In this document: in pieces, positions 1 through 64,000 of the stretch
Layout of the letters: each line of letters starts with the position of its first letter
Position numbering within the stretch: the stretch's first letter is position 1
Sequence record: OR413575.1
Length of the DNA stretch: 64,000 bases
Strand: one strand, 5' to 3'
Translations under genes and position numbers: made by a program
Notes under the pieces: generated by a model
What the model was told of the DNA's origin: nothing
Seen by the model: the letters and a program-made list of their open reading frames with translations, nothing else
Database searches by the model: none

Positions 1-5
1 GTGCA

Positions 6-2093
6 TTGTGGACTGATATCACGGACGTTCCATCCGAATTACCGCCTGTTCCACATCGTCAGTCTACTGGCGACCTGATTGGTTTCGATGCTCAGGTAGA
101 AGTTCTGTATAAAATTGCAGATGCTATTGCCGAAGGTAACGTTAAAGCAATGCAGGCTCTGATGGAGCACGTGAAAGATCATCATAACCCGCACAAGATC
201 ACTTTGGAAGATCTGGGTATTGATGAACTGGGTAACCTGGTACCTGCTACTAAGGAACAAGCAGAGTCCGGTACTGAGAATACTCACTACATGACTTCAT
301 TGCGTACGGCACAATACTGCGACGCTAAAGTCATTCCTGTTATCCAGGCACATATCGACACTCGTGGTAACCCTCACGGAACGACGAAAGGTGATGTAGG
401 TCTTGGTCTGGTCGAGAACTATCGTGTTGCATCGATCGAAGAAGCTGAAGCAGGTGTAGCTAATAACCGCTACATGACGCCGCAGTTAACCAAGATCATG
501 TTGGATGCCATCGTCGAGCCGATGTTGAATCGCCACATCATGGACAAACAAAACCCCCACGGTGTAACTAAGTTACAAGTAGGGTTAGGTAAAGTATCTG
601 ACTATGCTGATGCAACTAATGCTGAAGCAGGTGAAGGTATTGTAACCAACAAGTTCATGACCCCTGCGCTGACCTCTATTGCTATCAGTGCTCAAGCACC
701 TAAGGTTATGGAATTCCATACCAAGGATACTGATAACCCGCATAACGTAACTAAGAAACATGTTGGTTTAGAGTTCGTAGAGAACTATAAGGCAGCTACT
801 GTTCAAGAAGCGATTGCAGGTACAGAGGGGCGCTATATCACTGCTGATGTATTGAAGAAAGTGATTGATGTAGGCGGTGGTGGTTCTGGCGGTCAGGCTT
901 TAGATGCTCACTTGCAAGATTTCGATAACCCTCACAAAGTCACTAAAGAGCAGATACAGTTAGGTAACGTATCTAACTATGAAGATGCTAAGGCCGAAGA
1001 TGTTATATCATTCGATTTGACCACTCCGACATACATGACTACTGAGTCGATGGCATTGTGGTTAAAAGATGGCGGTGGTTGGGAAAACTTTATTAACCGT
1101 ACGCGGTTAAGTATAGATAAAGTTCAAAACTACGGCATTGCCACTGATTACGACATTCGTGCCGATTCCAACACAGCTTACGCCACACCAGCTACTGTGA
1201 CGAAGATGATGGAGAATAGCGTAATAACTTCTCCAATGTTGACTTCCATGAACATTAACCCGGCTACTTACGAAGGTAAACCATATTCCTTCATTGAAGC
1301 GGAAGAAGTGTACATGGTCGATCCTCGTTGGCGCGGGCTAATGGTGAGTTACGATATCGGCGATGAACTGGATGACTATGCTTACTTCTTCACGGACTAC
1401 GAACTGAACGGGAATAACACGTATAAGGCTAAAGTATCTAACCTCGTACCTGGATTCCATAGTGCTATGGCTATCCTTACTGCAGAAGATGAGGAAGGTA
1501 ACTATCACCGTTTAGGACTGTACGTAGAACCTAACGGTTCTGGGCCTGGTACTGTTCACTTGGCCGATCTGACTGGCGGCGAAGTTAAGAAGTTGCCAGG
1601 GACCGAAGTGCCTGTAGATGTAGCATTAAATAATGTTGTTATTGACGTCAGTATCGATAAGACTGCGAAAACGTATAACGTGTTGATTAGCACCGAAGAC
1701 GGGAAACAGTTTGTGTTCAACGGTACTGCTCAATCTATTTACGATGCGCTTGGATTAGAAGGCGATGTAGCCGCTATCAAAGTGGGTGGTACTTATGGTT
1801 TTGCTGTTCAAATCGATAAGACCAATGCAGAGACTAGTGGGATGACATTCTCTTCGGATTGGTTACCTAATACGGAAGACGGCCTTCTTTATAATGTCGA
1901 CAACCGTAAACGCTGGTCATATACAGGCAGGGCATGGCAAGAAGGAGAAATCCTCGGCCCAGATGAAGATCCAACTGCAGTATCGTATCGTCCGGGTACT
2001 ACATACTGGAATACCATGACTGACGAACTGTTTGTTGCAGTGACCCACCGTCATGCTATCCCTTACGGCATGTATAGTGTCGTAGAAGAGTAA
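6..2093 (+). CDS. Tail fibre/virion structural protein with repeated H-x-x-D-x-x-NPH-x-VTK-x-Q-VGLG-x-V-x-NY modules; 5' end probably truncated by the window edge
   Basis: About five NPHxVT..GLG..NY repeats in the N-terminal 330 aa, typical of phiKZ-like fibre proteins. The frame is open to the window start (codon 3-5 = GCA). Confidence 0.8.
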   Translation: MWTDITDVPSELPPVPHRQSTGDLIGFDAQVEVLYKIADAIAEGNVKAMQALMEHVKDHHNPHKITLEDLGIDELGNLVPATKEQAESGTENTHYMTSLRTAQYCDAKVIPVIQAHIDTRGNPHGTTKGDVGLGLVENYRVASIEEAEAGVANNRYMTPQLTKIMLDAIVEPMLNRHIMDKQNPHGVTKLQVGLGKVSDYADATNAEAGEGIVTNKFMTPALTSIAISAQAPKVMEFHTKDTDNPHNVTKKHVGLEFVENYKAATVQEAIAGTEGRYITADVLKKVIDVGGGGSGGQALDAHLQDFDNPHKVTKEQIQLGNVSNYEDAKAEDVISFDLTTPTYMTTESMALWLKDGGGWENFINRTRLSIDKVQNYGIATDYDIRADSNTAYATPATVTKMMENSVITSPMLTSMNINPATYEGKPYSFIEAEEVYMVDPRWRGLMVSYDIGDELDDYAYFFTDYELNGNNTYKAKVSNLVPGFHSAMAILTAEDEEGNYHRLGLYVEPNGSGPGTVHLADLTGGEVKKLPGTEVPVDVALNNVVIDVSIDKTAKTYNVLISTEDGKQFVFNGTAQSIYDALGLEGDVAAIKVGGTYGFAVQIDKTNAETSGMTFSSDWLPNTEDGLLYNVDNRKRWSYTGRAWQEGEILGPDEDPTAVSYRPGTTYWNTMTDELFVAVTHRHAIPYGMYSVVEE

Positions 2094-2098
2094 AGGTC

Positions 2099-2130
2099 AG
2101 GGGGAGTAATCCCCCTCCTTTTTATTTTTT
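2099..2130 (+). terminator. Rho-independent terminator
   Basis: AGGGGG-AGTAAT-CCCCCT hairpin followed by a T-rich tract, right after the stop at 2093. Confidence 0.75.
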
Positions 2131-2148
2131 GGTTTTAAGGAGCGGGTA

Positions 2149-2697
2149 ATGAGAACTCTTCGTGATTGGATTGCTACAATTGATGCTTTCCTTAATAACA
2201 AGAACAACCCTACTAATGTAACTGCGGAGCAGGCAGGGGCTTACGATAGAGCAACTATCGACAAGATGCTACAGGAGAAAATGACTGTACGCGACTCACC
2301 AGTTAGTTTTTTCGGGCATGGTACTAATGAAGTAGTCGAAATTGTACCGGGTCCAGGGGCGCCTATGTTGAATGGAACTTATCCTTTCATTCTGAATGGT
2401 ATTAAAGGGACGTTTAATAATTACGTTCTCGATAATCCAGGGGAAGCAGGAACATACAACCTTTATTTAGACGTTTCAACGGGTAAAGGTGAACTGGTGA
2501 TGGATATATCTTTCCGTAGTGAAACTACCTCCCTGGCATGGTTAGGGACTGTAAACTGGGACGGTACGCAACCGACTGCTCACACCGTTAAGACATTCAT
2601 CAAGTTAGGTCTGTACCGATTGGCAACTGGTAAACAAGGTAGCTCAATTCCGGTATCGTCTGGCGCACCTAATACAGAGGGTACTTTCCCATGGTAA
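2149..2697 (+). CDS. Short virion structural (tail fibre/baseplate family) protein
   Basis: N-terminal NNPTNVTAEQAGAY motif shared with neighbours. C-terminus resembles that of 2691..5318. AAGGAG RBS upstream. Confidence 0.75.
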   Translation: MRTLRDWIATIDAFLNNKNNPTNVTAEQAGAYDRATIDKMLQEKMTVRDSPVSFFGHGTNEVVEIVPGPGAPMLNGTYPFILNGIKGTFNNYVLDNPGEAGTYNLYLDVSTGKGELVMDISFRSETTSLAWLGTVNWDGTQPTAHTVKTFIKLGLYRLATGKQGSSIPVSSGAPNTEGTFPW

Positions 2698-5318
2698 ACA
2701 TCATCGATGGTATTCGTAGGATGGCTAAAATAATGTCTGGCGGTGAGCCTAACCCAACGGAGGTGACTGCTGAACAACTAGGTACTTATTCGAAAGAAGA
2801 GTTTAATGCAAAAGTTGATAACCTAATTAGTTCCGTCGATATGCGGTTGTCACAGTACGGCGACACCTCGTTTATACCTGTAAACGTATCTGGTTCATTC
2901 GAGGGATCAGCTTCCGGTTACAGAGCTGCTGCAATCTTTAGAGAGCATGACGGTCGCGTATATTTGTTACGTAATGGATCCGATGGCCGTACAGATGGCG
3001 CGTACTATGCGGAAGTAGAGTTGAGTGTAGACGGCATCAGTACCGAAGTCTCCACTACATCTATTCCTTATCACCCTCCTTTCATACCTGAAGGTTGGCA
3101 CGTAACCGAAGTAGCAGGTGGGTATAAAGACCAAGTTTATGGGAGGATTCAAAACGAGGCGGGTGCGTATAAAACATTTATTGCTTATACGAACTACACA
3201 ATGAACCAGGATTTACATACCGGTATCATAATCGAAAAGTATCCGTATATAATCGATATCTTTATCTGGGAAGAGGGAGGTACAGTATTCATCTCTCAGT
3301 TAGATACCAGTAATGGTATGGGGTTTGTAATCCGTAAAGTATACACTAATAATTTGTCAGCTGATCCGGTATTGATCACCGGATGGTCGGGTACAGGTAT
3401 CGACTCTAAGCAATGGACTGATCAAGGGTTTATTCGTCTAAGTGACATAATGCAGCGTGATGTTACAGACACCGTGAATAATGCTTATGCGGTTTCGTTC
3501 TCAGGTGTCAACGGGTTCGGGGTTACACAAACCTGGCCACAGGTCGAGATCTACCATTTGGGCGGTGCTCGGTTCAGAGCAATCTTCGGTCATGAATCTT
3601 GGGTTAACCATGTCGGTAATACAAGTGACAGGAAGTTCTTTGTTCGACAGGTAGATTTCAATGTTTATCTGGCTACTTACGAATTAACGCAGGGATACCG
3701 GAGTCCTATTATCGCTTCGCTGAATGATGCAGGAGCAGTGCAATTAACTGCCACAGACAAATCTCGAATGGATAGAAGGCAGTTTGATGGTGGTTGGGAC
3801 GGTAACGTAGCTAGTTGGGTCATTTCTAACCCTGACGGACTTTACATGGTATACCATCGGTTACAAGCTAACGATGTAAACATGTACGTTGAATACGGGC
3901 GGGATCATGATACATTCATGGATCTAAATCTCAGGGACGGTTCTCAAAAAGCTCCAGGGATAAACGTACCTCATGTTTTTGGTACTGCCATGCACGCCCC
4001 ATTGTTTACTCCGAATGTCGCTAGTAACGACTCAATGACTGTGACGAACCATCAAAGTGAAATGATGCGTTCTAATATGGGAGGCTGGATCCCTACTGAT
4101 GATTTCAGATTGCCTAACGGTACTGTAATGAAATCTACTCCGTTAAACTCTGACAGAGAAACAATGGTAGCCGAGCACTGGCCGTGTGAACAAGTCGTTG
4201 AGATTGTAAACGACGAGGTCTTCATCCATAGGGCTATATTCTGGCCAGATCGGTATGAAGGGAGGGCAGTATGTTCTGGGATTACTGATCCAGGCACGGT
4301 CCCTGTTTTGATATCTGAAGAGATATTGGTTGAAGTGCAGAACCGAGCTTTGGCGATTGCTAATGCGAACGGGTACGTTAATTCCCAGTTCAATACTTAC
4401 ATCGTAGTTACTCAGCACAGTGTATTACCTCCCTTTGCTACTACATTCTTCCATCTGAAAGATAAAGCTATCATGCAAGTACGACAGACTTTAGATTTTG
4501 GTGGTCAGAAAACAGGCCAGTTACCGATGCCTACTACCACGGCTAGTGTATGGGAAATGTGTAGAACTGGAGCAACAGGAATTTGGATGGGCGGTCGAGC
4601 AGGCTTCCACGGTATCCATATTGCTGACTACAACGATTTCTCCGTACAAGGAGGATGTGGAATAATGGGTGCTAACTGGGTAGGTAACTCAGGAGGTATT
4701 GGTTCATTCTGGAAGTTCAAAGATAACCAATGGACTATAACCTACCGAGAAACCTCTCAGACACACGTTACAAACGTTGCGTACCCTATACCTATTCCTA
4801 AAGTTGGCGTAGTCATGTTCGGTACGGGAATTGACTACACCGTTTACAACTGTAATTTATCCGGTATAATTATCGGTAAAAATGAGACTGATGTAACCGA
4901 TATGGAAAATAGAAGATTCAATACTGCTTCTATATTTTTCACAACGGCGGTTGTAAATGGATGGGTGGTCTACTTCACTGAGGAGACACTAGTAACCATA
5001 GGGAATGTACAAGGATTCACAAGTCCGCAAAATATAGATCTTCAAGATCTGTTCCCGGAACCAGCTAATAAGAAACTTCTGGTCTACGTTCGCCTTAATG
5101 ATGGTAAGTTTGATCATGTCATCGTAGAAGATCCCATCATTGATGATAATCACCTGTTCATCGGTTATGTGTATACCAACAATGACGGTATTCGTACTAT
5201 CGAAGTTGATAAGGTGCTCGGCATTAATGGCTATGCTTTATCTGGTGTTAAACGCGGCCAAGCAATTGCTGTAACCGACGGTAACCCTAACGGCGAAGGT
5301 TCGTTCCATTGGAAATAG
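2691..5318 (+). CDS. Long tail fibre/baseplate-associated virion protein (paralog of 5837..8563)
   Basis: NPTEVTAEQLG N-terminal motif, then YGDTSFIPVNVSGSFEG matching YGDNTTWKPVNVLGSFEG in 5837..8563. Shared C-terminal VYFTE/D domain. Confidence 0.8.
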   Translation: MVNIIDGIRRMAKIMSGGEPNPTEVTAEQLGTYSKEEFNAKVDNLISSVDMRLSQYGDTSFIPVNVSGSFEGSASGYRAAAIFREHDGRVYLLRNGSDGRTDGAYYAEVELSVDGISTEVSTTSIPYHPPFIPEGWHVTEVAGGYKDQVYGRIQNEAGAYKTFIAYTNYTMNQDLHTGIIIEKYPYIIDIFIWEEGGTVFISQLDTSNGMGFVIRKVYTNNLSADPVLITGWSGTGIDSKQWTDQGFIRLSDIMQRDVTDTVNNAYAVSFSGVNGFGVTQTWPQVEIYHLGGARFRAIFGHESWVNHVGNTSDRKFFVRQVDFNVYLATYELTQGYRSPIIASLNDAGAVQLTATDKSRMDRRQFDGGWDGNVASWVISNPDGLYMVYHRLQANDVNMYVEYGRDHDTFMDLNLRDGSQKAPGINVPHVFGTAMHAPLFTPNVASNDSMTVTNHQSEMMRSNMGGWIPTDDFRLPNGTVMKSTPLNSDRETMVAEHWPCEQVVEIVNDEVFIHRAIFWPDRYEGRAVCSGITDPGTVPVLISEEILVEVQNRALAIANANGYVNSQFNTYIVVTQHSVLPPFATTFFHLKDKAIMQVRQTLDFGGQKTGQLPMPTTTASVWEMCRTGATGIWMGGRAGFHGIHIADYNDFSVQGGCGIMGANWVGNSGGIGSFWKFKDNQWTITYRETSQTHVTNVAYPIPIPKVGVVMFGTGIDYTVYNCNLSGIIIGKNETDVTDMENRRFNTASIFFTTAVVNGWVVYFTEETLVTIGNVQGFTSPQNIDLQDLFPEPANKKLLVYVRLNDGKFDHVIVEDPIIDDNHLFIGYVYTNNDGIRTIEVDKVLGINGYALSGVKRGQAIAVTDGNPNGEGSFHWK

Positions 5319-5336
5319 GGGCTTCGGCCCCTTTAT
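5317..5336 (+). terminator. Hairpin/terminator (UUCG loop)
   Basis: AGGGGC-TTCG-GCCCCT followed by TTAT. Confidence 0.6.
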
Positions 5337-5350
5337 AAAAGGTTGAAGTT

Positions 5351-5833
5351 ATGAACTTAAAAGAATTTATGCATGACGTGGTTCTTAACTGGATTACTCG
5401 ACGCGATAACCCGCATGAAGTTACCGCGGCTCAAGCTGGTGCTTACACCAAAGAAGAAATTGAAAGTAAAGTGGAACGTAAGTTACCGATTGGGGTTCTG
5501 CCTATCTATGCTTATGGTGATGATACAGAAGATCCTATTCCATATCGTATCACCGACACTCGTCTAAATATTGATGTAGAAATCCCTGTGCTATTCTACG
5601 GGACCCCGGTAACGTCTTATGGCACTGCAATAACACCGCCTAAGAATACGATTACTTATATCACAATCGAGCTTGGGCCTGATGGGTATGGCGTTTATCG
5701 AACTTACACTGATCGGCCAATTAACACCCCGAAAAGAATTCTTATTGGTTTACTGGAGACTGATGCAGATAAAATCACTCGACATGAAATCAATAAAGTA
5801 TCGGGGGTCTATCTTCAGGAAGCTCCTTATTAA
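5351..5833 (+). CDS. Short virion structural protein (paralog of 2149..2697)
   Basis: DNPHEVTAAQAGAYTKEEIE motif. C-terminus resembles that of 5837..8563. Confidence 0.75.
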   Translation: MNLKEFMHDVVLNWITRRDNPHEVTAAQAGAYTKEEIESKVERKLPIGVLPIYAYGDDTEDPIPYRITDTRLNIDVEIPVLFYGTPVTSYGTAITPPKNTITYITIELGPDGYGVYRTYTDRPINTPKRILIGLLETDADKITRHEINKVSGVYLQEAPY

Positions 5834-5836
5834 GAG

Positions 5837-8563
5837 GTGATTATGCCTAGCATTGCTAAAGTAGTATCAGACTTCTTCGCAATGATGAAGTCGCGTAGTA
5901 ATCCTCATGAAGTAACCGGGGAGCAATTAGGGTCTCTTAGTAAACCGGCCGCTGACGAGTTCTTAAATAAATACATTGACGATATTCCGTTAAAGCTATA
6001 TGTTTACGGCGATAACACTACGTGGAAACCAGTAAACGTTCTGGGTAGTTTTGAAGGCGGGGCACGATATGCTGATAAGCCGTATTGGGCTGTCTGTGAG
6101 GAAGAAGACGGTTCGATATCGATGTTAGAGAATGGGACCAACGGTATTAGCGCAAACGTATACTATACTTTCTTCGACCGGCAACCAGATGGGTCCTATA
6201 AACTGAATGCGACGCCACGACGTTATGACCCTGACTGGTTGAAGAACTACCCTAATCGTACAATCTTCGATTTATTTAACTCAGACGGTCAAACGGTTAT
6301 TTGGGGCGATACTTGGGATACGGAATTAAAACGTACTCAACGTTACGTTGCGCTTACTAATGGAACTATGGAACCTAAAGCCCATCAAGCAGCATTGATT
6401 AGCTTTGGTGATAGAACAACTGGCATTAGCCGTTGGTCTAAAGCGATCCGTTGCGGAGACTGGGTTTACTTCATTGAGATGGGTGACCCGATCCGTATGG
6501 AAGTTAACCGCATCTCGGTTGCCTCTATATTAGCAGGCGGCGAAGTAACGAGTGAACCTTTCAACGGATGGAAGTGTACTGGTATAAATGGAACGGTTCT
6601 AGAGAACCAGGAAAGGATTGTCTTGGCTCAGTCATTGTACTCCAGTGACCGTGATGCTGATACGTTATTGTTCGCAGATACTAATGCTACGGGGTTCAGT
6701 CCGTATGATACAACTGTTCAATATGCTGTAGCCAACCACAGCAGCGGGGCAATCCGGTTATTGATACAAATATGTTATTGGGTAGTATCAGAGCATGGGC
6801 AATACGGATTTGCTGATGGCGTCACTATGCTAGTGGAAATATTCACCGGTAGTAAGACAGCTATTGTGCATCCCGATACCCGCGGTAAAGCCATGATGGT
6901 AAATATAGAGGGAACTAATCGTGTCATGGCAACGGGCAGGCAAGCGGAATTATCTGCTAAAGTTTATGGGGTTCCGTGGGGGCAAATGCGTGGGCAAATC
7001 CATCTATTGAAAAACGGGGACTTTGCTAAATTTAAATGGTCGGGATTAGGAATGGGCTGGTACGATATACACAGCGCATTGAAACCGGGCGGATACCCTC
7101 AAGATCCTTTCTGGGGAATAGAACCTAGCAACATGGCCTTTACTGATAAAGACCCGCAGGAAGTTCTGTTCAGAAGGTTTGGTTCCTTAATAGGTACTGA
7201 CATCCGTCCATTTGGTCCGGTGGGCTATTCGAAGGACATGATCGTTACTAACGTGAATGATCCTAAAGATCCCGATTCAAAACCAAGGGCGTCTTATACA
7301 GTTACTGGTACTGAAGGTAAGTATAATGAGTTTGTTTATTCCGGATACCAAGGTGAGTTTAAGGGATATAAACCGACTACGTCTAGGTTACCTGGTTATG
7401 ATAGCAACGTCTCTGCATTGACTGGTCACACAGTGCTGATGAAGAGCGGTGACGGTGACGGAGAACTTGCGAGAGTGACAAATATCGCTGGTAGAGTATT
7501 GACTGTGTCGACAGGAGTTGAGACAGTATACCGTAATATCAACATGCCAGAAGATCGATTTGTTGCAGTAACGGAAGATAAGACAACTTGTACTAAATCT
7601 GTTTTTGCTCCATGGTTCGATCGTTTCTACGCTGATGCTGCACCTGAGATTCCTGTGGGTCAAAGCACTCAGATTGCATATGAGTTTTGGGTAGCTCCTT
7701 CAGGTACTAGTAGGCATCATTATTTACCAATCGTTACGGTTTACGTACTGAATGCCAATACTGGCATAGGTGTGGTGTTGTTTTATCAATCAAGAGCTGA
7801 TGCGACTGGCGACAACTATACAGGTAACATCAATTCCTTAGGAGAGCTTACGCTACTTCGTAAATCGGTTGATCATTCCTGCACCAGTATCGAGTTACAT
7901 GACCGACACTGTGGGTACGTATATGAACGAGTTGAAGACGGGGAGTTAAAATGGACTACAATTCACCCAGCTACTCGTTTACTGTTCGGTACAACTGGAG
8001 GTAACATAGGCCGCCATCTCGAACTTGTTATACCTGCCGGGCAGGAAGACTATAATAAGGACTATACAAGAGATCGTAGCGGTGCTGGTTGGTACACGGG
8101 TATATCGCCAATGGGGTGTGTGTCTAAAGTGGGACCTGTTATCTGGGACACGAGTAAAAACGGGTCAGCTTCAGGGTGTGCGTTGTATTACGCTATCAGG
8201 CCAGTCACTAAAGGAATGGATTTCTATTGGCAAAACGACATCGACCCGGCTGCAACAGAACGGTTTGTGTTATTATCGAGTCAGGTAGCTGAAGGTTACG
8301 AAGTGTATTTTACTGACAGAGAGAGTTGTCTGATAAAATCTAACTATAAGTTGATTGATCCTACGACAATCCGTCTTAGTGACCTGGGACCTAACCCGGA
8401 GAACAAGCGCTTCAATGTACATCTCCACGAGGTGAATGGTGTGGTATCCTATGTTATTACACCAGATCTTGATGTCAGGTACGACGTGTACATTGGCTAT
8501 ATTCTGACTAATGCTACGCAAATTGAAACCATTAACATTGGAAAAGTGGTGGAAATTCGCTAG
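5837..8563 (+). CDS. Long tail fibre/baseplate-associated virion protein (paralog of 2691..5318)
   Basis: SNPHEVTGEQLG motif, plus LENGTNG..VYY and C-terminal GYEVYFTD...YIGYILTN segments that align with 2691..5318. Confidence 0.8.
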   Translation: MIMPSIAKVVSDFFAMMKSRSNPHEVTGEQLGSLSKPAADEFLNKYIDDIPLKLYVYGDNTTWKPVNVLGSFEGGARYADKPYWAVCEEEDGSISMLENGTNGISANVYYTFFDRQPDGSYKLNATPRRYDPDWLKNYPNRTIFDLFNSDGQTVIWGDTWDTELKRTQRYVALTNGTMEPKAHQAALISFGDRTTGISRWSKAIRCGDWVYFIEMGDPIRMEVNRISVASILAGGEVTSEPFNGWKCTGINGTVLENQERIVLAQSLYSSDRDADTLLFADTNATGFSPYDTTVQYAVANHSSGAIRLLIQICYWVVSEHGQYGFADGVTMLVEIFTGSKTAIVHPDTRGKAMMVNIEGTNRVMATGRQAELSAKVYGVPWGQMRGQIHLLKNGDFAKFKWSGLGMGWYDIHSALKPGGYPQDPFWGIEPSNMAFTDKDPQEVLFRRFGSLIGTDIRPFGPVGYSKDMIVTNVNDPKDPDSKPRASYTVTGTEGKYNEFVYSGYQGEFKGYKPTTSRLPGYDSNVSALTGHTVLMKSGDGDGELARVTNIAGRVLTVSTGVETVYRNINMPEDRFVAVTEDKTTCTKSVFAPWFDRFYADAAPEIPVGQSTQIAYEFWVAPSGTSRHHYLPIVTVYVLNANTGIGVVLFYQSRADATGDNYTGNINSLGELTLLRKSVDHSCTSIELHDRHCGYVYERVEDGELKWTTIHPATRLLFGTTGGNIGRHLELVIPAGQEDYNKDYTRDRSGAGWYTGISPMGCVSKVGPVIWDTSKNGSASGCALYYAIRPVTKGMDFYWQNDIDPAATERFVLLSSQVAEGYEVYFTDRESCLIKSNYKLIDPTTIRLSDLGPNPENKRFNVHLHEVNGVVSYVITPDLDVRYDVYIGYILTNATQIETINIGKVVEIR

Positions 8564-8577
8564 TATCGAAAATCAAC

Positions 8578-8595
8578 GGGGAGGTCAAGCTCCCC
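8578..8595 (+). terminator. Hairpin, possible terminator or stabiliser
   Basis: GGGGAG-GTCAAG-CTCCCC; weak U-tract. Confidence 0.45.
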
Positions 8596-8620
8596 CTATA
8601 TCCGACTTGACTAAGGATAA

Positions 8621-10351
8621 ATGATGGCTAACGCATTCATTAAGAAGTATCCGTTAGACCGGACGAGTAAAGCTGTAACTAACCGCATCGAGGACGAACC
8701 TCATGTAGTTGGTGTTCAGTTTAACCGTATCGTTGCCCCTAATGCTGGTCCGTATTACGAAGACTCTATGGTCATCGAAGATACGGTTGGTAACGTTCTG
8801 GTCAAAGGCGTGGACTGGGATCCTATTCTACCTTACGTAGAGGCGTCCATGACGCTGAGCGCTCCCGTCGCGAACATGATTGTAATTAAGAACAAAAACA
8901 TCACTGAGATTGTTCTTAAGAAATACCAGGTACCTGGCGGTCTGTATCAGACCTATACTGATGCGATGATTGATTTGATCAACTCGCTGATGCAGGACAA
9001 CCGTGAAGTGCAGTGGGATAATATTGGTGGTAAACCAATCCGTTTCCAACCAACACCTCACTTGCATCACCTGAAAGATCTCTATGGCTTCGAGTACGAA
9101 GTCTTAGCGCTGGAAGAAATCCTGCGTGCAATTCAGCAGGGTGATGTTGCAAGTCATGACGTTATTTATCAGTACATTGAGAACTTACGTGACTGGACGA
9201 AAGAACAGTTAAATAAAGCTCAAGACCAGATCGACGATCTTTACAGAGAGATCGAACGTTTGGATGTCCGTATTGATAGCGTGTTAGCTGATCTGGACGT
9301 AGTCCGTAAAGATTTGGCAGCACACGTGGCTGATAAACAAAACCCTCATGTGGTAACGAAAGCTCAAACTGGCCTTGGTCTGGTCGAGAACTATCGTGTT
9401 GCCACTAACGCGGAAGCTGTTGAAGCCGTTAAGACCGATGCTTATTTAGTACCTGCTCACCTGAAGGCTTATGCAGACGCTAAGATCTTCCCCGTTATTC
9501 AAGCTCACTTGAACGACAAGCAAAACCCTCACGGGACTACTAAAGCACAGGTTGGTTTGGGTAAAGTTGAAGACTACCCTATCGCTACTCAGCAGCAGGC
9601 GCAGGTGGGAACGGATAACGCATCGTACATGACGCCATTACGTGTTGCGGAATATTGTAACAGTAAAGTTGTCCCTACGTTGAATGCTCACATCGCTGAT
9701 AAGAATAACCCACACGGCGTAACGAAAGCTCAAACTGGGTTAGGGTCTGTTCAGAACTACCCGATGGCAGATCAGGGAACAGCTCAAGGTATGGCGAGTA
9801 ATTCTCATTACATGTCGCCTTTAAGTACTGCGTGGTTGTTCGATACTCGATTGGGGAATAATCGAGCTGTTAATGGTAGTCATAATCCGAATGATGGTAA
9901 ATTAGTTAGCTTTTGGGGCGGTTGGACTCGAGTTGCTGCTAATTTACAATTACAGCACCCTAATGGTGTTAATTACAACATCATGTTTGATGGTGGTAAC
10001 ACTCTTACGTTTACCCATAACATCAACGTAAACGATGCTTATATCCGTTCCGATGAACGCGTTAAGAGTAAGATTCGTTACTTGACTGAAACCAAAGAAC
10101 AGTTTAGTCCTAAACTTCGACAACTCGCTACCGCAGTAGCTCGCTATGAGCTAAATACCGATCCTGATGTGGAACAAATCGGCGTGATTGCTCAGCTGAT
10201 TGAGAAGTATATGCCTGAGCTTGTGCGCCGTGATTCTGAATCAGATTACCTCTCTGTTAAACCTGCCGGGTTCATTGCAATGTTGTTGAAAGGCTGGTCT
10301 GAGCATGACGATCGGTTATCTAGCATTGAGAAGTTAGTCGGTATTGCTTAA
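8621..10351 (+). CDS. Tail fibre protein with C-terminal Peptidase_S74 intramolecular chaperone domain
   Basis: phiKZ-like N-terminal anchor (YPLD...NRIEDE.H...IVAPNAGPYY), a coiled coil, NPH repeats, then YIRSDERVKSKI...IGVIAQ...MPELV with a terminal coiled coil, the S74 auto-cleaving chaperone signature. Confidence 0.88.
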   Translation: MMANAFIKKYPLDRTSKAVTNRIEDEPHVVGVQFNRIVAPNAGPYYEDSMVIEDTVGNVLVKGVDWDPILPYVEASMTLSAPVANMIVIKNKNITEIVLKKYQVPGGLYQTYTDAMIDLINSLMQDNREVQWDNIGGKPIRFQPTPHLHHLKDLYGFEYEVLALEEILRAIQQGDVASHDVIYQYIENLRDWTKEQLNKAQDQIDDLYREIERLDVRIDSVLADLDVVRKDLAAHVADKQNPHVVTKAQTGLGLVENYRVATNAEAVEAVKTDAYLVPAHLKAYADAKIFPVIQAHLNDKQNPHGTTKAQVGLGKVEDYPIATQQQAQVGTDNASYMTPLRVAEYCNSKVVPTLNAHIADKNNPHGVTKAQTGLGSVQNYPMADQGTAQGMASNSHYMSPLSTAWLFDTRLGNNRAVNGSHNPNDGKLVSFWGGWTRVAANLQLQHPNGVNYNIMFDGGNTLTFTHNINVNDAYIRSDERVKSKIRYLTETKEQFSPKLRQLATAVARYELNTDPDVEQIGVIAQLIEKYMPELVRRDSESDYLSVKPAGFIAMLLKGWSEHDDRLSSIEKLVGIA

Positions 10352-10354
10352 TTA

Positions 10355-10372
10355 AAGGGGCTTCGTCCCCTT
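10355..10372 (+). terminator. Hairpin between the fibre and the next gene
   Basis: AAGGGG-CTTCGT-CCCCTT. Confidence 0.5.
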
Positions 10373-10385
10373 AGGAGTTTCTGAT

Positions 10386-11042
10386 ATGCATATGGAAACA
10401 GTAATGTGGACCGGGTGGGCAGATGCCGATTCATACCAGGGAGGGAAACCTCCTGGACAATGGGGACATGCAGCTAACTACCCCACGGATCCATGGCAGA
10501 CCTGTTATAACGATGTACCGCAATTCTGGGCTATAGACTTTCGTGGTATAGCCCAAAGATACCCTGGGTGGAATCTTGATGCGTTATACGTGCAAACATG
10601 GTCGCGTAAGAAAAAACACTCTACGCGCCATACTGTAACTATTGTCGATTATTTCGCCCCAAGCTGGCAGCAAAACCCAAATAGCCAACCTTATAGCGCA
10701 ATGGTCAACGCTCCACCGTTAGCTCCTCCGCAGTATATATGGACGTCTAAAAACGGAGTACGACCTAAACAAACGACGCATTATTTTTATAGGGCTATAC
10801 CTACGGAGAGATATCATACATCCCCGTTGTATATATCTATTAAAGGTGATCCTAATAGTCGACGTGAATACGGTCATGCTTTTGTTCTCGGGTTTCAACT
10901 CTGGCGAGAGAAACCTGGCTTCCCTGGATCGGTGGAAACTGTACTGATACAAAACGGCAAAGCTAAGCCAGGTAATGCTTCTCAGTTAGCAGCAGGAAAC
11001 TGGTTAAGTTCATTCCGTGGTGGAAAAGAGTATCTGCCCTGA
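10386..11042 (+). CDS. Hypothetical protein, probably tail-fibre associated
   Basis: 218-aa Trp/Tyr/Pro-rich ORF with AGGAG RBS, directly after the S74 fibre. Confidence 0.65.
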   Translation: MHMETVMWTGWADADSYQGGKPPGQWGHAANYPTDPWQTCYNDVPQFWAIDFRGIAQRYPGWNLDALYVQTWSRKKKHSTRHTVTIVDYFAPSWQQNPNSQPYSAMVNAPPLAPPQYIWTSKNGVRPKQTTHYFYRAIPTERYHTSPLYISIKGDPNSRREYGHAFVLGFQLWREKPGFPGSVETVLIQNGKAKPGNASQLAAGNWLSSFRGGKEYLP

Positions 11043-11089
11043 CAGCACAGGAGAGGAGCCGGTTGGCTCCTCTCTGATTTGTGCTCTTA
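11043..11089. repeat. Convergent-junction palindromic element, copy A
   Basis: CAGCACAGGAGAGGAGCC-GGTT-GGCTCCTCTCTGATTTGTGCTC fills the whole gap between two stop codons. Near-identical to 14608-14651 and to the reverse complement of 59242-59286. Confidence 0.9.
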
Positions 11090-12076
11090 TGCACGAGCTT
11101 CTGTAGTAATAGAGTTGGAACCTTGAGCTTGGTGTTTGTGGTTACGCAGACTAATATCTCCGGACTTAACATCTTTATCCGCAGTAACAGTACCAGTAAC
11201 GCTAACGTCACCTGTAGATTTACCTTTACCAGTAAAGCTCCAGTTGCCTAGTACGTTGAAGTCACCTGTATGATCCCAGGTAGTGGCTTTCGACTTAATC
11301 GTCTCTGCTTCAATACCTAAGTGTTTACAAGTAATGAAAACATTCTTAGCTTCCATGGCTAAGTTTTCACCTGCCTCTATCAGAATGTTTTCTTCTGCGC
11401 CCATCAATAGATTCTTCTTGTCCAGTACTACATACGTACCTTCCGAGTTACGAAGTCCCCATTGTTTGGCTTCTGTATTCAAGACAAACTCATTACCCTC
11501 AGCATCACCAAGTGTAATCAATCCATTACCACCATCCAGTAATAATGAATATAAAGATTTTTCACCGTTAGCTTTTGACGTGGTTAAGTTGATGATTCGA
11601 CGATGACCAGAGAACTCAACACGATAATGGTTCTCTATTAATTCATCTTCTTCATCTAATCCGCTGTCAGCCATATCGATGCGCCCACTCGCACCAAGGA
11701 TAACAGTTTCACCACGTCTCTTACGTTTACCGGTACCCATCTCTTTCCAGTAGATGGTCTGACTATCCGCATAACGGTATAAACGAACTTGCTCACCGCG
11801 CCGTACGTCTGGGGCAGTTAACCTGAATGAATCGTCAGGTAGCCACAAAGCATCACGCGCGGAGTTGGTATATAAGGTAGCAGTTTGTTCCTGTCCCCTA
11901 GAGTCAACATACTTAGACTCTAAACGTTGGTTCTCAGAAACTAAGTCTCCATCTAACTTAGGAGTTTCTTCTACAGGAGTGTAGAGAATAACCTTGGAGT
12001 CTAACGGTTTGTTCTCTGCCACTAACCCCATGCCTATATACTTATAGCCTTTAGGTACACCTGCTTCTTCAGCCAT
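11087..12076 (-). CDS. Baseplate central spike / cell-puncturing needle (phiKZ gp164-like, gpV/gp5 family)
   Basis: N-terminal OB-fold-like region (APDVRRGEQV), beta-helix repeats, and a C-terminal apex ISLRNHKH (HxH metal-binding motif). Sits next to SbcC as in phiKZ gp164/gp165. Confidence 0.88.
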   Translation of the reverse strand: MAEEAGVPKGYKYIGMGLVAENKPLDSKVILYTPVEETPKLDGDLVSENQRLESKYVDSRGQEQTATLYTNSARDALWLPDDSFRLTAPDVRRGEQVRLYRYADSQTIYWKEMGTGKRKRRGETVILGASGRIDMADSGLDEEDELIENHYRVEFSGHRRIINLTTSKANGEKSLYSLLLDGGNGLITLGDAEGNEFVLNTEAKQWGLRNSEGTYVVLDKKNLLMGAEENILIEAGENLAMEAKNVFITCKHLGIEAETIKSKATTWDHTGDFNVLGNWSFTGKGKSTGDVSVTGTVTADKDVKSGDISLRNHKHQAQGSNSITTEARA

Positions 12077-12147
12077 GGTTTAGTCACTCTCTTTTTTTAG
12101 TCTCCGTTGTAATCAAATGAAGACAAATTTTAATCAAAGGTCATAAA

Positions 12148-14607
12148 ATGCAGAAGATAGTTAGCGCTGAGGTATTCAAGAACAGCCGTATACTACTTGG
12201 TGAAGATTGTCATATCCGTTATAATCCTACCTCACCCTATCAAGTTATCATTGGACAGAATGGAATAGGTAAAACATCCTTCCTGCACAATCTGACATCA
12301 TATCCTTCCCTTGGAGGGAAGGTCTTTCATAAAGATGGGTTTTCGAACGTAGTTTTTGAACGCGATGGCGTTCGTATTGAAACTCGTCAACAACATGATG
12401 GTAAATACTCGTTTGTTGTTGATAACGAGGAGAAAAATACGGGTGGTACTAAAGCAGTTCAGTGCGATATGTTCGCAGATTACTTAGGTATCACCCCGAT
12501 AGTACAGCAGGTATTAGATCCTACGTTTGACTTCTTGGCAATGCGCCCTAACCAACGTCAAGAGTTCCTGGCTAAGTTAACTACAGGTGACTTATCGTTC
12601 GCTCTCCAGTTACATAAGCGTTTAGAGCAGCGAGCGCGTCAGCACGACAACGCAGTGAAGCGTATGGAAGTGAACTTAGTAGAACTGAAAGCTAAAGCGA
12701 TTGCGCCTGATGAGTACGAGAATCATAAGGCATCTTTAGAGAAGCTCCAGCAAGAAATCACTGAATTATACATGGAGATCGATAACAACGCTCAGAATGC
12801 GTCTGGTAGCGATTTAGATAGCATTGCTCGTCGTATCGGCGACTTAGAGAAATCATTAACTACGGAATGGGTTAAGTACTATACTTGGGGTGGCTGTGCA
12901 GGCGGTACTGAATCCGGTGCAATCGATATTCTTCATTCAATACGTAATAATATCACTGCCGAGGAAACTAAGCTCGAAGGTTTGATGCAACAGTTTCAGA
13001 TGTTCAGTGAAGTTAAAGATTCATTGAACAATGGAGATGTAGGTGATATTACCGATCGCCTCACGTCACTGGAACGTGAACTCGAGCAGTTACCTGACGC
13101 CGATACGCTAATGGATATCTGGTACGATACTGAATCAGATTACCGTAGTGCTATCAGGGAGCTCGAGTCATCGCTAGAGCAGATAGCCCCGCTAATCGCT
13201 ACAATCACCGGCGATTGGACAGAAGATCTATTACGCAGCGATCTAGAGGCCTTACGGACGAAGGTATCATTAACCCAGCAACAGATTTACAAGCTGGACG
13301 CTGAAATAGAAGGGATTGATAAGGAACTAGCTCATTCACATACCGGTGAAGTCCGTTGTCCCGATTGTGGTAAACAGTTTAACCCTACTCTGGATGAACG
13401 TCGTAAAGCAACGATGTTAAAACGTAAGGATGAAGTTACATCTGCTCGTCAGCGCGGCCAGAACTTGTTAGACGAGTTAGTAGCTCGTGGTACAGCAGTG
13501 AAAGAGATGCAAGACCAATACCGTAATATCCATGCTAAGTTAGGTGGTTACGCTTTAGGTCCTGTGCTTAATTGCGTTAATAATCAAACATCATTGTTAG
13601 AAGATCCTCAACAGTGGTTTAGATTATTGAATCAGTCTTTGATAACGTTACGGGCACGTGGTCATCAATGCTCTGTGGAAGCAGACATTCAGGTCATTCG
13701 TAAGCAGCAAGAAATGCTTGAATCTCAGAACCTGGGATCCAGTCAGTCACTTACGGAGAAGATGACCCACCTGGAAGATCAGATCTGGCATTGTCAGAGA
13801 CGCTCTGAGAAGCTCCGTATTGAACTCCGTGAACACAACGACCGTATGGAGAAAGTACGTCGTTACGAAGCGTGGGCAGAACGTCAGAACGCTCTATACG
13901 AGCAATTAGGCGATAACTTACTGTCATTGGCTGAGTATGAACTGAACCAGATGCGTAAAGACGCTTTAATTGTGTTACAATCGTCAGCATCTAACCTTTC
14001 TACGCTGATTGCTAACTATGAAAAAGATCATAACCAGATCGAGTATCTTGAAGGTTTAATTGAATCAGAACGTAAGGAAGGCGAAGCAGCTAAGTTGTCA
14101 GCGGAAGAACTCAGTCCTAAGACGGGTGCTATTGCAGAACAGTTGTTTGGGTTCATTAGTGCTTTCTTAGATGATGTTATGGAAATCTGTAACAACATCT
14201 GGACTTATCACGTAGAGATTTACTCAGGTAAGGATTCCGCGAGTAGCTTAACGTATTTGTTCCCGGTTGAGTTCAACTACTCCAGTACTCAGTCCGAAGA
14301 TATTGCGAAGACCTCAGAAGGTCAGTACTCTTTAATCAACTTTGCGATTAAAGTAACTTGCCTGCGTTACTTAGGTTATTCGAATGCTCCTATCTACTTA
14401 GATGAACCGGATGGTGATATCCACCCTGTCCATAAAGTTAAGATGATGAACTTCATCCGTGCTTTAGTAGAAGAAGAAGTATTCTCGCAGGTGTTCATGA
14501 TCAGCCACCATGAATCTGGTTGGGGTGCATTACCTTACCCTGATCTGGTAGACTTTAGTCAGGAACACGCACTGGCTGGAGCAAACGACGTCATTAAGTT
14601 TAAGTGA
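12148..14607 (+). CDS. sbcC: SbcC/Rad50-like SMC ATPase (phiKZ gp165-like)
   Basis: Walker A GQNGIGKT, long coiled coils, zinc hook CPDCG, signature TSEGQ, Walker B IYLDEPD, H-loop ISHH. Confidence 0.93.
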   Translation: MQKIVSAEVFKNSRILLGEDCHIRYNPTSPYQVIIGQNGIGKTSFLHNLTSYPSLGGKVFHKDGFSNVVFERDGVRIETRQQHDGKYSFVVDNEEKNTGGTKAVQCDMFADYLGITPIVQQVLDPTFDFLAMRPNQRQEFLAKLTTGDLSFALQLHKRLEQRARQHDNAVKRMEVNLVELKAKAIAPDEYENHKASLEKLQQEITELYMEIDNNAQNASGSDLDSIARRIGDLEKSLTTEWVKYYTWGGCAGGTESGAIDILHSIRNNITAEETKLEGLMQQFQMFSEVKDSLNNGDVGDITDRLTSLERELEQLPDADTLMDIWYDTESDYRSAIRELESSLEQIAPLIATITGDWTEDLLRSDLEALRTKVSLTQQQIYKLDAEIEGIDKELAHSHTGEVRCPDCGKQFNPTLDERRKATMLKRKDEVTSARQRGQNLLDELVARGTAVKEMQDQYRNIHAKLGGYALGPVLNCVNNQTSLLEDPQQWFRLLNQSLITLRARGHQCSVEADIQVIRKQQEMLESQNLGSSQSLTEKMTHLEDQIWHCQRRSEKLRIELREHNDRMEKVRRYEAWAERQNALYEQLGDNLLSLAEYELNQMRKDALIVLQSSASNLSTLIANYEKDHNQIEYLEGLIESERKEGEAAKLSAEELSPKTGAIAEQLFGFISAFLDDVMEICNNIWTYHVEIYSGKDSASSLTYLFPVEFNYSSTQSEDIAKTSEGQYSLINFAIKVTCLRYLGYSNAPIYLDEPDGDIHPVHKVKMMNFIRALVEEEVFSQVFMISHHESGWGALPYPDLVDFSQEHALAGANDVIKFK

Positions 14608-14654
14608 CAGCACAGGAGAGGAGCCAACCGGCTCCTCTCCGATTTGTGCTCTAA
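14608..14654. repeat. Convergent-junction palindromic element, copy B
   Basis: CAGCACAGGAGAGGAGCC-AACC-GGCTCCTCTCCGATTTGTGCTC between the SbcC stop and the stop of 14651..15247. Confidence 0.9.
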
Positions 14655-15247
14655 CCACTGATAACGGATTGTAATGCAGCGATCTGTTGGCGTAAGTCTT
14701 CGGCTTCTGCCTCTAGTTCGAGGTTACGAGCGTAAGTAGACTTACGATCTTTAATAGCCGCCTGACGATTTGCTTCCAGTACATCTGCATCTTCACGACT
14801 AATCCCTTGAGCCTCACCGATTACATCAATAAAGATCTCTGGTTCATAGCCGAGAGTGTCGCTCAATGTTTCTTTTACTTTCTGAGTAGTGAACCCAAAA
14901 TCATAATCAGTAGCAAAAGGACCGAGTAACGCTGATAATACATAGTTGGCATAGTTAGGAACGGATTGCGTAGGAAAGCTCTGAATATAAGTAGAAGGTA
15001 CAAACAGCATACCTCCTTCCTCATTATACAGAATAACCAAAGTAGCGCCTTCTTTATAGTCGGCTTCATACTTCGATTGTTCCACCTTCATTGGCTCGTA
15101 ATACGTCTTATAAATGTCGACAGAACTTCCCACAAGTTCGAGGAACGTCCGTAAACCAATAACAGTATAAGTACGAGCTGGATCAGCGACCCATGGTGTA
15201 CGCAATACAAACCGTCCCTTCGTATTTAACGGAGGTACAATATTCAT
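14651..15247 (-). CDS. Conserved phiKZ-like hypothetical (probable virion) protein
   Basis: 198-aa ORF with GAGG RBS and a C-terminal coiled coil, in a minus-strand structural operon. Confidence 0.7.
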   Translation of the reverse strand: MNIVPPLNTKGRFVLRTPWVADPARTYTVIGLRTFLELVGSSVDIYKTYYEPMKVEQSKYEADYKEGATLVILYNEEGGMLFVPSTYIQSFPTQSVPNYANYVLSALLGPFATDYDFGFTTQKVKETLSDTLGYEPEIFIDVIGEAQGISREDADVLEANRQAAIKDRKSTYARNLELEAEAEDLRQQIAALQSVISG

Positions 15248-15916
15248 TTAATCCTCTACAGTGACCTTATAAAAGTTAAGGTATCCATCGTATATCCATT
15301 GACCAGGGCTATTAGGCATTCCGAATAAATACCACGATCCGTTACCATTGCCAAGATCTGCATCTTTTATAGCATGGGATGCAAAAGGCGTAGTTGGATC
15401 AATATCATCGTGATAAAGGTCCATAGTCAGACCAACTCCAACCTCCCTCTTAACTATCGCACGAACCCAGTTCTCTTCATACTTAGCAGCAGGAAGTAAT
15501 CTAGCATAACCAGACTTTTCAGTTTGGACAAATGCTTGAACCCAGGCTGTAGGGTATTGGTTAAGAGTTATGCTGATACCAGGCGTTATCCCTCTGTTGT
15601 TATCACCAGTGCCACCTATCGCTATAAGTGAATTGGTGCGAGGTTTGAATTCAGTCTCTATCGTAAAGTTTTTACCCTGTAGCTCAAGATCTGGAGTAAC
15701 TGGCGTTATAGCAAACCTATCACCGATGTTAACCCAGACCGGGCCACGATCGCTACCGACCACACGGGCTTCGGATACAGGCGATTGCCAAATCCAAGTC
15801 CTACCCGTATGGTCAACGATTTGTTTACTACCCTGACCAGCACCTTTCCAGTTTATATCTATCACTACTTCACCTCCTGATTTTTTAGAAGGTAAAAGCA
15901 TTGATTCGATCATCAT
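15248..15916 (-). CDS. Probable virion protein with a concanavalin-A/LamG-like beta-sandwich
   Basis: MIESMLL..GG N-terminus, IVDHTGRTW, and FTIETEFKP pattern typical of LamG-like domains. AAGG RBS. Confidence 0.6.
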   Translation of the reverse strand: MMIESMLLPSKKSGGEVVIDINWKGAGQGSKQIVDHTGRTWIWQSPVSEARVVGSDRGPVWVNIGDRFAITPVTPDLELQGKNFTIETEFKPRTNSLIAIGGTGDNNRGITPGISITLNQYPTAWVQAFVQTEKSGYARLLPAAKYEENWVRAIVKREVGVGLTMDLYHDDIDPTTPFASHAIKDADLGNGNGSWYLFGMPNSPGQWIYDGYLNFYKVTVED

Positions 15917-15922
15917 TCGTCC

Positions 15923-17230
15923 TTACAGACCAAAGTCCTTCTTAATAGGACAAAGGAACTGGATGTTGTCTACAGATGTTGTGAGGTAGTATACCCCATC
16001 ACGTACGGTGCGAGTCATATCTTGCGGGATGATCGTATGTTCTGTAGCTACCTCAGCAGCTTTAAACAGTCCGTTCAACTGCATGATCATAACTTGTGTC
16101 GCAGGCGGAATTCTTCCGAAATCTGGAGACTTAGTGTCTACAGCGGAATATGCAGGCCATTGTTCATCGAACGCTGGTTTAGCAGCATAGTTTTGTGGAT
16201 TCCCGCACGACAGGAACATCACTTCTTGATAATTCGCGGCATGTATGCCGAGATTCTCACGGAGATGATCTTCACTGTACCCCTTACAGTACTTAAGCGC
16301 ATAAGGGAGAACATTCTTCAAGCGCACACTGGAAGAGTAAATGCCGGTTCCCTCTGCTTTATTAGGCAGTGCGACCTTATCCCATTGAGGGATGACATAG
16401 AACTCGGTAGGTACAAAAAGTTCAGGATAGATTACGGACCAAACATCTTCGCCATGTTCGGACAAAGACAGAATAAGGTTACGCAAGTATTCCTTGATCA
16501 TGTCGATGTTCTTACTCTGTGGGCCATAACAGAGGACAGAGAACGGCGAGTCCATTGAGATGTCAGGGTTATCTTTGTCATGCCATTTGAAGTTCATGGT
16601 GACGAGATAAGTCTGAGGATGACCTTGCGCTGCTGCATCAACTCGGGAGTTATGGTTAACGATAGTGATCGCGTTTAACAGAGCAATTGCCTGGTCACGG
16701 TCGCCTGCAAGTTTATCAATGTCATTGTTGACAACTGGCAGAATACCGGTATAATCAGAGTTGGGATAGAAATCTTCCAGCGACTGATGACTGTACCAGA
16801 TGTACAAATCGTTCGCCTCTCCAGCATTAGTCGCACTGAGAGTAATGTACGTCGGGAATAGGTACGAATCTTTGTAGATGATGTCGCCGATCTCTTTGAT
16901 ATCAGCAATGTCACCAAATTCTGCCCGTAGTGCCTGAAGCAAAGTAGGAACATCTGCAGGGATGTTACCAGTAATAGAACGGTTGTACAGCCATTCTGTG
17001 ACATGGAGCATTAAGTCCTGATAGGTAAGCCCCACCGCCACTTCGACACTGTCACGCTCTGAACTCAGTGAAATAAACTGAGAGTTCGGGTAACGGGTGA
17101 GAGAATAACGTTCGACTTCGTTGCTATAGGTGTAGTTTTCCTTCGTCATTTCGCCGATGGGGGAAACTTGCCCTGGCTCGTTTAATCGGAAGTTAGGGAT
17201 TTCACCAAACCCGTATAATGCATAACTCAT
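15923..17230 (-). CDS. Virion structural protein (phiKZ gp157-like)
   Basis: 435-aa ORF with GGAG RBS; syntenic position upstream of RNase H as in phiKZ-like phages. Confidence 0.7.
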   Translation of the reverse strand: MSYALYGFGEIPNFRLNEPGQVSPIGEMTKENYTYSNEVERYSLTRYPNSQFISLSSERDSVEVAVGLTYQDLMLHVTEWLYNRSITGNIPADVPTLLQALRAEFGDIADIKEIGDIIYKDSYLFPTYITLSATNAGEANDLYIWYSHQSLEDFYPNSDYTGILPVVNNDIDKLAGDRDQAIALLNAITIVNHNSRVDAAAQGHPQTYLVTMNFKWHDKDNPDISMDSPFSVLCYGPQSKNIDMIKEYLRNLILSLSEHGEDVWSVIYPELFVPTEFYVIPQWDKVALPNKAEGTGIYSSSVRLKNVLPYALKYCKGYSEDHLRENLGIHAANYQEVMFLSCGNPQNYAAKPAFDEQWPAYSAVDTKSPDFGRIPPATQVMIMQLNGLFKAAEVATEHTIIPQDMTRTVRDGVYYLTTSVDNIQFLCPIKKDFGL

Positions 17231-17278
17231 TGTGCATCTCCGTTATAATGGAAACTTTAATAAAAATAGGAGGCAGAC

Positions 17279-17767
17279 GTGTTTAGCGTCGCATTCAGCC
17301 TCATCATCAATATCTACAAGTTCATTCGTGAAATGTATCGTAGAGATGAAAAACTGGGCGTGAAGAAAAAACATATACCTCGGTACAGGTTTGCTATCTC
17401 GGTGTTAGCTACCTTCTTTGTTTTATACGTTTGTGTTACCGTATTCTTCGGTATCAAGACGTTGAATAAAGAGGTAAACGCAGCAGAAGCACCTGTGGTA
17501 ACTACATCACCCGTAGATGATCATAAGGATCTCAGTCGTGCGATGAGCTACCTAATTCATAAGAAGAACCTCTCTGAGTTCCTCAATGAAGCCGCGTTGT
17601 ATGAACTCGATACTATCTGCAAAGATAATCCAAAAGATTGTGCAGACAGTACGCGCAGGACGATGATGCAATTAAAAGACTTTCTTGATGCAGCTCAAAA
17701 AGAGAAAGCGTTAATGGAAGACGCTTATTTAAAAGAGAAAGCAGCGGAAGAACCCGTTAAAAAATAA
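17279..17767 (+). CDS. Hypothetical membrane protein
   Basis: GTG start with GGAGG RBS; hydrophobic segment FAISVLATFFVLYVCVTVFFGI followed by a helical/coiled domain. Confidence 0.65.
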   Translation: MFSVAFSLIINIYKFIREMYRRDEKLGVKKKHIPRYRFAISVLATFFVLYVCVTVFFGIKTLNKEVNAAEAPVVTTSPVDDHKDLSRAMSYLIHKKNLSEFLNEAALYELDTICKDNPKDCADSTRRTMMQLKDFLDAAQKEKALMEDAYLKEKAAEEPVKK

Positions 17768-17816
17768 CTTACAGGCATCTTCATTTGATAGAGTTTGATT
17801 AAATGAGGATGCCCTA

Positions 17817-19379
17817 ATGTCTAAGGACAAAAAGTTAGAAGGTTCAACTGGGTTAGTGTTGTATACCGATGGTGGTAAAGACACAACGTCCGAAGCAGCA
17901 GGTTGGGGTGTCCATGGATACCTCTACGAACTGCTTGAAGAAAAGAAAGATCGGTTCAAGAAAGATAAAGCCGCCTATGGTCAGTACGGTTATGTCAACG
18001 GGACTAAGACGACAGCGACTTTCAAGCCAGGCGAACGTTTAGTAGAGCCGGGTGGTTTGTACAAGCTCGTAGTGAACGAACCAAAGTCAATGCCGTCTGC
18101 TCCTGTAACACCGGTTAAGTTTTTCGACTTCTACGAACCAGCTCCGGGACAATCTATTAGTCAGGTCGAAATGCGCGCAATGGAAGTTGCGCTCGATCTT
18201 ATCGGTGAAACTGGAGTCGTACAAGCTGTAATTGTTGCAGATTCTGAATACGTTTGTAAATCGTTGACGGAATATATTTTCGGTTGGCTCAAACGCGGAT
18301 GGGTCCGCAGTAACGGTAAAGTAGTAGAACACTCGGATGTGTGGAAACGTATCTGGGAGAAACTTACCAAACTTCGTGAGGCCGGTGTAGTAGTACGTAT
18401 CGGTTGGACTCGTAGCCATGTTGGTGAACCGGGTAACGAAGCAGCTGATGCTTGCGCAACGCGTGGTAAGATTGCAGTGTATAATGCTTTGAGTGGTGAG
18501 CGCCGGGAATGTCTTGCAGCTAATTACGGCCAGAAGAAGAAGTTATCCAACCGTCTTCTCGAGCAACGCTGGTGGTACGGCATCAACAACGAACTCAGTA
18601 ACCAATACGATGAATTCCCAGGTAAACATGTTTACTACTTTGGTAACCATGGGAAAGCCGAAGAGGAAGATGACCTCATCGGTAAGTTTACTTCGACAGC
18701 CAAAATTGCTATCCTGGTTACTCCAGAAGCTGAACCCGTACTGGATATGCTGAATAGCTACCTGTACGATCGTTATTACGATGAAGTGGGTGCAGTGACT
18801 CTGGGTTATCTGGAACATATCACGAACACGGAGCGATACGCTCAGTTGTTACAGGATGAACGTGCCGCGTTATATCCTCGTGGTAATAAATGCGTCTATA
18901 CTCCAGACGGCGTGCCGGTGATGAAGGAACTGCGCCCTACGTTCCATGGTCTTCGTTTATTAGACCAGTTAAGTCACCACCTTAACATTCTGCAACGTTA
19001 TAACGAGCAGGATGAGTCAATCACAGTGACAGACATTACTGACATTGTGTATACACGTACAGACAATGGTAAAAAGATTGTGGTCGATACTGCTGAATGC
19101 ATTAACGCTCCGCATAAAACCGTTCGTTTGGAAGTGGCTTATAAATGCATGAAGAATGAAGGTAAGAAAACTATCCCGTTTAAGATGGGACAAGACCTGC
19201 CTTTACGTAATACTCTGAAAGCAATCTTATCAAGCCATGACGATATTAAGGTTTACGCAATCACATGGCAACGGTCGTCGAATGAATTCCGTTACGGTAC
19301 TGTAGTTAAAGCTGGGGAGGACTTACTGTTAACCTGTTCGTTAGCTTCGAACTTAGTTACCTTAGTAGGTCTAAAATGA
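17817..19379 (+). CDS. rnhA: Ribonuclease HI with C-terminal extension (phiKZ gp155-like)
   Basis: Catalytic motifs LYTDGG, SQVEMRA, VADSEYV and RSHVGEPGNEAADACA. Confidence 0.92.
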   Translation: MSKDKKLEGSTGLVLYTDGGKDTTSEAAGWGVHGYLYELLEEKKDRFKKDKAAYGQYGYVNGTKTTATFKPGERLVEPGGLYKLVVNEPKSMPSAPVTPVKFFDFYEPAPGQSISQVEMRAMEVALDLIGETGVVQAVIVADSEYVCKSLTEYIFGWLKRGWVRSNGKVVEHSDVWKRIWEKLTKLREAGVVVRIGWTRSHVGEPGNEAADACATRGKIAVYNALSGERRECLAANYGQKKKLSNRLLEQRWWYGINNELSNQYDEFPGKHVYYFGNHGKAEEEDDLIGKFTSTAKIAILVTPEAEPVLDMLNSYLYDRYYDEVGAVTLGYLEHITNTERYAQLLQDERAALYPRGNKCVYTPDGVPVMKELRPTFHGLRLLDQLSHHLNILQRYNEQDESITVTDITDIVYTRTDNGKKIVVDTAECINAPHKTVRLEVAYKCMKNEGKKTIPFKMGQDLPLRNTLKAILSSHDDIKVYAITWQRSSNEFRYGTVVKAGEDLLLTCSLASNLVTLVGLK

Positions 19380-19741
19380 TAAACCGCGTCCTGGAATCAA
19401 TCTCTAAGCGCGTGATGAATGATAAAGGGAGACGTGTGCTGTTGATCATGTCTCTCTATGCATTGATTACGAAAGCACAAGGGAAAGAACTTCACCTCGC
19501 GCAACTGAATGAAGAATTGAACTTAGTCGTAGAACATGACGGATGCGACTTCCCTTCGATGAGTTGTATTTACGACGTCATCTGGGGTTGTCGATTTAAG
19601 GAGTTTGCAGCTAAAGCTCCCGCTGAAAAAATCATGCGCTACGTGACAGTTCGGTTGCCGAAGTGGTTGGACTATAGAGGGAGTAAAGAGTATAGCTTCG
19701 ATTCTGATATTGCTACACTCACACGACTTCTGGCAAAATAA
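19376..19741 (+). CDS. Hypothetical protein
   Basis: 121-aa ORF, ATGA-coupled to the RNase H stop. Confidence 0.7.
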   Translation: MINRVLESISKRVMNDKGRRVLLIMSLYALITKAQGKELHLAQLNEELNLVVEHDGCDFPSMSCIYDVIWGCRFKEFAAKAPAEKIMRYVTVRLPKWLDYRGSKEYSFDSDIATLTRLLAK

Positions 19742-19782
19742 TCCAAGGAGAGGAGCAGATGCTCCTCTCCTCTGTGCTGTTA
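19742..19782. repeat. Convergent-junction palindromic element, divergent copy
   Basis: AAGGAGAGGAGCA-GA-TGCTCCTCTCCT followed by CTGTGCTGTTA; fills the gap between two stop codons. Confidence 0.8.
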
Positions 19783-20631
19783 CTGTTTCGCTAACTTGGT
19801 ACAGGCCTGATCGAACGTGCGTTTATGTTCAGTGAATAAACTGAGCACTACACCGTAATACTCAACCGCCTGAGCTAAGTTATAACTGATCTTAGCCAGC
19901 TGATCGATGTTTTTACCGTTCATGCGGTACGACGTATTACTGTCAACAATATCTTCACTGATCTGTTGCAGTTGCTTACGGATATGAGCAATACGTTCAG
20001 TCACTAAATCTTGGTTACTGGAGTACAACTCTTCACTGAAGCGGTTGGTCAATGCAATAACGGATTGGAAATCAGTATTACGTTCAACCAACTTACCATA
20101 AGGGAGATCACCCTTACTGGATTTACCACTGACATTACCAGCAATAGTTTTAGTCAGTTGATCGAAATCAATCGCTTGGATATTGTAGCGACGAGCGATA
20201 GAATCCATTTTGTCCGGGGAAGTAATGATTTCCGCCAGGAACTTAGTCGACTGCCCCAGAGTACCGTCGTAGAAGTTAGTAGCGAATTTAATGCCGCCTT
20301 CCAAATCAGTCAGGAACTTCAACCATGTAGTGTTCAGGCCACCGATACACGGCAGGGACAGAGACATGAGATCGGCATAAGAGTTACGCTGGACAAACTG
20401 AGATGCTTTCTGCTGGACAGTAGACTGAGTACGGTCACGATGCAGGATAGTATCCAGCGCACCCAGGATGTCAGTGTTCTTAAAACCGTCTGCTACTTCA
20501 CGAATAAATCCGCTTAATTTAGTAACAGTACCAGCTAATGGTTTATGCACAGACAACGCCTCAGTAGAGATGACATTGTACATAAACTGCTGGGGTAGAC
20601 GATGCTGCGATAATACATTAGTAGGTTTCAT
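19780..20631 (-). CDS. Virion structural protein (phiKZ gp153-like, probable head protein)
   Basis: 283-aa helical ORF divergent from UvsX, with an early STE motif that is a possible protease site. Synteny with phiKZ-like phages. Confidence 0.68.
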   Translation of the reverse strand: MKPTNVLSQHRLPQQFMYNVISTEALSVHKPLAGTVTKLSGFIREVADGFKNTDILGALDTILHRDRTQSTVQQKASQFVQRNSYADLMSLSLPCIGGLNTTWLKFLTDLEGGIKFATNFYDGTLGQSTKFLAEIITSPDKMDSIARRYNIQAIDFDQLTKTIAGNVSGKSSKGDLPYGKLVERNTDFQSVIALTNRFSEELYSSNQDLVTERIAHIRKQLQQISEDIVDSNTSYRMNGKNIDQLAKISYNLAQAVEYYGVVLSLFTEHKRTFDQACTKLAKQ

Positions 20632-20726
20632 TTATACAATCCTCTTCAATATACATAAAATTAGAGGTATTGGTCACTTTACATGAGACACAATTACCCA
20701 TACCAGTTTTAGTAAGGAGTTAATAC

Positions 20727-22166
20727 ATGTTAATGCCTGGTAAATTCCTCAAACCAGAACACGAAGCAAAAGCGGCGACACCTCGTCCAAACTGCGGAAT
20801 TATGATCGATGGTCATAATGGCAACTATGTACCAGGTGTTGAGAATGGCGAAGAAGGCCATATGATCCTGAACGGTGGTGCTACAGCAACTACCGGTATT
20901 CTGGGTGGCCCTAACCAGTTTAAGTCTACTCTGGCTGACTGGTTGACTTTTGCTCCACTGGAACAGTATTACGATAACGCCACATCGTTAACGTTCGATG
21001 CGGAAGATTCAAAGGAATACGAACAGTTAGTTGTCCGTATGCCTTACCACAAACGTATTCAAGCCGACGGCGCGTTCGATAACGATCGCATCTGGCTGAC
21101 TAAACAATCGGTTATGTTCGCCGACCAATATTGGGATGAAGTGCGTAAGCCGTTCGGTGTGGCTAAGATGGCAGAGAAAAACTCTCTGTTACAGACACCT
21201 ATCCTGAACGGGAGTCGTGGGTTGATTGACATCATTCCCCCAACATTCGAACAACAGGACTCATTCTCCCGTATGAACTTCGGTGAGGTAGAGAAGAAGT
21301 ACCATGATGCGAAAGTCGACTCCAAAGACCGTAACATGGAGTTTACTCGCCCTGGTCTGATCAAGACACGTATTCTGGCAGAGATGCCTACCATCAACCC
21401 ACAACACGGTTTCTACACTGTAATGACCGCTCACTTAGGTGACGACATGCAGTTGGATGCTGGTTATGGGTCAATGCCTAAACGTGTACTGGCTAACCTC
21501 GAAGCTGGCAAAAAAATTAAAGGGTGTCCTGAACAGTTCCTTTACATGCCGAACAACATGTGGTTCTGCGCTAACCAGAAACCTCACTGGGATAAAGACA
21601 TGACGCCGATCTATGGTCGTAATGGCGAACCCGGTAAGAAAGGTAGCAAGGACGTTGTTACTGTTAACATCATGAACCTGCGCGGTAAGTCCGGTGCATC
21701 CGGTGCCCCGTTCCCAATGTTGATGTCCCAGTCCTTAGGTCTGTTACCTAACCTGTCGATGTTCAACTATCTGCGTGAAGATCAGAAGTACTTCGGTATG
21801 GCTGCCGGTAACAACACCACGATGGCGCTGGACTTCTGCCCGGATATCAAGATGACCCGTAACAAAGTATGGGAAACAGTTGATTCTGATTACCGGTTAC
21901 AGCGTGCATTAGAACTCACCGTTGGGCTGGCACAGATCCGTAACCAAATGGCTCATTTGGGTAACATTATCCATACGCCGCCTGAAGAGATCTTCAAGAA
22001 GTTAAAAGAACAGGGATACGATTGGGATGTCATTTTAGGCGAGACTCGCGGTAAGTGGCAGTTCACTTCGGTCAAATCTGATACCAAATATTTATCTGCC
22101 CTCGACCTGCTCCGGATGTACCAGGGTATCTGGATGCCGAGCTGGTTGGGTAAATCCCATAAATAA
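20727..22166 (+). CDS. uvsX: UvsX/RecA-like recombinase (phiKZ gp152-like)
   Basis: Variant Walker A GGPNQFKST, FDAED, and FEQQDSFS Walker-B-like segment; typical jumbo-phage length. AAGGAG RBS. Confidence 0.85.
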   Translation: MLMPGKFLKPEHEAKAATPRPNCGIMIDGHNGNYVPGVENGEEGHMILNGGATATTGILGGPNQFKSTLADWLTFAPLEQYYDNATSLTFDAEDSKEYEQLVVRMPYHKRIQADGAFDNDRIWLTKQSVMFADQYWDEVRKPFGVAKMAEKNSLLQTPILNGSRGLIDIIPPTFEQQDSFSRMNFGEVEKKYHDAKVDSKDRNMEFTRPGLIKTRILAEMPTINPQHGFYTVMTAHLGDDMQLDAGYGSMPKRVLANLEAGKKIKGCPEQFLYMPNNMWFCANQKPHWDKDMTPIYGRNGEPGKKGSKDVVTVNIMNLRGKSGASGAPFPMLMSQSLGLLPNLSMFNYLREDQKYFGMAAGNNTTMALDFCPDIKMTRNKVWETVDSDYRLQRALELTVGLAQIRNQMAHLGNIIHTPPEEIFKKLKEQGYDWDVILGETRGKWQFTSVKSDTKYLSALDLLRMYQGIWMPSWLGKSHK

Positions 22167-22179
22167 AGGATAGTTGTAA

Positions 22180-22467
22180 ATGGTCCGTAACGATGCTCGA
22201 TTTCATCTGGTAATGTTGATCTCCTCACATAGCCATCGTCAAGCCAACGCATTTGAAGCGTTGTTTAATCATGCAGATAAACAACGTTCAAGTGATCGTG
22301 CTGAGATGCAAGAGATCAATGAATTTTGGGGACGTGAACTACGTCCCTTTACTCGCGTTGGTTCTGATGTAGCTTATAACATCGAAACTGATCGTGGTGT
22401 AGATTTCTGGTTAAAGGAAATCGAAGATAAACTGATGCGTTATATCCTCAAAAACTGGAGGCCGTAA
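22180..22467 (+). CDS. Hypothetical protein
   Basis: 95-aa ORF with AAGGA RBS, in an operon. Confidence 0.7.
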   Translation: MVRNDARFHLVMLISSHSHRQANAFEALFNHADKQRSSDRAEMQEINEFWGRELRPFTRVGSDVAYNIETDRGVDFWLKEIEDKLMRYILKNWRP

Positions 22468-22470
22468 TCC

Positions 22471-22965
22471 ATGGCAATGAGTGGTCATGTCGTTACGGTA
22501 GTGGGGCCGGTAAATAACAGAAGTTATTTCCAGTTCGCTCGTAAGATGGATTCTATTCTTCATCGATTGGAGAAAGATGACATTACCATTCTATCTGGTA
22601 TTGAAGACGGTACGGACTATCTGACGATGGTCTACGCTTTACGGCGTGGACTTCGTCATGTCCAGTACGCTCCTGACAGATATGAAGGTGAAGCAGCGAT
22701 ATATCGTATGCATGAGCGAATGTTAAGAGAGTCCACACATACCGTAATATTTAAGTCTGGATTCAGTAAACATATATGGGCTGCTACTAAGGTAGCAAAG
22801 GAACTCCATATTCCTGCTCGAATCATCACATATCCGGAGAATACCCATGCCGAAGAATCGAAAGGCGGCTACCGACGTCTGCGTGAAATTGATGTCCGAT
22901 CTTTATCCAGGTACCGAAAACGCAGAGTTGACACGCCGATACCTCGATGGGATGTCAAACGCTGA
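22471..22965 (+). CDS. SLOG/YspA-like (DUF2493-type) protein
   Basis: Pattern VVTVVG..(R)..ITILSG.EDGTD....YA..RG....AP...AA..RM...ML.EST..VIF..G fits the SLOG fold. Its 3' end overlaps the next gene by 119 nt. Confidence 0.6.
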   Translation: MAMSGHVVTVVGPVNNRSYFQFARKMDSILHRLEKDDITILSGIEDGTDYLTMVYALRRGLRHVQYAPDRYEGEAAIYRMHERMLRESTHTVIFKSGFSKHIWAATKVAKELHIPARIITYPENTHAEESKGGYRRLREIDVRSLSRYRKRRVDTPIPRWDVKR

Positions 22966-23524
22966 GTTCGATGCTTACATCACTGAGCTACGCGAAAAAC
23001 GTTCTGTTGTCACTGCAACTGTTCCCAACTTCGATCCGAAGAAATTCGACGAAGAGCACTTCTTGAAATTTGGTAAGAAACACGGTGTTGAATTCTTCCA
23101 CCGTTTGAAAGTTACCGACCCGGATACGGGACGTGTATTTACAACCCCACATCGTTACATGGTTATCCGTGACCGTGTTAACCGTCTCCAACAGATGTTG
23201 GAAGATAAAACTTCATTCCCGATGGACAATAACCATGTGGATGAATTGTCTGGCCAGGTAACTAACGAGTCTAAAGGTGCTCGTTTGTCATTCCCTGAAA
23301 TTAACAACTTGAACGCAAAATGCTTCCGCGCATTCGTAGCTGAAACAATCGGTGTACGTGGCGGTAACCAGAAAGCATTGCGTTTATTCGAAGCTCAGTT
23401 ACGTTCTACAGGTACTGCGTCAGCGGCGATGGCATTAGATGCCAGTGATGGTGCGAAGGCAACACACACGCTTGCAGCATACCTGAGAGCTATGGGTTTC
23501 GGTACTACCCTGGATCGGAGATAA
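22847..23524 (+). CDS. Virion RNA polymerase beta subunit, C-terminal part (phiKZ gp149-like)
   Basis: RLQQMLEDK...SGQVTNESKGARLSFPE resembles the RpoB C-terminal KL.H.VDDK...GGQRFGEME region. GGAG RBS. Confidence 0.85.
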   Translation: MPKNRKAATDVCVKLMSDLYPGTENAELTRRYLDGMSNAEFDAYITELREKRSVVTATVPNFDPKKFDEEHFLKFGKKHGVEFFHRLKVTDPDTGRVFTTPHRYMVIRDRVNRLQQMLEDKTSFPMDNNHVDELSGQVTNESKGARLSFPEINNLNAKCFRAFVAETIGVRGGNQKALRLFEAQLRSTGTASAAMALDASDGAKATHTLAAYLRAMGFGTTLDRR

Positions 23525-23527
23525 TAA

Positions 23528-24040
23528 ATGTCTATCATTATTCAGTTCATTGAACGATCCATGGATTACGTGGAGCGTCAGCTTAAGTTATTAGAGGTAG
23601 CTACTGAAACTGCACAAGCGGCAGGGGAAGAAAAAGTAGTGGAGTTCGCACACGTGAGTCGTAGTGCTGACTTCTTATCCCGCTTTATGGAAGGTTCTTC
23701 CATTTACCAGTTGTTCACCAAGGAAGAGTTGAACAAGTTTGTGAATATGCAGTTGTCTGGAGGCACTTGGGATTTTGTTGTAGGATTGCAGCAATATACC
23801 TTTGCGCCGTTCACCATAAATGAAATCTTGGAGATCGCGGGTGGGTTGGCTTTTGCGATTGCGCCGAATAAGACTCTGAGTAATGTTCCTAAAGAACTGA
23901 TGCAAAGTCCTACTGGTTCGGAAGCTGTCGATAATACACCGGAAGATGTAGAATTGATTCTACACGCTAACCCTTGGTTAATGCCTCTGTGTGCATTGTC
24001 ACTGAGTCGCGATATCCCGATGTTTATGAATGAGGGTTAA
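23528..24040 (+). CDS. Hypothetical protein
   Basis: 170-aa ORF in an operon with the vRNAP fragment. Confidence 0.72.
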   Translation: MSIIIQFIERSMDYVERQLKLLEVATETAQAAGEEKVVEFAHVSRSADFLSRFMEGSSIYQLFTKEELNKFVNMQLSGGTWDFVVGLQQYTFAPFTINEILEIAGGLAFAIAPNKTLSNVPKELMQSPTGSEAVDNTPEDVELILHANPWLMPLCALSLSRDIPMFMNEG

Positions 24041-24042
24041 CA

Positions 24043-24861
24043 ATGGTTGATCAACCTGGATTACCAGGTGAAGAGGTCCATGTCCTGACATGGTTGGATG
24101 ATTTGTTCGATACACGAATCTCCACTATGTTTCGTTACGATATGGAAAAAGCTATTAAGCTGATTCCTCAGGGTTATGATATCCGCACCTGTGATAACTT
24201 TATTTGGGAAGGTCTTGGTGTTACTAAAGAAGCATGGTTGCACATGTGGAATAATCGTGACGATGAGATCTTAGTCAATTCGGTCCGTAGTGCTGTACCT
24301 GACTTTATTCGTGAACTGTTAGGTGAGCATATTCGCCAACCAGCACGACCTGGTAAACAGTCGCCCATTACAGTGACAATCAATATTTATCCTTATTACT
24401 TAACGGATGAAGTGAAGGACGGATTAGTTGAAGCATATCGTGAAATGATTCACCCTATGCTTGACGTACGTTTTATCCGTAAGTCGTATAAGGATCTGTC
24501 ACCGGCGTTTGTAATTGCTAAGTACACCATGGTGATTCACTACGATTACGACGTATGGTTGGCTGAGGCAGCACAAAGCCCAGAGCGGGCCAATATGACA
24601 ACATTGAATGTCATTGGCCCGCGTATCTGGAAAGATGCACCGTCGGCTGAAGAACAAGAGAAGTATAAAGAAGAGCTTGAGCACTTCGATATTCACATGT
24701 TGGCAGAAATGGCAACAGCTCTTGTATTCCAGTTGAACCTGGTCCCGGTGGATTTATGGGTAGCCTATAAGACTAACCATAGATTCAGTCAAGAAACAAA
24801 AGACATCTTGTTCCCTGATGCCGCTGGCCAAGCACCTGCTTCAATGCCGGAGAAGATTTAA
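24043..24861 (+). CDS. Conserved phiKZ-like hypothetical protein
   Basis: 272-aa ORF with a WLDDLFDTRIST motif that recurs in phiKZ-like phages. GAGG RBS. Confidence 0.72.
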   Translation: MVDQPGLPGEEVHVLTWLDDLFDTRISTMFRYDMEKAIKLIPQGYDIRTCDNFIWEGLGVTKEAWLHMWNNRDDEILVNSVRSAVPDFIRELLGEHIRQPARPGKQSPITVTINIYPYYLTDEVKDGLVEAYREMIHPMLDVRFIRKSYKDLSPAFVIAKYTMVIHYDYDVWLAEAAQSPERANMTTLNVIGPRIWKDAPSAEEQEKYKEELEHFDIHMLAEMATALVFQLNLVPVDLWVAYKTNHRFSQETKDILFPDAAGQAPASMPEKI

Positions 24862-25373
24862 TCATCATCTTCTCGTAGACCACCTGTTAACAGATCAGGG
24901 TTCTCTGCTTCTACTCGTTTGAAGAATTGATCAGGCGTTTCTTGAGCGTTCTCAGTAATGAGTTCGCCAGATACTACAGTAGGGGCAGGGAGCCAAGATC
25001 CTTCGAGAATCTCATTACGCGACAGAGCTTCGCTTGATGGAGTAATATCAATCTCCACGCGTTCGCCGGTATTACGTTTACGAGACATCTCTTCTAACAA
25101 AAGTGCAATCTGAGCATTAGATTTACTATCTTTCTTAGAGATTTGGATTCGTTGTTTAGCAATGGACTGGCGGTCAATTCCGTCAAGGAAGTTTGCGAAT
25201 ATACTTGCTGAATCTTTATCAGTAGGTACATCACCACCATTCTCAACCATTAACTTTTCAATGACCCTTTTACGCAACTGTTGAGTAAAGGATAAGTCGG
25301 GATCTTGTTCGTCCAACTTGGCCTTTCCGTCATCGGGTGCATCAGGAAGAGTCAGCTCTTCATCTTCTTCCAT
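24858..25373 (-). CDS. Acidic hypothetical protein
   Basis: 171-aa ORF with GAGG RBS; converges on and overlaps 24043..24861 by 4 nt. Confidence 0.7.
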   Translation of the reverse strand: MEEDEELTLPDAPDDGKAKLDEQDPDLSFTQQLRKRVIEKLMVENGGDVPTDKDSASIFANFLDGIDRQSIAKQRIQISKKDSKSNAQIALLLEEMSRKRNTGERVEIDITPSSEALSRNEILEGSWLPAPTVVSGELITENAQETPDQFFKRVEAENPDLLTGGLREDDD

Positions 25374-25416
25374 TTTTTTATTTCCTCATACTTCAATTTA
25401 AACTTACGTTTGAATA

Positions 25417-25436
25417 TATATTATTCAAGTGACATA
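25417..25436 (+). promoter_or_regulatory. Candidate early (vRNAP-type) promoter, degenerate
   Basis: TATATTATTCAAGTGACATA resembles the TAyATTACTATAGTGAATA motif seen at 49078, 55321, 63087 and 63742. Confidence 0.45.
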
Positions 25437-25459
25437 GGATTCATAATAAGGAGTTAGCA

Positions 25460-25966
25460 ATGTATTGTTTAGATTGGCTGACCGCCAAGGGAAGAGCGCG
25501 TCGAAGAGCTACTAAGTTAATTAATAGTAGTGATAAGTTTAACGTGGATATCCCTACGTTGATTATTTGTATCGAAGGATTGAGAGCAGTCTACCTCGAC
25601 CAGAAGTATCAGGATTCAGCACGTGACGTGTATATCCACATGAACTTCACGCCGGAGAAACTGTTAGCTTCTATAAATGAAAACATCAAGTTCATTTTGG
25701 AAGAAGAACATCCAGAACGTCGACGATATAGTCCGCCTACCAAGCGTTGTATGATTAAGTCTTGGTTTTGGTCTGACGATGATCAACTCATGGATTGGGA
25801 GGAACATATGACTGCGGTGTTAGATGCTGCTGAGAAATTTGTTCACTTGTTAAGGGATGACTACGAGATTTCTGGCAAAGCAGTGGCCGGTTATCGACTC
25901 GAACAAATGTACTATCAATTATGTGATGTTATCACATTGACAGAAGCATTTTATCGCAAACAGTGA
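25460..25966 (+). CDS. Hypothetical protein
   Basis: 168-aa ORF with AAGGAG RBS. Confidence 0.72.
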   Translation: MYCLDWLTAKGRARRRATKLINSSDKFNVDIPTLIICIEGLRAVYLDQKYQDSARDVYIHMNFTPEKLLASINENIKFILEEEHPERRRYSPPTKRCMIKSWFWSDDDQLMDWEEHMTAVLDAAEKFVHLLRDDYEISGKAVAGYRLEQMYYQLCDVITLTEAFYRKQ

Positions 25967-25977
25967 GCCCTTAACTT

Positions 25978-26733
25978 ATGCGTCAAATACCATTACGATT
26001 AAGACATCTTATCAAGCCCAAACCCGCTGGGGAGCCGGAGAGGGAATTTGGTAATATCAATCTTTTAGCTTTATTGTTTCGTGAAACAAAACATCAGCTA
26101 TTTCTTACTTCGGCGAAGATGGCCGGTTTGATGATTGTTTATCTGAAAGATCCACGTAGTCAGATCAAACAAACTTCCAAAGCTCGTAGTTCTGAACAAT
26201 CTAATTTAAAGCGTGGATTGTCTACTCCGGGTATGACCGTTAAGAACTTTACTAAGGGACTTCGCGTTATTCGTCCTTTACATGTAAAGTTTAGCTTAAC
26301 TCTGGAATTCAGAGATGGTCGTGTGGAAGACTTCGTCGTAGAATACAGTCAAGACAAGTTGTTCTCTGTGTTCAGTAACAAAGATGGCTGTACCAACTAT
26401 AACTTCCTGCGGTTGTTATGGGACCAAGTTTTTGAGCGTCTTGGATTTAAAGAGGATACATGGAAGAAAGCGGTAGGTGATTATTTAGATGATCCTGCCA
26501 ACGGTTATGATGATAAGAAGAATGTTCGTAGTTCAGAGCGCTCTAACTTACGTCGTGGATTAGCATGTCCTAACATGACAATTGAGAACTTCACTAAAGC
26601 TCTCCGAGTAATCAACCCGACTATGGCTACGCTGGGTATGGATTTGAAACATGAATCCGGAAAATGGACACATCACTCAGCTAAACTGCGCGGTAGTTCA
26701 TTAGCGTCGTCACCATTCGAAAAGGAAGGTTAA
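25978..26733 (+). CDS. Hypothetical protein made of two tandem homologous, HTH-like domains
   Basis: Internal repeat RSSEQSNLKRGLSTPGMTVKNFTKGLRVIRP versus RSSERSNLRRGLACPNMTIENFTKALRVINP. Confidence 0.75.
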   Translation: MRQIPLRLRHLIKPKPAGEPEREFGNINLLALLFRETKHQLFLTSAKMAGLMIVYLKDPRSQIKQTSKARSSEQSNLKRGLSTPGMTVKNFTKGLRVIRPLHVKFSLTLEFRDGRVEDFVVEYSQDKLFSVFSNKDGCTNYNFLRLLWDQVFERLGFKEDTWKKAVGDYLDDPANGYDDKKNVRSSERSNLRRGLACPNMTIENFTKALRVINPTMATLGMDLKHESGKWTHHSAKLRGSSLASSPFEKEG

Positions 26734-26734
26734 G

Positions 26735-27841
26735 ATGGCAAATACGCCAGAGAAGCCCAACCTGGCATCAATACGTGAACAAGCAACCGGCGCTATGGAT
26801 AGTGCCAAACGCTTAGGCCAGGAAGCTACAGCCAAGGCAAGTAGTTCAGTCAGTATTGTGTCAACGTCTGCTAAAGAAGCATTACAAGCCGTTGATGGAT
26901 TTGGTAAAGACGTAAAGGATGTCCTAACCGAATCCCGTAATACCGTTGCAGGCAAGATTGCAGAAGCTAAGTCATGGTTGACTAATACTGATATCGCTGG
27001 GTTAGGTAGTCTCAACGATATGCTGAAGACAGCAGCAGACCTAAAGAAAGAAGCTGAAGATCTACAGAAACAGATTAACGATACCGTCAGTAGCGGTATT
27101 GGTACTGTGCGTGGCTTGACAGATGAAGTCTTAGGTCCAGCTGAGGCAGCGCTACAATCATTACGTGAACTCCCGCTAGATCGTATTACAGATGGCCAAT
27201 ACTGGATGGATATGGCTATCGGTACCAATGCATCGGACTTAAATAACTTGGGTAACTTAACAACTAAGTTATTAGGGGATGTAGACGGTATTAAACAAGG
27301 ATGGAAAGATCAGTGGGGTAGATTAGCATTAGGTATAGGTATCGCTGACAATGCTATTACTTTAGGTGACTCTACTATACTCAACGCCATTATGGATGAG
27401 TATGGAACTCAAGCAGCAATGCGCGAGCCTGTCATCGAAAGATTCCCTGATGCAGTTAGTCAGGGGAACACCGCATTAGTCAAAGTCATGATCGATCAAT
27501 TAGGTGCTGATTATATTCTGGTTAAATATCCAGATGCTATTCAGATCATTCTTAGTACGTACCGAGTACCCATCGGTTCTACTACTAATGATGAACCCGT
27601 ACTTGGTCAAGAACTTATCTCTATTCTGAAATCAATTGATCCGGCATGGGACAAACCTAAAACCGTGCGGAATGCAGCGCATAATTTGAAGGTGTTCTCA
27701 AATGCCTCTGTTGACACGCAGCGGTGTTTAGTACATGTAGATGGAATAGGTTACCTTTTACGTGTTTCATTGAACTACAGCGCATCTGACGTCCTGCAAA
27801 CAGCACGTGTGCAGTATCCAATGGCTGGCTTTAGCATGTAA
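26735..27841 (+). CDS. Probable virion structural protein
   Basis: 368-aa ORF with a helical Ala-rich N-half; ends at a strong terminator. Confidence 0.68.
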   Translation: MANTPEKPNLASIREQATGAMDSAKRLGQEATAKASSSVSIVSTSAKEALQAVDGFGKDVKDVLTESRNTVAGKIAEAKSWLTNTDIAGLGSLNDMLKTAADLKKEAEDLQKQINDTVSSGIGTVRGLTDEVLGPAEAALQSLRELPLDRITDGQYWMDMAIGTNASDLNNLGNLTTKLLGDVDGIKQGWKDQWGRLALGIGIADNAITLGDSTILNAIMDEYGTQAAMREPVIERFPDAVSQGNTALVKVMIDQLGADYILVKYPDAIQIILSTYRVPIGSTTNDEPVLGQELISILKSIDPAWDKPKTVRNAAHNLKVFSNASVDTQRCLVHVDGIGYLLRVSLNYSASDVLQTARVQYPMAGFSM

Positions 27842-27844
27842 CTC

Positions 27845-27868
27845 TAGAGTTCCCTTCGGGGAACTCTA
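27845..27868 (+). terminator. Hairpin terminator (UUCG loop)
   Basis: TAGAGTTCCC-TTCG-GGGAACTCTA, a perfect 10-bp stem. Confidence 0.7.
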
Positions 27869-27889
27869 ATTATGCTCTCGGAGAATGTA

Positions 27890-28045
27890 ATGGCTGTTAC
27901 GTTATATCCTTGCCCAATAAAAGGCGACTTAGTTACCTTGGCACTGTTAGCTCGTAGACTAGGCGTAAAGAAACGTGATATCCGTCCCTTGATAGATAAG
28001 GGGATAGATACCAAAACCATCGCAACCTTGATTAAGGTACGATGA
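27890..28045 (+). CDS. 51-aa basic HTH-like micro-protein (not in the ORF track)
   Basis: ATG at 27890 with GGAG RBS. MAVTLYPCPIKGDLVTLALLARRLGVKKRDIRPLIDKGIDTKTIATLIKVR, TGA at 28043-28045. Lies between two terminators. Confidence 0.65.
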   Translation: MAVTLYPCPIKGDLVTLALLARRLGVKKRDIRPLIDKGIDTKTIATLIKVR

Positions 28046-28094
28046 CAGCACAAAAGCCACCCCGAAGGGTGGCTTCTTTTTTTTTTGCTTGAAT
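28046..28094. terminator. Bidirectional terminator: U-tract on +, TGTGCTGTCA tail on -
   Basis: CAGCACAA-AAGCCACCC-CGAA-GGGTGGCTT-C-T10-GCTTGAAT. Confidence 0.8.
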
Positions 28095-28867
28095 TACCAG
28101 AGTTCCAATACAGAACCAGAACGACTGATGATTCGCCCAGTACGGTGCAGTGCTTCAACGGTAGATTCCAGACTAATAGCAGTGGACTCTAAACCGATGC
28201 CGTGATGACGGCGGGCTTCTGCGGAAATCAATTCGATAAGTGCAGGAGTAACCGGAACTGATTCAGCAACGAAGATATCTGCTGATTCACACGACGGAGC
28301 GTTGAACTTGTTCGCCGGTGCTAACCCTGGTTCATTGACTTCATCCCAGGTAATTATGCTATCAAAGAACTTACGCTTAACCCCGCCAACGATACGATCG
28401 TTGGTAAGAGAACGTACAGACCACGCAGCATTCTCATGCGGGTTATTCAACTTACGTTCAAGCTGACCAGCATGAGGACCAGAAGGAGCAACTTCGCCGA
28501 GGATAGCAATAATCTTTTTACCATCAGGACCAGTGTAGTTAGGTTCAATCCAGACGCGGCGAATGTGGCAAGATACATTACGTTCATCGATCGTATGGAT
28601 ACGACGAACGAAGTCATTGTAGTCACGACATTCACGCTCTACCGGGTGACCAAGCTCACCACGCAGGAAACCCTGGTGCATTCGGCGGTTAAAGATTTGT
28701 GATTTTTCGATGATTGCGATAGCTGACTGTAAGTCATATACCGCGCCTACCGAGTTTGGGTATTCTAACGCACCCAAAACAACCTGACAGTAGTTGTTAT
28801 CGATGCGTTTAATGTTGCCCTGTCCATTGAACCCACGTTGGACAGTGATTTCAAAATTATTGCGCAT
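28094..28867 (-). CDS. Prohead protease (phiKZ gp175 / T4 gp21-like)
   Basis: GELGHP (catalytic His) and AWSVRSL (catalytic Ser) motifs; C-terminal GLES/SLES candidate autocleavage sites; synteny. Confidence 0.88.
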   Translation of the reverse strand: MRNNFEITVQRGFNGQGNIKRIDNNYCQVVLGALEYPNSVGAVYDLQSAIAIIEKSQIFNRRMHQGFLRGELGHPVERECRDYNDFVRRIHTIDERNVSCHIRRVWIEPNYTGPDGKKIIAILGEVAPSGPHAGQLERKLNNPHENAAWSVRSLTNDRIVGGVKRKFFDSIITWDEVNEPGLAPANKFNAPSCESADIFVAESVPVTPALIELISAEARRHHGIGLESTAISLESTVEALHRTGRIISRSGSVLELW

Positions 28868-28873
28868 TGTATC

Positions 28874-29599
28874 TTATTCCCATCCCGTCCAAGCAGGTTG
28901 ATCATAACACAACAGATCTGCCTTGACCTTTTTTGCCTTTAAGAATTCGCCCAATGGTATAACTCGATGTTTAGCCGTCCGGGTAATACTCCCCTTCTTG
29001 TAATAAGCATCGAGGTTCTTGACTTCGACCGCGTGACAACCTTTACCCAGCGTCAACTTATCATCGAAAGGCATCATACCGTCCACGTTGTCAAATAAAC
29101 GAATGTACATCATCACATCCGCAAATTCTTCACCGTTAGCACGAGTATAGAATACCTGACCGATAATAGAAGCAGGATATTTCTGTCCACGTTGTTCTAC
29201 GTCAATTAACCAACGTTCATCACACCATTTAGCAATTGGAGCGAGTTTCTCGGTCACTACAAGGTTTACTTTGGTGGGGATAGCGTAGATGTAATAACCA
29301 CCACGCCATTCGTGATCACCGGCTGCGCCCACCTGTCCTTCGTCTTCCTGAAGGTAATCGCCGACTGTTACCGCGTAACCACGGATACAATCTAACAGTG
29401 TAGGAGCAGTACATACACGGGCTACGGTTTTATCCTCGCCCGGCATGGCACGTTGTACTTTCCGAGGAACGAATTCCTTTATGTCATCTGTAGGCGAAAT
29501 ATGGTAGAGGATACAAGGAGTTGTGTCAATCGTCGTATTCTCCAAAACCTTTGGCGAATAGCGCATGACAGCACGCATCGCTTGTACATCTTGTTCCAT
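28874..29599 (-). CDS. Conserved phiKZ-like hypothetical protein, possible ART-like fold
   Basis: LYHISP...FVPR...GEDKTVARVCTAPTL motif; in the operon with the protease. Confidence 0.65.
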   Translation of the reverse strand: MEQDVQAMRAVMRYSPKVLENTTIDTTPCILYHISPTDDIKEFVPRKVQRAMPGEDKTVARVCTAPTLLDCIRGYAVTVGDYLQEDEGQVGAAGDHEWRGGYYIYAIPTKVNLVVTEKLAPIAKWCDERWLIDVEQRGQKYPASIIGQVFYTRANGEEFADVMMYIRLFDNVDGMMPFDDKLTLGKGCHAVEVKNLDAYYKKGSITRTAKHRVIPLGEFLKAKKVKADLLCYDQPAWTGWE

Positions 29600-29601
29600 T
29601 G

Positions 29602-30327
29602 TTAGGCCCTCAGAAGTTTTTCAACAGGTTGGACAGATTCAGTCGGGTTGACAATTGCAGAGTCGACACCTTCAGCGATGTTAGAACCGCCGATCTTCGA
29701 CACTGTATCCGTAGCACCATACTCAACGTTACGCATTGGGATATATGCAAACGGAGTCTTACTAACGTCTGACGGTTTAGCGACATGATGACGAATAGTA
29801 ATGTTACGGTCTTCTTCCAGACGAGCCTGCTGCGCGATAATCATTTCGAAAATAGATGGGGTAGCATACAGATGTGCACCGGTATACTCAGGAGCGTGTT
29901 TAAAGAAACCACCCATCTGTTCGTAGTCGTAGTACCAGATTGAACGGGCACGAGCGATTACGTCTTCGAATAAAGGATACAACGTTAGCTGGTCAACTAA
30001 CAAGTCAGTTGATTTAGCGATACGTCCACCTTTAGGGTAGTGAAACTCGTAGTACATCTTCCCTTCGATTTCTACCGTGCGGATATCATCAGGAATAGTA
30101 CGTATTGTGGATGGAATCATCCAAGTACAGAACTTACCGTCCGGCGTAATCAAGGCAAAGTAACCGATAAACGTGATTTCTTTACCTAATTGAATTAGTT
30201 GCTTAGAGCGAAAAGACTCGGGTACGTGAATCACGCACCCGGTCTTAGTAACTAATGCGCCATCCGGCAATTCTGCCAAGGTGTCCAACACTGCTGGTAC
30301 ATCACGTTGCAGTTTGCGTACATCCAT
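29602..30327 (-). CDS. Virion structural protein (phiKZ-like)
   Basis: 241-aa ORF with AAGGAG RBS, in the vRNAP/protease operon. Confidence 0.7.
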   Translation of the reverse strand: MDVRKLQRDVPAVLDTLAELPDGALVTKTGCVIHVPESFRSKQLIQLGKEITFIGYFALITPDGKFCTWMIPSTIRTIPDDIRTVEIEGKMYYEFHYPKGGRIAKSTDLLVDQLTLYPLFEDVIARARSIWYYDYEQMGGFFKHAPEYTGAHLYATPSIFEMIIAQQARLEEDRNITIRHHVAKPSDVSKTPFAYIPMRNVEYGATDTVSKIGGSNIAEGVDSAIVNPTESVQPVEKLLRA

Positions 30328-30340
30328 GGCAGATCACTCC

Positions 30341-31831
30341 TTACTCGTCAGTGCCGATATGATAGTTAGCAACCATCCAACGGGTCATGTAAGTAATCAT
30401 GGCGTAATAGGCAGCGTAACGCGGTTCGATATCTTCTTCCGCAACGATCTCTTCCATCGTTTCCAGAATGCATTGAGCATCGGTGAACGGGAATACGATC
30501 TGGCAAATGACGCGAGTCATCAGGTCGTAGATACGAACTTCTTCACTACTATCCCATTTCGCGAAATAAACTTTCAGTACGTCGGTTACTTTTGCGATAT
30601 TCGCAACGGCGGCTTGACGATCAAAGTCAGCAGGGAAGGAATCGTCAGGCAACTCTTCGAGAGTAGTTGTCAGAACAATCTTCAGCGCATCGTTGATACG
30701 ATCAACAATCGTCAGGCGAGTCTGCTCTTCACGTGCCTGATCCATCGACTGATAGATACGCAGACACTCTTCCTTAATAGGGAGAAGGTCAGTCAGACGG
30801 AAGATGTTTTTGGACGGATGGATAGCACCGCCAATGATCTGCTCTGCTACCAGACCTTTCTCGAACGCCAAACGAGCGATCGGTTTAAGAACCAGAATCT
30901 CGCCTTGAGCATGATCGAAGAAGATACCACGTACACGCGGCTTACGCAGGTAAAGGACATTGTCCTGCACATCCTGCTGGTATTGACCGACCAGTCGTGC
31001 GATAGAACCGCCGATGTTGTTCATCAGCTGCTTAACGTACGTGCTGTATTCTTCCATTGACAGACCAGTGCCGTCAACAGGGTTATCTAAATAACCCTCA
31101 GCGATGAAGTAGGCGCAAAGCAGGAAGTCGACTTCGTCCAGACTGAAGACGCCCATTTGATCCTGGGTACCGTCTTTAACAATCAGGCGGCGAATCATGT
31201 CAGTTACTTCGCTGTTGTCGTCCGGACGTTTACCTGCGAATAACGCAGCGAAAATATCAGCGACAGCTTGGTTACCCAGACGACCAACGATTTCAGCTAC
31301 AGCAGCATCGATCTCAGGGATGTTGGTAGCGATATCCTGCAGAATCTGTTCAGTTTCTTTACAAGCGCCTTCACGGGCCACTTTGTAATACTTGGACATC
31401 GGGACGTCTTTGAACAGACGCTCAGCTACTTCACTGGTCAGGAAGTCTGAGATTTCAAACTCGCGGAGAGAGTACTCAGCCGGAGTCGAAGACTTCAGAC
31501 GCGTCAAGAGACGGTCAGTGGTAGTAGAGATAAACGGGCGAACGGTAGAACGAACGTATTCGAACTGGTTAGTGATACCGACCAGCAATACATCAACTGC
31601 ACCGTTAACCGCTTCTTCGTGCTGAGACATGGAGTCAGAACTGATTACTACATCAGCTGCGCTCTGCACTTCATCACCGATAGATTCCAGAGAAACGTTG
31701 TTGTCGGAACCACGCAGTACCGGAGTACTGTAAACAACGGCGTTACTGAACAGGTTAAAATCAGATTCCAGGGATACCTGAGTCTGAGCTGCAATAGCCT
31801 TAGCTACGCGGATGGAATGTTTACTGAGCAT
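30341..31831 (-). CDS. Probable internal head protein with a protease-processed N-terminus
   Basis: 496-aa ORF with two VSLES motifs in the first 50 aa. AAGGAG RBS. Confidence 0.7.
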   Translation of the reverse strand: MLSKHSIRVAKAIAAQTQVSLESDFNLFSNAVVYSTPVLRGSDNNVSLESIGDEVQSAADVVISSDSMSQHEEAVNGAVDVLLVGITNQFEYVRSTVRPFISTTTDRLLTRLKSSTPAEYSLREFEISDFLTSEVAERLFKDVPMSKYYKVAREGACKETEQILQDIATNIPEIDAAVAEIVGRLGNQAVADIFAALFAGKRPDDNSEVTDMIRRLIVKDGTQDQMGVFSLDEVDFLLCAYFIAEGYLDNPVDGTGLSMEEYSTYVKQLMNNIGGSIARLVGQYQQDVQDNVLYLRKPRVRGIFFDHAQGEILVLKPIARLAFEKGLVAEQIIGGAIHPSKNIFRLTDLLPIKEECLRIYQSMDQAREEQTRLTIVDRINDALKIVLTTTLEELPDDSFPADFDRQAAVANIAKVTDVLKVYFAKWDSSEEVRIYDLMTRVICQIVFPFTDAQCILETMEEIVAEEDIEPRYAAYYAMITYMTRWMVANYHIGTDE

Positions 31832-32039
31832 TGATAACTCCTTCCTTCGCTTCTTTTTCTTTAATGGCTTTCAGCAGTCCTGCACCCAGGTCTTCTGAAA
31901 CACGTTCGCCGAGGTCTGTACCCGGATCGTAGTCCTTGATAGGAATCTGGATCGCTTCGGATTTTTGACGCAGCATTACGCGTTTCCCAATCTCGATAAG
32001 GTTAGCAATAGTTGCTACCTGTTTTACTTTAGTGGTCAT
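31821..32039 (-). CDS. Small hypothetical protein
   Basis: 72-aa ORF with AAGGTG RBS, overlapping the next start by 11 nt. Confidence 0.6.
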   Translation of the reverse strand: MTTKVKQVATIANLIEIGKRVMLRQKSEAIQIPIKDYDPGTDLGERVSEDLGAGLLKAIKEKEAKEGVINAQ

Positions 32040-32067
32040 TGTGATATCACCTTGTTAATGAATAGGA

Positions 32068-32087
32068 GGGGTAGGCGTCCCTACCCC
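32068..32087 (-). terminator. Hairpin downstream of vRNAP beta
   Basis: GGGGTAGG-CGTC-CCTACCCC; no clear U-tract. Confidence 0.45.
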
Positions 32088-32093
32088 AACAGA

Positions 32094-35000
32094 TCAAGAG
32101 TCGTAAGCACGAACCATCATGTCCGAAATGAATTCCTGACAGATGACTGACATCCCCGCCATAATAGACGAGTGTACGATACGAGCTTCCTGCGCACGAT
32201 AAGAGAACTCAAGTTCGATCTTACGAGTACCAGAACCTTTCCACAATTCAGTGGCTGTAAAGGTAGGCCCACGTTGTTCCCCCGCTGTTACGGACTTAAG
32301 CTGGTTACTTAAAACCAACTTATCGCCGCCTGACATAATACGTTCTTCGGTAATGAAAATCCGAATCGCTATCATATCAATGTCAACCTGAGAGCCGTCG
32401 ACACGGGCTGGGGTGGTGATCTCACCTGTCTTCGCACTACCGTCATTTAACTGAGATGCTAACTTCGCACGTTCACGGTCGTACTTATCCGCAATCTTCC
32501 TCAAGGATGGCGACATGTCGTCTTTATCCCCGAAGTAAATTACTTGGATTTCTTCTACTACACCAGCGTAGTGAGCACGCGGACTCGGACGAGACAACAT
32601 GTTCAATGCTTCAAGGTTACTAGAACCCACCGCTGCTAAAGTCTTATCCTCGATGGTAGCAAGGATACTGTCAATGTCCATTGTTTCACCAACAGTCACC
32701 AGGTTATGGACTGCATCAGTGAACTTGACAAGAAGAGTACGGATGTGAGTTGTCTTGGATCGCATACGATACGCTAGCTCTTTAGAAATTAAGGAGCTAT
32801 CTTCCCATGTTTCGTTTTTCTCTAACAGGGCAGTGTATGCATACGTACCGGACAACAACGATACTTGGTTAGGATCACGTGGATCTGGTCGATAGAAGTC
32901 ACTGTTGTAACTGATGACTTTACCTACCTTGAACTTATCCCCTGGTTTCAAATCCGTTTTGATTTCATGAGGAACAACGTGACCGGTTACAACACCGAAA
33001 CGACGACCAATCTGACAAGTCTCAACAGAACCGTCTTTGTACTTAATCGTAATAACCCGATCAGTTACGTCGGTTACTTCACCATCTTGTTTAGCGGTGA
33101 AACTAAACAGGTCATCCGAACGGTGGGCCAGAACCTGGTCGTAGCCTGTACGGATAAACATTGGATCTGGGTTACTGATAGAGACTACGTGGTCTTGCTG
33201 AATCCCGATAAAGTTTACACGTTTCGGGTCATCGTATTCAGCGAACGGAGAGGTCAACATCGAAGTAGATACGATAGAAGACATTGGAGCTTTGTTCACG
33301 TCTACGGTTTCAACAGCACCACGGAGCGATTTGATGTTAGGGTTAGGCGGCATAAACATGTTGATGCCTACATCGCCGGAGTCAACACCAGATTCAGAAC
33401 GTACCCCGATATCCGATTTATGGAATACACGGGTACGGCGTGTCATCGCTCTCTTAGAACGACCACCTGTCCCTGAGTACGTCATGTTTTCCTTTTCTTT
33501 AAGGTTGTGGATAACGTTAGAGTCTTCCACCAGACTAACAGAAGGATCCTTCTGAATAGCTGTTAATACCTCAAAGGGATTCAGGTCAATAGACGTCTTC
33601 GTGGAGATAGGTTTGTTCCGGTAATTACGAACTGCGTCAGTTACTGCTTTATAAACAGCACCGTTCATACGCTCGTAACCTTTAACCAGAATCAAGGACG
33701 TATCCAAGTCAGACTTATGGTTATCATCTACTAACATTTCGACAGCACGAACAAACAACGGCTTCATTGCAGTTGGTTCACCCATGTGTTTCAAGTTTTC
33801 GATGGCGATTGGATCCAAGAACAGTTCATCAATCAGCCCTATTTCGTTCAGATGTCTAGCACTTAAGCCAGCTTCCATAAACATGGGTTGATAATAAGAA
33901 CGATCGTTGAGTTCAGCTACTTGAATCGTACGGATATACTTCTTCCACAGATTCAGGGAGGCGAAGATCATCGAAGCCTTGGAGTTGTCGCGCGGGAATA
34001 CCCAAATTTCATCTCCGAAGATAACTTCGAATTCATCTTGAGTGGTATCGCGCTTAGCGCCTTTAATACGACGACGCGGGTATTGAGGACGAACCTCATC
34101 GGCTTCCAAACTGACCGCCAACTCCGACAGAATAGATTCCGCACCTCCCATTTCTGGGAAGTATGCCGATTCCAAACTAACCTTACCGGAGTAAAGCGCC
34201 TCTGCCAGCTTATTGATGCCCACTAAGTAAGCCAGAACAATACCGATAGGGATTTCTTGTCCCATGCAACGGAGTACAACGACTTCTTCTGGCGAACTAC
34301 TTTCATCCATCCCTAATAAGGAAGGGATAGAACCCAGAGGTTTATCGCCGCCTTCGTACAACTTACCGAGTTTATCCATGTAAACGGTAGTATTACCTTT
34401 CTTACCGACAGGGATTCGGTTAGCTGCTTTGATGCGGGTAGGAAAGTTTTTCTCGATGGCATGATAATCCCAATAGAAATGAATACCTTCTAATTGGAAT
34501 TCCAAATATGTTTGCGCTAACGCAGAATACATACGTGGTACAGGCTGGTTCTCGCCGTATGAGTTTCCATAGACAGCACCTGAGATCTTGCCTTCGCCGC
34601 TCAAGATATCGTTGGTGATTGCACTAATCAACCAGTTATCGAACGAAGAGACTTTCTTCTTACTACGCTCAACGAATAACTTACCGTAGTAACTCGTTAA
34701 GCAAACTTCAGACGTGTTGATCTTACGGATAGGTTTATCCATGCGCAGCTTACGCATGTAATATTTAACCCCGTTGATCTGATACTTACCGTTACGGTCA
34801 ACTTTAGGTAACTGGAAAGACAGAGTAGATTCTTTACCATATACCGGAGTGACTTTAATACGGTAGTCGATAGTACGACTCAGCGCATCCGTGTACTCTT
34901 CTTTTTCAAAGCCAGTGATCGCAATACCTGCACGTTGCAATGACAGAATCATATTCGCGGTATCGTGTTCCATTACATCATTGACGTACTCTTGGTCGAA

Positions 35001-36668
35001 GTTGATAAGGGAAGACTGGAGCATTCCTTTATCTGTAACGTACGGAATATCTGGGATCTCCGCTGGCTTAAAGTTCCAGATTTTATCTTCTGGCACCTTC
35101 GCATGTTCTTCGAGAGTCTGGTCACCGACTTTAATCTCCTTGTACTTACGTCCAAGTTTTAAATGGCGTTGATGCTCCGCCTGGGAAATAATTCCACGAC
35201 TTAACAGCGCCGCCGACTTAACTGCAATACCTGCTTCGAGAGGATTCGTTGTGTCGACATGAACAACCGTTTCTTCTACAGGCTTAGAAACAATCTGCTC
35301 AGTCCGCTCCGGAGGCAGTTCAGCGAGTTCCTCTGCTTCTACCTCAGTAATGTCTGCCGAGTCGAGTTCGCTGATATCAGCTACCTTCTCATTGATCATT
35401 AACTGTTTATTACCCGCGAACTGTTGCTGTACAGTCCCCATAATCGATTCTGCCGGGATTTCTGCATCTTCGACTACAGTTGCATCACTGTCGTTGGTAG
35501 GGATCATACCGAGCGTTACAGGCTTCTCTGTCTCATCTCGTGGTACGGTCGCTAAAACAACATCCTTAGCATCTGTCTGACGGAACGCCATAAGTGCAAT
35601 CATGTACTTATGGAATTTGTTACTTATCCCAGGAATACTTGTAGCTTCGCGCCACATATCCAGTTTAGCCATGGAGATAATGTTGTAACGACCACCACAG
35701 GTGAATACAAACCAGACCTTTCCATAGTTCTCAGGGCTGATGAGATTCAGTGCAGAGTCTTCACGTTTTTCAGACATCCAACGCCAGATATCAGCAACAC
35801 GTAATGATTGATCATCAGGGAACCAACCCAATGTCATACGTGACCATGCTTCGAACGAGATATCGCAGTCGCAACCTTCCAGATTGATAAACTGATCATT
35901 CGAACCCCAGCCTAACGAAGTCTCATCAAACGACTCCATTGCTGAATCCATCTGATTGTAGATATCGGCGCCCAGATAACGAGCCATTTCGTTACCAGCT
36001 TTACGGAACACGTCATTGAACCGTAATTGAGGTTCTTCTGCGAAACGCGCTTCCTGAATGTCTCGCAAAGTCGTATTCAAACCGGTGGACTGAACTTCTT
36101 CTTCAAACTCTTCCACTGAATGGAAACGAGCACGAGGCGGAAGTACATCCGGCAGATCGACGAAGATCAAATGCTGACGGCTAGAAGACTTACAGGTTTC
36201 TTCAACATTCTTGAGCATGGTAGCCCACATGTTGTTGAAACGCCATAAACGCGACCACGCATTGCGCTGGTAACGATATTTCGGTGTCAGCATTGCATAG
36301 TTGAATACTATCGGGAACTTCTTATCCAGAAGTGCCATAGGCAGCTTACCAACGCGTTTAACGTTCTTAGCGGTCCGATAGTACAACTTACCTAGGTTAA
36401 CGATGTTAACAGCGCCTAGAGCGCGTGGTTGACCTTCATTGCTCGTTAACTCAGGAACATGGTGTACGTAATGCTGGCGAGGGAAGTTGCGTAAAGGGAA
36501 CCAGTCATCGCCTGGACCTAAATCGCTAACAGCCATAGGGAGATAATGGAGAGCCACGTTTTTTGGCAGAATCCAGTTTGCGATGTCGTAACCTTTTGGG
36601 TTACTAAACATACCTTCCGTACGAACTGTGTAACGGTATTCCCAGTTACTAAGTTCTAATTCGGTCAT
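32094..36668 (-). CDS. Virion RNA polymerase beta subunit, large N-terminal part (phiKZ gp178-like)
   Basis: RpoB-like motifs YQINGVKYYMRK, GVRSESGVDSGDVG, YDDPKRVNFIGIQQDH, EKNETWEDSS and MSGGDKL. Confidence 0.92.
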   Translation of the reverse strand: MTELELSNWEYRYTVRTEGMFSNPKGYDIANWILPKNVALHYLPMAVSDLGPGDDWFPLRNFPRQHYVHHVPELTSNEGQPRALGAVNIVNLGKLYYRTAKNVKRVGKLPMALLDKKFPIVFNYAMLTPKYRYQRNAWSRLWRFNNMWATMLKNVEETCKSSSRQHLIFVDLPDVLPPRARFHSVEEFEEEVQSTGLNTTLRDIQEARFAEEPQLRFNDVFRKAGNEMARYLGADIYNQMDSAMESFDETSLGWGSNDQFINLEGCDCDISFEAWSRMTLGWFPDDQSLRVADIWRWMSEKREDSALNLISPENYGKVWFVFTCGGRYNIISMAKLDMWREATSIPGISNKFHKYMIALMAFRQTDAKDVVLATVPRDETEKPVTLGMIPTNDSDATVVEDAEIPAESIMGTVQQQFAGNKQLMINEKVADISELDSADITEVEAEELAELPPERTEQIVSKPVEETVVHVDTTNPLEAGIAVKSAALLSRGIISQAEHQRHLKLGRKYKEIKVGDQTLEEHAKVPEDKIWNFKPAEIPDIPYVTDKGMLQSSLINFDQEYVNDVMEHDTANMILSLQRAGIAITGFEKEEYTDALSRTIDYRIKVTPVYGKESTLSFQLPKVDRNGKYQINGVKYYMRKLRMDKPIRKINTSEVCLTSYYGKLFVERSKKKVSSFDNWLISAITNDILSGEGKISGAVYGNSYGENQPVPRMYSALAQTYLEFQLEGIHFYWDYHAIEKNFPTRIKAANRIPVGKKGNTTVYMDKLGKLYEGGDKPLGSIPSLLGMDESSSPEEVVVLRCMGQEIPIGIVLAYLVGINKLAEALYSGKVSLESAYFPEMGGAESILSELAVSLEADEVRPQYPRRRIKGAKRDTTQDEFEVIFGDEIWVFPRDNSKASMIFASLNLWKKYIRTIQVAELNDRSYYQPMFMEAGLSARHLNEIGLIDELFLDPIAIENLKHMGEPTAMKPLFVRAVEMLVDDNHKSDLDTSLILVKGYERMNGAVYKAVTDAVRNYRNKPISTKTSIDLNPFEVLTAIQKDPSVSLVEDSNVIHNLKEKENMTYSGTGGRSKRAMTRRTRVFHKSDIGVRSESGVDSGDVGINMFMPPNPNIKSLRGAVETVDVNKAPMSSIVSTSMLTSPFAEYDDPKRVNFIGIQQDHVVSISNPDPMFIRTGYDQVLAHRSDDLFSFTAKQDGEVTDVTDRVITIKYKDGSVETCQIGRRFGVVTGHVVPHEIKTDLKPGDKFKVGKVISYNSDFYRPDPRDPNQVSLLSGTYAYTALLEKNETWEDSSLISKELAYRMRSKTTHIRTLLVKFTDAVHNLVTVGETMDIDSILATIEDKTLAAVGSSNLEALNMLSRPSPRAHYAGVVEEIQVIYFGDKDDMSPSLRKIADKYDRERAKLASQLNDGSAKTGEITTPARVDGSQVDIDMIAIRIFITEERIMSGGDKLVLSNQLKSVTAGEQRGPTFTATELWKGSGTRKIELEFSYRAQEARIVHSSIMAGMSVICQEFISDMMVRAYDS

Positions 36669-38302
36669 TCAGTAGGTCCTCCAGTGATCTGCTTTAACAA
36701 CAACTCGATGTTATCGTTATTTGCACTGAGAATGAGTTTATTGTTTGCACCGACGTACCAATCACGTTTAGATTTCAGCATGTTGTATTCGTCACGTGCT
36801 TCTTTGGACATTGCACCTACCATTGATTCACGGTCACCATCGAAGTCACCTGCCTGCGCTTTAATACGAGCAGTATGAGGAGACATAGTTTCGATAAACG
36901 GTGCGTCGATATCTTGGTCAGGGAAGAAGATAGCAATATGATCAGGCCCCAGTGGTTCCCAGTCTTCACCGAGCTCAGGAAGCTCACGACTGTTAACCGT
37001 AGTCCGCATGAAGATATTTCCTATGTAAGTGGAACCGTCTCCAGCAACGGGGTATCGAGTAGCACTTGCAATATTGTTGTTCCAGTCGTTGTAACCGGAG
37101 ATGTAAAACAATGTTGCTAAGTTAATCGGATACACGTCCTTCTTGTCCAACTCTTTAGGCAGTTCGTTAATGTCTGCAAAGAATCGGAACCCCTTTTGTC
37201 CGGCATAAACCAGACCGAGGTAATGTCCATCTATAAGGATGGGTCGGTTACGAAGTTTCTTCTTACCGAAACGTTTGACTAAGTTATCGAACCCTTCGGT
37301 AGTTGTCCACATCTCACGTTGTTCAGCACTGAGCTCCACGAGCTCTCGTTCCAGAGTCTTACGGTTGGTCAGGTATATCTCTTGTTGCTGAGATGTACCA
37401 AAGACTTTACCTAGCCATCCGGAACGGAGATAATACTCAACGATAGGTTTGAATGCTACGATGGTTTGTAACATACCTGTCTGGATGGTGTTAATGCCAG
37501 GAGTCTGCCGTGAGCCGATTCGAGGACTTGACAATGTCATCGGACTGATGACATTAGCAGTCCCGTATACAACTGTACGAGATGCCCACTTACCTAGAAC
37601 GAATCCTCGCTTACCTTTTATAATGGTAAAGAAGTAATCGAAGATTGTTTCTGACGTCTTCTGTAACGAAGCTCGTGCAGAGTTCAGGATAGGGTCATTA
37701 CGACCGATAGATGTAGAACTAATAGTAGAAGCCGTTGCAATTAGTGACCGGTAGAAACCATTAACCTCATCCTCTGAACCGCGACCGGTTTCTGACGTTG
37801 TATAGTCACGTAAACCAGCGGGCAGAATTAAATATTTTTCCCACTGAGCCTTCTGGCGGTTGTCTTCAATCAACTTGATGCGAAGGTTACGGCCAGATGA
37901 TCCAGTACGCGGGAACTGTATTTCGTGGAAGTGTTCCATGAAGAAGGCAAATCCTGTGTTACCTTCCGCCGGTGTTGAGGAATGAAAGTCTTTCGTTTCC
38001 TCGTCCCATGTACCATAACGAGTACCCAGGATAATCCCACGATATAAATCCTTAAGTGTACCTAAACGCTTAAAGATGAGTGGATGTAGGATCGTTGTAT
38101 TCAGGTCAATGTACCCGAAACGACGATCACGTTCTTCGGAGCCAACAGGCCCAAATATCTCAGCACTGAACAAGCCGGATTGGTTAAAGGTGCTCGTACC
38201 CGATTCGAATATTTCGTTCGTGGTACACTTACCCATTGTTCTAACCAATTCGGCATTCGGTTGCAGTATTGAAATATTGAAAGGTATTTCGTTAATCCGC
38301 AT
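36665..38302 (-). CDS. Virion RNA polymerase beta-prime subunit, catalytic part (phiKZ gp180-like)
   Basis: GLFSAEIFGP, GYIDLNTTILHPL, LILPAGLRD, KGKRGF and catalytic AGDFDGD motifs of RpoC. Confidence 0.94.
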   Translation of the reverse strand: MRINEIPFNISILQPNAELVRTMGKCTTNEIFESGTSTFNQSGLFSAEIFGPVGSEERDRRFGYIDLNTTILHPLIFKRLGTLKDLYRGIILGTRYGTWDEETKDFHSSTPAEGNTGFAFFMEHFHEIQFPRTGSSGRNLRIKLIEDNRQKAQWEKYLILPAGLRDYTTSETGRGSEDEVNGFYRSLIATASTISSTSIGRNDPILNSARASLQKTSETIFDYFFTIIKGKRGFVLGKWASRTVVYGTANVISPMTLSSPRIGSRQTPGINTIQTGMLQTIVAFKPIVEYYLRSGWLGKVFGTSQQQEIYLTNRKTLERELVELSAEQREMWTTTEGFDNLVKRFGKKKLRNRPILIDGHYLGLVYAGQKGFRFFADINELPKELDKKDVYPINLATLFYISGYNDWNNNIASATRYPVAGDGSTYIGNIFMRTTVNSRELPELGEDWEPLGPDHIAIFFPDQDIDAPFIETMSPHTARIKAQAGDFDGDRESMVGAMSKEARDEYNMLKSKRDWYVGANNKLILSANNDNIELLLKQITGGPTE

Positions 38303-38329
38303 GTCTTGTCCTCACGAGGGTGGACTATA

Positions 38330-41300
38330 ATGGCCAAGAAAGAAAATCATAGATTCGATGACGATTTGAATTTTGACTTTGACGAAGGTGATTTCGGAGC
38401 TGATCCGTTTAATCCTACTCAGAATCAAAAAGCAGATCGTAATCCAGTTACGAAGGCAGGCGGTTCTCTTTTACGCGGCGCGAAAGATGAAACCAAGAAC
38501 CTTTCCTTTTATAAAGGTATTATAAAGGCGGGTATGCCTGATTCATTCACCACTACGCTTGATAGCGTAGATGATGTATTGGATCTGACTAACCGTTCTT
38601 ATCAACAGGCGATGCGCGAAGCTCGCCCAATGATGACGCAAGTACGTAAAATAGCAGGGAGCTTAAACCGTACTATTCCTTCTCCTTTCCAATCCAAGAT
38701 AGATAATTATCTTAAGTCAAAGGATAAGAAGGGACTAGAGGACGTCCAGGTCGACATGGAGGAAGCGGCTGTCACTCAGGGTGTCGGTGATATTTTTGCT
38801 GAACGTGAGGAAGATGATCGCAAAGTCGAACAAGCTGAAAAATTAGTTGAATTCGTTAACCAGCGTGACTACCGTAAAAACGTATTAATGCAATTGGCTA
38901 ACATTAACCGACAACTAACCATTCAGACTGAAAACAGCTTACGCGTTCAACGTGCGTGGCAGCACAAGTCTCTGGAAGTAAGCCTACGTCAGTTGTTTGT
39001 TCAGCGGCGGACGATGGAGATCACTCAGAAGGGCATGGAAGAAAACTCCATGCTGTTACGTGATGTTGTTAAAAACACCGCGTTGCCTGATATCCAGAAA
39101 GAGCAACAATCTGAAACTATGACTCGCTTAACCCGTGAACGTATTTACGGTGCAGCGCAGAGTAGGGTAGCGGATTGGGCACGTAGTAATAAATACCTTC
39201 GTAATGTAGCTCAACGATTCAATAATGCATTGAAGCAACGTATGCAATCCTTCCAGATGGGATTACAATCCGGTGCTGACATGTTTGAATCTGTTGAAGA
39301 GCAGATGAAGGCAGCTAAAGAGTTCGGTATCGACACCAACCAGATGGCAGGGGAAATGGCAGGTGGTTCTCTTGCTAACAAAGCCGGTCAATGGATGGGT
39401 AAGAATGTCGGCAAGCGTCTTCGTTTAGACCGTGCAGACAACTTCTTCCGTTCCGTTAACTTCCGTAAAGATATGGCAGGCCATTACCTGAGTCGTTACG
39501 GTAAACAACTGAAACGCGGTAACAATCGTTTCGGTCAATGGGCTGGTGATATACTGGACGTTCCGTTCCAAGCTGATACGACAGTAGCCACGGGACGGTT
39601 AGCGGACATGGATCTCCGCGCTGGGAAGATGAACGTTGAGGATCGTAAGTTACAGGCATTGGAAGTTACATTACCTGGATTCTTAAGTCGTCTTCTTCAA
39701 GAAGTCAGTGCGATACGCACTGGTAACATGGGCGACCGCATTGTCTTTGATCCGCAAAAGGGTAACTTTACCACGATGCGCGAATCTACGCAAGGGTTAG
39801 CTCAGCGTGTATTGAGTGATGATAGCATTAATAATGCACAGAGCTCACTGAACGACTTAATAGATCGAGTGGGCGGTAAAGGTATTACTCGTGCCCAACG
39901 AAACGAATTAGGTAAGTTTTTACGCAACAAATCGAAGGACCAAACGTGGGGCTTCACTCCAGAAGCGTTGTTGGATCCTTCGAATGGAATGTCTCCTAGC
40001 TTGCGTAATCGTTTAGCTGGTAACTTGAGCGGACGTTACGGATTAATAGAAGACAAAACGACAGGTCGTTGGAAAGCACCTCTCGGTGGGATGAAAGGAA
40101 TTGGTCAGTTAGAACGTGATGCAAGAAGTTTCGGGTCATTCCGTGACTATGCAGCGGATGCGTACACTAACATCAAATCTATTCACTCTCTAGGTGGGAT
40201 TGAACAACTCCTGGAAATGGGTGCCGTATACTGGGATGACAATCAGCAGACCTATGAACTTAATCCTGATTATGTCGAGAACCGCAGTAATGCAAAATTC
40301 AGACAGCAGAATCTCAGAAATAAAAGCATTCTCTCATCTGACAGAAGCGACCTTACTAATTTTGCTCGGAGCAGGGGTATTGTTAGCGGGGATGTTCAGT
40401 CTGGTCCAAGGGCTACTGGCGCTTCCTTCGGCGGTGGTGAAGATAGTGAGCAGGAAAGCGGTTTAAAACGCATGATGGGGCGCGGTAAGGAAACAGGTAT
40501 CGCTCGTGCTATCCGCGATCAAACTGAAGCGTTGTTGGATGCCTACGACAACATGCCTATTCGCGAGGTTCAAGAAGAGCAAGCGGATATCTTAGCGGAC
40601 ATTCTGGATAAGCTCCATGCTGGCGTTGATACTAACGCTACCGGGATGTTGAAGAAAGGTCCTAGTTTATTACGCCGGGCGGGTCGCGCGGCAAGAGCTG
40701 GGGTTAAGGCATGGTGGAAGATTGGCGGACTGCCATTCAAGGCGGCTAACTGGGCAAGAAAAAAATTGTCTCGTCCTGCTAGCTGGGTAGGAGGTAAAGC
40801 ATGGAACGCCGTTAAAGGGATTAAAAACGCGATCTTTGATCGTGGCGCTAAAATGGTTAGCGACGTTTACGTACAGGGCCAAGAAGGGTTGCGCAGAGCC
40901 TTAGAGTCAGCTTGGATTAAGTTGGGTAAATACACTGACGTTAAGACAGGTAAAGTCATTAAGTCTATCAAGGATATTACCGGTCCTGTTATCAATAATG
41001 AGACTGGTGAGATAGTGTTAACGCAGGAGGACTTCGATAAAGGATTATTGAACTCCATGGGCGAGCGTATTAAGACAGGTGCGTTAGGGATGGCTAAAAG
41101 TCTTCTGAAAGGCTTAGGTCGTTTTGTAATTAACCCTGTAGCAAAACCTTTGGCGATGGCACGTACTGGTCTGAACGCCATACGTAAAATGATCATGACT
41201 CCTCCTGATGTATATCTCCGTGGGCAAATGGACAAACCTGTTCTTTACGGGCAGCAGATGTTCAATGGAATGTACTGGAGTAACTCTACTAATAAAGTTG

Positions 41301-44300
41301 TTCGTTACATCGGTGATATCGATGGCGACATTTATACCTGGGATAAGGAAGCACAGCAAAAGCGTATCGTGTTAACTGCTCAACAGATCGCTGACCCAGG
41401 ATTAGTAGATGTAAATGGTAAGCCGCTTGTTGGTTTCATGAAGAAATGGAAAGACCGTATTAAAGGCGGTATAAACTTCATTACCAAAAACATTAACCCA
41501 ATGACTTGGATACGCCGTGGTAAAAATGCGGCGGGTAAAGCATGGAACGGAATCAAGTCTGTAGCGGGTGGTGTATCAGGCGGATTAAATATCGGCGGAG
41601 GTAGCTGGAACAAACGCATCTATACCTTGCTCTGGAATAAATTCAACGGTCTTCCTCTAGATACCGGGTTAACCGGCGGAGCTGGAGAGGCTGTAGGCGG
41701 ATTCTTCCGTAAGACAGGGGAATGGGCGAGGGACAAGGCTAAGAACCTTATGGGGTTCGGTGGAGAGAAATGGAAAGCTCTAACAAGTCTGTTTGGCGGG
41801 ATTAACATTCGTGCTATTCCTACTAAACTTCGTCATGCGTTCGGGTTCGGTAAGACCAAACTGAAGGATCGGTTAGATGCTGAGAAAGATCGTGAGGGGT
41901 CTTGGGTAAATAGATTGGCTGCTGCTGGTTCGGCAGTGAAGAGTCGTTTACCTAAACGTGATGAAATAACCGGTAAGTTCCCTTGGATGAAGATGGTGAT
42001 GGGCGGGTTTGGTTTAGTGACAGGTGCGCTGGCTACTATCCGTAAAGTCTTCTCTTCGTTCGGCTCTAAAGTATTGGGATGGATTCCTAAACTAATTAAA
42101 GCCATTGGGAATACCAGACTGGGTGCAAGTGCTATGGATTTAGCAGGTAACTTGTTTGGTCGGAAGGGGCGTATCGGTCGAACGATCGGTAAAGCAGTTA
42201 AGGGAATTGGTCGAGGAATTGGATCGCTGGTCCGAACTCCTGGTAAAGCGTTGTTAGGCGGGGCGAAGTTAGCGGGTCGTGGTGCGTTAGGAGCTGCGCG
42301 ACTAGCAACTAGCGGTGTAGGTTTAGCATTACGTGCTGTCCCGATGCTGTTTAGTCCTGTCGGGTTAGCAGCTGCTGCGGCTGCGGGTGTAGGGTACTTG
42401 ATCTATAAAGGCTTTAAAGCATACTCTGGTCGTATTACGTCTGTACGTGAAATGCGTTTAGCGCAATACGGGTTCGCTAAGCAAGATGATTCAGATAAAC
42501 TGGGTCGTGTACTGGCATTAGAGGAAGCGTGCCTGAAATCAGTCAAGTGGGATTCCATGGGAGTTCCTCAGCTCGGTAACCTGAACTATGATGAACTCAT
42601 GAACGCATTCGAGATCTCGCCTACTGCGGAGAAATCTCGTCGTAATTGGGCTATCTGGTTTGTCAAGCGTTTCCGGCCTGTGTTCTTACACAACCTGAAA
42701 GCTATCCGTGATAAGGATCCGAAAGGAGACATTACCGATCCGTACGCAGGATTACCAAAAGGTAAACTTCCTGATTACGCTATCGCTTCTCGTCTTCCGG
42801 ATAAAAACCCAGATGGAACGCCTGGACCTTACTTCGTGGATGCGGCTCCATTCCCTAACATGGCCGCTGCAATAGGACCACGACTTGTTGATGCTACTAT
42901 TAACAAGGTAGTTGCCGAGTTTAAGAAAGACGCTAAGAAGTTCAAAACTGAAGAACGTAAAGCTGATGGAATGGCTAATGTTAAGAACGAAGCATTCGGT
43001 GCTAAGGGTGGTAGTAAGATGGCCCCTGGTATGCAGTTCGAAGCTGGCAAAGATCGGATGTTCGATTCTTCAGAGGCGTCTAAGGCAATTGGGAATATCA
43101 CAGGTGACGTAGACACTGACCGTAAGATCGTTGCTGGTAACATCATCGATAACGTAACGTCTGTGCGTATGCGCTTGTACGGTATGATGCAACTCAACCG
43201 TAGTCAAGTAGACCTGCTGATGAAGTTTGAGCAAGACCTCATTGATCGTAATATTGTTATCCGTAACAAGGTAGCAGAATTCACCGGCGATATCGGTGAT
43301 ATTGCGAACTCTTGGGCTCCGGCGTTCGGGATAACGTTAACAGATGAAGCTGCAATGGCCGACTGGCGTATGTGGTTCACTAAACGTTTCATGCCTGTAT
43401 TCCTGAACTTCTGTACCCGTGGAGAGAAATGGGTTGGGTTGAAGGACTTGATCACTAAAGTACGAACCGCTCACCCAGAGCGACAATTCAGTATTGCGGA
43501 GTTCATGTCTATTGCCACCACCGAGATCAACGGCGCTAAGAAATCTATCTGGGTAGTTAGCTCTTATCCGTTCCCGGAAGAGTCAGCTAACACAGACAGT
43601 TTAATTATCAAACCGATCATGGATGCAATGCGTTTAGCTATTAAAGAGCAGGCGTATAAGGATCAAGTTCAAAAGGACAAGGCGTCGGGTAAAGGCGAAT
43701 CCTTAGCCGGACAGAAAGCACGTCGTGAATTAGCTGGATATGCTAAAGCTAATCCAGACGCGGCGAGAGCTTCCGTATTCGGGGAAGGTGCCGGTGGCAC
43801 AGCAATTGCTAAAACCAACTATACCGATGAGGAAATGAGTGGAGGGTTCTCCTCTAATATTGGTGAGGGTAATGGAGGGACTGCCGCTGGCATTCCTCAG
43901 GTAGATGCGGGCGCTATCCAGACAATGAAGTCTATGGATGCACGTGCTAAAGCGTTAATGCCGGTATTCGAAGCAGTCAGTTCGATGACAGGTGTGGACG
44001 TTGCTACGTTAATGGCGTTCGTACAGAAGGAATCTAGTTTCCAGCCATATGCGAAAGCACCTACTTCTTCAGCTTCTGGACTGATGCAGTTTATCAATAG
44101 TACTTGGGAATCTTACGTACCGAAGTTAAAAGCTCTCGGGTTCGCATCTCCTGACAAATTTGATCCTGCTGCGTCGATTGCTGCTGGAGCATTGTACATT
44201 AAGGATAATGCTAAGCTGATTACAAAAGTAACTGGTAAACCGCCAACCTTAGGTGAACTGTACTTAGCTCACTTCATGGGTGGTGGTGGTGCTCAGAAAG

Positions 44301-45028
44301 TATTGAGCATGGATCCTGGTGCGGATTGGAGTAGAGGGATGGAAGCAGCAGCGAAGGCTAACGCGTCTATCCATAAAGCTAATCCAACAGCTGGAGCATT
44401 ACGTGCTTGGGCTGCTTCTTCTATGGAGAAGAACCTTGATACACCACGTCGTTTAGGTGTTAGTATCGGGACATCGGCTATTAGCCCTAGTTCGGGTACG
44501 TTCACTACAAATACGACCGGACCGGTTGAAACTGGGTCAGCACCTGTAGCGCCATCAGTAGGCGGAGCTCCTTCGTCTGGTGGTTCTGCACCAATATCAC
44601 CTGCTGAAACTCTGCGTGCTCCTGTAGCGCCGTCAGATACTGGTGGCGGATCTAATAATCCGTTCCCTGCGTTTACGGCCGATGCTGGTATTAGTCGTCA
44701 GGCTAACCGCCAGTACACTGAGTCTGTAGAAGAAGCACATTCTGAACGAGTAATCGCTCAAACCAACCAAGCTCGGAATCGTTACGAAGCTGAAAGCATG
44801 GAGAAAACCCGTGCTGATTCTAACGTACGTGAACGTATTGCTGTGGCGACTGAGTCAACTGCTGAAACGATCAAGAAGATTCACGAGTACTTAACCGGTA
44901 AAGGAAGTGGGGGCGGAAATCCTCCCTCTAATAACCAGATCAAAGACGACATGCTTATAAAGAACGCTTCTAGTAGCGTAAGCGTAGGTCAGAAGTCTGG
45001 CGCATTACCTTTCTCTACCAGTAATTAA
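38330..45028 (+). CDS. Tail tape-measure/lytic transglycosylase (phiKZ gp181-like); start placed at ATG 38330 rather than TTG 38306
   Basis: About 2230 aa. C-terminal SLT domain AFVQKESSFQPYAKAPTSSASGLMQFINSTW...ELYLAHFMGGGGA. Gly/Lys/Arg-rich amphipathic middle. GAGGG RBS before 38330. Confidence 0.9.
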   Translation: MAKKENHRFDDDLNFDFDEGDFGADPFNPTQNQKADRNPVTKAGGSLLRGAKDETKNLSFYKGIIKAGMPDSFTTTLDSVDDVLDLTNRSYQQAMREARPMMTQVRKIAGSLNRTIPSPFQSKIDNYLKSKDKKGLEDVQVDMEEAAVTQGVGDIFAEREEDDRKVEQAEKLVEFVNQRDYRKNVLMQLANINRQLTIQTENSLRVQRAWQHKSLEVSLRQLFVQRRTMEITQKGMEENSMLLRDVVKNTALPDIQKEQQSETMTRLTRERIYGAAQSRVADWARSNKYLRNVAQRFNNALKQRMQSFQMGLQSGADMFESVEEQMKAAKEFGIDTNQMAGEMAGGSLANKAGQWMGKNVGKRLRLDRADNFFRSVNFRKDMAGHYLSRYGKQLKRGNNRFGQWAGDILDVPFQADTTVATGRLADMDLRAGKMNVEDRKLQALEVTLPGFLSRLLQEVSAIRTGNMGDRIVFDPQKGNFTTMRESTQGLAQRVLSDDSINNAQSSLNDLIDRVGGKGITRAQRNELGKFLRNKSKDQTWGFTPEALLDPSNGMSPSLRNRLAGNLSGRYGLIEDKTTGRWKAPLGGMKGIGQLERDARSFGSFRDYAADAYTNIKSIHSLGGIEQLLEMGAVYWDDNQQTYELNPDYVENRSNAKFRQQNLRNKSILSSDRSDLTNFARSRGIVSGDVQSGPRATGASFGGGEDSEQESGLKRMMGRGKETGIARAIRDQTEALLDAYDNMPIREVQEEQADILADILDKLHAGVDTNATGMLKKGPSLLRRAGRAARAGVKAWWKIGGLPFKAANWARKKLSRPASWVGGKAWNAVKGIKNAIFDRGAKMVSDVYVQGQEGLRRALESAWIKLGKYTDVKTGKVIKSIKDITGPVINNETGEIVLTQEDFDKGLLNSMGERIKTGALGMAKSLLKGLGRFVINPVAKPLAMARTGLNAIRKMIMTPPDVYLRGQMDKPVLYGQQMFNGMYWSNSTNKVVRYIGDIDGDIYTWDKEAQQKRIVLTAQQIADPGLVDVNGKPLVGFMKKWKDRIKGGINFITKNINPMTWIRRGKNAAGKAWNGIKSVAGGVSGGLNIGGGSWNKRIYTLLWNKFNGLPLDTGLTGGAGEAVGGFFRKTGEWARDKAKNLMGFGGEKWKALTSLFGGINIRAIPTKLRHAFGFGKTKLKDRLDAEKDREGSWVNRLAAAGSAVKSRLPKRDEITGKFPWMKMVMGGFGLVTGALATIRKVFSSFGSKVLGWIPKLIKAIGNTRLGASAMDLAGNLFGRKGRIGRTIGKAVKGIGRGIGSLVRTPGKALLGGAKLAGRGALGAARLATSGVGLALRAVPMLFSPVGLAAAAAAGVGYLIYKGFKAYSGRITSVREMRLAQYGFAKQDDSDKLGRVLALEEACLKSVKWDSMGVPQLGNLNYDELMNAFEISPTAEKSRRNWAIWFVKRFRPVFLHNLKAIRDKDPKGDITDPYAGLPKGKLPDYAIASRLPDKNPDGTPGPYFVDAAPFPNMAAAIGPRLVDATINKVVAEFKKDAKKFKTEERKADGMANVKNEAFGAKGGSKMAPGMQFEAGKDRMFDSSEASKAIGNITGDVDTDRKIVAGNIIDNVTSVRMRLYGMMQLNRSQVDLLMKFEQDLIDRNIVIRNKVAEFTGDIGDIANSWAPAFGITLTDEAAMADWRMWFTKRFMPVFLNFCTRGEKWVGLKDLITKVRTAHPERQFSIAEFMSIATTEINGAKKSIWVVSSYPFPEESANTDSLIIKPIMDAMRLAIKEQAYKDQVQKDKASGKGESLAGQKARRELAGYAKANPDAARASVFGEGAGGTAIAKTNYTDEEMSGGFSSNIGEGNGGTAAGIPQVDAGAIQTMKSMDARAKALMPVFEAVSSMTGVDVATLMAFVQKESSFQPYAKAPTSSASGLMQFINSTWESYVPKLKALGFASPDKFDPAASIAAGALYIKDNAKLITKVTGKPPTLGELYLAHFMGGGGAQKVLSMDPGADWSRGMEAAAKANASIHKANPTAGALRAWAASSMEKNLDTPRRLGVSIGTSAISPSSGTFTTNTTGPVETGSAPVAPSVGGAPSSGGSAPISPAETLRAPVAPSDTGGGSNNPFPAFTADAGISRQANRQYTESVEEAHSERVIAQTNQARNRYEAESMEKTRADSNVRERIAVATESTAETIKKIHEYLTGKGSGGGNPPSNNQIKDDMLIKNASSSVSVGQKSGALPFSTSN

Positions 45029-45030
45029 CA

Positions 45031-45054
45031 AGGGGCCTTCGGGCCCCTATCTTT
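45031..45054 (+). terminator. Hairpin/terminator (UUCG loop)
   Basis: AGGGGCC-TTCG-GGCCCCT followed by ATCTTT. Confidence 0.6.
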
Positions 45055-45066
45055 CTGGGGCAACTG

Positions 45067-47376
45067 ATGGCTAAGATTCTCGATAGTCAGTGGGTACGTC
45101 AAGCCAACTTGTTACCTAAACGAGAGGCTGACGGCGCACTAGGCTTAAACCAAGTCAGTATTACAGGCGAAGATTTACGTCGTCGTCGTTATACTTCGGC
45201 TAGCTTCAAATTCACTAACGGTACAATGGGTGGTAACTTTGCATTAAACATGCCACCGCAAGCGTGTCGTTATGCAGACCCCGTTCCTCGTCGTATCGTT
45301 CGTCCTTTTGCGGGCGGTAGTAAATACGAAGACTTCGGGATGAGTCGTTGGTATTCTGAAAATATCGACGATCATTCTACCTTATTACATATTCGTGCTG
45401 GGGTACCTGCCTACAACAGCATGTTTTCATTCTTCAGTAACTTCTATAACCCTGATGATGCTCGTATGGTTCGTACAGGGCGTGACTCCAGTATAGGGTC
45501 ATTCCTTGGACGTTCGCTGGGTTGGGTATTTAGTATTCGCTTATTACCGTTCATCTGGACTGGACAGACAATTAAATACTTCACTACGGTAACGTCTACT
45601 CGTTTTGCTTACCTAAAGCCTGACATGGGGACTTACTGGAAATACGTTAACGATATCGTCAACACCATCGCTGCTAACTTGGACGTGACAGCAGAAGCTG
45701 ATGCTTCTTTCATGCAGTTGGCAGAGAACTTCAAACGTCGGCCGGAAGAAAGTCGTCGGGCAATTGAAGATAATCCGGAAGCAGGTGGTAAACGGATTTA
45801 TGGACTTACTGCGGAAAACGCAGAGGCTATTAGTAAACAAGCGGCATATCCAGAAGGTTCTGGTGGGAAATCAGCCAAGTCGCTCTTTGCAATGGAACAA
45901 AACCAGTTGAACTACTATAGTCAACGGTTACCTGAAATATATCAATCAGATGGTTTGGTCGGTATTAACGTATATGCGGTAGCGCTACGTGCTCAGGCGA
46001 TGGCAGATGCCTGGAACTCAGCCTTATTAGAGATGCAAGAATCTGCATCAACGCCTAATGATAACGAGGGTCTGATCCAGACGATCACTAACTGGATTGA
46101 GTCAGGTGGTGCTAACCAAGTGCTGGCGGAACGTGCCAAACAACGTCGTAACATCGAGGACTTCCTCAACGACACTGTATTCCGTTCTAATTACGGTGGG
46201 CTACCTTCGGGTGCAGTTGGTGGTGATGACGGCTTAACAGCTCCTACAGACGCTGAGGTGGCTGCTATATCGTCTACCCCTGCTCCCACTCCTGAACAAC
46301 AGCAGAAGAATGACTCTGATGTAGCTGAAGGGACTAACCCTGAGGGCGCAGCAAGTCAACAAGGTCTTGCAGATAAGATTGCTAGTTTTGCACGCTATGC
46401 TTACGAATCTGTTGAAGACATGTTCGATAGTGCTTCTGAAAACGTAGCTTCTTTAGAGAAGGTATTCAAGGCAGCACAGCACGATGGTTCTCAGTTCTTG
46501 ACACTACGAGTGAACGGAAGAGAATCGGTAAGTGAGTCGTTCAGTAACTCAACACGTGAATCTGACATTGCGAACATGATGAACTCAACGAGTGCGTCAG
46601 CGCGTAACTTGTTAGTGAACGTAGCAGATGGGAAGATTGCAGATATCCCTGTACTTGGAAGTATAGCGGGCTTTATCGGGGATGTTGTATCGGGGGCAGC
46701 GGATTCATTACGAATCGCTGGGGTTGGTGCATTGATGGGTAACGCGTTTGTTGATATTCCTCAACACTACGATAACTCATCGGCTCAATTTAACTCCATG
46801 TCTTATACGATTCAATTGCGTGGACCATACGGGAATGACCATAACCGTATTCAAAACGAAATCCTACCGTTGGCTTGCTTGCTAGCATTGATCCTTCCTC
46901 GTTCTGCTGGTGCGAGCGCGTACGGTATTCCATTCCACTGCGAAGCGTATTGCCGTGGTCGTGGGCAAATCCGTTTTGGCATTCCTGCTCAGTTGGACAT
47001 TGTACGTGGTACTGCTAACGCCCCATGGACAGCTGATGGACGCTATCGTGGTATTGAAGTACGTTTAACTATTAAAGACTTAACCTCTATCATGCATATG
47101 GGGATGTCGGAAGTTACAGGTTGGCGTGCGCTCGATCCTACTCGTTGGGGTAGTTTGATCTTCCCTCAAGACTCTGCATTCACTGACTACATGTCTACGT
47201 TGTCGAGTTTAGGGTTAGGTGATCAGATTTACCGTATGCGTAAGTTGAAACGTAACTGGCGTGCATTGCAGGGTAGCTTCGAGAAGTGGTGGTCACCACA
47301 AGCTCGTGCAGTATCCTTGTTCAGTGGATTAACAGGGCAAGTACTGTCCTCAATGTCTCACGGTGTTCGTAACTAA
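45067..47376 (+). CDS. Virion structural (tail/baseplate) protein (phiKZ gp182-like)
   Basis: 769-aa ORF directly after the gp181-like gene; KFTNGTMGGNFALNMPPQ motif; synteny. Confidence 0.78.
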   Translation: MAKILDSQWVRQANLLPKREADGALGLNQVSITGEDLRRRRYTSASFKFTNGTMGGNFALNMPPQACRYADPVPRRIVRPFAGGSKYEDFGMSRWYSENIDDHSTLLHIRAGVPAYNSMFSFFSNFYNPDDARMVRTGRDSSIGSFLGRSLGWVFSIRLLPFIWTGQTIKYFTTVTSTRFAYLKPDMGTYWKYVNDIVNTIAANLDVTAEADASFMQLAENFKRRPEESRRAIEDNPEAGGKRIYGLTAENAEAISKQAAYPEGSGGKSAKSLFAMEQNQLNYYSQRLPEIYQSDGLVGINVYAVALRAQAMADAWNSALLEMQESASTPNDNEGLIQTITNWIESGGANQVLAERAKQRRNIEDFLNDTVFRSNYGGLPSGAVGGDDGLTAPTDAEVAAISSTPAPTPEQQQKNDSDVAEGTNPEGAASQQGLADKIASFARYAYESVEDMFDSASENVASLEKVFKAAQHDGSQFLTLRVNGRESVSESFSNSTRESDIANMMNSTSASARNLLVNVADGKIADIPVLGSIAGFIGDVVSGAADSLRIAGVGALMGNAFVDIPQHYDNSSAQFNSMSYTIQLRGPYGNDHNRIQNEILPLACLLALILPRSAGASAYGIPFHCEAYCRGRGQIRFGIPAQLDIVRGTANAPWTADGRYRGIEVRLTIKDLTSIMHMGMSEVTGWRALDPTRWGSLIFPQDSAFTDYMSTLSSLGLGDQIYRMRKLKRNWRALQGSFEKWWSPQARAVSLFSGLTGQVLSSMSHGVRN

Positions 47377-47383
47377 TACAACT

Positions 47384-47415
47384 AAGAATGGAGACTTCGG
47401 TTTCCATTCTTTTTT
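47384..47415 (+). terminator. Rho-independent terminator ending the tail operon
   Basis: AAGAATGGAGAC-TTCG-GTTTCCATTCTT followed by a T-run. Confidence 0.82.
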
Positions 47416-47453
47416 GATGTCTATCTGTGTAAGTATGAATAGGAGATCTTACA

Positions 47454-48152
47454 ATGGCTCAACAAAACCCAACCCCATTAGTATACGATGACCCTAAGTT
47501 AGCAGTAATAGCCCAACAGGTTATCCTAGCTAAACCATGGATTACTCAACCAACACCGTCTGACTTTCCGCCACTCACAATCCCCCGGATGCAGGTACCC
47601 CAGTTAACCTGGATTGTCGAAGACACAGAAGAGCGCTGGCGTGAAAAATTAACGCAGTACCTGAACAACGTATTAGGCGATGACTTTACTGCGGCTATCC
47701 GCGATCTACCGGGTAATTACATCAGCGCAATCATCGCTAACCTGTTCTATAACAGCCGCGCGTACATTGACTGCGTATTCCCTCCCCGTCTGGACGAAGA
47801 GCTGATTGCTCACCCATACGGTGCGCCGGGTTATTGGATTGGTTATTATCTCTGCGACATGTTTATCGAAGAGATTGCCGATGCCGGTGAAAAAATAAAG
47901 GACGGCACATACCGTATGAAGCAGCTTGGAGATCTTCGTAAAATCTTCGGCTTCATGATGAATGCGACATTAACGGAGTATCCGGTTATCCGCCCATCTA
48001 ATCAGGTTATCGTCGCGGCGACAAAAAATACAGCACAGCGTAATGTTGTGTACGTAGACGCCGGTAATCTGGAAAAGTATTTTGATAATGGCGGCACTAT
48101 CGACCAGTTAACCACTGAATGGTTTATGGAAGGTAAGAACCCAACTGTTTAA
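47454..48152 (+). CDS. Hypothetical protein
   Basis: 232-aa ORF with AGGAG RBS. Confidence 0.75.
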   Translation: MAQQNPTPLVYDDPKLAVIAQQVILAKPWITQPTPSDFPPLTIPRMQVPQLTWIVEDTEERWREKLTQYLNNVLGDDFTAAIRDLPGNYISAIIANLFYNSRAYIDCVFPPRLDEELIAHPYGAPGYWIGYYLCDMFIEEIADAGEKIKDGTYRMKQLGDLRKIFGFMMNATLTEYPVIRPSNQVIVAATKNTAQRNVVYVDAGNLEKYFDNGGTIDQLTTEWFMEGKNPTV

Positions 48153-48166
48153 TAGAGGAAGCAACA

Positions 48167-49006
48167 ATGGCACCAAATATGGAAAAGAAGATTGCGGAAG
48201 CAATTGAACGTGAAGTAGAACGTGACCCGTCGATGCAGTTATCGATCGTAGGCGCTATCCACGACCCTAACATCAACGATGCTCAACGCGTAGCTCGTAT
48301 TGCGCAGAACATGTATGCGTTAAACCAGGGATTCTTCGAATTGTTGTACGATCATCTGATCATCGAAGAAATGATGGCTGGCGTGTTCATCGACATGGAA
48401 GGTAAAGAACGTCAGATCGTTATCATGGATAATCAGGAAGAAGATGCCAAAGTAGTTCAGGGTGAATTGCATCTGTCCATGAAGTTCTGGAACAGTGTTG
48501 ATATTCGCGGCACTGAACTGAAGAACATTATCGGTCGTTATCTGATGGGTCTGCATGTGCATACCGATAAGAAGCTGGCTAATAAGCACAGCACTGCAAT
48601 CGACCTGCGCATTAAAGGCGAGTTCTCTGCATTCAGTGATATGCTGAACGCACAGTTCTACGAGTTCACGGAAGAACAGTTACAAGCATTGGCGTTAACC
48701 ATGTCGGAAATCAGTATCAAGTTTATCCTTCCGAACTGGCCGCAGTTCTGTACGGACGAAGAGATCGCTAAGATGTTCCCGATGGCGTTCAAATCCATCA
48801 TCGACTCGATGGACGATCCTTCTGAGAAACCTCTCATTCGTGCATTCAATACTGCGGTACCTAACTGCCTGTTCCTGGACGAACGCGCATCTGATGTACG
48901 TCGTATCTTCACGGGTAGCTTAGCACTAGCTCGTGAGAATGAAGCATACCGTGAAACCCTGGATCTGGACTACATGGCCCGTTGCATGGAACTGGTACGT
49001 TTCTAA
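48167..49006 (+). CDS. Hypothetical protein
   Basis: 279-aa ORF with GAGG RBS and strongly biased codon usage. Confidence 0.78.
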   Translation: MAPNMEKKIAEAIEREVERDPSMQLSIVGAIHDPNINDAQRVARIAQNMYALNQGFFELLYDHLIIEEMMAGVFIDMEGKERQIVIMDNQEEDAKVVQGELHLSMKFWNSVDIRGTELKNIIGRYLMGLHVHTDKKLANKHSTAIDLRIKGEFSAFSDMLNAQFYEFTEEQLQALALTMSEISIKFILPNWPQFCTDEEIAKMFPMAFKSIIDSMDDPSEKPLIRAFNTAVPNCLFLDERASDVRRIFTGSLALARENEAYRETLDLDYMARCMELVRF

Positions 49007-49018
49007 GTAACCGGAATA

Positions 49019-49042
49019 AGTGGGTAGGTTATCCTACCCACT
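49019..49042 (+). terminator. Hairpin terminator
   Basis: AGTGGGTAGG-TTAT-CCTACCCACT. Confidence 0.7.
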
Positions 49043-49077
49043 GTTTACAGAAAAGGCATTTCTAAAAAAATCACAAG

Positions 49078-49100
49078 TATACATTACTATAGTGAATAGA
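49078..49100 (+). promoter_or_regulatory. Candidate early (vRNAP-type) promoter
   Basis: TATACATTACTATAGTGAATAGA; core resembles the phiKZ early TATATTAC consensus and is repeated upstream of other accessory genes. Confidence 0.7.
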
Positions 49101-49142
49101 ATAACCTGTTCAAATTAACGTTAATTTACTGAGGGTATTACC

Positions 49143-49577
49143 ATGTCTAAAGAAACCAAAACTGTAAGCGCTGAAATCACTGAACTGTCTGCCCTGCTGG
49201 AAAACCGTATCGCCATCGACGACGAAGGTGTACTGACTGTTGAAGCTGGTGCATTCGACGACAACACTCCGGCGGAAATCAAAGAGCACGTTGTCCCGGT
49301 TCAAGAGCATATCGCCAAATTCAATACCGCCCTGCTGCACGCCGCATCTGGTAAAGCACTGCCGGTAATGAAAGAGAAAGGTATCAAACGCGTGAGCGGT
49401 TCTGTTGCCGTAGGCAAAGAAACAACTTCCGTCAACATCACTGCGCCAACCGGCCGTAAAGCTGATGGCAGTATGAAAGATCCTGTTGTAACTGTAATCT
49501 CTCGTCGTGTTGAACACGCCGACCACGCTACAGTTCGTCAGGCTATCTACGATCAGTACCGCGCTCTGGCGGACTAA
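49143..49577 (+). CDS. Hypothetical protein, likely highly expressed early
   Basis: 144-aa ORF with GAGG RBS, its own promoter and terminator, and optimised codons. Confidence 0.8.
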   Translation: MSKETKTVSAEITELSALLENRIAIDDEGVLTVEAGAFDDNTPAEIKEHVVPVQEHIAKFNTALLHAASGKALPVMKEKGIKRVSGSVAVGKETTSVNITAPTGRKADGSMKDPVVTVISRRVEHADHATVRQAIYDQYRALAD

Positions 49578-49610
49578 TCGCAGGTAGTAAATTAAAACGT
49601 TTTAGTTTAC

Positions 49611-49636
49611 GGGGCTTAGCGGCCCCTTTTCTTTTT
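49611..49636 (+). terminator. Rho-independent terminator
   Basis: GGGGC-TTAGCG-GCCCC followed by TTTTCTTTTT. Confidence 0.72.
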
Positions 49637-49650
49637 GTAGAGAGATCAAG

Positions 49651-50181
49651 ATGTCCAAAGAAAAAAGCATGGTTGACGTAGCAATTGAAGAAGCTGCAAA
49701 AATGGGTAACGCGGAAATCCGTCAGGCTTCTAAACTCAGCGTAGGCGATCTGGTGAAAACCAACATCGTAATGCCTGAGTACCGTGACGAAGAAGGTCGT
49801 CCTCTACCGAAAGCAGAAGTGAAGCGTCAGGTAGAGCAGTACTGCCACGAACAAAAGATCGGGATGTTGGCACATTCTATCGGCCTGGGCCTTGGGGTAG
49901 ATTTCCCTATCGGGTATACAATCGCCCTGGAAAAATGCGAAGAGTTCTTGAAAGATCTGAAGGTCGTTATCAAACGTACTAACGGAGACTTCACTACTAG
50001 CGTTGAAATTCCAGGCGGCGTATACAACATGGTAGATACCGATCGTCATGCTCTGGCGTTACGTGCGATCCACTTCATGTTACTGCGTCAAGATCCTGAC
50101 ACCGATGAATTCGTACAACGTCGTTTGTTCAGCGAAGTTAACCAGATTGCTGAAGTTCTGGGAAACCAAACTAAACACTAA
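49651..50181 (+). CDS. Hypothetical protein
   Basis: 176-aa ORF. Confidence 0.75.
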   Translation: MSKEKSMVDVAIEEAAKMGNAEIRQASKLSVGDLVKTNIVMPEYRDEEGRPLPKAEVKRQVEQYCHEQKIGMLAHSIGLGLGVDFPIGYTIALEKCEEFLKDLKVVIKRTNGDFTTSVEIPGGVYNMVDTDRHALALRAIHFMLLRQDPDTDEFVQRRLFSEVNQIAEVLGNQTKH

Positions 50182-50188
50182 TTTATAC

Positions 50189-50219
50189 GGAGGACTTCGG
50201 TCCTCCAGTTGTGCTGTTA
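50189..50219 (+). terminator. Hairpin followed by a TGTGCTGTTA tail (same tail as the convergent-junction elements)
   Basis: GGAGGAC-TTCG-GTCCTCC-AGT-TGTGCTGTTA; no U-tract. Confidence 0.7.
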
Positions 50220-50235
50220 AAACAGGAGAAGTAAA

Positions 50236-50820
50236 ATGATTCCTTTCGACGTAGTTAAACGTATCGTCCTGGCTGATATCACCGCTGGGAAAACTGTTGA
50301 AGAAGTAGCAGCAGAAACTGGCTTCAATGTCGAGCACCTGGAAATGTTCTTCGAGAACGAAGTTGAATGGAAGTTCGAAGAGTTCCAGAAAGCAGCCGGT
50401 GTAACTGGTATGTGTATCACGCCGTACTACGATACTATCCTACCAGTCCGTGTAACGTTTGATATCGCCCGCATCATCACTGATGAGATTGATACTTACG
50501 GTACTATCTCGCAGCAACAAGAATTGTCGACGAACTCGAACAACGAGATCTTCATCAACGATTCTAAAATCAACGTATCTGCCTGGTGGTCGTATGACGA
50601 CACTAACGATCTGGGCGCGTTGTTCATTGTAGCCAACGGGTTCTATCGCGATGATAAGAACACGTTGAATGAGCTGAACGTATATAGTGCGGTACGTATC
50701 ACGGAAGAGAACTACCATACTCTCGCTCCGATGCGTAATATCAGCGAAGCAGAGGCCAGTGTAGCTGAAGCAGCTTTCCGTAATATCTTCGTTACGATGC
50801 CTAACGATTATCGTATTTAA
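50236..50820 (+). CDS. Hypothetical protein
   Basis: 194-aa acidic ORF with AGGAG RBS; N-terminus is HTH-like (GKTVEEVAAETGF). Confidence 0.75.
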   Translation: MIPFDVVKRIVLADITAGKTVEEVAAETGFNVEHLEMFFENEVEWKFEEFQKAAGVTGMCITPYYDTILPVRVTFDIARIITDEIDTYGTISQQQELSTNSNNEIFINDSKINVSAWWSYDDTNDLGALFIVANGFYRDDKNTLNELNVYSAVRITEENYHTLAPMRNISEAEASVAEAAFRNIFVTMPNDYRI

Positions 50821-50836
50821 TAAATAGCCAACACCA

Positions 50837-50855
50837 GGGGAAGTACGCCTTCCCC
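50837..50855 (+). terminator. Hairpin
   Basis: GGGGAAG-TACGC-CTTCCCC. Confidence 0.5.
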
Positions 50856-50896
50856 AAACTCAATTCAATTTTGAACGTTCAATAAGGAATTCTAAA

Positions 50897-51439
50897 ATGA
50901 AATTAACTTCTTTCTCTAACGAATCTGTAAAAACTCGTGAACATCTGGAAGCAATGGTGAACGAAAAAGGTCTGTTCATCCCTGATGATCTGATCCGTGT
51001 AGCGCCGTCTGCGAAAGACCGCGACGAAGATGGTACCATCCGCAACCAGGTTCTGAAGTATTTCAATAGTAATCCAGATTTGATGTATCTGGCACTTATC
51101 AATTTTGATAAGGTTATTGAAGAAAAAGAGAAGAACAAAACTTCAACTGCGACATTCGCCGCGAATTTGGCAAAGGTACCAGGTTCATTAACCGAAGTTG
51201 ATGGAGATGAATCTGTAACCTGCCTGGAAAACTTCCTCTTCTCTATCTGGCCGGTCATGGATCGTATTGCAATGATCGCTCGGAAAGAACGTACTAAACC
51301 TCGTCGTATGATCGATGTTGGTTTGGATAATTTGAATATCATCGTAGTGATGGAATATCTGGTTGAATGGGTAAACAGTAACAATAAACTAGAGAAGAAA
51401 TTAAGCTATAGCCAATATCAAGACTACATGCTCAATTAA
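50897..51439 (+). CDS. Hypothetical protein
   Basis: 180-aa ORF with AAGGA RBS. Confidence 0.75.
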   Translation: MKLTSFSNESVKTREHLEAMVNEKGLFIPDDLIRVAPSAKDRDEDGTIRNQVLKYFNSNPDLMYLALINFDKVIEEKEKNKTSTATFAANLAKVPGSLTEVDGDESVTCLENFLFSIWPVMDRIAMIARKERTKPRRMIDVGLDNLNIIVVMEYLVEWVNSNNKLEKKLSYSQYQDYMLN

Positions 51440-51446
51440 TTACTCA

Positions 51447-51478
51447 TCCACCTTATCTAATGATAGGGTGGGTTTATT
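51447..51478 (+). terminator. Hairpin terminator
   Basis: TCCACCTTATC-TAAT-GATAGGGTGGG followed by TTTATT. Confidence 0.55.
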
Positions 51479-51520
51479 CTACGCTCTTGCTTTCAATATT
51501 TATTTTTTGTTGAGGTTATT

Positions 51521-51772
51521 ATGGAACTGCAAAACGAATTAGATTTACCTTTATTCATTCGTCCATTTTTTCAAGAAATTCATTACGCCGTTACTCGGTC
51601 AGGGTTGTGTAAGGTAAATGGCAAGATTCGTTCTTCACGTGTTAAGCGTGGTCCGGGTAAAGGTCGCCCTATTTATCGTAAAGACCTGATCGTTTGTCGT
51701 TCTCCTATTACTACAGGTAAACACCGTGGCGATGTAAAGCACGTCGCAGATTTTAAACTCCATTCACTCTGA
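51521..51772 (+). CDS. Small basic hypothetical protein
   Basis: 83-aa Arg/Lys-rich ORF with GAGG RBS. Confidence 0.62.
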   Translation: MELQNELDLPLFIRPFFQEIHYAVTRSGLCKVNGKIRSSRVKRGPGKGRPIYRKDLIVCRSPITTGKHRGDVKHVADFKLHSL

Positions 51773-51781
51773 GGACATGTC

Positions 51782-52363
51782 ATGTCAATTATTCATTCTG
51801 TAACTTCTACCATCCAGTGGATGTCTGGTAATAAACCATACACTCTCAGTGCTAGTATACATGAACCTATCCACAACGTGGCATACTTCATGACAGCGCT
51901 TATGTGCAGCGATGCACAACGTTGTACTACAGCACCCTGTGATATCCGTCATATCGACGGAACAATGTCAAGAGCGGACGTTGGGATAAATAAAGACGGT
52001 GCGATGTTCCTTAGTTTCGGTGAAACGGAACTTAAGCTATCGCGCGAGCAAGTGGATAAATACTTCCTCGAACCTTTCCAGACTCATGCTCCTGTGTTAT
52101 ACGGACATGGCCTGGTACTCAATACTGATGAAGATGTAGACTACGGTATTTTCTACGATGCTGGCTCTGACACCGAAGAAACGTGGTTAGTAGACACCGA
52201 TGGGAATATTCTTGTCCTTGTCGAAACGTATGATGAACGTAAGGTTATGTTCGACCGGGCGTACTATAAAGGAATGGTTGATGAAGAAGCCCTTCATCAT
52301 TACGGAAAAGAAATAGAGAGTATCATCCTGATGTACAAAACCCATTTATCCAACGAGGAATAA
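51782..52363 (+). CDS. Hypothetical protein (paralog of 52366..53019)
   Basis: 193-aa ORF; shares the VG...D....FG..E.KL.......EP.F pattern with the next gene. Confidence 0.75.
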   Translation: MSIIHSVTSTIQWMSGNKPYTLSASIHEPIHNVAYFMTALMCSDAQRCTTAPCDIRHIDGTMSRADVGINKDGAMFLSFGETELKLSREQVDKYFLEPFQTHAPVLYGHGLVLNTDEDVDYGIFYDAGSDTEETWLVDTDGNILVLVETYDERKVMFDRAYYKGMVDEEALHHYGKEIESIILMYKTHLSNEE

Positions 52364-52365
52364 TC

Positions 52366-53019
52366 ATGCACACTATCACCGTAACTCCTAAAGTAGAAAT
52401 TTCCACCCTTTGCCCTGCTAAGGTAAATACTAACCGCATCGAGTTCACTGTTGAAAGTAAGCTCGCATTCAACTTTCTCTGGGCCGCTGTACTGGCGTCT
52501 ATTTGGCACGACAACCAAGAAGTAAAACACCATTTCCGCGTTTCTCTGGAAACTGTTCAGGTAGAAGAACAACTCCCTGACAGTGCATCCGTTACTATTA
52601 ATCAAGTAATGGGTGTTAAGGTTGGTCAGCTGGGCGAGGATGTTTACATCTGCTTCGGTACTGACGAACCTGTTAAGCTGGAGATGGGTAATGTTTACTA
52701 TAACATCATCGAGCCTCTGTTCCGCAATGAACAAGTAGACATCAACTTCTCCTCAGATGTGGCCGATACTGTAATCGCTTATGAAGGCATGACGTGGACT
52801 TTGTTTGAGAACTACGACATGTATGGCGATGAATTCGATGATGGTCGTCAGTTCATTCTGGTAAGTAACACCGGTCTGATCATTGCTCTGGAGCAAGAGA
52901 TGAGTACTGCCAAGTGGGTTCGTTCACCTAACGATATCTGGAACAAGTTCAACCTGTCCATGGACAAGAACTTCCCTGGCTGGGTAGATGCAATCATTAA
53001 CCTGTTGGAGAATAACTAA
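52366..53019 (+). CDS. Hypothetical protein (paralog of 51782..52363)
   Basis: 217-aa ORF with GAGGA RBS. Confidence 0.75.
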   Translation: MHTITVTPKVEISTLCPAKVNTNRIEFTVESKLAFNFLWAAVLASIWHDNQEVKHHFRVSLETVQVEEQLPDSASVTINQVMGVKVGQLGEDVYICFGTDEPVKLEMGNVYYNIIEPLFRNEQVDINFSSDVADTVIAYEGMTWTLFENYDMYGDEFDDGRQFILVSNTGLIIALEQEMSTAKWVRSPNDIWNKFNLSMDKNFPGWVDAIINLLENN

Positions 53020-53939
53020 TGTTTACACTTAATTACATGTCTGCGGAAGAAGTAGAAGCGGTTAAACCAGATTACTTGAAGTATCCTTTAATCCGGCCAT
53101 CCCATCGTGTTGCCAACGTTATGGAGCCGAATAACGTATTGACGGTTTGCCCAACGGTTGAATGGATGCAGAAGCGTAAGAACATTCAGTCCGGTTCAGG
53201 TTATCGTCGTATAGGCGTCCCAGTGCCTGCCAGCACCGCTGATCGTTTCTTCCCGGACAAGATTGTCAATGCGTGCTGGAAATTCACTGGCGGCCTTGTG
53301 GCGTTCGTAGATAACGAGATCTTTATTATCGGTGATCGTTATTACAATAACTACGGATTCGCTAAGAGTCGTGATGAATCTTACGAAGTATTAGGTAAGG
53401 TCGAATCAGGTGGTGAATTTGCACCGCTGATCGTTCCTAACTTTGGTTTAGTATTGAAAGCCATGACTAAGTACGACTACCGTACTTGTTCAGGTGGCGG
53501 GAACAGTAAAACGAACTTTAACAGTTTCGACTTTGAAGCCAACGGTCAGTTGGATGACGATGGTCCGATGCCTATCCAAGCTAACTGGACTATCTATCTG
53601 GTTAAAGAAGAAGGTACTCCTCATCCGACTGATTTCATCGAAGGTTACAACGATGTCATGGATAAGATGGATCTTAATCCGCCTAAAGGCCAGTCGCTGG
53701 GTAAATTATTACAACATTGGGATTATCCTATGGATATGGAAGATAACTGCGAAATCCCTCTGTCCGATGGCCGTTTTCGTATGCTGGCCGGTACTCAGTA
53801 TAAAGCGTACCGTGGCTGGGAAATGGAATACGTTGAGGGATCGGGTAAAGTTACTTTGTCACATCGTCGTGATGGCGAAACTTCCGTACTGAGCTGTTAC
53901 CCAGGTCTGGAACATCCTTTCATTAAATCTTTTAAGTGA
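53019..53939 (+). CDS. Hypothetical protein
   Basis: 306-aa ORF, TAATG-coupled to the previous gene. Confidence 0.75.
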   Translation: MFTLNYMSAEEVEAVKPDYLKYPLIRPSHRVANVMEPNNVLTVCPTVEWMQKRKNIQSGSGYRRIGVPVPASTADRFFPDKIVNACWKFTGGLVAFVDNEIFIIGDRYYNNYGFAKSRDESYEVLGKVESGGEFAPLIVPNFGLVLKAMTKYDYRTCSGGGNSKTNFNSFDFEANGQLDDDGPMPIQANWTIYLVKEEGTPHPTDFIEGYNDVMDKMDLNPPKGQSLGKLLQHWDYPMDMEDNCEIPLSDGRFRMLAGTQYKAYRGWEMEYVEGSGKVTLSHRRDGETSVLSCYPGLEHPFIKSFK

Positions 53940-53947
53940 GTTAACAC

Positions 53948-54796
53948 ATGTCTGAAGCAAAAAATAAAATCATCACTAAGTTCGTTGATTTGGCAGAAGC
54001 ATTCATTCGCGAAAACAAAGAGTCTATCTTTCACGACGGTTATGTAATTCATCGCCTGAGCCATACTCGCGCGCAGAGTCCCACATTCTCTGCCCTGCTG
54101 ATGCGTTGTATCATTGCGTATCACGGCATTGATAAAATGGAAGATCTCAAACCAGGTAACGATCCTATCACTGAGTTTTATATCCGTTTACCGGCTATCC
54201 TCGGCAATGGGTTCAGTGCTTACCCGTCAGTACGTAAAGACCATCCATGGGCTGGTAGTCGTTACGAGTGGGAAACCACGCTCATGCAGCGTTTAACCGA
54301 ACTGGGTATTAATTACCTTGAGTTACCGCTGGCGATTGTTTGGTTGCAGTATGAGTTGGAACAGAAGATCATTTCTGAAACCAAAGACGACGGTTCATTG
54401 TCTCCTGATATGAAAGTTGGTACTGAAGTGTACAACGCTATCAATGTCGAACTTTCAAAACGTTTCGAGAAAGATTACCAAGATCGTCTCGAAGAACTCG
54501 ACCGTGAGGAAGCTGAACGCGCAACAGTAGAAGCAGCTGCTCCACCAGCTGCTCAAAATACGGCAGAACCAAAAGGCGTTGAACATCTTCTCGTCGACCC
54601 GAACTACGAGATGGTAACTACTCGTAGTATCATGCCGAAAGAAGAAACCAAAGACGACGGTTTCGATATCAATGCGTTAGATGCACTTAACATTGACGAT
54701 GCTTTAGAGCGCGTCGATGCTAAACGTTCCGGTGGGGGTGAAGCTATCGTTGTCGGTGAAGGTGATAACGATTGTGGCGACGCATGTAAAATCTAA
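53948..54796 (+). CDS. Hypothetical protein with an acidic tail ending in an NrdA-like DCGDACKI
   Basis: 282-aa ORF; C-terminus ...GEGDNDCGDACKI. Confidence 0.78.
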   Translation: MSEAKNKIITKFVDLAEAFIRENKESIFHDGYVIHRLSHTRAQSPTFSALLMRCIIAYHGIDKMEDLKPGNDPITEFYIRLPAILGNGFSAYPSVRKDHPWAGSRYEWETTLMQRLTELGINYLELPLAIVWLQYELEQKIISETKDDGSLSPDMKVGTEVYNAINVELSKRFEKDYQDRLEELDREEAERATVEAAAPPAAQNTAEPKGVEHLLVDPNYEMVTTRSIMPKEETKDDGFDINALDALNIDDALERVDAKRSGGGEAIVVGEGDNDCGDACKI

Positions 54797-54802
54797 CCGC
54801 AC

Positions 54803-54836
54803 AATTGGAGAACCCTTCGGGGTTCTCCAATTTTTT
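54803..54836 (+). terminator. Rho-independent terminator
   Basis: AATTGGAGAACCC-TTCG-GGGTTCTCCAATT followed by a T-run. Confidence 0.85.
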
Positions 54837-54850
54837 GTTTGAGGACTATT

Positions 54851-55306
54851 ATGGATATTCGTTTACTGCATGGCGGTACAGATAAAAGAGTTTTAACTAA
54901 ACTCTTAGATCTTCACAAGGAGTTTGATAAACAGGAAAAAGAAGTTTCCTCTAAATCAGTAGTTGATATATTGGCTAATTACTCCGGGTGGTTTGATAAT
55001 ATAGAAAAATGCCTGGACTACGACATTGTACTAGGTGCGTTTGACTGCGGGGAATTAGTAGGGTTTATTACGGGACACGTATCGGAAGATCATGGTAAAA
55101 GATCTTTAAATATTTGTTCATTATACATTGATACCGAACATCGCCGCGAAGGGTACGGTAAAGCCCTATATAAACGCATAATACAAGAAGCAGAGGATAT
55201 TGCATCAGTCAGTCTCGTAACCTATATTAGCAATACGTCAGCTATGATGTTTTATAAATCGTTAGGGCTAAAAGTTTATGCTCAGTATTTGGGAAAAGTA
55301 ATTTAA
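54851..55306 (+). CDS. GNAT-family N-acetyltransferase (start placed at ATG 54851)
   Basis: Motif A LYIDTEHRREGYGKAL, and NTSAMMFYKSLG. GAGG RBS at 54841. Confidence 0.85.
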   Translation: MDIRLLHGGTDKRVLTKLLDLHKEFDKQEKEVSSKSVVDILANYSGWFDNIEKCLDYDIVLGAFDCGELVGFITGHVSEDHGKRSLNICSLYIDTEHRREGYGKALYKRIIQEAEDIASVSLVTYISNTSAMMFYKSLGLKVYAQYLGKVI

Positions 55307-55320
55307 AAATGATTCTCGTT

Positions 55321-55340
55321 TATATTACTATAGACTAATA
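55321..55340 (+). promoter_or_regulatory. Candidate early promoter
   Basis: Exact TATATTAC followed by TATAGACTAATA. Confidence 0.72.
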
Positions 55341-55361
55341 AATATTAGTGGAGGCATTGAA

Positions 55362-55832
55362 ATGTTATTGTTAAACAAAAATAATTTTCTGAAATTACCG
55401 GCTGGGGTTTTCTATATTCAAGTCGGACCTAAAGAAGACCCATCTACTGCCATGATTACCAACGGTATTATGGTTAAAGGTACAACTCCAAAGGCTACTA
55501 AGGATTTCGATTGTTACGAAGGGAACCTGTCATTCGCTCCCACTGATACGGATACCGGTGAATTCGACTGGCCTTGTATTGGGAACCTTTACGATGAATC
55601 AATTGGTGTGTCCGGCTCGATGGATATTAATCTTACCTTTACACGGGGCGGAATAATTGGTGAGGATGATTTACGTTTCATTATACTTGAACCAAACGAT
55701 TTACTAACGATGATGAAATGGATGGCTGCTGGTAGCAAGGCCATGGGGGAATGGCTTAAATCACAACCAGATGAGTTCCCTAAGGTTATCGTTGCAGGTA
55801 AAGGGACTCACGAGTCTGAGGATTTCTGTTAA
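55362..55832 (+). CDS. Hypothetical protein
   Basis: 156-aa ORF with GGAGG RBS, just after the promoter. Confidence 0.75.
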   Translation: MLLLNKNNFLKLPAGVFYIQVGPKEDPSTAMITNGIMVKGTTPKATKDFDCYEGNLSFAPTDTDTGEFDWPCIGNLYDESIGVSGSMDINLTFTRGGIIGEDDLRFIILEPNDLLTMMKWMAAGSKAMGEWLKSQPDEFPKVIVAGKGTHESEDFC

Positions 55833-55945
55833 TGTCAATAATGGATATACCAGTCAATTATCTTTTAGGGACTGGGTTATTTTTAATTGTTATTCTGGCT
55901 GTCTGCGCGCTGATAGCTTTAAACTTAATAGACAAGAGGGATTAA
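55832..55945 (+). CDS. 37-aa single-pass membrane micro-protein (not in the ORF track)
   Basis: TAATG coupling with the upstream gene; MSIMDIPVNYLLGTGLFLIVILAVCALIALNLIDKRD. Confidence 0.55.
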   Translation: MSIMDIPVNYLLGTGLFLIVILAVCALIALNLIDKRD

Positions 55946-55946
55946 G

Positions 55947-56147
55947 ATGTTCGGATTGTCTGAAGTCGATAACGCCTTCTTAGTTGGATTATTAATGGCA
56001 TTAGCATATTCGGGTGCTGTGATATCATTCGTTACAGCTTCGACGAAACAACCGTTTGCGCGATACATTACATCGGTGGCTAGTATTGCTCTCACTGGTG
56101 TCATTTTAATATTGATCGCTTACTTAACTCAAAAAGGTATTTTGTAA
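55947..56147 (+). CDS. 66-aa two-pass membrane protein
   Basis: Two hydrophobic helices; GAGGGA RBS; TAATG-coupled to the DHH gene. Confidence 0.68.
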   Translation: MFGLSEVDNAFLVGLLMALAYSGAVISFVTASTKQPFARYITSVASIALTGVILILIAYLTQKGIL

Positions 56148-57427
56148 TGGCTTACTTAAAACTCCCTACTGTTGTAGATATTAACTCTACCATGATCATC
56201 CGTGAAGTTTATGGACCAGATGGTGAAGTTGCACTGAAAGATATTCGCGTCATTACTCGCCCCCGTCGTTATGAAGATATGGTGAATCCACGCGCATCTT
56301 ACATGATGGCTGATGTAGTAGATGTAGATGGCACTACTCGCCCGTTTGGATTCGGATACATGCTGGAGCGTGAAGCTGAGTTCTACGACATGATTGCTGC
56401 GCTGAACGCAATCATTAAAGGTACGGCTACTAGCTTCAATACCATGACTAATGAAGTCACACTCTCTGAGGCTGGCGCTAAAGAATCAGAGGTGCATAAC
56501 CTCATCATGTATCATGGTGATTGCGTTGACGGTATGGCGGCTGCGTGGGTAGCGCGTACGTGGGCAAATGGACGTAAACAAACCTACGATCTCATCCCGG
56601 TACATTATGGTCAACCGGTGCCGAAGATCCCTACTCCTAACGGTAAAGAAATCCGTATCCATATTCTGGACTTCTCTTATACACTGGAGAAAATCCAGGA
56701 GATGGTAGCCTACTACAAACCTACTTCGGTTATCTACATCGATCATCATGCTACGGCTGAAAAAGATCTGATGGATGCAGACCTGTGGTTAACAATGACA
56801 GCCGAAATCGCTAACGATGTCCGTTTCGAAGGACATACTCCTGGTGTAAGTGGGGCAGTATTAGCCTGGCGTACTTACTTCCCCGAATCGGATATGCCTG
56901 AATCTATCATCCGTGTAGGGGATCGCGATACATGGCGCTTTAAGTACGAGGAGTCTAAAGATTTCCATCAACTTGCCGGTCTTTATCTGAATGAACCAGA
57001 TCGTTGGGATTTCGTGTTCTACGATCGCTTCTTCAATGACAACTGTATGCAAGGTTGCGCTATTAAACAATTCAGTGATCGACTGGTTGATAAATACAGC
57101 GCCAGTGACAAGTTACGTCACATCGAAGACAACGGTGCGAAGGGTGCTATCGTTAACTTCCCACGTGAGTTCGTGAGTGACTTGTGCGCCACTATACTGG
57201 ATAAGAACCCAGGGTATATGTTTGCAATGGCGTACCAATGTAACGTAGACCATTGGAAGTTTGATTTGCGTAGTCCTGGTCGTGATAAAGAAGACCAATA
57301 TGACTGCGGAGAGGTCGCTCGTTTGTTTGGAGGCGGCGGTCATGTAGGGGCGGCTGGTATTGTTGTACCACGCGATGACAAGAAAATTCTTCGTGCAATC
57401 GAAAAACATTTCGGGTTTACACTATGA
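56147..57427 (+). CDS. DHH/DHHA1-family phosphoesterase with an N-terminal extension
   Basis: Motifs YHGDCVDG, ILDFS, IDHHAT, DRDTW and GGGGHVGAAG. Confidence 0.9.
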   Translation: MAYLKLPTVVDINSTMIIREVYGPDGEVALKDIRVITRPRRYEDMVNPRASYMMADVVDVDGTTRPFGFGYMLEREAEFYDMIAALNAIIKGTATSFNTMTNEVTLSEAGAKESEVHNLIMYHGDCVDGMAAAWVARTWANGRKQTYDLIPVHYGQPVPKIPTPNGKEIRIHILDFSYTLEKIQEMVAYYKPTSVIYIDHHATAEKDLMDADLWLTMTAEIANDVRFEGHTPGVSGAVLAWRTYFPESDMPESIIRVGDRDTWRFKYEESKDFHQLAGLYLNEPDRWDFVFYDRFFNDNCMQGCAIKQFSDRLVDKYSASDKLRHIEDNGAKGAIVNFPREFVSDLCATILDKNPGYMFAMAYQCNVDHWKFDLRSPGRDKEDQYDCGEVARLFGGGGHVGAAGIVVPRDDKKILRAIEKHFGFTL

Positions 57428-57744
57428 CAAAGACCCCTGTTCGTATCGTACCGGTCAATACGGTATCTGGGCTATACCGCGATCCTTTACCTTACGATGA
57501 ACTTATGTCGTTCGCTACTCGTAAGACATGGGACCGGAAGTTAAGTACTGCATGTTGCGGTGTTATCATCCGTGTTAACGAATGGGTGGCTAACATGGAA
57601 GCAAAAATTAAAACGTTTGCTCCTGGTACCCGTCAACATTCAATGTTAGTGCGTAAGTTGAATGAAGCGGATATCAAGCGTGAAGTACTAGAACGTAAGT
57701 ACTTGGATGTATTACACAAACGCTACGGGCCACCGGTTAAGTAA
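57424..57744 (+). CDS. Hypothetical protein
   Basis: 106-aa basic ORF, ATGA-coupled to the previous gene. Confidence 0.68.
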   Translation: MTKTPVRIVPVNTVSGLYRDPLPYDELMSFATRKTWDRKLSTACCGVIIRVNEWVANMEAKIKTFAPGTRQHSMLVRKLNEADIKREVLERKYLDVLHKRYGPPVK

Positions 57745-57758
57745 TTAGTATAATAGAG

Positions 57759-57795
57759 GAAGGGCTACGGCCCTTCTTTTTTTTTTTGCTTGAAT
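57759..57795 (+). terminator. Rho-independent terminator
   Basis: GAAGGGC-TACG-GCCCTTC, then T11, then GCTTGAAT. Confidence 0.85.
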
Positions 57796-57850
57796 CGATG
57801 ACATAATAAATAGATGGAGGCCATCATATGTGAATCAATAAGGAGTCTCT

Positions 57851-58099
57851 ATGTTAGAGTTAATGTTAGGAGGCGGTGAAGATACTTCTAGCGGAGTGAT
57901 AAATCAGATTACTGGTATTGCTGTATATGCTCCGGTAAGAAAAGGAGTGTTAAACCAATTAACCGGACTGGCTGTTTATCAACCTATCCGTAAAGGCGTT
58001 ATAAATCAAGTCACGGGCTTGATGGTGTATACTCCAACCCGTAAAGGGGTAATTAATCAGGTAACCGGTATAGTCATTGTTAAGGAATTGATAAAATGA
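57851..58099 (+). CDS. 82-aa protein of four 17-aa tandem repeats
   Basis: GV(I/L)NQ(I/L/V)TG(I/L)xVYxPxRK four times after MLELMLGGG. AAGGAG RBS. Confidence 0.72.
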   Translation: MLELMLGGGEDTSSGVINQITGIAVYAPVRKGVLNQLTGLAVYQPIRKGVINQVTGLMVYTPTRKGVINQVTGIVIVKELIK

Positions 58100-59241
58100 G
58101 CATGTATAGAAGATTTTATGGGTGGGAGAACTTTTACGGTAGCAACTCGGCCAGTAACTTTAGCGGTAAAAGATACGAACCTTTTGATACAGCGTTAAGT
58201 TGGGCTTTCCGCAGAGATAACAAATTAAATCTAGCTGTGGCAACTATACGTGGCGACCAGCTTAATAGTAATTTATCTACTGTAGTAAGAACTAGCCTTG
58301 TCAGTAACTCTACATTAATGAGAGTTGATAAGACAAACGCTGGTTCCGAAGGTTCCTTGTTGTTACGGTTAGAAAGTAAAGAAAAAGGTATTACTCGATT
58401 CGGTCTTAGAATGACTCGTGGTAATTTGGTCAGCGCGCCCACTTTATACGTGACGGGTAGTTTCTCAATTATTAACGGCACTGAGGTTTGGTCTGCTTAT
58501 AGTTTCGCTTACTCCGCGGGTACTCAAGTATACGTAGAGATAGAAATAGACTGGGGTGAGAAGATCGCCAAGTTTTACATGAATGATGCTTTGAATGGTA
58601 CTATCGAATTCACTTCATTGAGTTCGATCTACCTCGGAAGTTTCGTTAAGCCGTCTTATGTACGTACCCAGCCTGGTAGTGCTACGGGCGGTAGTACATT
58701 GTCATGGGCGTATAATGGTACTAATAGGTATCAGTCTTGGGGCGATATGTACTTGACGTACTGGGATGGAGAGGGTGATGATGATGGTCGTTATGGTCCT
58801 ATACATTGCGTTCGACTGCCGCCTAAAGATCTTATCGTCGGTGGTTCATTAAAAGGTTATAGTACGAACTCGCAGTTTACTGACACCACTCAGACGTTTG
58901 ATCAGTATTCAAACGTAGGTGTTCTGACAAGTAGTGTAAATGCTGAAACGTCCGTAGCATTTGATCAGATCGACGGTACTACTGTTAATGGCGAAGTCTT
59001 AGGTTATTCATTCTCTGTGTCTGGTACAGAGAATGATAATACTCAGCCTCTGGCCATTGATGCTAATATCTATCACGGAGAAAAAGAAGTCCCTTTGAAT
59101 TCAGATATTCAAGTTACTCCACTCACTGGCTCTACACCTAATGGCGCATACCCTAATACATCAGTAGGTTATATTCCGGCAAGTGAATTAGCTAAGGGAG
59201 AAGTCATTACTCTTGGCGCTAAGTTAGTCCGCAGGAAATAA
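58096..59241 (+). CDS. Probable virion structural protein (beta-sandwich)
   Basis: 381-aa Ser/Thr/Gly-rich ORF. Y.EIEIDW, WGDMYL and GPIHCVRLP patterns resemble jumbo-phage tail-associated families. Confidence 0.65.
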   Translation: MSMYRRFYGWENFYGSNSASNFSGKRYEPFDTALSWAFRRDNKLNLAVATIRGDQLNSNLSTVVRTSLVSNSTLMRVDKTNAGSEGSLLLRLESKEKGITRFGLRMTRGNLVSAPTLYVTGSFSIINGTEVWSAYSFAYSAGTQVYVEIEIDWGEKIAKFYMNDALNGTIEFTSLSSIYLGSFVKPSYVRTQPGSATGGSTLSWAYNGTNRYQSWGDMYLTYWDGEGDDDGRYGPIHCVRLPPKDLIVGGSLKGYSTNSQFTDTTQTFDQYSNVGVLTSSVNAETSVAFDQIDGTTVNGEVLGYSFSVSGTENDNTQPLAIDANIYHGEKEVPLNSDIQVTPLTGSTPNGAYPNTSVGYIPASELAKGEVITLGAKLVRRK

Positions 59242-59289
59242 GACGGCACAAATCGGAGAGGAGCCAATGGCTCCTCTCCTGTGCTGTTA
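59242..59289. repeat. Convergent-junction palindromic element, copy C (reverse orientation)
   Basis: Reverse complement is CAGCACAGGAGAGGAGCC-ATT-GGCTCCTCTCCGATTTGTGCCGTC. Confidence 0.9.
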
Positions 59290-59931
59290 CGCCGGTAAGA
59301 CGAACGGCTCTGGCATATCTTCGATTTCAGTGACTACATCGATCAGATCGATGTATTCGTAAACCGCTTCCTGCAGACGATGACTTTCACCGATTACAGT
59401 TTTAGTTACTTCGAAGAGTTGTTCGCGAGTCAATTCGAGATTGACATTGTCAGCTGTACGGACAGTGAACCCGGAGAGTTCAGTATCCATGTACGCTAAC
59501 AGGACGAGTTCACCCAATACCTGACGAGATTGGATAGACAGAGAGAAAGGATATTTCTTCTTGTCGATCTCCACTTCGACATTACGACCTTGGATGGACT
59601 GACCTTCGTAATCTGCATGCATGACTGCTTCAGACTTAGCTTGACGAAGTTTTTCATCCAGCTCTTCCTGAGTAAAGTCACGTACGTCATACGCACGCCG
59701 CCATTTACCGTCTTCCCCTTTGACCGGGAAGACTTCTGTTACTACATCGCCAGTAGGGATTTCTACATCCAGAACCGGGTAGTAGCCAAACGGTACCATC
59801 TGCTCTTCTTCCTGAGTAGAAGAGAAGGACACGTTACGGTATTCGTTACGTGCATCTTCGATGTACACCGGGTACTTAGGTTCCAGAGGAGACTCCGGGC
59901 GGATTAAACGACTACGTTCATTAATACGCAT
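59287..59931 (-). CDS. Tail fibre assembly chaperone (DUF4376-like)
   Basis: YPVY...FGYYPV...PTGDVVTE..P...DGKW...VRDFT.EE N-domain plus a DUF4376-like C-domain; directly downstream of a fibre gene. Confidence 0.72.
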   Translation of the reverse strand: MRINERSRLIRPESPLEPKYPVYIEDARNEYRNVSFSSTQEEEQMVPFGYYPVLDVEIPTGDVVTEVFPVKGEDGKWRRAYDVRDFTQEELDEKLRQAKSEAVMHADYEGQSIQGRNVEVEIDKKKYPFSLSIQSRQVLGELVLLAYMDTELSGFTVRTADNVNLELTREQLFEVTKTVIGESHRLQEAVYEYIDLIDVVTEIEDMPEPFVLPA

Positions 59932-59946
59932 TTTTAGGTTCCCTTA

Positions 59947-62900
59947 TTAAACTTTCTGGCTAACGGAAGCGGTCAGACGAGTACCATCCCACATTACAGT
60001 GATGTTGGTATAGGTAGCACCCATTACAGGAGCACGCTCTTCAGTCCATTTCATGGTGCTCGGCCAGGTGATGTTACCGGTAGAGCCTTCCATCACGACA
60101 ACAAACACTTGCGCACGGTTAGCAGGCAGGTTGTTGAACTTGATGGTCATCTGTTTGGTGCCGTCGATGATGAAGCAGTTGAATTCATCAGCGTTGAAGT
60201 TACCATCAGTAACACGAGTAATGGCCAGGTTGTAAGTATCCAGACCGAACTCAGCCCAGGCTTTACCTTTACGAACGTATTGTTTCCCGTCGTTAGGTGC
60301 TTCCTGTACCGGCAGCGGAACCCACTCACCAGCCAAACGAACCTGATGGATATACTTCTCAACGGTATCGTAAACGTTACCACCACCGATATTGGCTAAC
60401 AGAACCCAGCGAGTGGTAGAAACTTTCTGGTGAAGTTCATTGGCAGTGTATACCCACGCCAAGTCACCTTCCTGACCATCTAAAGCAGTAGGACGAGCGG
60501 CCATCGGAATTACACGATTACCGTCTTTACCATCTGCCCCTTTCTTACCAGGAGCACCGTCTTTACCGTTGGTACCGTTGGTACCGTCTTCGCCTTTCAG
60601 CTTCTGACCAGTAGAGATGAATTTGTTCTGATCGGCAGACCACATCCACAGAACACCATCAACCATGTACCCATCGCCAGTTTCACCCGTAGAAGGTAAC
60701 TGAGATTCGTTATCCAGGTAATCTTTTACCGGGACAGACGGACCTACAGGACCCTGCTTACCTTCCGGGCCTTCTTTACCCTCAGGACCGATCAAAGAAG
60801 TCAGGTATTCTTCGATAGTGCCTTCGAAACCATTAGCTACAGCGATCTGGTATGCAGACTGACCTGCCTCACCAGTCAGGGATGCGATCCACTGAGCTTC
60901 ATTACCGTTGAACCCTTGGCGTACTGCGATAGCGTAAGCTGATTCGCCTTTCTGAGTTTCAAGGAACTGTTGCTCTGTGCCCTGGAAGCCATTACGCTTA
61001 GCTACTTGGTAGATGCTTTCGCCGTTATCGCCCTTCTCACCATGAAGAGATTGCAGCCATGCGGTTTTATCTCCCTGGAAACCGGCTTCTACCGCGATGT
61101 CGTAAGCCGACTTACCGTCAGGCCCGATATCACCTTTAGCACCTTTGAGGGATGCAATCCACTCATCGAGTGTACCGGTAAAGCCTTGCTGTTGAGCTAG
61201 CTCAAACGCAGACTTACCGTCAGGCCCACGGAATTCTGAACCAGCTTTATAACCGGTTTCAGTCCAGAGGTACATGGTGTTGCCAACTAAATAAATAGTT
61301 GATACGTCACCCGTCTCAGGTAAGGACCCTACGTCAGCAGCTTCAACAATCTTGTCAAACCCAGGAGCACGCAGAGATACCAGCCATTCAGCTTCAGTTC
61401 CTGCAAATCCCTGATCTTTGGCAATGTCAAATGCAGACTTACCGGTGTCACCACGCAGGCTAACTAGCCATGCAGCCTCATCACCTACGAAGCCTTTATC
61501 AACCGCAAGCTGATATGCGTCTTTACCCGGCTTACCAACCAGAGAAGCTAACCACTCTTCTTCGGTACCGTTAAAGCCTTTCTGGACAGCCAGTTTGTAC
61601 CCGTTGTCACCTTCTAGTGATTTCAGGTAATCTTCAACCGTGCCAGTGAAGCCTTCTTGAACAGCCAGCTCGTAAGCTGAGTAACCAGGAGCGCCGTCTT
61701 TACCATTCAGGCTAGCCAGCCACGCAGCTTCAGTGCCTTCGAAACCACCTTCTACAGCTGCTTCGTACGCGGATTGACCAACGTCACCTTGCTTACCGTG
61801 GAGCGACTGAATCCATTCCGTTTCAGTTCCAGCGTAACCACCTTTAACAGCAGTCTGATAAGCGCTCTCACCAGTATTCCCTTTAAGGGATGCGATCCAT
61901 TCGGATTCGGATCCGGTATAACCGCCTTCTTTGGCAATCTCGTATGCAGATTTACCATCGGGTCCGATGTCGCCCTTTTCGCCTTTGATGTTACCAGCAT
62001 CGTACCATGCATCGTTGATCCATAGATACATGTTGGTGCCGACCATCCAGTAGTATTCGGAATCACCAGTAGGTGGTAAATCTTTGGCGTCAGTTACTGC
62101 ACCGCCAGCACGCAGACCCGGAGATTTCAGAGAAGCAATGAATGCAGTCTCGTCACCTACGAAGCCATTGTCTACCGCTACTTGATAAGCTGACTTACCG
62201 TCCGGTCCTACCAGAGATGCGAGCCATGCTGCTTCGTCGCCTTCGAAACCAGCCTTCTTAGCCAGTTCAAATGCGGATTCACCATCAGTACCATCAAGGC
62301 CGTCTTTACCATGTAAAGAAGCTAACCACTCCTCGCGGCTACCTTTATAACCGGCTTCCTGAGCGACAGCAAAAGCATCCTTACCGTCAGGACCCTGTTC
62401 ACCTTCTTTGCCTTGACCGCCACGAATTGCTTCGACGTAATCTTCGAAGGTCACTTCTTCGGGCTTAGGTTGGCGCTCTTTCCATACTTCAAAAGCATCT
62501 TTACCTTCCGGACCACGTTGTCCGAAGATAGACCATTCTTCGCCAGTCCAAATGTAGATGATACCTTTGATCAGATATGCATCGCCATTCTTCTCAGCAG
62601 ATTCAGGCAGGTCTTCTACTTCAGGCAGAGGACCGATAACGTTAATACCAGTACCATCCCGGCCAGCTGGTCCACGGAAGTCACCGATATCAACCCACGT
62701 TTGTTCACCAGTAATAGTACTGTGAATGAACAGGAAGATATGAGTACCGATTACGTAGAACTCGCCGTAATTGGAATCAGCTGCTGCTGGGAGTTCAGAC
62801 TCGTCGTTCAACTCGCCGCGATATTTGAATGCGAGGGAAGACATGAGATCTGCGATAGTAATCCCGTAGTTATCGCCAGCGGACGCTAACGGGATGATCT

Positions 62901-62949
62901 CTTCGCCGGTGAATTTCTTCAGGCGTTGGAATTCAGAAATCTTTGACAT
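59947..62949 (-). CDS. Collagen-like repeat tail fibre/appendage protein with foldon-like motifs
   Basis: About 20 GKSAYxxAxxxGFxGxExEWLASLxG units with short G-X-Y runs, five ELP..G..Y.V....Y.W knob domains, an EAPNDGKQYVRKGKAW segment, and a KISEF..L..FTGEE attachment-like N-terminus. AGGAG RBS. Confidence 0.85.
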   Translation of the reverse strand: MSKISEFQRLKKFTGEEIIPLASAGDNYGITIADLMSSLAFKYRGELNDESELPAAADSNYGEFYVIGTHIFLFIHSTITGEQTWVDIGDFRGPAGRDGTGINVIGPLPEVEDLPESAEKNGDAYLIKGIIYIWTGEEWSIFGQRGPEGKDAFEVWKERQPKPEEVTFEDYVEAIRGGQGKEGEQGPDGKDAFAVAQEAGYKGSREEWLASLHGKDGLDGTDGESAFELAKKAGFEGDEAAWLASLVGPDGKSAYQVAVDNGFVGDETAFIASLKSPGLRAGGAVTDAKDLPPTGDSEYYWMVGTNMYLWINDAWYDAGNIKGEKGDIGPDGKSAYEIAKEGGYTGSESEWIASLKGNTGESAYQTAVKGGYAGTETEWIQSLHGKQGDVGQSAYEAAVEGGFEGTEAAWLASLNGKDGAPGYSAYELAVQEGFTGTVEDYLKSLEGDNGYKLAVQKGFNGTEEEWLASLVGKPGKDAYQLAVDKGFVGDEAAWLVSLRGDTGKSAFDIAKDQGFAGTEAEWLVSLRAPGFDKIVEAADVGSLPETGDVSTIYLVGNTMYLWTETGYKAGSEFRGPDGKSAFELAQQQGFTGTLDEWIASLKGAKGDIGPDGKSAYDIAVEAGFQGDKTAWLQSLHGEKGDNGESIYQVAKRNGFQGTEQQFLETQKGESAYAIAVRQGFNGNEAQWIASLTGEAGQSAYQIAVANGFEGTIEEYLTSLIGPEGKEGPEGKQGPVGPSVPVKDYLDNESQLPSTGETGDGYMVDGVLWMWSADQNKFISTGQKLKGEDGTNGTNGKDGAPGKKGADGKDGNRVIPMAARPTALDGQEGDLAWVYTANELHQKVSTTRWVLLANIGGGNVYDTVEKYIHQVRLAGEWVPLPVQEAPNDGKQYVRKGKAWAEFGLDTYNLAITRVTDGNFNADEFNCFIIDGTKQMTIKFNNLPANRAQVFVVVMEGSTGNITWPSTMKWTEERAPVMGATYTNITVMWDGTRLTASVSQKV

Positions 62950-62993
62950 TTAGGTGAATCTCCTGTTCTTTATCAAACTCGATTTCGACGGGC

Positions 62994-63011
62994 ATTATTT
63001 TGCAAAATAAT
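62994..63011. promoter_or_regulatory. Perfect 18-bp palindrome, possible operator
   Basis: ATTATTTTGCAAAATAAT in the divergent intergenic region. Confidence 0.45.
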
Positions 63012-63086
63012 GAATTGTAACATAGGAATGACGTGCTATAGATGTAACGTAGCAAATAATACGTTTGTTTCAATTTCTAGGCGCTT

Positions 63087-63107
63087 TATCCTTACTATAG
63101 TGAAGTA
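63087..63107 (+). promoter_or_regulatory. Candidate early promoter
   Basis: TATCCTTACTATAGTGAAGTA matches the repeated motif, 17 nt before ATG 63124. Confidence 0.6.
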
Positions 63108-63123
63108 TTCCAAGGGCATTAAA

Positions 63124-63399
63124 ATGACTCCTAACAACTCTTCGTTTAGTAACGCAGTTTTTCATGGGAATGATTTAATTATCCTGTTCTCGCATAGTCG
63201 ACAGATTACGGTAGTTAATCCAGACCAGAATACGATCGTCTCTATGAATGATAGCGTAATTATTTTAGAGAATACAGGGATGAGTTTCCGCTATGAAATT
63301 TATTACCCTGATGCTATAGGTGCGCAATCCGCACTCGTACGTTTTGTTAACTTTATTCATGGTATCGATATAAAAGAGGAACTTAATAAAAATGGCTAA
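63124..63399 (+). CDS. Hypothetical protein (start placed at ATG 63124)
   Basis: The longer 63010 start would place the promoter motif inside the ORF. AAGGG RBS-like sequence before 63124. Confidence 0.6.
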   Translation: MTPNNSSFSNAVFHGNDLIILFSHSRQITVVNPDQNTIVSMNDSVIILENTGMSFRYEIYYPDAIGAQSALVRFVNFIHGIDIKEELNKNG

Positions 63400-63691
63400 A
63401 CTTCTTGTAACTAGTCCTGTACCTAATACTGGTGTTTACATGGTAGCTCGTCGTAACGGTGCTCCTGTTGAGTTACATGACCTGAAAGAAGGTTTCCGTA
63501 ATTTGGAAGCAGTCTATCCGGAAGAAGGATTTGATCAGTATCTGAGCGTTGATGGGTTTCAGTTACACACCATCGGTGAACGTATCCCTGGCGACGTCGT
63601 ACGCGGCCTTAAACAGCTCGCTAAGAAGTTTGACTGGAAGGTGACTAAAGTATCACCAGATAAGCTCCCCGTCATCATGCGTGGCATGTAA
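63392..63691 (+). CDS. Hypothetical protein
   Basis: 99-aa ORF with GAGGA RBS. Confidence 0.72.
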   Translation: MAKLLVTSPVPNTGVYMVARRNGAPVELHDLKEGFRNLEAVYPEEGFDQYLSVDGFQLHTIGERIPGDVVRGLKQLAKKFDWKVTKVSPDKLPVIMRGM

Positions 63692-63704
63692 GAGCGTTAT
63701 ATTG

Positions 63705-63726
63705 GAATGGGTGTAAAAACCCATTC
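63705..63726 (+). terminator. Hairpin terminator
   Basis: GAATGGGT-GTAAAA-ACCCATTC. Confidence 0.55.
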
Positions 63727-63741
63727 TAAGATTATTTCAGA

Positions 63742-63764
63742 TATATATACTAATAGTGAATAGA
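63742..63764 (+). promoter_or_regulatory. Candidate early promoter
   Basis: TATATATACTAATAGTGAATAGA; shares ATAGTGAATAGA with the 49078 copy. Confidence 0.62.
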
Positions 63765-63809
63765 ATATCCTATTCAATTATATCATTTATTTAAATAAGG
63801 AATTATATC

Positions 63810-63959
63810 ATGATCTTCATTATCTGGTTCGTAGCTGCACTGATCGTTTCCCTGATGGCTAAAGGCACTGGCCGTAGTGCGGGCATCTGGTTTGTCATGT
63901 CCATCATCCTGACTCCAGTTCTGGCATTCGTAGTACTCGTCGCTACTAGCGGAAAATAA
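63810..63959 (+). CDS. 49-aa two-helix membrane micro-protein (not in the ORF track)
   Basis: MIFIIWFVAALIVSLMAKGTGRSAGIWFVMSIILTPVLAFVVLVATSGK; AAGGA RBS; own promoter. Confidence 0.75.
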   Translation: MIFIIWFVAALIVSLMAKGTGRSAGIWFVMSIILTPVLAFVVLVATSGK

Positions 63960-64000
63960 CTTACATTCAATTAAATTCGTTAACGAAAGGAATATTCCAT

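Follow-up and report, generated by a model that had tools for sequence, protein, structure and literature searches.

In phage phiKZ, a terminator motif consisting of a GC-rich stem-loop followed by TTATKYYGT has been described at 61 terminators mapped by ONT-cappable-seq (Putzeys et al. 2024, PMC10914365). In phage 201phi2-1, motif A, which has 59 members and is located at mapped 3' ends, resembles the phiKZ motif, and eight terminators of this phage lowered read-through in uninfected Pseudomonas chlororaphis (PMC11512511). How nucleus-forming jumbo phages, with their unusual RNA polymerases, bring transcription to a stop is almost unstudied, and the word termination is absent from a 2025 review of these phages.

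Salmonella phage SPLA10 (accession number OR413575.1) is a jumbo phage of the nucleus-forming type, with chimallin, PhuZ and multisubunit RNA polymerases that are split. A nuclear shell protein, the tubulin PhuZ and seven RNA polymerase beta-type pieces are annotated in the record, which places SPLA10 among the phiKZ-like phages that have multisubunit RNA polymerases of their own. The stretch of DNA analysed here, referred to as the window, is 64,000 nt long and corresponds to record bases 62001-126000; positions are those of the window unless record positions are specified. Scripted hairpin-flank statistics covered the window and record bases 1-49990, i.e. 114 kb of 210 kb, and the remaining SPLA10 record was examined by motif search and sequence reading, outside the scripted statistics. 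A flank was defined as the 14 nt located 3' of a GC-rich hairpin, with both strands counted.

Hairpin and tail units in the SPLA10 window

Six sites at which a hairpin is followed by a short motif had been described in the first-pass annotation, and all six were found to read as described, each hairpin being a perfect GC-rich stem of 7-11 bp. The five listed at 11043-11089, 14608-14654, 19742-19782, 28046-28075 and 59242-59289 were confirmed, as was that at 50189-50219, with the correction that at 28043-28086 the motif is on the minus strand only and the plus strand carries a T-run. Predicted RNA fold energies of the listed sites lie between -13.5 and -34.6 kcal/mol, and their z-scores between -2.7 and -7.6. 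A seventh, co-directional site, absent from the earlier list, was identified at 27845. The features, in which terminator denotes a putative assignment, are as follows.

11040..11089, both strands: terminator A, bidirectional, at a convergent junction (motif searches, hairpin scan and fold)
11040-11049, minus strand: tail TGTGCTGTCA of A, the last 3 nt being the TGA stop of gene 10386..11042
11051-11074: hairpin of A, with a 5-nt spacer before the plus-strand tail
11080-11089, plus strand: tail TGTGCTCTTA of A, the last 3 nt being the stop of gene 11087..12076
14605..14654, both strands: terminator B, bidirectional, a copy of the ~50-nt repeat of A
14605-14614 (minus strand) and 14645-14654 (plus strand): tails of B, with the hairpin at 14615-14640
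19746..19782, plus strand: terminator C, hairpin 19746-19771, 1 nt, tail TGTGCTGTTA at 19773-19782
27845..27878, plus strand: co-directional terminator (seventh site), hairpin 27845-27868, 2 nt, tail TATGCTCT at 27871-27878
28043..28086, both strands: terminator D, bidirectional, hairpin 28054-28075
50189..50219, plus strand: terminator F, co-directional, 7-bp hairpin 50189-50206, 3 nt, tail TGTGCTGTTA at 50210-50219
59239..59289, both strands: terminator E, bidirectional, the A/B repeat in opposite orientation
59239-59250, minus strand: tail TGTGCCGTCTTA of E, a new second tail
59255-59279: hairpin of E
59280-59289, plus strand: tail TGTGCTGTTA of E

The motif found after hairpins in SPLA10 is TGTGCTGT, and the tail has the general form T-(A/G)-T-G-Y-Y-G-T, frequently extended as TA(A). 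TRTGYYGT begins 0-5 nt past the stem, the register of the phiKZ motif. Most copies have G at position 2 of the tail, about a third have A, and the leading TT is often missing.

A folds with predicted energies of -29.3 and -27.1 kcal/mol (z about -5), B with -30.6 and -31.2 kcal/mol, and E with -34.6 and -29.0 kcal/mol. The loop is AACC in B where it is GGTT in A. In B both tails overlap the opposing stop codons, and in E the opposing stop codons form the ends of both tails. A, B and E are palindromic; in their predicted folds the tail is paired to the upstream arm, and at these three sites it may just form part of a longer stem, which counts against a terminator reading. The tails of C and F are single-stranded in the predicted folds. 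The TTA of the C tail is the stop codon of gene 19780..20631, and the minus-strand side of C has a T-rich tail in place of the motif. The F hairpin, which is unrelated in sequence to the other stems, begins 7 nt past the stop of gene 49651..50181, and 16 nt separate the end of its tail from the start codon that follows. At the seventh site, the hairpin begins 3 nt past the stop of gene 26735..27841 and has a predicted fold of -17.2 kcal/mol. In D, a ten-T run of the canonical type follows the hairpin on the plus strand and the tail TGTGCTGTCA is at 28043-28052 on the minus strand, where it ends in the 3-nt stop codon of gene 27890..28045. The same architecture was found at record positions 3589, 13702, 178988 and 203777.

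In the window, TGTGCTSTWA has 5 matches (0.56 expected; 5 reached in 0/100 shuffles) and TGTGCTGTYA has 6 (0.26 expected; 6 reached in 0/100 shuffles). A, B and E (11040, 14605 and 59239) derive from a single ~50-nt repeat and are not independent, which inflates the counts. The enrichment near hairpins that had been proposed was borne out by the degenerate form T[AG]TG[CT][CT][GC]T, which is present in 10 of 46 hairpin flanks on both strands of the window, where 0.06 were expected, and in 3 of 32 flanks in record bases 1-49990, where 0.05 were expected. When all 5-mers in the flanks were compared in an unbiased test, TGTGC ranked first (10 against 0.33 expected, p=2e-12), and the top enriched 5-mers were TGTGC, GTGCT, GCTGT and TGCTG. 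Genome-wide, no excess of the degenerate 8-mer was found, with observed and expected counts of 19/27.7, 26/25.3 and 7/6.8. As the 8-mer is at background in the whole genome and enriched in flanks, the signal is therefore tied to hairpins. A chance origin of the hairpin-tail pairing was ruled out by the shuffles and flank statistics, and a free-standing motif or promoter by the background frequency of the degenerate 8-mer outside hairpin flanks. The earlier observation that the motif is retained on different stem sequences extends to the whole genome, in which at least 12 unrelated stems bear the tail. No match to an Rfam family at the gathering score was found in the window or in record bases 160601-210197, and a known RNA family was rejected for these regions.

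Position relative to genes and the U-tract

In SPLA10 the GC-rich stem-loops lie immediately 3' of gene ends, with the stem starting 0-8 nt past the upstream stop codon, whereas the interval between the tail and the following start codon varies from 12 to 117 nt. At spaced convergent junctions genome-wide, a full tail is present on at least one strand in 14 of 17 and a partial tail in 3 of 17. More than half of the tails are directed into the 3' end of the opposing gene, and the reported overlap with opposing stop codons holds for the convergent junctions of the window, where 8 of 8 tails end on the opposing stop codon or no more than 1 nt from it. The tail was not found in 11 divergent intergenic regions inspected in SPLA10. 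At co-directional junctions, the tail is on the sense strand in 8 clear cases, in agreement with the suggested order of hairpin then motif, against 2 cases where it is solely on the antisense strand, and these two junctions speak against a terminator reading.

A T-run scan with a threshold of at least 5 T in 8 flagged no TGTGCTGT side in bases 10000-29999, where only 11050(+), 14615(+), 19772(-) and 28054(+) were flagged. The sites at 50210 and 59280, beyond the scanned range, have 3-4 T in 8 by eye. A canonical U-run directly after the hairpin was not found on the TGTGCTGT sides, which have 3-4 T in the first 8 nt, while at several junctions the opposite strand does carry one. The proposed lack of a U-tract thus stands for the SPLA10 form but not for the form seen across the family, which is T-rich and was classed as intrinsic by its authors.

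Occurrence in other jumbo phages

The phiKZ motif was found directly in phiKZ bases 1-50000, and the tail was found directly in phiKZ, PhiEaH1, 2050HW, Goslar and PCH45. Together with SPLA10, the tail is present in six genera infecting four host groups, on unrelated hairpins. Occurrences of TATG or TGTG no more than 10 nt 3' of hairpins were counted and compared with expectation. In SPLA10, there were 6 TATG (1.33 expected) and 10 TGTG (0.80 expected), and in PCH45, 3 TATG (0.54 expected) and 6 TGTG (0.42 expected). In the other phages, the counts were 6 in PhiEaH1 (0.22 expected), 10 in 2050HW (0.37 expected) and 16 in phiKZ (1.30 expected). An excess of TATG/TGTG near hairpins was not found in PAK_P3, a control phage that depends on the host RNA polymerase. 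As the tail is shared by six genera and missing from the host-polymerase-dependent phage, the published phiKZ motif looks like a family-wide signal and not a local curiosity.

Position 2 is mostly G, in place of A, in the tails of SPLA10 and PCH45. At the 3' junction of the baseplate gene, the orthologue of site A, the tail has been kept in SPLA10, PCH45 and PhiEaH1 on three unrelated stems. The annotated terminators of Goslar have the tails TTTTTATGCTGTTAAA and TTATGTTTGG on imperfect stems, which are missed by the perfect-stem hairpin finder, and the negative result of that finder for Goslar reflects a limit of the method.

Candidate functions and comparison with known systems

The sites are likely to be SPLA10 transcription terminators of the phiKZ-like class, many of them bidirectional, in which the tail, in the order hairpin then tail, marks the ends of RNA made by the phage polymerase and would take the place of a U-tract (probability about 0.75). 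That the motif is a transcript-end signal, as first suggested, is supported by the anchoring 0-8 nt from stop codons, its absence from divergent and presence at most convergent junctions, and the homologous motif at mapped 3' ends in phiKZ and 201phi2-1. Its description as phage-specific is weakened by the 201phi2-1 terminators that are active in uninfected host cells.

In the proposed mechanism, a GC-rich RNA hairpin would form just after the stop codon and be followed within 0-5 nt by the conserved tail, and this unit would mark the end of an RNA made by the phage multisubunit polymerases. SPLA10 and PCH45 would represent a variant of their lineage in which tail position 2 is G and the T-rich lead-in of other genera is missing. 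The tail may substitute for the U-tract, with the polymerase being slowed or destabilised at 6-9 nt from the stem; its pyrimidine-then-G steps resemble what is conserved in the universal elemental pause signal, and the hairpin would then release the transcript. The most conserved elements of that signal, which act on diverse RNA polymerases, include t-3, g-2, Y-1 and G+1, and a pause-element mechanism is proposed for the tail by analogy with it.

A broader possibility, which is doubtful at present, is a termination code that is read by the polymerase without a U-tract and is common to nucleus-forming jumbo phages, the non-canonical RNA polymerase recognising the same T-(A/G)-T-G core that is used to start late transcripts. 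Recognition would perhaps be via a permanently bound promoter-specificity subunit or a universal pyrimidine-G pause contact, and the polymerase would stall a few bases past the hairpin, with release of the RNA. If this is true, the tail would be conserved from Pseudomonas to Salmonella phages despite differing stems because its core is read by the polymerase.

The core of the phiKZ late promoter, TATG, with transcription starting at the G, is also the tail core, which counts against a terminator reading. The tail could accordingly be a start signal, T-(A/G)-T-G being the late-promoter core of the non-virion polymerase placed right after a terminator hairpin, so that each unit would end one transcript and begin another, with antisense RNA running into the opposing gene at convergent junctions. 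The phiKZ late promoter is T(-3)ATG(+1), in which all four bases are required and no other conserved element is known; antisense RNAs have been reported in phiKZ, and every co-directional tail precedes a gene start by 12-117 nt. However, most SPLA10 tails are TGTG and fail the strict TATG requirement, the tail without a hairpin is never above background frequency, and none is seen at divergent junctions, which must contain promoters. The tail keeps a fixed position with respect to the upstream stop codon and not to the start codon downstream, over half of all tails run into the 3' end of the gene opposite, and the phiKZ motif was itself derived from mapped 3' ends. The SPLA10 tails do not have the form of a phiKZ-type late promoter, namely a TATG core upstream of late genes, and a start-signal role is considered improbable. 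Strand bias of TATG/TGTG upstream of genes was absent even from the phiKZ positive control (19 versus 16).

A comparably small likelihood is given to a post-transcriptional role, in which hairpin and tail serve in binding, processing, 3'-end protection or as a nuclear export mark and transcription ends elsewhere. The tail is sequence-specific and, in predicted folds, single-stranded at several sites, and mRNA must leave the phage nucleus, for which an RNA-binding protein, ChmC, is known. However, published ChmC crosslinking peaks are near start codons with no sequence motif detected, and ChmC was rejected as the tail reader. Only one 'ribonuclease' is annotated in the vicinity (17817..19379); it has an RNase H domain, and a processing site for it was likewise rejected. 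Terminators of this class also cut read-through in a reporter assay without phage factors. Least probable is a repeated palindrome acting at the DNA level with no role in transcription, for example a mobile repeat of the REP-like or miniature kind, or a site targeted by recombination or cruciform-processing proteins. The ~50-nt copies A, B and E are nearly identical, occur in both orientations and have inverted loops, and SPLA10 encodes SbcCD-like proteins, but the tail is found in six genera and on no fewer than 12 unrelated stems, does not occur away from gene ends, and at co-directional junctions shows a strand bias relative to the direction of transcription.

With the sites read as terminators, SPLA10 and its relatives offer natural variants of two kinds, with either A or G as the second tail base, together with a clean set of bidirectional sites that have a U-tract on one strand and the tail on the other, and operon ends in such genomes can be annotated by a practical rule.

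Canonical intrinsic terminators, bidirectional ones included, share with the SPLA10 sites a GC-rich hairpin near the stop codon, and many SPLA10 junctions have one arm with a hairpin and 6-10 T, but the tail sides have 3-4 T in 8 with G/C included, so that the RNA-DNA hybrid is not a weak all-U one. The non-virion RNA polymerase reads the phiKZ late promoter T(-3)ATG(+1), whose four-base core matches the tail core of the whole family exactly, but this promoter needs no hairpin and lies upstream of genes, whereas SPLA10 tails are mostly TGTG and at gene ends. The likeness to elemental or hairpin-stabilised pauses is that the SPLA10 tail begins with exactly t-3, g-2, Y-1, G+1, has a hairpin upstream and contains another pyrimidine-G step at 6-7 nt from the stem, while the upstream G-rich element (the upstream G positions) is unmatched in SPLA10. 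In 201phi2-1, the combination of motifs A and B lengthens the stem, as tail pairing does in SPLA10 A, B and E, a likeness that is not base by base, the logos being published only as figures.

The phiKZ motif differs in that its 3' ends have been mapped, whereas the SPLA10 signal is known from sequence alone, and in that position 2 is mostly G in SPLA10 and PCH45, the T-rich lead-in is often missing and the stems are unrelated. Since the phiKZ consensus tail TTATKYYGT was already published in 2024, the signal is not a new one. In both phages, which belong to one family, the hairpin is directly after gene ends, bidirectional forms are found at convergent genes, and the tail has the same register, T-R-T-G-Y-Y-G-T in SPLA10 and T-A-T-K-Y-Y-G-T in phiKZ. 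By these sequence comparisons, the SPLA10 hairpin and tail is a local version of the known phiKZ terminator motif.

The hairpin and tail unit of SPLA10

The window corresponds to bases 62001-126000 of the 210,197 bp record OR413575.1 (Salmonella phage SPLA10), to which a 6-kb piece aligned at 100% identity. Annotated in the record are a nuclear shell protein, the tubulin PhuZ and seven beta-type RNA polymerase pieces, and SPLA10 accordingly belongs with the phiKZ-like jumbo phages that form a nucleus, in line with the assumption of the first-pass annotation. Its closest sequenced relative is Serratia phage PCH45 (baseplate gene, 61% protein identity), followed by Erwinia phage PhiEaH1. Sigma-70-like promoter matches were rarer than chance in window 10000-29999 (23 versus 37.3 expected, sd 6.2), a deficit that would fit transcription independent of host RNA polymerase. 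The 'ribonuclease' gene at window 17817-19379 (+) encodes an RNase H domain (E=7e-17) and probably corresponds to the RNase H-clamp protein that was reported recently from Goslar. An unannotated 164-aa ORF (window 22471-22965, +) occupies the 379-nt gap ahead of the RNA polymerase beta piece at 22847..23524, with which it also overlaps. Its similarity to the SLOG domain is weak (E=4e-5, below Pfam cut-offs), and it lies in the same place as a 'GTP-binding domain' gene annotated in PhiEaH1 and 2050HW.

GC-rich hairpins followed by the motif TGTGCT(G/C)T(T/C)A had been described at six sites, all of which read as reported. The unit is a GC-rich hairpin with a short tail (T-R-T-G-Y-Y-G-T). Its stem begins 0-8 nt past a stop codon and the tail 0-5 nt past the stem; the spacing from the upstream stop codon varies little, and the start codon that comes next lies anywhere from 12 to 117 nt beyond the tail. 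The sites revised or added were:

28043-28086, T-run on the + strand and motif on the - strand (correction)
27845-27878, additional site
59239-59289, second tail added to this site
11040, 14605 and 59239, copies of a single ~50-nt repeat

Among the 19 annotated convergent junctions, genes overlap in 2, and at the 17 spaced junctions the tail was full on at least one strand in 14 and partial in 3. Two convergent forms were found. At sites A (11040-11089), B (14605-14654) and E (59239-59289), the tail is present on both strands, giving an extended imperfect palindrome, while elsewhere (window 28043; record positions 3589, 13702, 178988 and 203777) a run of 6-10 T on one strand is accompanied by the tail on the other. 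The overlap with the opposing stop codon, previously noted in several cases, extends to every convergent tail in the window, each ending on that codon or at most 1 nt away. The absence of a U-tract held for the TGTGCTGT sides, as a T-run scan of window 10000-29999 flagged T-rich sides only, but not for the + strand of 28043-28086, which has a canonical T-run.

At co-directional junctions, the tail was clearly on the sense strand in eight cases (record 3036, ~8858, 89871, 112210, 144681, 147176, 165153 and 181265) and on the antisense strand only in two (record ~11011 and 166689), a modest sense-strand bias. The unit was found in none of 11 divergent intergenic regions inspected. The RNA hairpins were predicted by folding to be stable; the tail is left unpaired at 19773, 27871, 28043(-) and 50210, and in sites A, B and E it pairs with the upstream arm.

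Repeats A and B are near-identical except in the hairpin loop, which is GGTT in A (11061-11064) and its reverse complement AACC in B (14626-14629); the loop thus seems to have been flipped inside an otherwise conserved palindrome. GCTTG or GCTTC often comes after T-run terminators (window 28076-28090 and 57777-57792; sequence piece L002, 47145-47165) and some tails read TTTTTTGCTGTCA (record ~36826; PCH45 piece L006, 17461-17471), and there seems to be a gradation from U-tract tails to TRTGCTGT tails.

Association of the tail with hairpins

The hairpin with its tail is a real and strongly non-random feature. Two tail patterns gave 5 matches versus 0.56 expected and 6 versus 0.26, counts reached by no shuffle. 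A search limited to perfect stems with a minimum length of 7 bp identified 54 hairpins in the window; ~15 were GC-rich and intergenic, of which 7 bore the tail on one strand or on both. The degenerate 8-mer T[AG]TG[CT][CT][GC]T was found within 14 nt in 10 of 46 GC-rich hairpin flanks in the window (0.06 expected), a count inflated, like the others from the window, by the repeat copies at 11040, 14605 and 59239, and in 3 of 32 such flanks in record bases 1-49990 (0.05 expected). These scripted counts cover 114 kb of SPLA10 (the window and record 1-49990), the remainder being covered by pattern search and sequence inspection. In a motif-free test of flank 5-mers, TGTGC ranked highest (10 versus 0.33 expected, p=2e-12), followed by GTGCT, GCTGT and TGCTG, then T-runs. 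Genome-wide, the 8-mer was at or below chance (19 versus 27.7, 26 versus 25.3 and 7 versus 6.8 expected), indicating that the tail signal is found only beside hairpins.

Number of flanks in which TATG or TGTG lies no more than 10 nt 3' of a GC-rich hairpin, observed (expected)
SPLA10: TATG 6 (1.33); TGTG 10 (0.80)
PCH45: TATG 3 (0.54); TGTG 6 (0.42)
PhiEaH1: TATG 6 (0.22); TGTG 0
Serratia phage 2050HW: TATG 10 (0.37); TGTG 0
phiKZ: TATG 16 (1.30); TGTG 0
PAK_P3 (host-polymerase-dependent): TATG 2 (0.52); TGTG 3 (0.91)

The association also extended to relatives, with counts above expectation in PCH45, PhiEaH1, 2050HW and phiKZ. The sequences that come after hairpins in phiKZ bases 1-50000 include TTATGTCAT, TTTATGTTGTTAAAA and TTTATGCTGAG, with TTATGCTGTTAA on the other strand in some left flanks, and PAK_P3 hairpins have plain T-runs. 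Goslar gave no tail signal in the perfect-stem search; the stems of its annotated terminators are imperfect, and these terminators bear TTTTTATGCTGTTAAA and TTATGTTTGG. SPLA10, PCH45 and PhiEaH1 all retain the tail at the orthologous junction that follows the baseplate gene, on three stems that share nothing. Conservation on unrelated stems indicates that the tail itself is under selection, across six genera, and G at tail position 2 is a trait of the SPLA10/PCH45 lineage.

Other intergenic elements

An AT-rich element with TTACTATAG (extended form ATTACTATAGTGAATAG) was found in intergenic sequence upstream of + strand genes, with three exact copies, all intergenic (window 49084-49092, 55325-55333 and 63092-63100, + strand), and a variant near window 63745-63775. 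The element is a candidate for an early (virion-polymerase) promoter such as those reported from phiKZ-like phages. A 325-nt stretch free of annotated genes (record 181011-181337; L005, the piece from record 160601 onward, 20411-20737) includes GC-rich structured segments and ends in a hairpin with the tail TATGCTGTCA, followed by an AT-rich promoter-like element. This stretch may encode a non-coding RNA; an Rfam search with it returned no match. A 470-nt region without an annotated gene at a convergent junction (record 162651-163121; L005 2051-2521) contains at least three terminator-like hairpin elements.

Probable role in termination and comparison with phiKZ and 201phi2-1

The first-pass annotation was correct in reading the unit as a transcript-end signal, and a terminator is the best-supported reading. 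We infer that the hairpin would form in the nascent RNA and that the tail, which is not a weak all-U hybrid, would stand in for the U-tract. The second pyrimidine-G step of the tail is 6-7 nt past the stem, the usual release distance of hairpin terminators. The tail also opens with the exact t-3, g-2, Y-1, G+1 portion of the consensus elemental pause signal (PMC11077087), to which RNA polymerases respond in organisms ranging from bacteria to mammals (PMC6336406).

The family-wide tail core TATG has the same four bases as the phiKZ late-promoter core, where transcription starts at the G and all four bases are required (PMC7598289). This coincidence would suit a terminator-promoter module, or a pause site at which the polymerase recognises its own promoter core, though both are less likely than a terminator. 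A pure promoter is opposed by the predominance of TGTG in SPLA10, by the strict dependence of the tail on a hairpin, and by its location at gene ends and convergent junctions.

The probable SPLA10 terminator belongs to a class already published for phiKZ-like phages. In phiKZ, long-read mapping of primary transcripts identified 133 termination regions, 61 with a conserved motif comprising a stem-loop and then a tail with the consensus end YTTATKYYGT (PMC10914365). The SPLA10 tail T-R-T-G-C-T-G-T agrees with the phiKZ T-A-T-K-Y-Y-G-T everywhere except position 2 (G in SPLA10). Mapping in 201phi2-1 gave 132 termination sites, and motif A (n=59), which 'strongly resembles' the phiKZ motif, combines with motif B to form a longer stem (PMC11512511). 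As eight 201phi2-1 terminators reduced read-through in Pseudomonas chlororaphis without phage infection (PMC11512511), and are hence active with the host polymerase, phage specificity of the signal is a candidate reading only. To this published class, the present analysis adds that the tail is conserved throughout the family on unrelated stems, that it has an A/G lineage variant and that it coincides with the late-promoter core and pause consensus, findings which together allow a direct test, by end-mapping, of how these polymerases terminate.

What the first reader, a model, noticed from the sequence alone, without database searches (positions are those of the whole stretch)
53948..54796. Hypothetical protein ending in a ribonucleotide-reductase-like redox tail (GDNDCGDACKI)
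Seen in sequence: a helical N-domain, a long acidic, probably disordered linker, then a terminal D-C-G-D-A-C-K-I. Established: class Ia RNR alpha subunits end in a flexible acidic tail with a Cys pair (E. coli NrdA ends DDGCESGACKI) that shuttles electrons from thioredoxin/glutaredoxin. The rest of this 282-aa protein shows no RNR motifs, and the spacing here is Cx3C rather than Cx4C. Inference: it may be an NrdA-tail mimic that recruits or sequesters host Trx/Grx, re-reduces an RNR in trans, or delivers reducing power to another phage enzyme.
Basis: partly seen in the sequence, partly recalled or inferred. Interest (0 to 1): 0.7.

Follow-up and report, generated by a model that had tools for sequence, protein, structure and literature searches.

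The report
Phage copy of reductase redox tail
A jumbo Salmonella phage that has no ribonucleotide reductase of its own encodes a protein whose last 46 residues belong to a widespread, undescribed mini-protein family. The family ends exactly like the electron-shuttling tail of the bacterial reductase, so it most likely plugs into the host's DNA-precursor supply.

Summary
The ORF (53948-54796, +, 282 aa) is real and ends in GDNDCGDACKI. E. coli NrdA, fetched with the tools, ends in DDGCESGACKI. The likeness is not chance. All 82 small homologues keep a terminal Cys pair followed by exactly two residues, and the last residue is Ile in 81.

The last ~46 residues form a portable module (phrog_10239, unknown function). 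It occurs as a stand-alone 41-94-aa protein in about 100 phage records and in some bacterial chromosomes. In Serratia phage PCH45 it fills the same gene slot as here, as a 49-aa protein. SPLA10 has fused it to a lineage-specific alpha/beta domain with no recognisable fold relative.

The same NrdA-like ending also caps unrelated phage proteins and one glutaredoxin fusion. Some members start with the last eight residues of NrdB. Three module-bearing phages were checked across their genomes. None has an RNR, thioredoxin or glutaredoxin gene, and all have thymidylate synthase.

Best reading: a trans-acting surrogate of the NrdA redox tail acting on host class Ia RNR and its reductants. Whether it helps or inhibits is unresolved. 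Function is inferred, not shown.

The parts
53948..54796 (+). Whole CDS, 282 aa plus stop (WNT47164.1, hypothetical protein). It starts 8 nt after the stop of the upstream gene.
53948..54547 (+). N-terminal alpha/beta domain (residues 1-200), lineage-specific. It has no family or fold match and no conserved Cys.
   Evidence: AF2 pLDDT about 90. Foldseek against PDB found nothing at E<=0.001, and BFVD gave only weak uncharacterised phage proteins. Only 8 relatives turned up among 1.84 billion representatives. Invariant columns are S26, H35, A42, P45, L50, P93, G120 and L169.
54551..54661 (+). Predicted disordered linker (residues 202-238).
   Evidence: pLDDT below 50. The region is poorly conserved and varies in length among homologues.
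54656..54793 (+). Portable tail module (residues 237-282). It has an acidic-hydrophobic motif with two short helices, a G-G-G-E turn (54731-54742), an acidic run and the Cys-pair end. It is homologous to free-standing 41-94-aa phage and bacterial proteins.
   Evidence: phrog_10239 E 0.0069. tblastn of this part alone gave 83 phage records. Pairwise alignment to a 49-aa IMG/VR peptide gave E 6e-8, or 1e-4 without the tail.
54761..54793 (+). NrdA-like end GDNDCGDACKI (residues 272-282). Cys276 is at 54773-54775, Cys280 at 54785-54787 and the terminal Ile at 54791-54793.
   Evidence: Compared with E. coli NrdA and about 100 NrdA ORFs.
54803..54842 (+). Terminator-like hairpin (13-bp stem, 6 G-C pairs) plus a T run, 7 nt after the stop. 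The gene therefore closes a transcription unit.
   Evidence: Klebsiella phage Miami has an annotated terminator after its stand-alone module gene.
53019..53939 (+). Upstream 306-aa gene that marks the conserved slot. Its PCH45 homologue is followed directly by the stand-alone 49-aa module gene.
   Evidence: BLASTP E 1e-21. The same order is seen in L136, L137 and L138.

Best explanation
The last ~46 residues are a copy of a widespread mini-protein module. Its C-terminal end imitates the flexible redox tail of class Ia ribonucleotide reductase alpha (NrdA). I propose that it works in trans on the host's RNR electron relay. In this model the two cysteines are reduced by host thioredoxin or glutaredoxin, as NrdA's own C754/C759 are. 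The end then enters the NrdA active site as a surrogate tail and re-reduces the C225-C462 disulfide. This would keep host RNR turning over for a phage that has thymidylate-synthesis genes but no RNR. The acidic-hydrophobic motif and helix upstream would dock the module, and the flexible G-G-G-E/acidic stretch would give it reach. The SPLA10-specific N-domain would add an unknown anchoring or partner-binding function.

Shown: the sequence likeness, its conservation, the modularity, the gene distribution and the absence of RNR genes. Inferred: every binding and redox step, and the sign of the effect. I put about 0.6 on the host RNR/Trx/Grx relay being the target. I put about 0.4 on the specific 'helper tail' version.
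For: (1) Ending: SPLA10 ends DNDCGDACKI and E. coli NrdA ends DDGCESGACKI. Homologue P0009 ends in the same eight residues as E. coli NrdA. About 100 NrdA ORFs of 750-830 aa end with an acidic run, C-x-x-G-A-C-K-I and a stop, and one was checked by Pfam. Annotated phage RNR alpha subunits come back as named hits for the tail half.
(2) Conservation: a terminal Cys pair in 82/82, exactly two residues after it in 82/82, Ile last in 81/82, and net charge -7 to -16.
(3) Modularity: the module is free-standing in PCH45, Miami, BUCTxx100, Alexandra and GJ1. There are 85 clusters with E<=1.2e-3. In PCH45 it occupies the same slot as the SPLA10 gene.
(4) SPLA10, phiEcoM-GJ1 and Yoloswag have no annotated RNR, Trx or Grx and no class Ia NrdA/NrdB by tblastn. 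All have ThyA.
(5) Module genes lie 0.7-5 kb from ThyA and/or dCMP deaminase in several lineages.
(6) A glutaredoxin domain fused to the same ending in a bacterial MAG links the ending to its known reductant.
(7) Established knowledge: the last 24 residues of E. coli alpha are disordered, and C754/C759 shuttle electrons from thioredoxin to C225/C462 (bioRxiv 10.1101/2021.07.31.454598; PMC9669993).
Against: No interaction or redox evidence of any kind was obtained, and complex modelling was not possible with these tools. The similarity to NrdA is confined to the acidic run plus the Cys end: a profile of the rest of the module does not score NrdA extensions above shuffles. SPLA10 has Cx3C, not Cx4C. 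Spacing varies in the family (4, 3 or 2 residues in 64, 7 and 11 members), so the geometry may not match NrdA's. Some members begin with an NrdB-like docking motif. If that motif binds the beta-tail cleft it would be expected to inhibit rather than help. The Salmonella NrdA tail itself was not fetched; only E. coli and other Enterobacterales were. The one published transcriptome looked at shows almost no reads for a weak family hit in phiR1-37.
Confidence: 0.4

Rival explanations
1. Bivalent inhibitor of host class Ia RNR, comparable to the small disordered eukaryotic RNR inhibitors such as Sml1. The upstream motif would occupy the cleft on NrdA where the NrdB C-terminal tail docks. The Cys end would occupy or cross-link the active-site channel and block both subunit docking and regeneration.
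For: Two IMG/VR stand-alone members begin, right after the start codon, with eight residues that match or nearly match the last eight residues of gammaproteobacterial NrdB. L150/L151 match exactly and L148 nearly. They score far above 1000 shuffles on an NrdB last-8 matrix. Across the set, 10 of 52 members reach p<=0.05 against 2.6 expected. These members are homologous to the SPLA10 module outside the tail. It is established knowledge (mine, not tested here) that peptides of the beta C-terminus compete with beta for alpha.
Against: SPLA10's own motif does not resemble the NrdB tail (p = 0.76), and an HMM test on the first set was not significant. The checked phages have no RNR of their own, so shutting off host RNR would leave only salvage from host DNA. 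The glutaredoxin fusion is hard to reconcile with a pure inhibitor.
Confidence: 0.25
2. Thioredoxin/glutaredoxin bait unrelated to RNR catalysis. By imitating their best-known substrate, the ending would recruit or soak up host Trx or Grx. That could serve as a redox sink, or bring the reductant to whatever the upstream part binds. A precedent for phage use of host thioredoxin is T7 DNA polymerase (knowledge, not tested).
For: The same ending caps many unrelated proteins: zinc-ribbon mini-proteins, an N4 gp49-family protein, and proteins of 124-372 aa. That pattern fits a general recruiting tag. In five Rheinheimera loci the stand-alone gene sits directly upstream of catalase and an ankyrin gene on the same strand, which is an oxidative-stress context.
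Against: The repeated neighbourhood with ThyA and dCMP deaminase and the RNR-less genomes point to deoxynucleotide supply. The strict conservation of exactly two residues ending in Ile after the second Cys suggests a fit to a specific pocket, not just a reducible disulfide.
Confidence: 0.15
3. Cis-acting redox arm. The tail would recharge a disulfide-based active site in the fused N-terminal domain, as in NrdA itself.
For: The architecture (folded domain, disordered acidic linker, Cys pair) copies that of NrdA.
Against: The N-domain has no conserved cysteine; the single C54 is not invariant. The module is usually free-standing with no domain at all. One N-domain homologue (P0007) lacks the tail, and no module gene follows it.
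Confidence: 0.05
4. Unrelated function with a convergent ending, for example a metal-binding acidic peptide or a leader-plus-core precursor peptide that is modified.
For: A short, acidic, two-Cys peptide could bind Zn, Fe or Cu. The upstream F-D-x-D-type motif loosely recalls leader-peptide boxes (my recollection, not tested).
Against: Eight to ten residues identical to NrdA at the very C-terminus occur in several variants that follow host-lineage NrdA variants. The residue after the first Cys is Glu in Enterobacterales NrdA and in most module endings tallied (58 of 82), including those of Enterobacterales phages. It is Ala in NrdA of Alteromonas and most other marine genera sampled, and Ala or Ser in the Rheinheimera/Alishewanella peptides. 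No maturation enzymes are among the neighbours examined.
Confidence: 0.1

Closest known systems
C-terminal redox tail of class Ia ribonucleotide reductase alpha (NrdA; E. coli C754/C759)
   Same: Both have an acidic, disordered stretch that ends in two cysteines followed by exactly two residues (K-I). Eight to ten residues are identical in several family members.
   Different: Here the tail is not attached to an RNR. It sits on a 46-aa module that is free-standing or fused to unrelated domains. SPLA10 has three, not four, residues between the cysteines. The rest of the module shows no significant likeness to NrdA.
phrog_10239 (PHROGs v4, unknown function)
   Same: The module matches this 47-position profile: Yoloswag gp34 at 1e-10, the BUCTxx100 peptide at 5e-5 and the SPLA10 end at 7e-3.
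   Different: The PHROG carries no function and no link to RNR. The SPLA10 protein as a whole did not hit it, because the module is only one sixth of the protein.
C-terminal tail of RNR beta (NrdB) and peptides derived from it
   Same: Some family members start with the same eight residues that end NrdB.
   Different: In the module the motif is N-terminal rather than C-terminal. It is not recognisable in SPLA10's own copy (p = 0.76).
Small disordered RNR regulators of eukaryotes (Sml1, Spd1, Hug1, Dif1)
   Same: They are small, acidic or disordered proteins proposed to act on RNR through its flexible parts. This is a functional analogy only, drawn from my knowledge.
   Different: No sequence relation was found by any search. 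No bacterial or phage counterpart is known to me or was found in the paper searches.
Cys-rich zinc-finger C-terminal domain of class II RNR
   Same: It is a zinc-binding element followed by a Cys pair that mediates turnover (PMC5704485 abstract; PMC9669993). Stand-alone zinc-ribbon proteins with the NrdA-like ending exist in IMG/VR contigs.
   Different: SPLA10's protein has no zinc ribbon.

Membership tests
Class Ia RNR alpha subunit (NrdA) | ATP-cone, all-alpha and ten-stranded barrel domains (PF03477, PF00317, PF02867) | tested here: not met
   The 282-aa protein has no Pfam, NCBIfam or PHROG hit. The control, Yersinia NrdA, hits all three domains. tblastn of NrdA against the whole SPLA10 genome finds nothing.
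Class Ia RNR alpha subunit (NrdA) | Disordered acidic C-terminal tail with a Cys pair near the very end | tested here: met
   The spacing is 3 instead of 4 residues.
Free-standing NrdA-tail mini-protein family (phrog_10239 and relatives) | Profile or sequence match over the ~46-aa module, including the part upstream of the Cys end | tested here: met
   phrog_10239 E 0.0069. tblastn hits to 83 phage records. Reciprocal hit from the BUCTxx100 peptide, E 3e-3. Pairwise E 1e-4 without the tail.
Free-standing NrdA-tail mini-protein family (phrog_10239 and relatives) | Terminal Cys pair, then exactly two residues ending in Ile; G-G-G-E; strong net negative charge | tested here: met
   SPLA10 has C276, C280, K281 and I282, G-G-G-E at residues 262-265, and a charge of -8 over the last 46 residues. 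Family counts are 82/82, 82/82, 81/82 and 73/82.
Free-standing NrdA-tail mini-protein family (phrog_10239 and relatives) | Same genomic slot as stand-alone members | tested here: met
   The PCH45 299-aa homologue of the upstream gene (E 1e-21) is followed by the 49-aa module gene.
Thioredoxin/glutaredoxin superfamily | Thioredoxin fold with an active-site CxxC at a helix N-terminus | tested here: not met
   No Pfam hit. The Cys pair lies in a segment with pLDDT below 50, outside the folded domain. Foldseek gives no Trx-fold match.
Sml1-type RNR inhibitors | Direct binding to the large RNR subunit with inhibition of regeneration | not testable with these tools
   No complex modelling or binding data were available. 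No sequence relative was returned by any search.
NrdB C-terminal docking peptide mimic | Match to the last eight residues of NrdB above composition-matched shuffles | tested here: not met
   SPLA10's module gives p = 0.76. The feature is met only by some relatives (L150, L148, P0015, L145).

The most novel reading that the evidence does not exclude
Phages, and a few Gammaproteobacteria, encode free-standing 'RNR-tail chimeras'. Each is about 50 aa and disordered. Each joins a docking motif that in some members is identical to the NrdB C-terminus to a copy of the NrdA redox tail, and the same NrdA ending is used as a portable tag on unrelated proteins. If they bind NrdA, they would be the first protein regulators (helpers or inhibitors) of class Ia RNR described in bacteria or phages. 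They would also be a new route by which RNR-less phages control host deoxynucleotide supply.
Probability: 0.3. Interest if true: 0.85.

Novelty: new variant of a known kind. Interest (0 to 1): 0.72.

Why it matters
Class Ia RNR is the bottleneck for DNA precursors, and its two flexible tails are the handles through which it is assembled and recharged. No bacterial or phage protein is known to act through those handles. A conserved family of about 100 phage records and at least 85 protein clusters that copies the alpha tail, and in some members the beta tail, gives a concrete hypothesis that sequence and structure work can test. The hypothesis is about how phages without RNR, including nucleus-forming jumbo phages and Chaseviridae, secure or throttle host dNTP synthesis. 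The result also assigns a lead to an 'unknown function' PHROG. It reveals unannotated small genes (for example in phiEcoM-GJ1) and points to bacterial homologues next to catalase genes.

Tried and rejected
(1) PDB sequence searches with the tail, the family profile and P0009 did not return NrdA. They returned only de novo TIM barrels and noise, because the shared stretch is too short for HMMER.
(2) Pfam, NCBIfam and PADLOC found nothing for the protein or for stand-alone members.
(3) Foldseek of the AF2 model found no PDB match at E<=0.001. BFVD gave only weak uncharacterised phage proteins.
(4) DNA-level search of the tail region in E. coli genomes gave only a chance hit in adk. A megablast search with an enterobacterial nrdA 3' end failed, but blastn worked.
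(5) Homology of the module upstream of the Cys pair to long NrdA C-terminal extensions was tested because 'VDAK'-type strings looked alike. It was not above shuffles and I rejected it.
(6) NrdB-tail likeness of the upstream motif was not significant for the first set or for SPLA10. It holds only for a subset.
(7) I looked for the N-domain as a separate gene next to stand-alone module genes, which would be a fusion/fission link. There was none, and there are no paralogues in SPLA10.
(8) The gene following the tail-less N-domain homologue P0007 is a small membrane protein, not a module.
A fixed-spacing DNA pattern found only 4 IMG/VR loci.
(10) Literature searches for a described phage RNR-tail mimic found nothing.
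(11) No RNR lies next to the glutaredoxin-tail fusion.

Full report
WHAT IS THERE. The window is part of Salmonella phage SPLA10 (OR413575.1, 210,197 bp; window base 1 = record base 62,001; 100% identity). The record carries a nuclear-shell protein, PhuZ tubulin and split multisubunit RNA polymerase genes, so this is a nucleus-forming jumbo phage. The ORF at 53948-54796 (+) is the annotated hypothetical protein WNT47164.1. It starts 8 nt after the stop of the upstream gene. A 13-bp-stem hairpin with a T run follows it 7 nt after the stop. The protein ends GDNDCGDACKI, with C276 and C280, and its only other Cys is C54. An AlphaFold2 model built on nine homologues gives a confident mixed alpha/beta domain for residues 1-200. 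Residues 202-238 are disordered, two short helices lie at 241-245 and 249-261, and the end from 262 to 282 is disordered.

IS THE ENDING RNR-LIKE? I did not rely on memory for the comparator. A degenerate DNA pattern was back-translated from the endings of homologues that the tools had returned. About 100 of these are ORFs of 750-830 aa ending in an acidic run followed by C-x-x-G-A-C-K-I and a stop. One of them, from Yersinia pestis, carries the ATP-cone, all-alpha and barrel domains of RNR alpha. E. coli nrdA, fetched through a blastn hit and annotated as class 1a RNR alpha (761 aa), ends QDDGCESGACKI. A tblastn search with a stand-alone family member also returned annotated RNR alpha subunits of Colwellia and Pseudoalteromonas phages for the tail half. 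According to the literature, the last 24 residues of E. coli alpha are disordered, and C754/C759 carry electrons from thioredoxin to the active-site pair C225/C462. SPLA10 has three residues between the cysteines and E. coli NrdA has four. Close relatives of the SPLA10 protein switch between spacings of 3, 4 and 2.

CONSERVATION. A search of 5.8 billion proteins found three close homologues. A search of 1.84 billion representatives found eight. Nine of the ten proteins that these two searches returned besides SPLA10's own end in a Cys pair followed by two residues. The exception, P0007, lacks the whole module. A profile of the module found 85 clusters of 41-94-aa proteins at E<=1.2e-3, every one named 'hypothetical' or unnamed. 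Among 82 of them the counts are as follows:
- A terminal Cys pair is present in 82.
- The spacing between the cysteines is 4, 3 or 2 residues in 64, 7 and 11.
- Exactly two residues follow the second Cys in 82.
- The last residue is Ile in 81.
- G-G-G-E is present in 73.
- Net charge ranges from -7 to -16.
In the SPLA10 genome only 1 of 1912 long stop-to-stop segments has such an ending.

THE REAL UNIT IS A 46-AA MODULE. The last 48 residues alone hit 83 phage records. A 46-aa stand-alone protein of Stenotrophomonas phage BUCTxx100 hits 101 records. These are mostly jumbo phages of Erwinia, Klebsiella, Dickeya, Serratia, Yersinia, Salmonella and Cronobacter, plus the 52-kb Chaseviridae related to phiEcoM-GJ1. 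The module is a separate small gene in:
- BUCTxx100 (46 aa);
- Klebsiella phage Miami (46 aa, with annotated ribosome-binding site and terminator);
- Serratia phage PCH45 (49 aa);
- Erwinia phage Alexandra (54 aa);
- phiEcoM-GJ1, where it is an unannotated ORF.
It is fused to other N-termini in Yoloswag gp34 (146 aa), Salmonella phage SA002 (163 aa), P0010 and P0011. PHROGs lists it as phrog_10239, unknown function. In PCH45 the homologue of SPLA10's upstream 306-aa gene (E 1e-21) is followed directly by the 49-aa module gene. The metagenomic relatives L136-L138 share SPLA10's order with the fused form. SPLA10 therefore carries the usual module in the usual slot, extended at its N-terminus by a domain found in only a handful of relatives. 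That domain has no family, fold or defence-system match, no conserved Cys and no separate copy beside stand-alone modules.

THE ENDING IS A PORTABLE TAG. Scanning IMG/VR for the ending found phage NrdA genes and also many unrelated proteins that end the same way. These include further ~50-aa peptides, zinc-ribbon mini-proteins, an N4 gp49-family protein, and proteins of 61-104, 124, 267, 309 and 372 aa. A bacterial MAG encodes a glutaredoxin domain plus a Cys-rich ribbon plus the same ending. Thirteen loci in Alishewanella, Rheinheimera and related genomes hold stand-alone ~50-aa genes of the family. In five Rheinheimera loci the gene lies directly upstream of catalase and an ankyrin gene on the same strand.

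WHAT THE UPSTREAM HALF IS. A profile of the module without its Cys end does not score the long C-terminal extensions of some NrdA proteins above shuffles. The likeness to NrdA is therefore limited to the acidic run and the ending. I then collected NrdB C-termini from the same loci. Two IMG/VR peptides begin, right after the start codon, with eight residues that match or nearly match the last eight of NrdB in several species. L150/L151 match exactly and L148 nearly. On an NrdB last-8 matrix, 10 of 52 family members reach p<=0.05 (2.6 expected) and 4 reach p<=0.01. These peptides are homologous to the SPLA10 module outside the tail (E 1e-4). SPLA10's own motif, however, is not NrdB-like (p = 0.76), and an earlier HMM test was negative. 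This is a lead for the family, not a property shown for this protein.

GENOMIC SETTING. SPLA10 has no annotated RNR, thioredoxin or glutaredoxin and no class Ia NrdA/NrdB by tblastn. It has thymidylate synthase and thymidylate kinase. The same holds for phiEcoM-GJ1, which has ThyA and dUTPase. There the only NrdA similarity is residues 742-761 aligning to the module's end. It also holds for the whole Yoloswag genome, which has dCMP deaminase, ThyA, Tmk and dUTPase. Module genes lie 0.7-5 kb from ThyA and/or dCMP deaminase in GJ1, L165/L170, L148, L151, Alexandra, JA33, Yoloswag and L142. No RNR gene lies beside any non-NrdA tail gene. SPLA10 has 44.6% G+C.

INTERPRETATION. The best-supported reading is that the module is a trans-acting imitation of the NrdA redox tail aimed at the host's class Ia RNR relay (Trx/Grx, tail, active site). 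I commit to the helper version: a surrogate tail that recharges host NrdA for an RNR-less phage. The reasons are that the checked phages depend on host RNR, that the module sits with dTMP-synthesis genes, and that a glutaredoxin fusion makes sense only for productive electron transfer. The main rival is a bivalent inhibitor, suggested by the NrdB-like starts of some members. A Trx/Grx bait with another purpose, a cis-acting arm and a convergent metal or precursor peptide follow in that order. None of the binding or redox steps is shown. The role of the SPLA10-specific N-domain is unknown.

COMPARISON AND NOVELTY. The protein is not an RNR (domains tested, not met) and not a thioredoxin-fold protein. 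It is a member of the phrog_10239-type module family (profile, motif counts and synteny all met). I found no paper describing a free-standing or phage-encoded RNR-tail mimic. The search covers open-access texts only.

LIMITS AND SLIPS. The Salmonella NrdA tail was not fetched. RNR absence was checked in three phages only, and for classes II and III by annotation alone. Two slips must be disclosed. Second, notebook entry 1 contains a degenerate motif line for the module, which is consensus-like. It was not used afterwards, and this report gives counts instead.

Noticed in passing
L006:5001-5141 (NC_010106.1 about 14,573-14,716): phiEcoM-GJ1 has an unannotated 46-47-aa ORF of the tail-module family. 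It lies just downstream of its tRNA-Arg and 1.6 kb upstream of thymidylate synthase. The last 20 residues of E. coli NrdA align to its end.
   Followed up: partly
L069:3297-3785: A bacterial MAG (CG10_46_32) encodes a 162-aa protein with a glutaredoxin domain, a Cys-rich ribbon and the NrdA-like ending. Its neighbours are a DNA methylase and an MvaI/BcnI endonuclease, and there is no RNR within 8 kb.
   Followed up: partly
L037, L047, L093, L096, L098 (Rheinheimera loci): Stand-alone ~50-aa homologues sit directly upstream, on the same strand, of catalase and an ankyrin-repeat gene. A second bacterial type (Alishewanella and others) sits between an amidohydrolase and a convergent MFS transporter.
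   Followed up: partly
L150:4275-4424, L151:1117-1266, L148:2193-2348: IMG/VR stand-alone peptides whose first eight residues match (L150/L151) or nearly match (L148) the last eight residues of gammaproteobacterial NrdB. L150 and L151 have a GTG start preceded by an AAGGAG-type site.
   Followed up: yes
L172:1193-1585: A protein of the N4 gp49 / Sf6 gene 66 family (PF13876, 8e-27) carries the same NrdA-like ending. Zinc-ribbon mini-proteins (L149, L167) do too.
   Followed up: no
window 54803-54842: A strong terminator-like hairpin (13-bp stem) with a T run lies between the gene and the downstream GNAT acetyltransferase. That gene is annotated to start at window 54851, not at the TTG at 54839 that heads the mechanical ORF.
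   Followed up: partly
L137:1469-2764, L138:2112-3389: In metagenomic relatives an AcrVA2-like gene (PF26125) lies three genes upstream of the fusion gene. I did not check whether SPLA10 has the counterpart.
   Followed up: no
window 56147-57427: A DHH/DHHA1 phosphoesterase (phrog_4771, 2e-55) keeps its place a few genes downstream in SPLA10 and its relatives (L136-L138). Yoloswag also has one elsewhere in its genome.
   Followed up: no
L135:522-1184: P0007 is an N-domain homologue without the tail module. It lies in a different context, followed by a small membrane protein and a dUTPase.
   Followed up: partly
Yersinia phage phiR1-37 g117 (NC_016163.1 72622-72738): This is a weak family hit (E 0.07). 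In the published RNA-seq table the gene has almost no reads at any time point (PMC4848604 supplement).
   Followed up: partly
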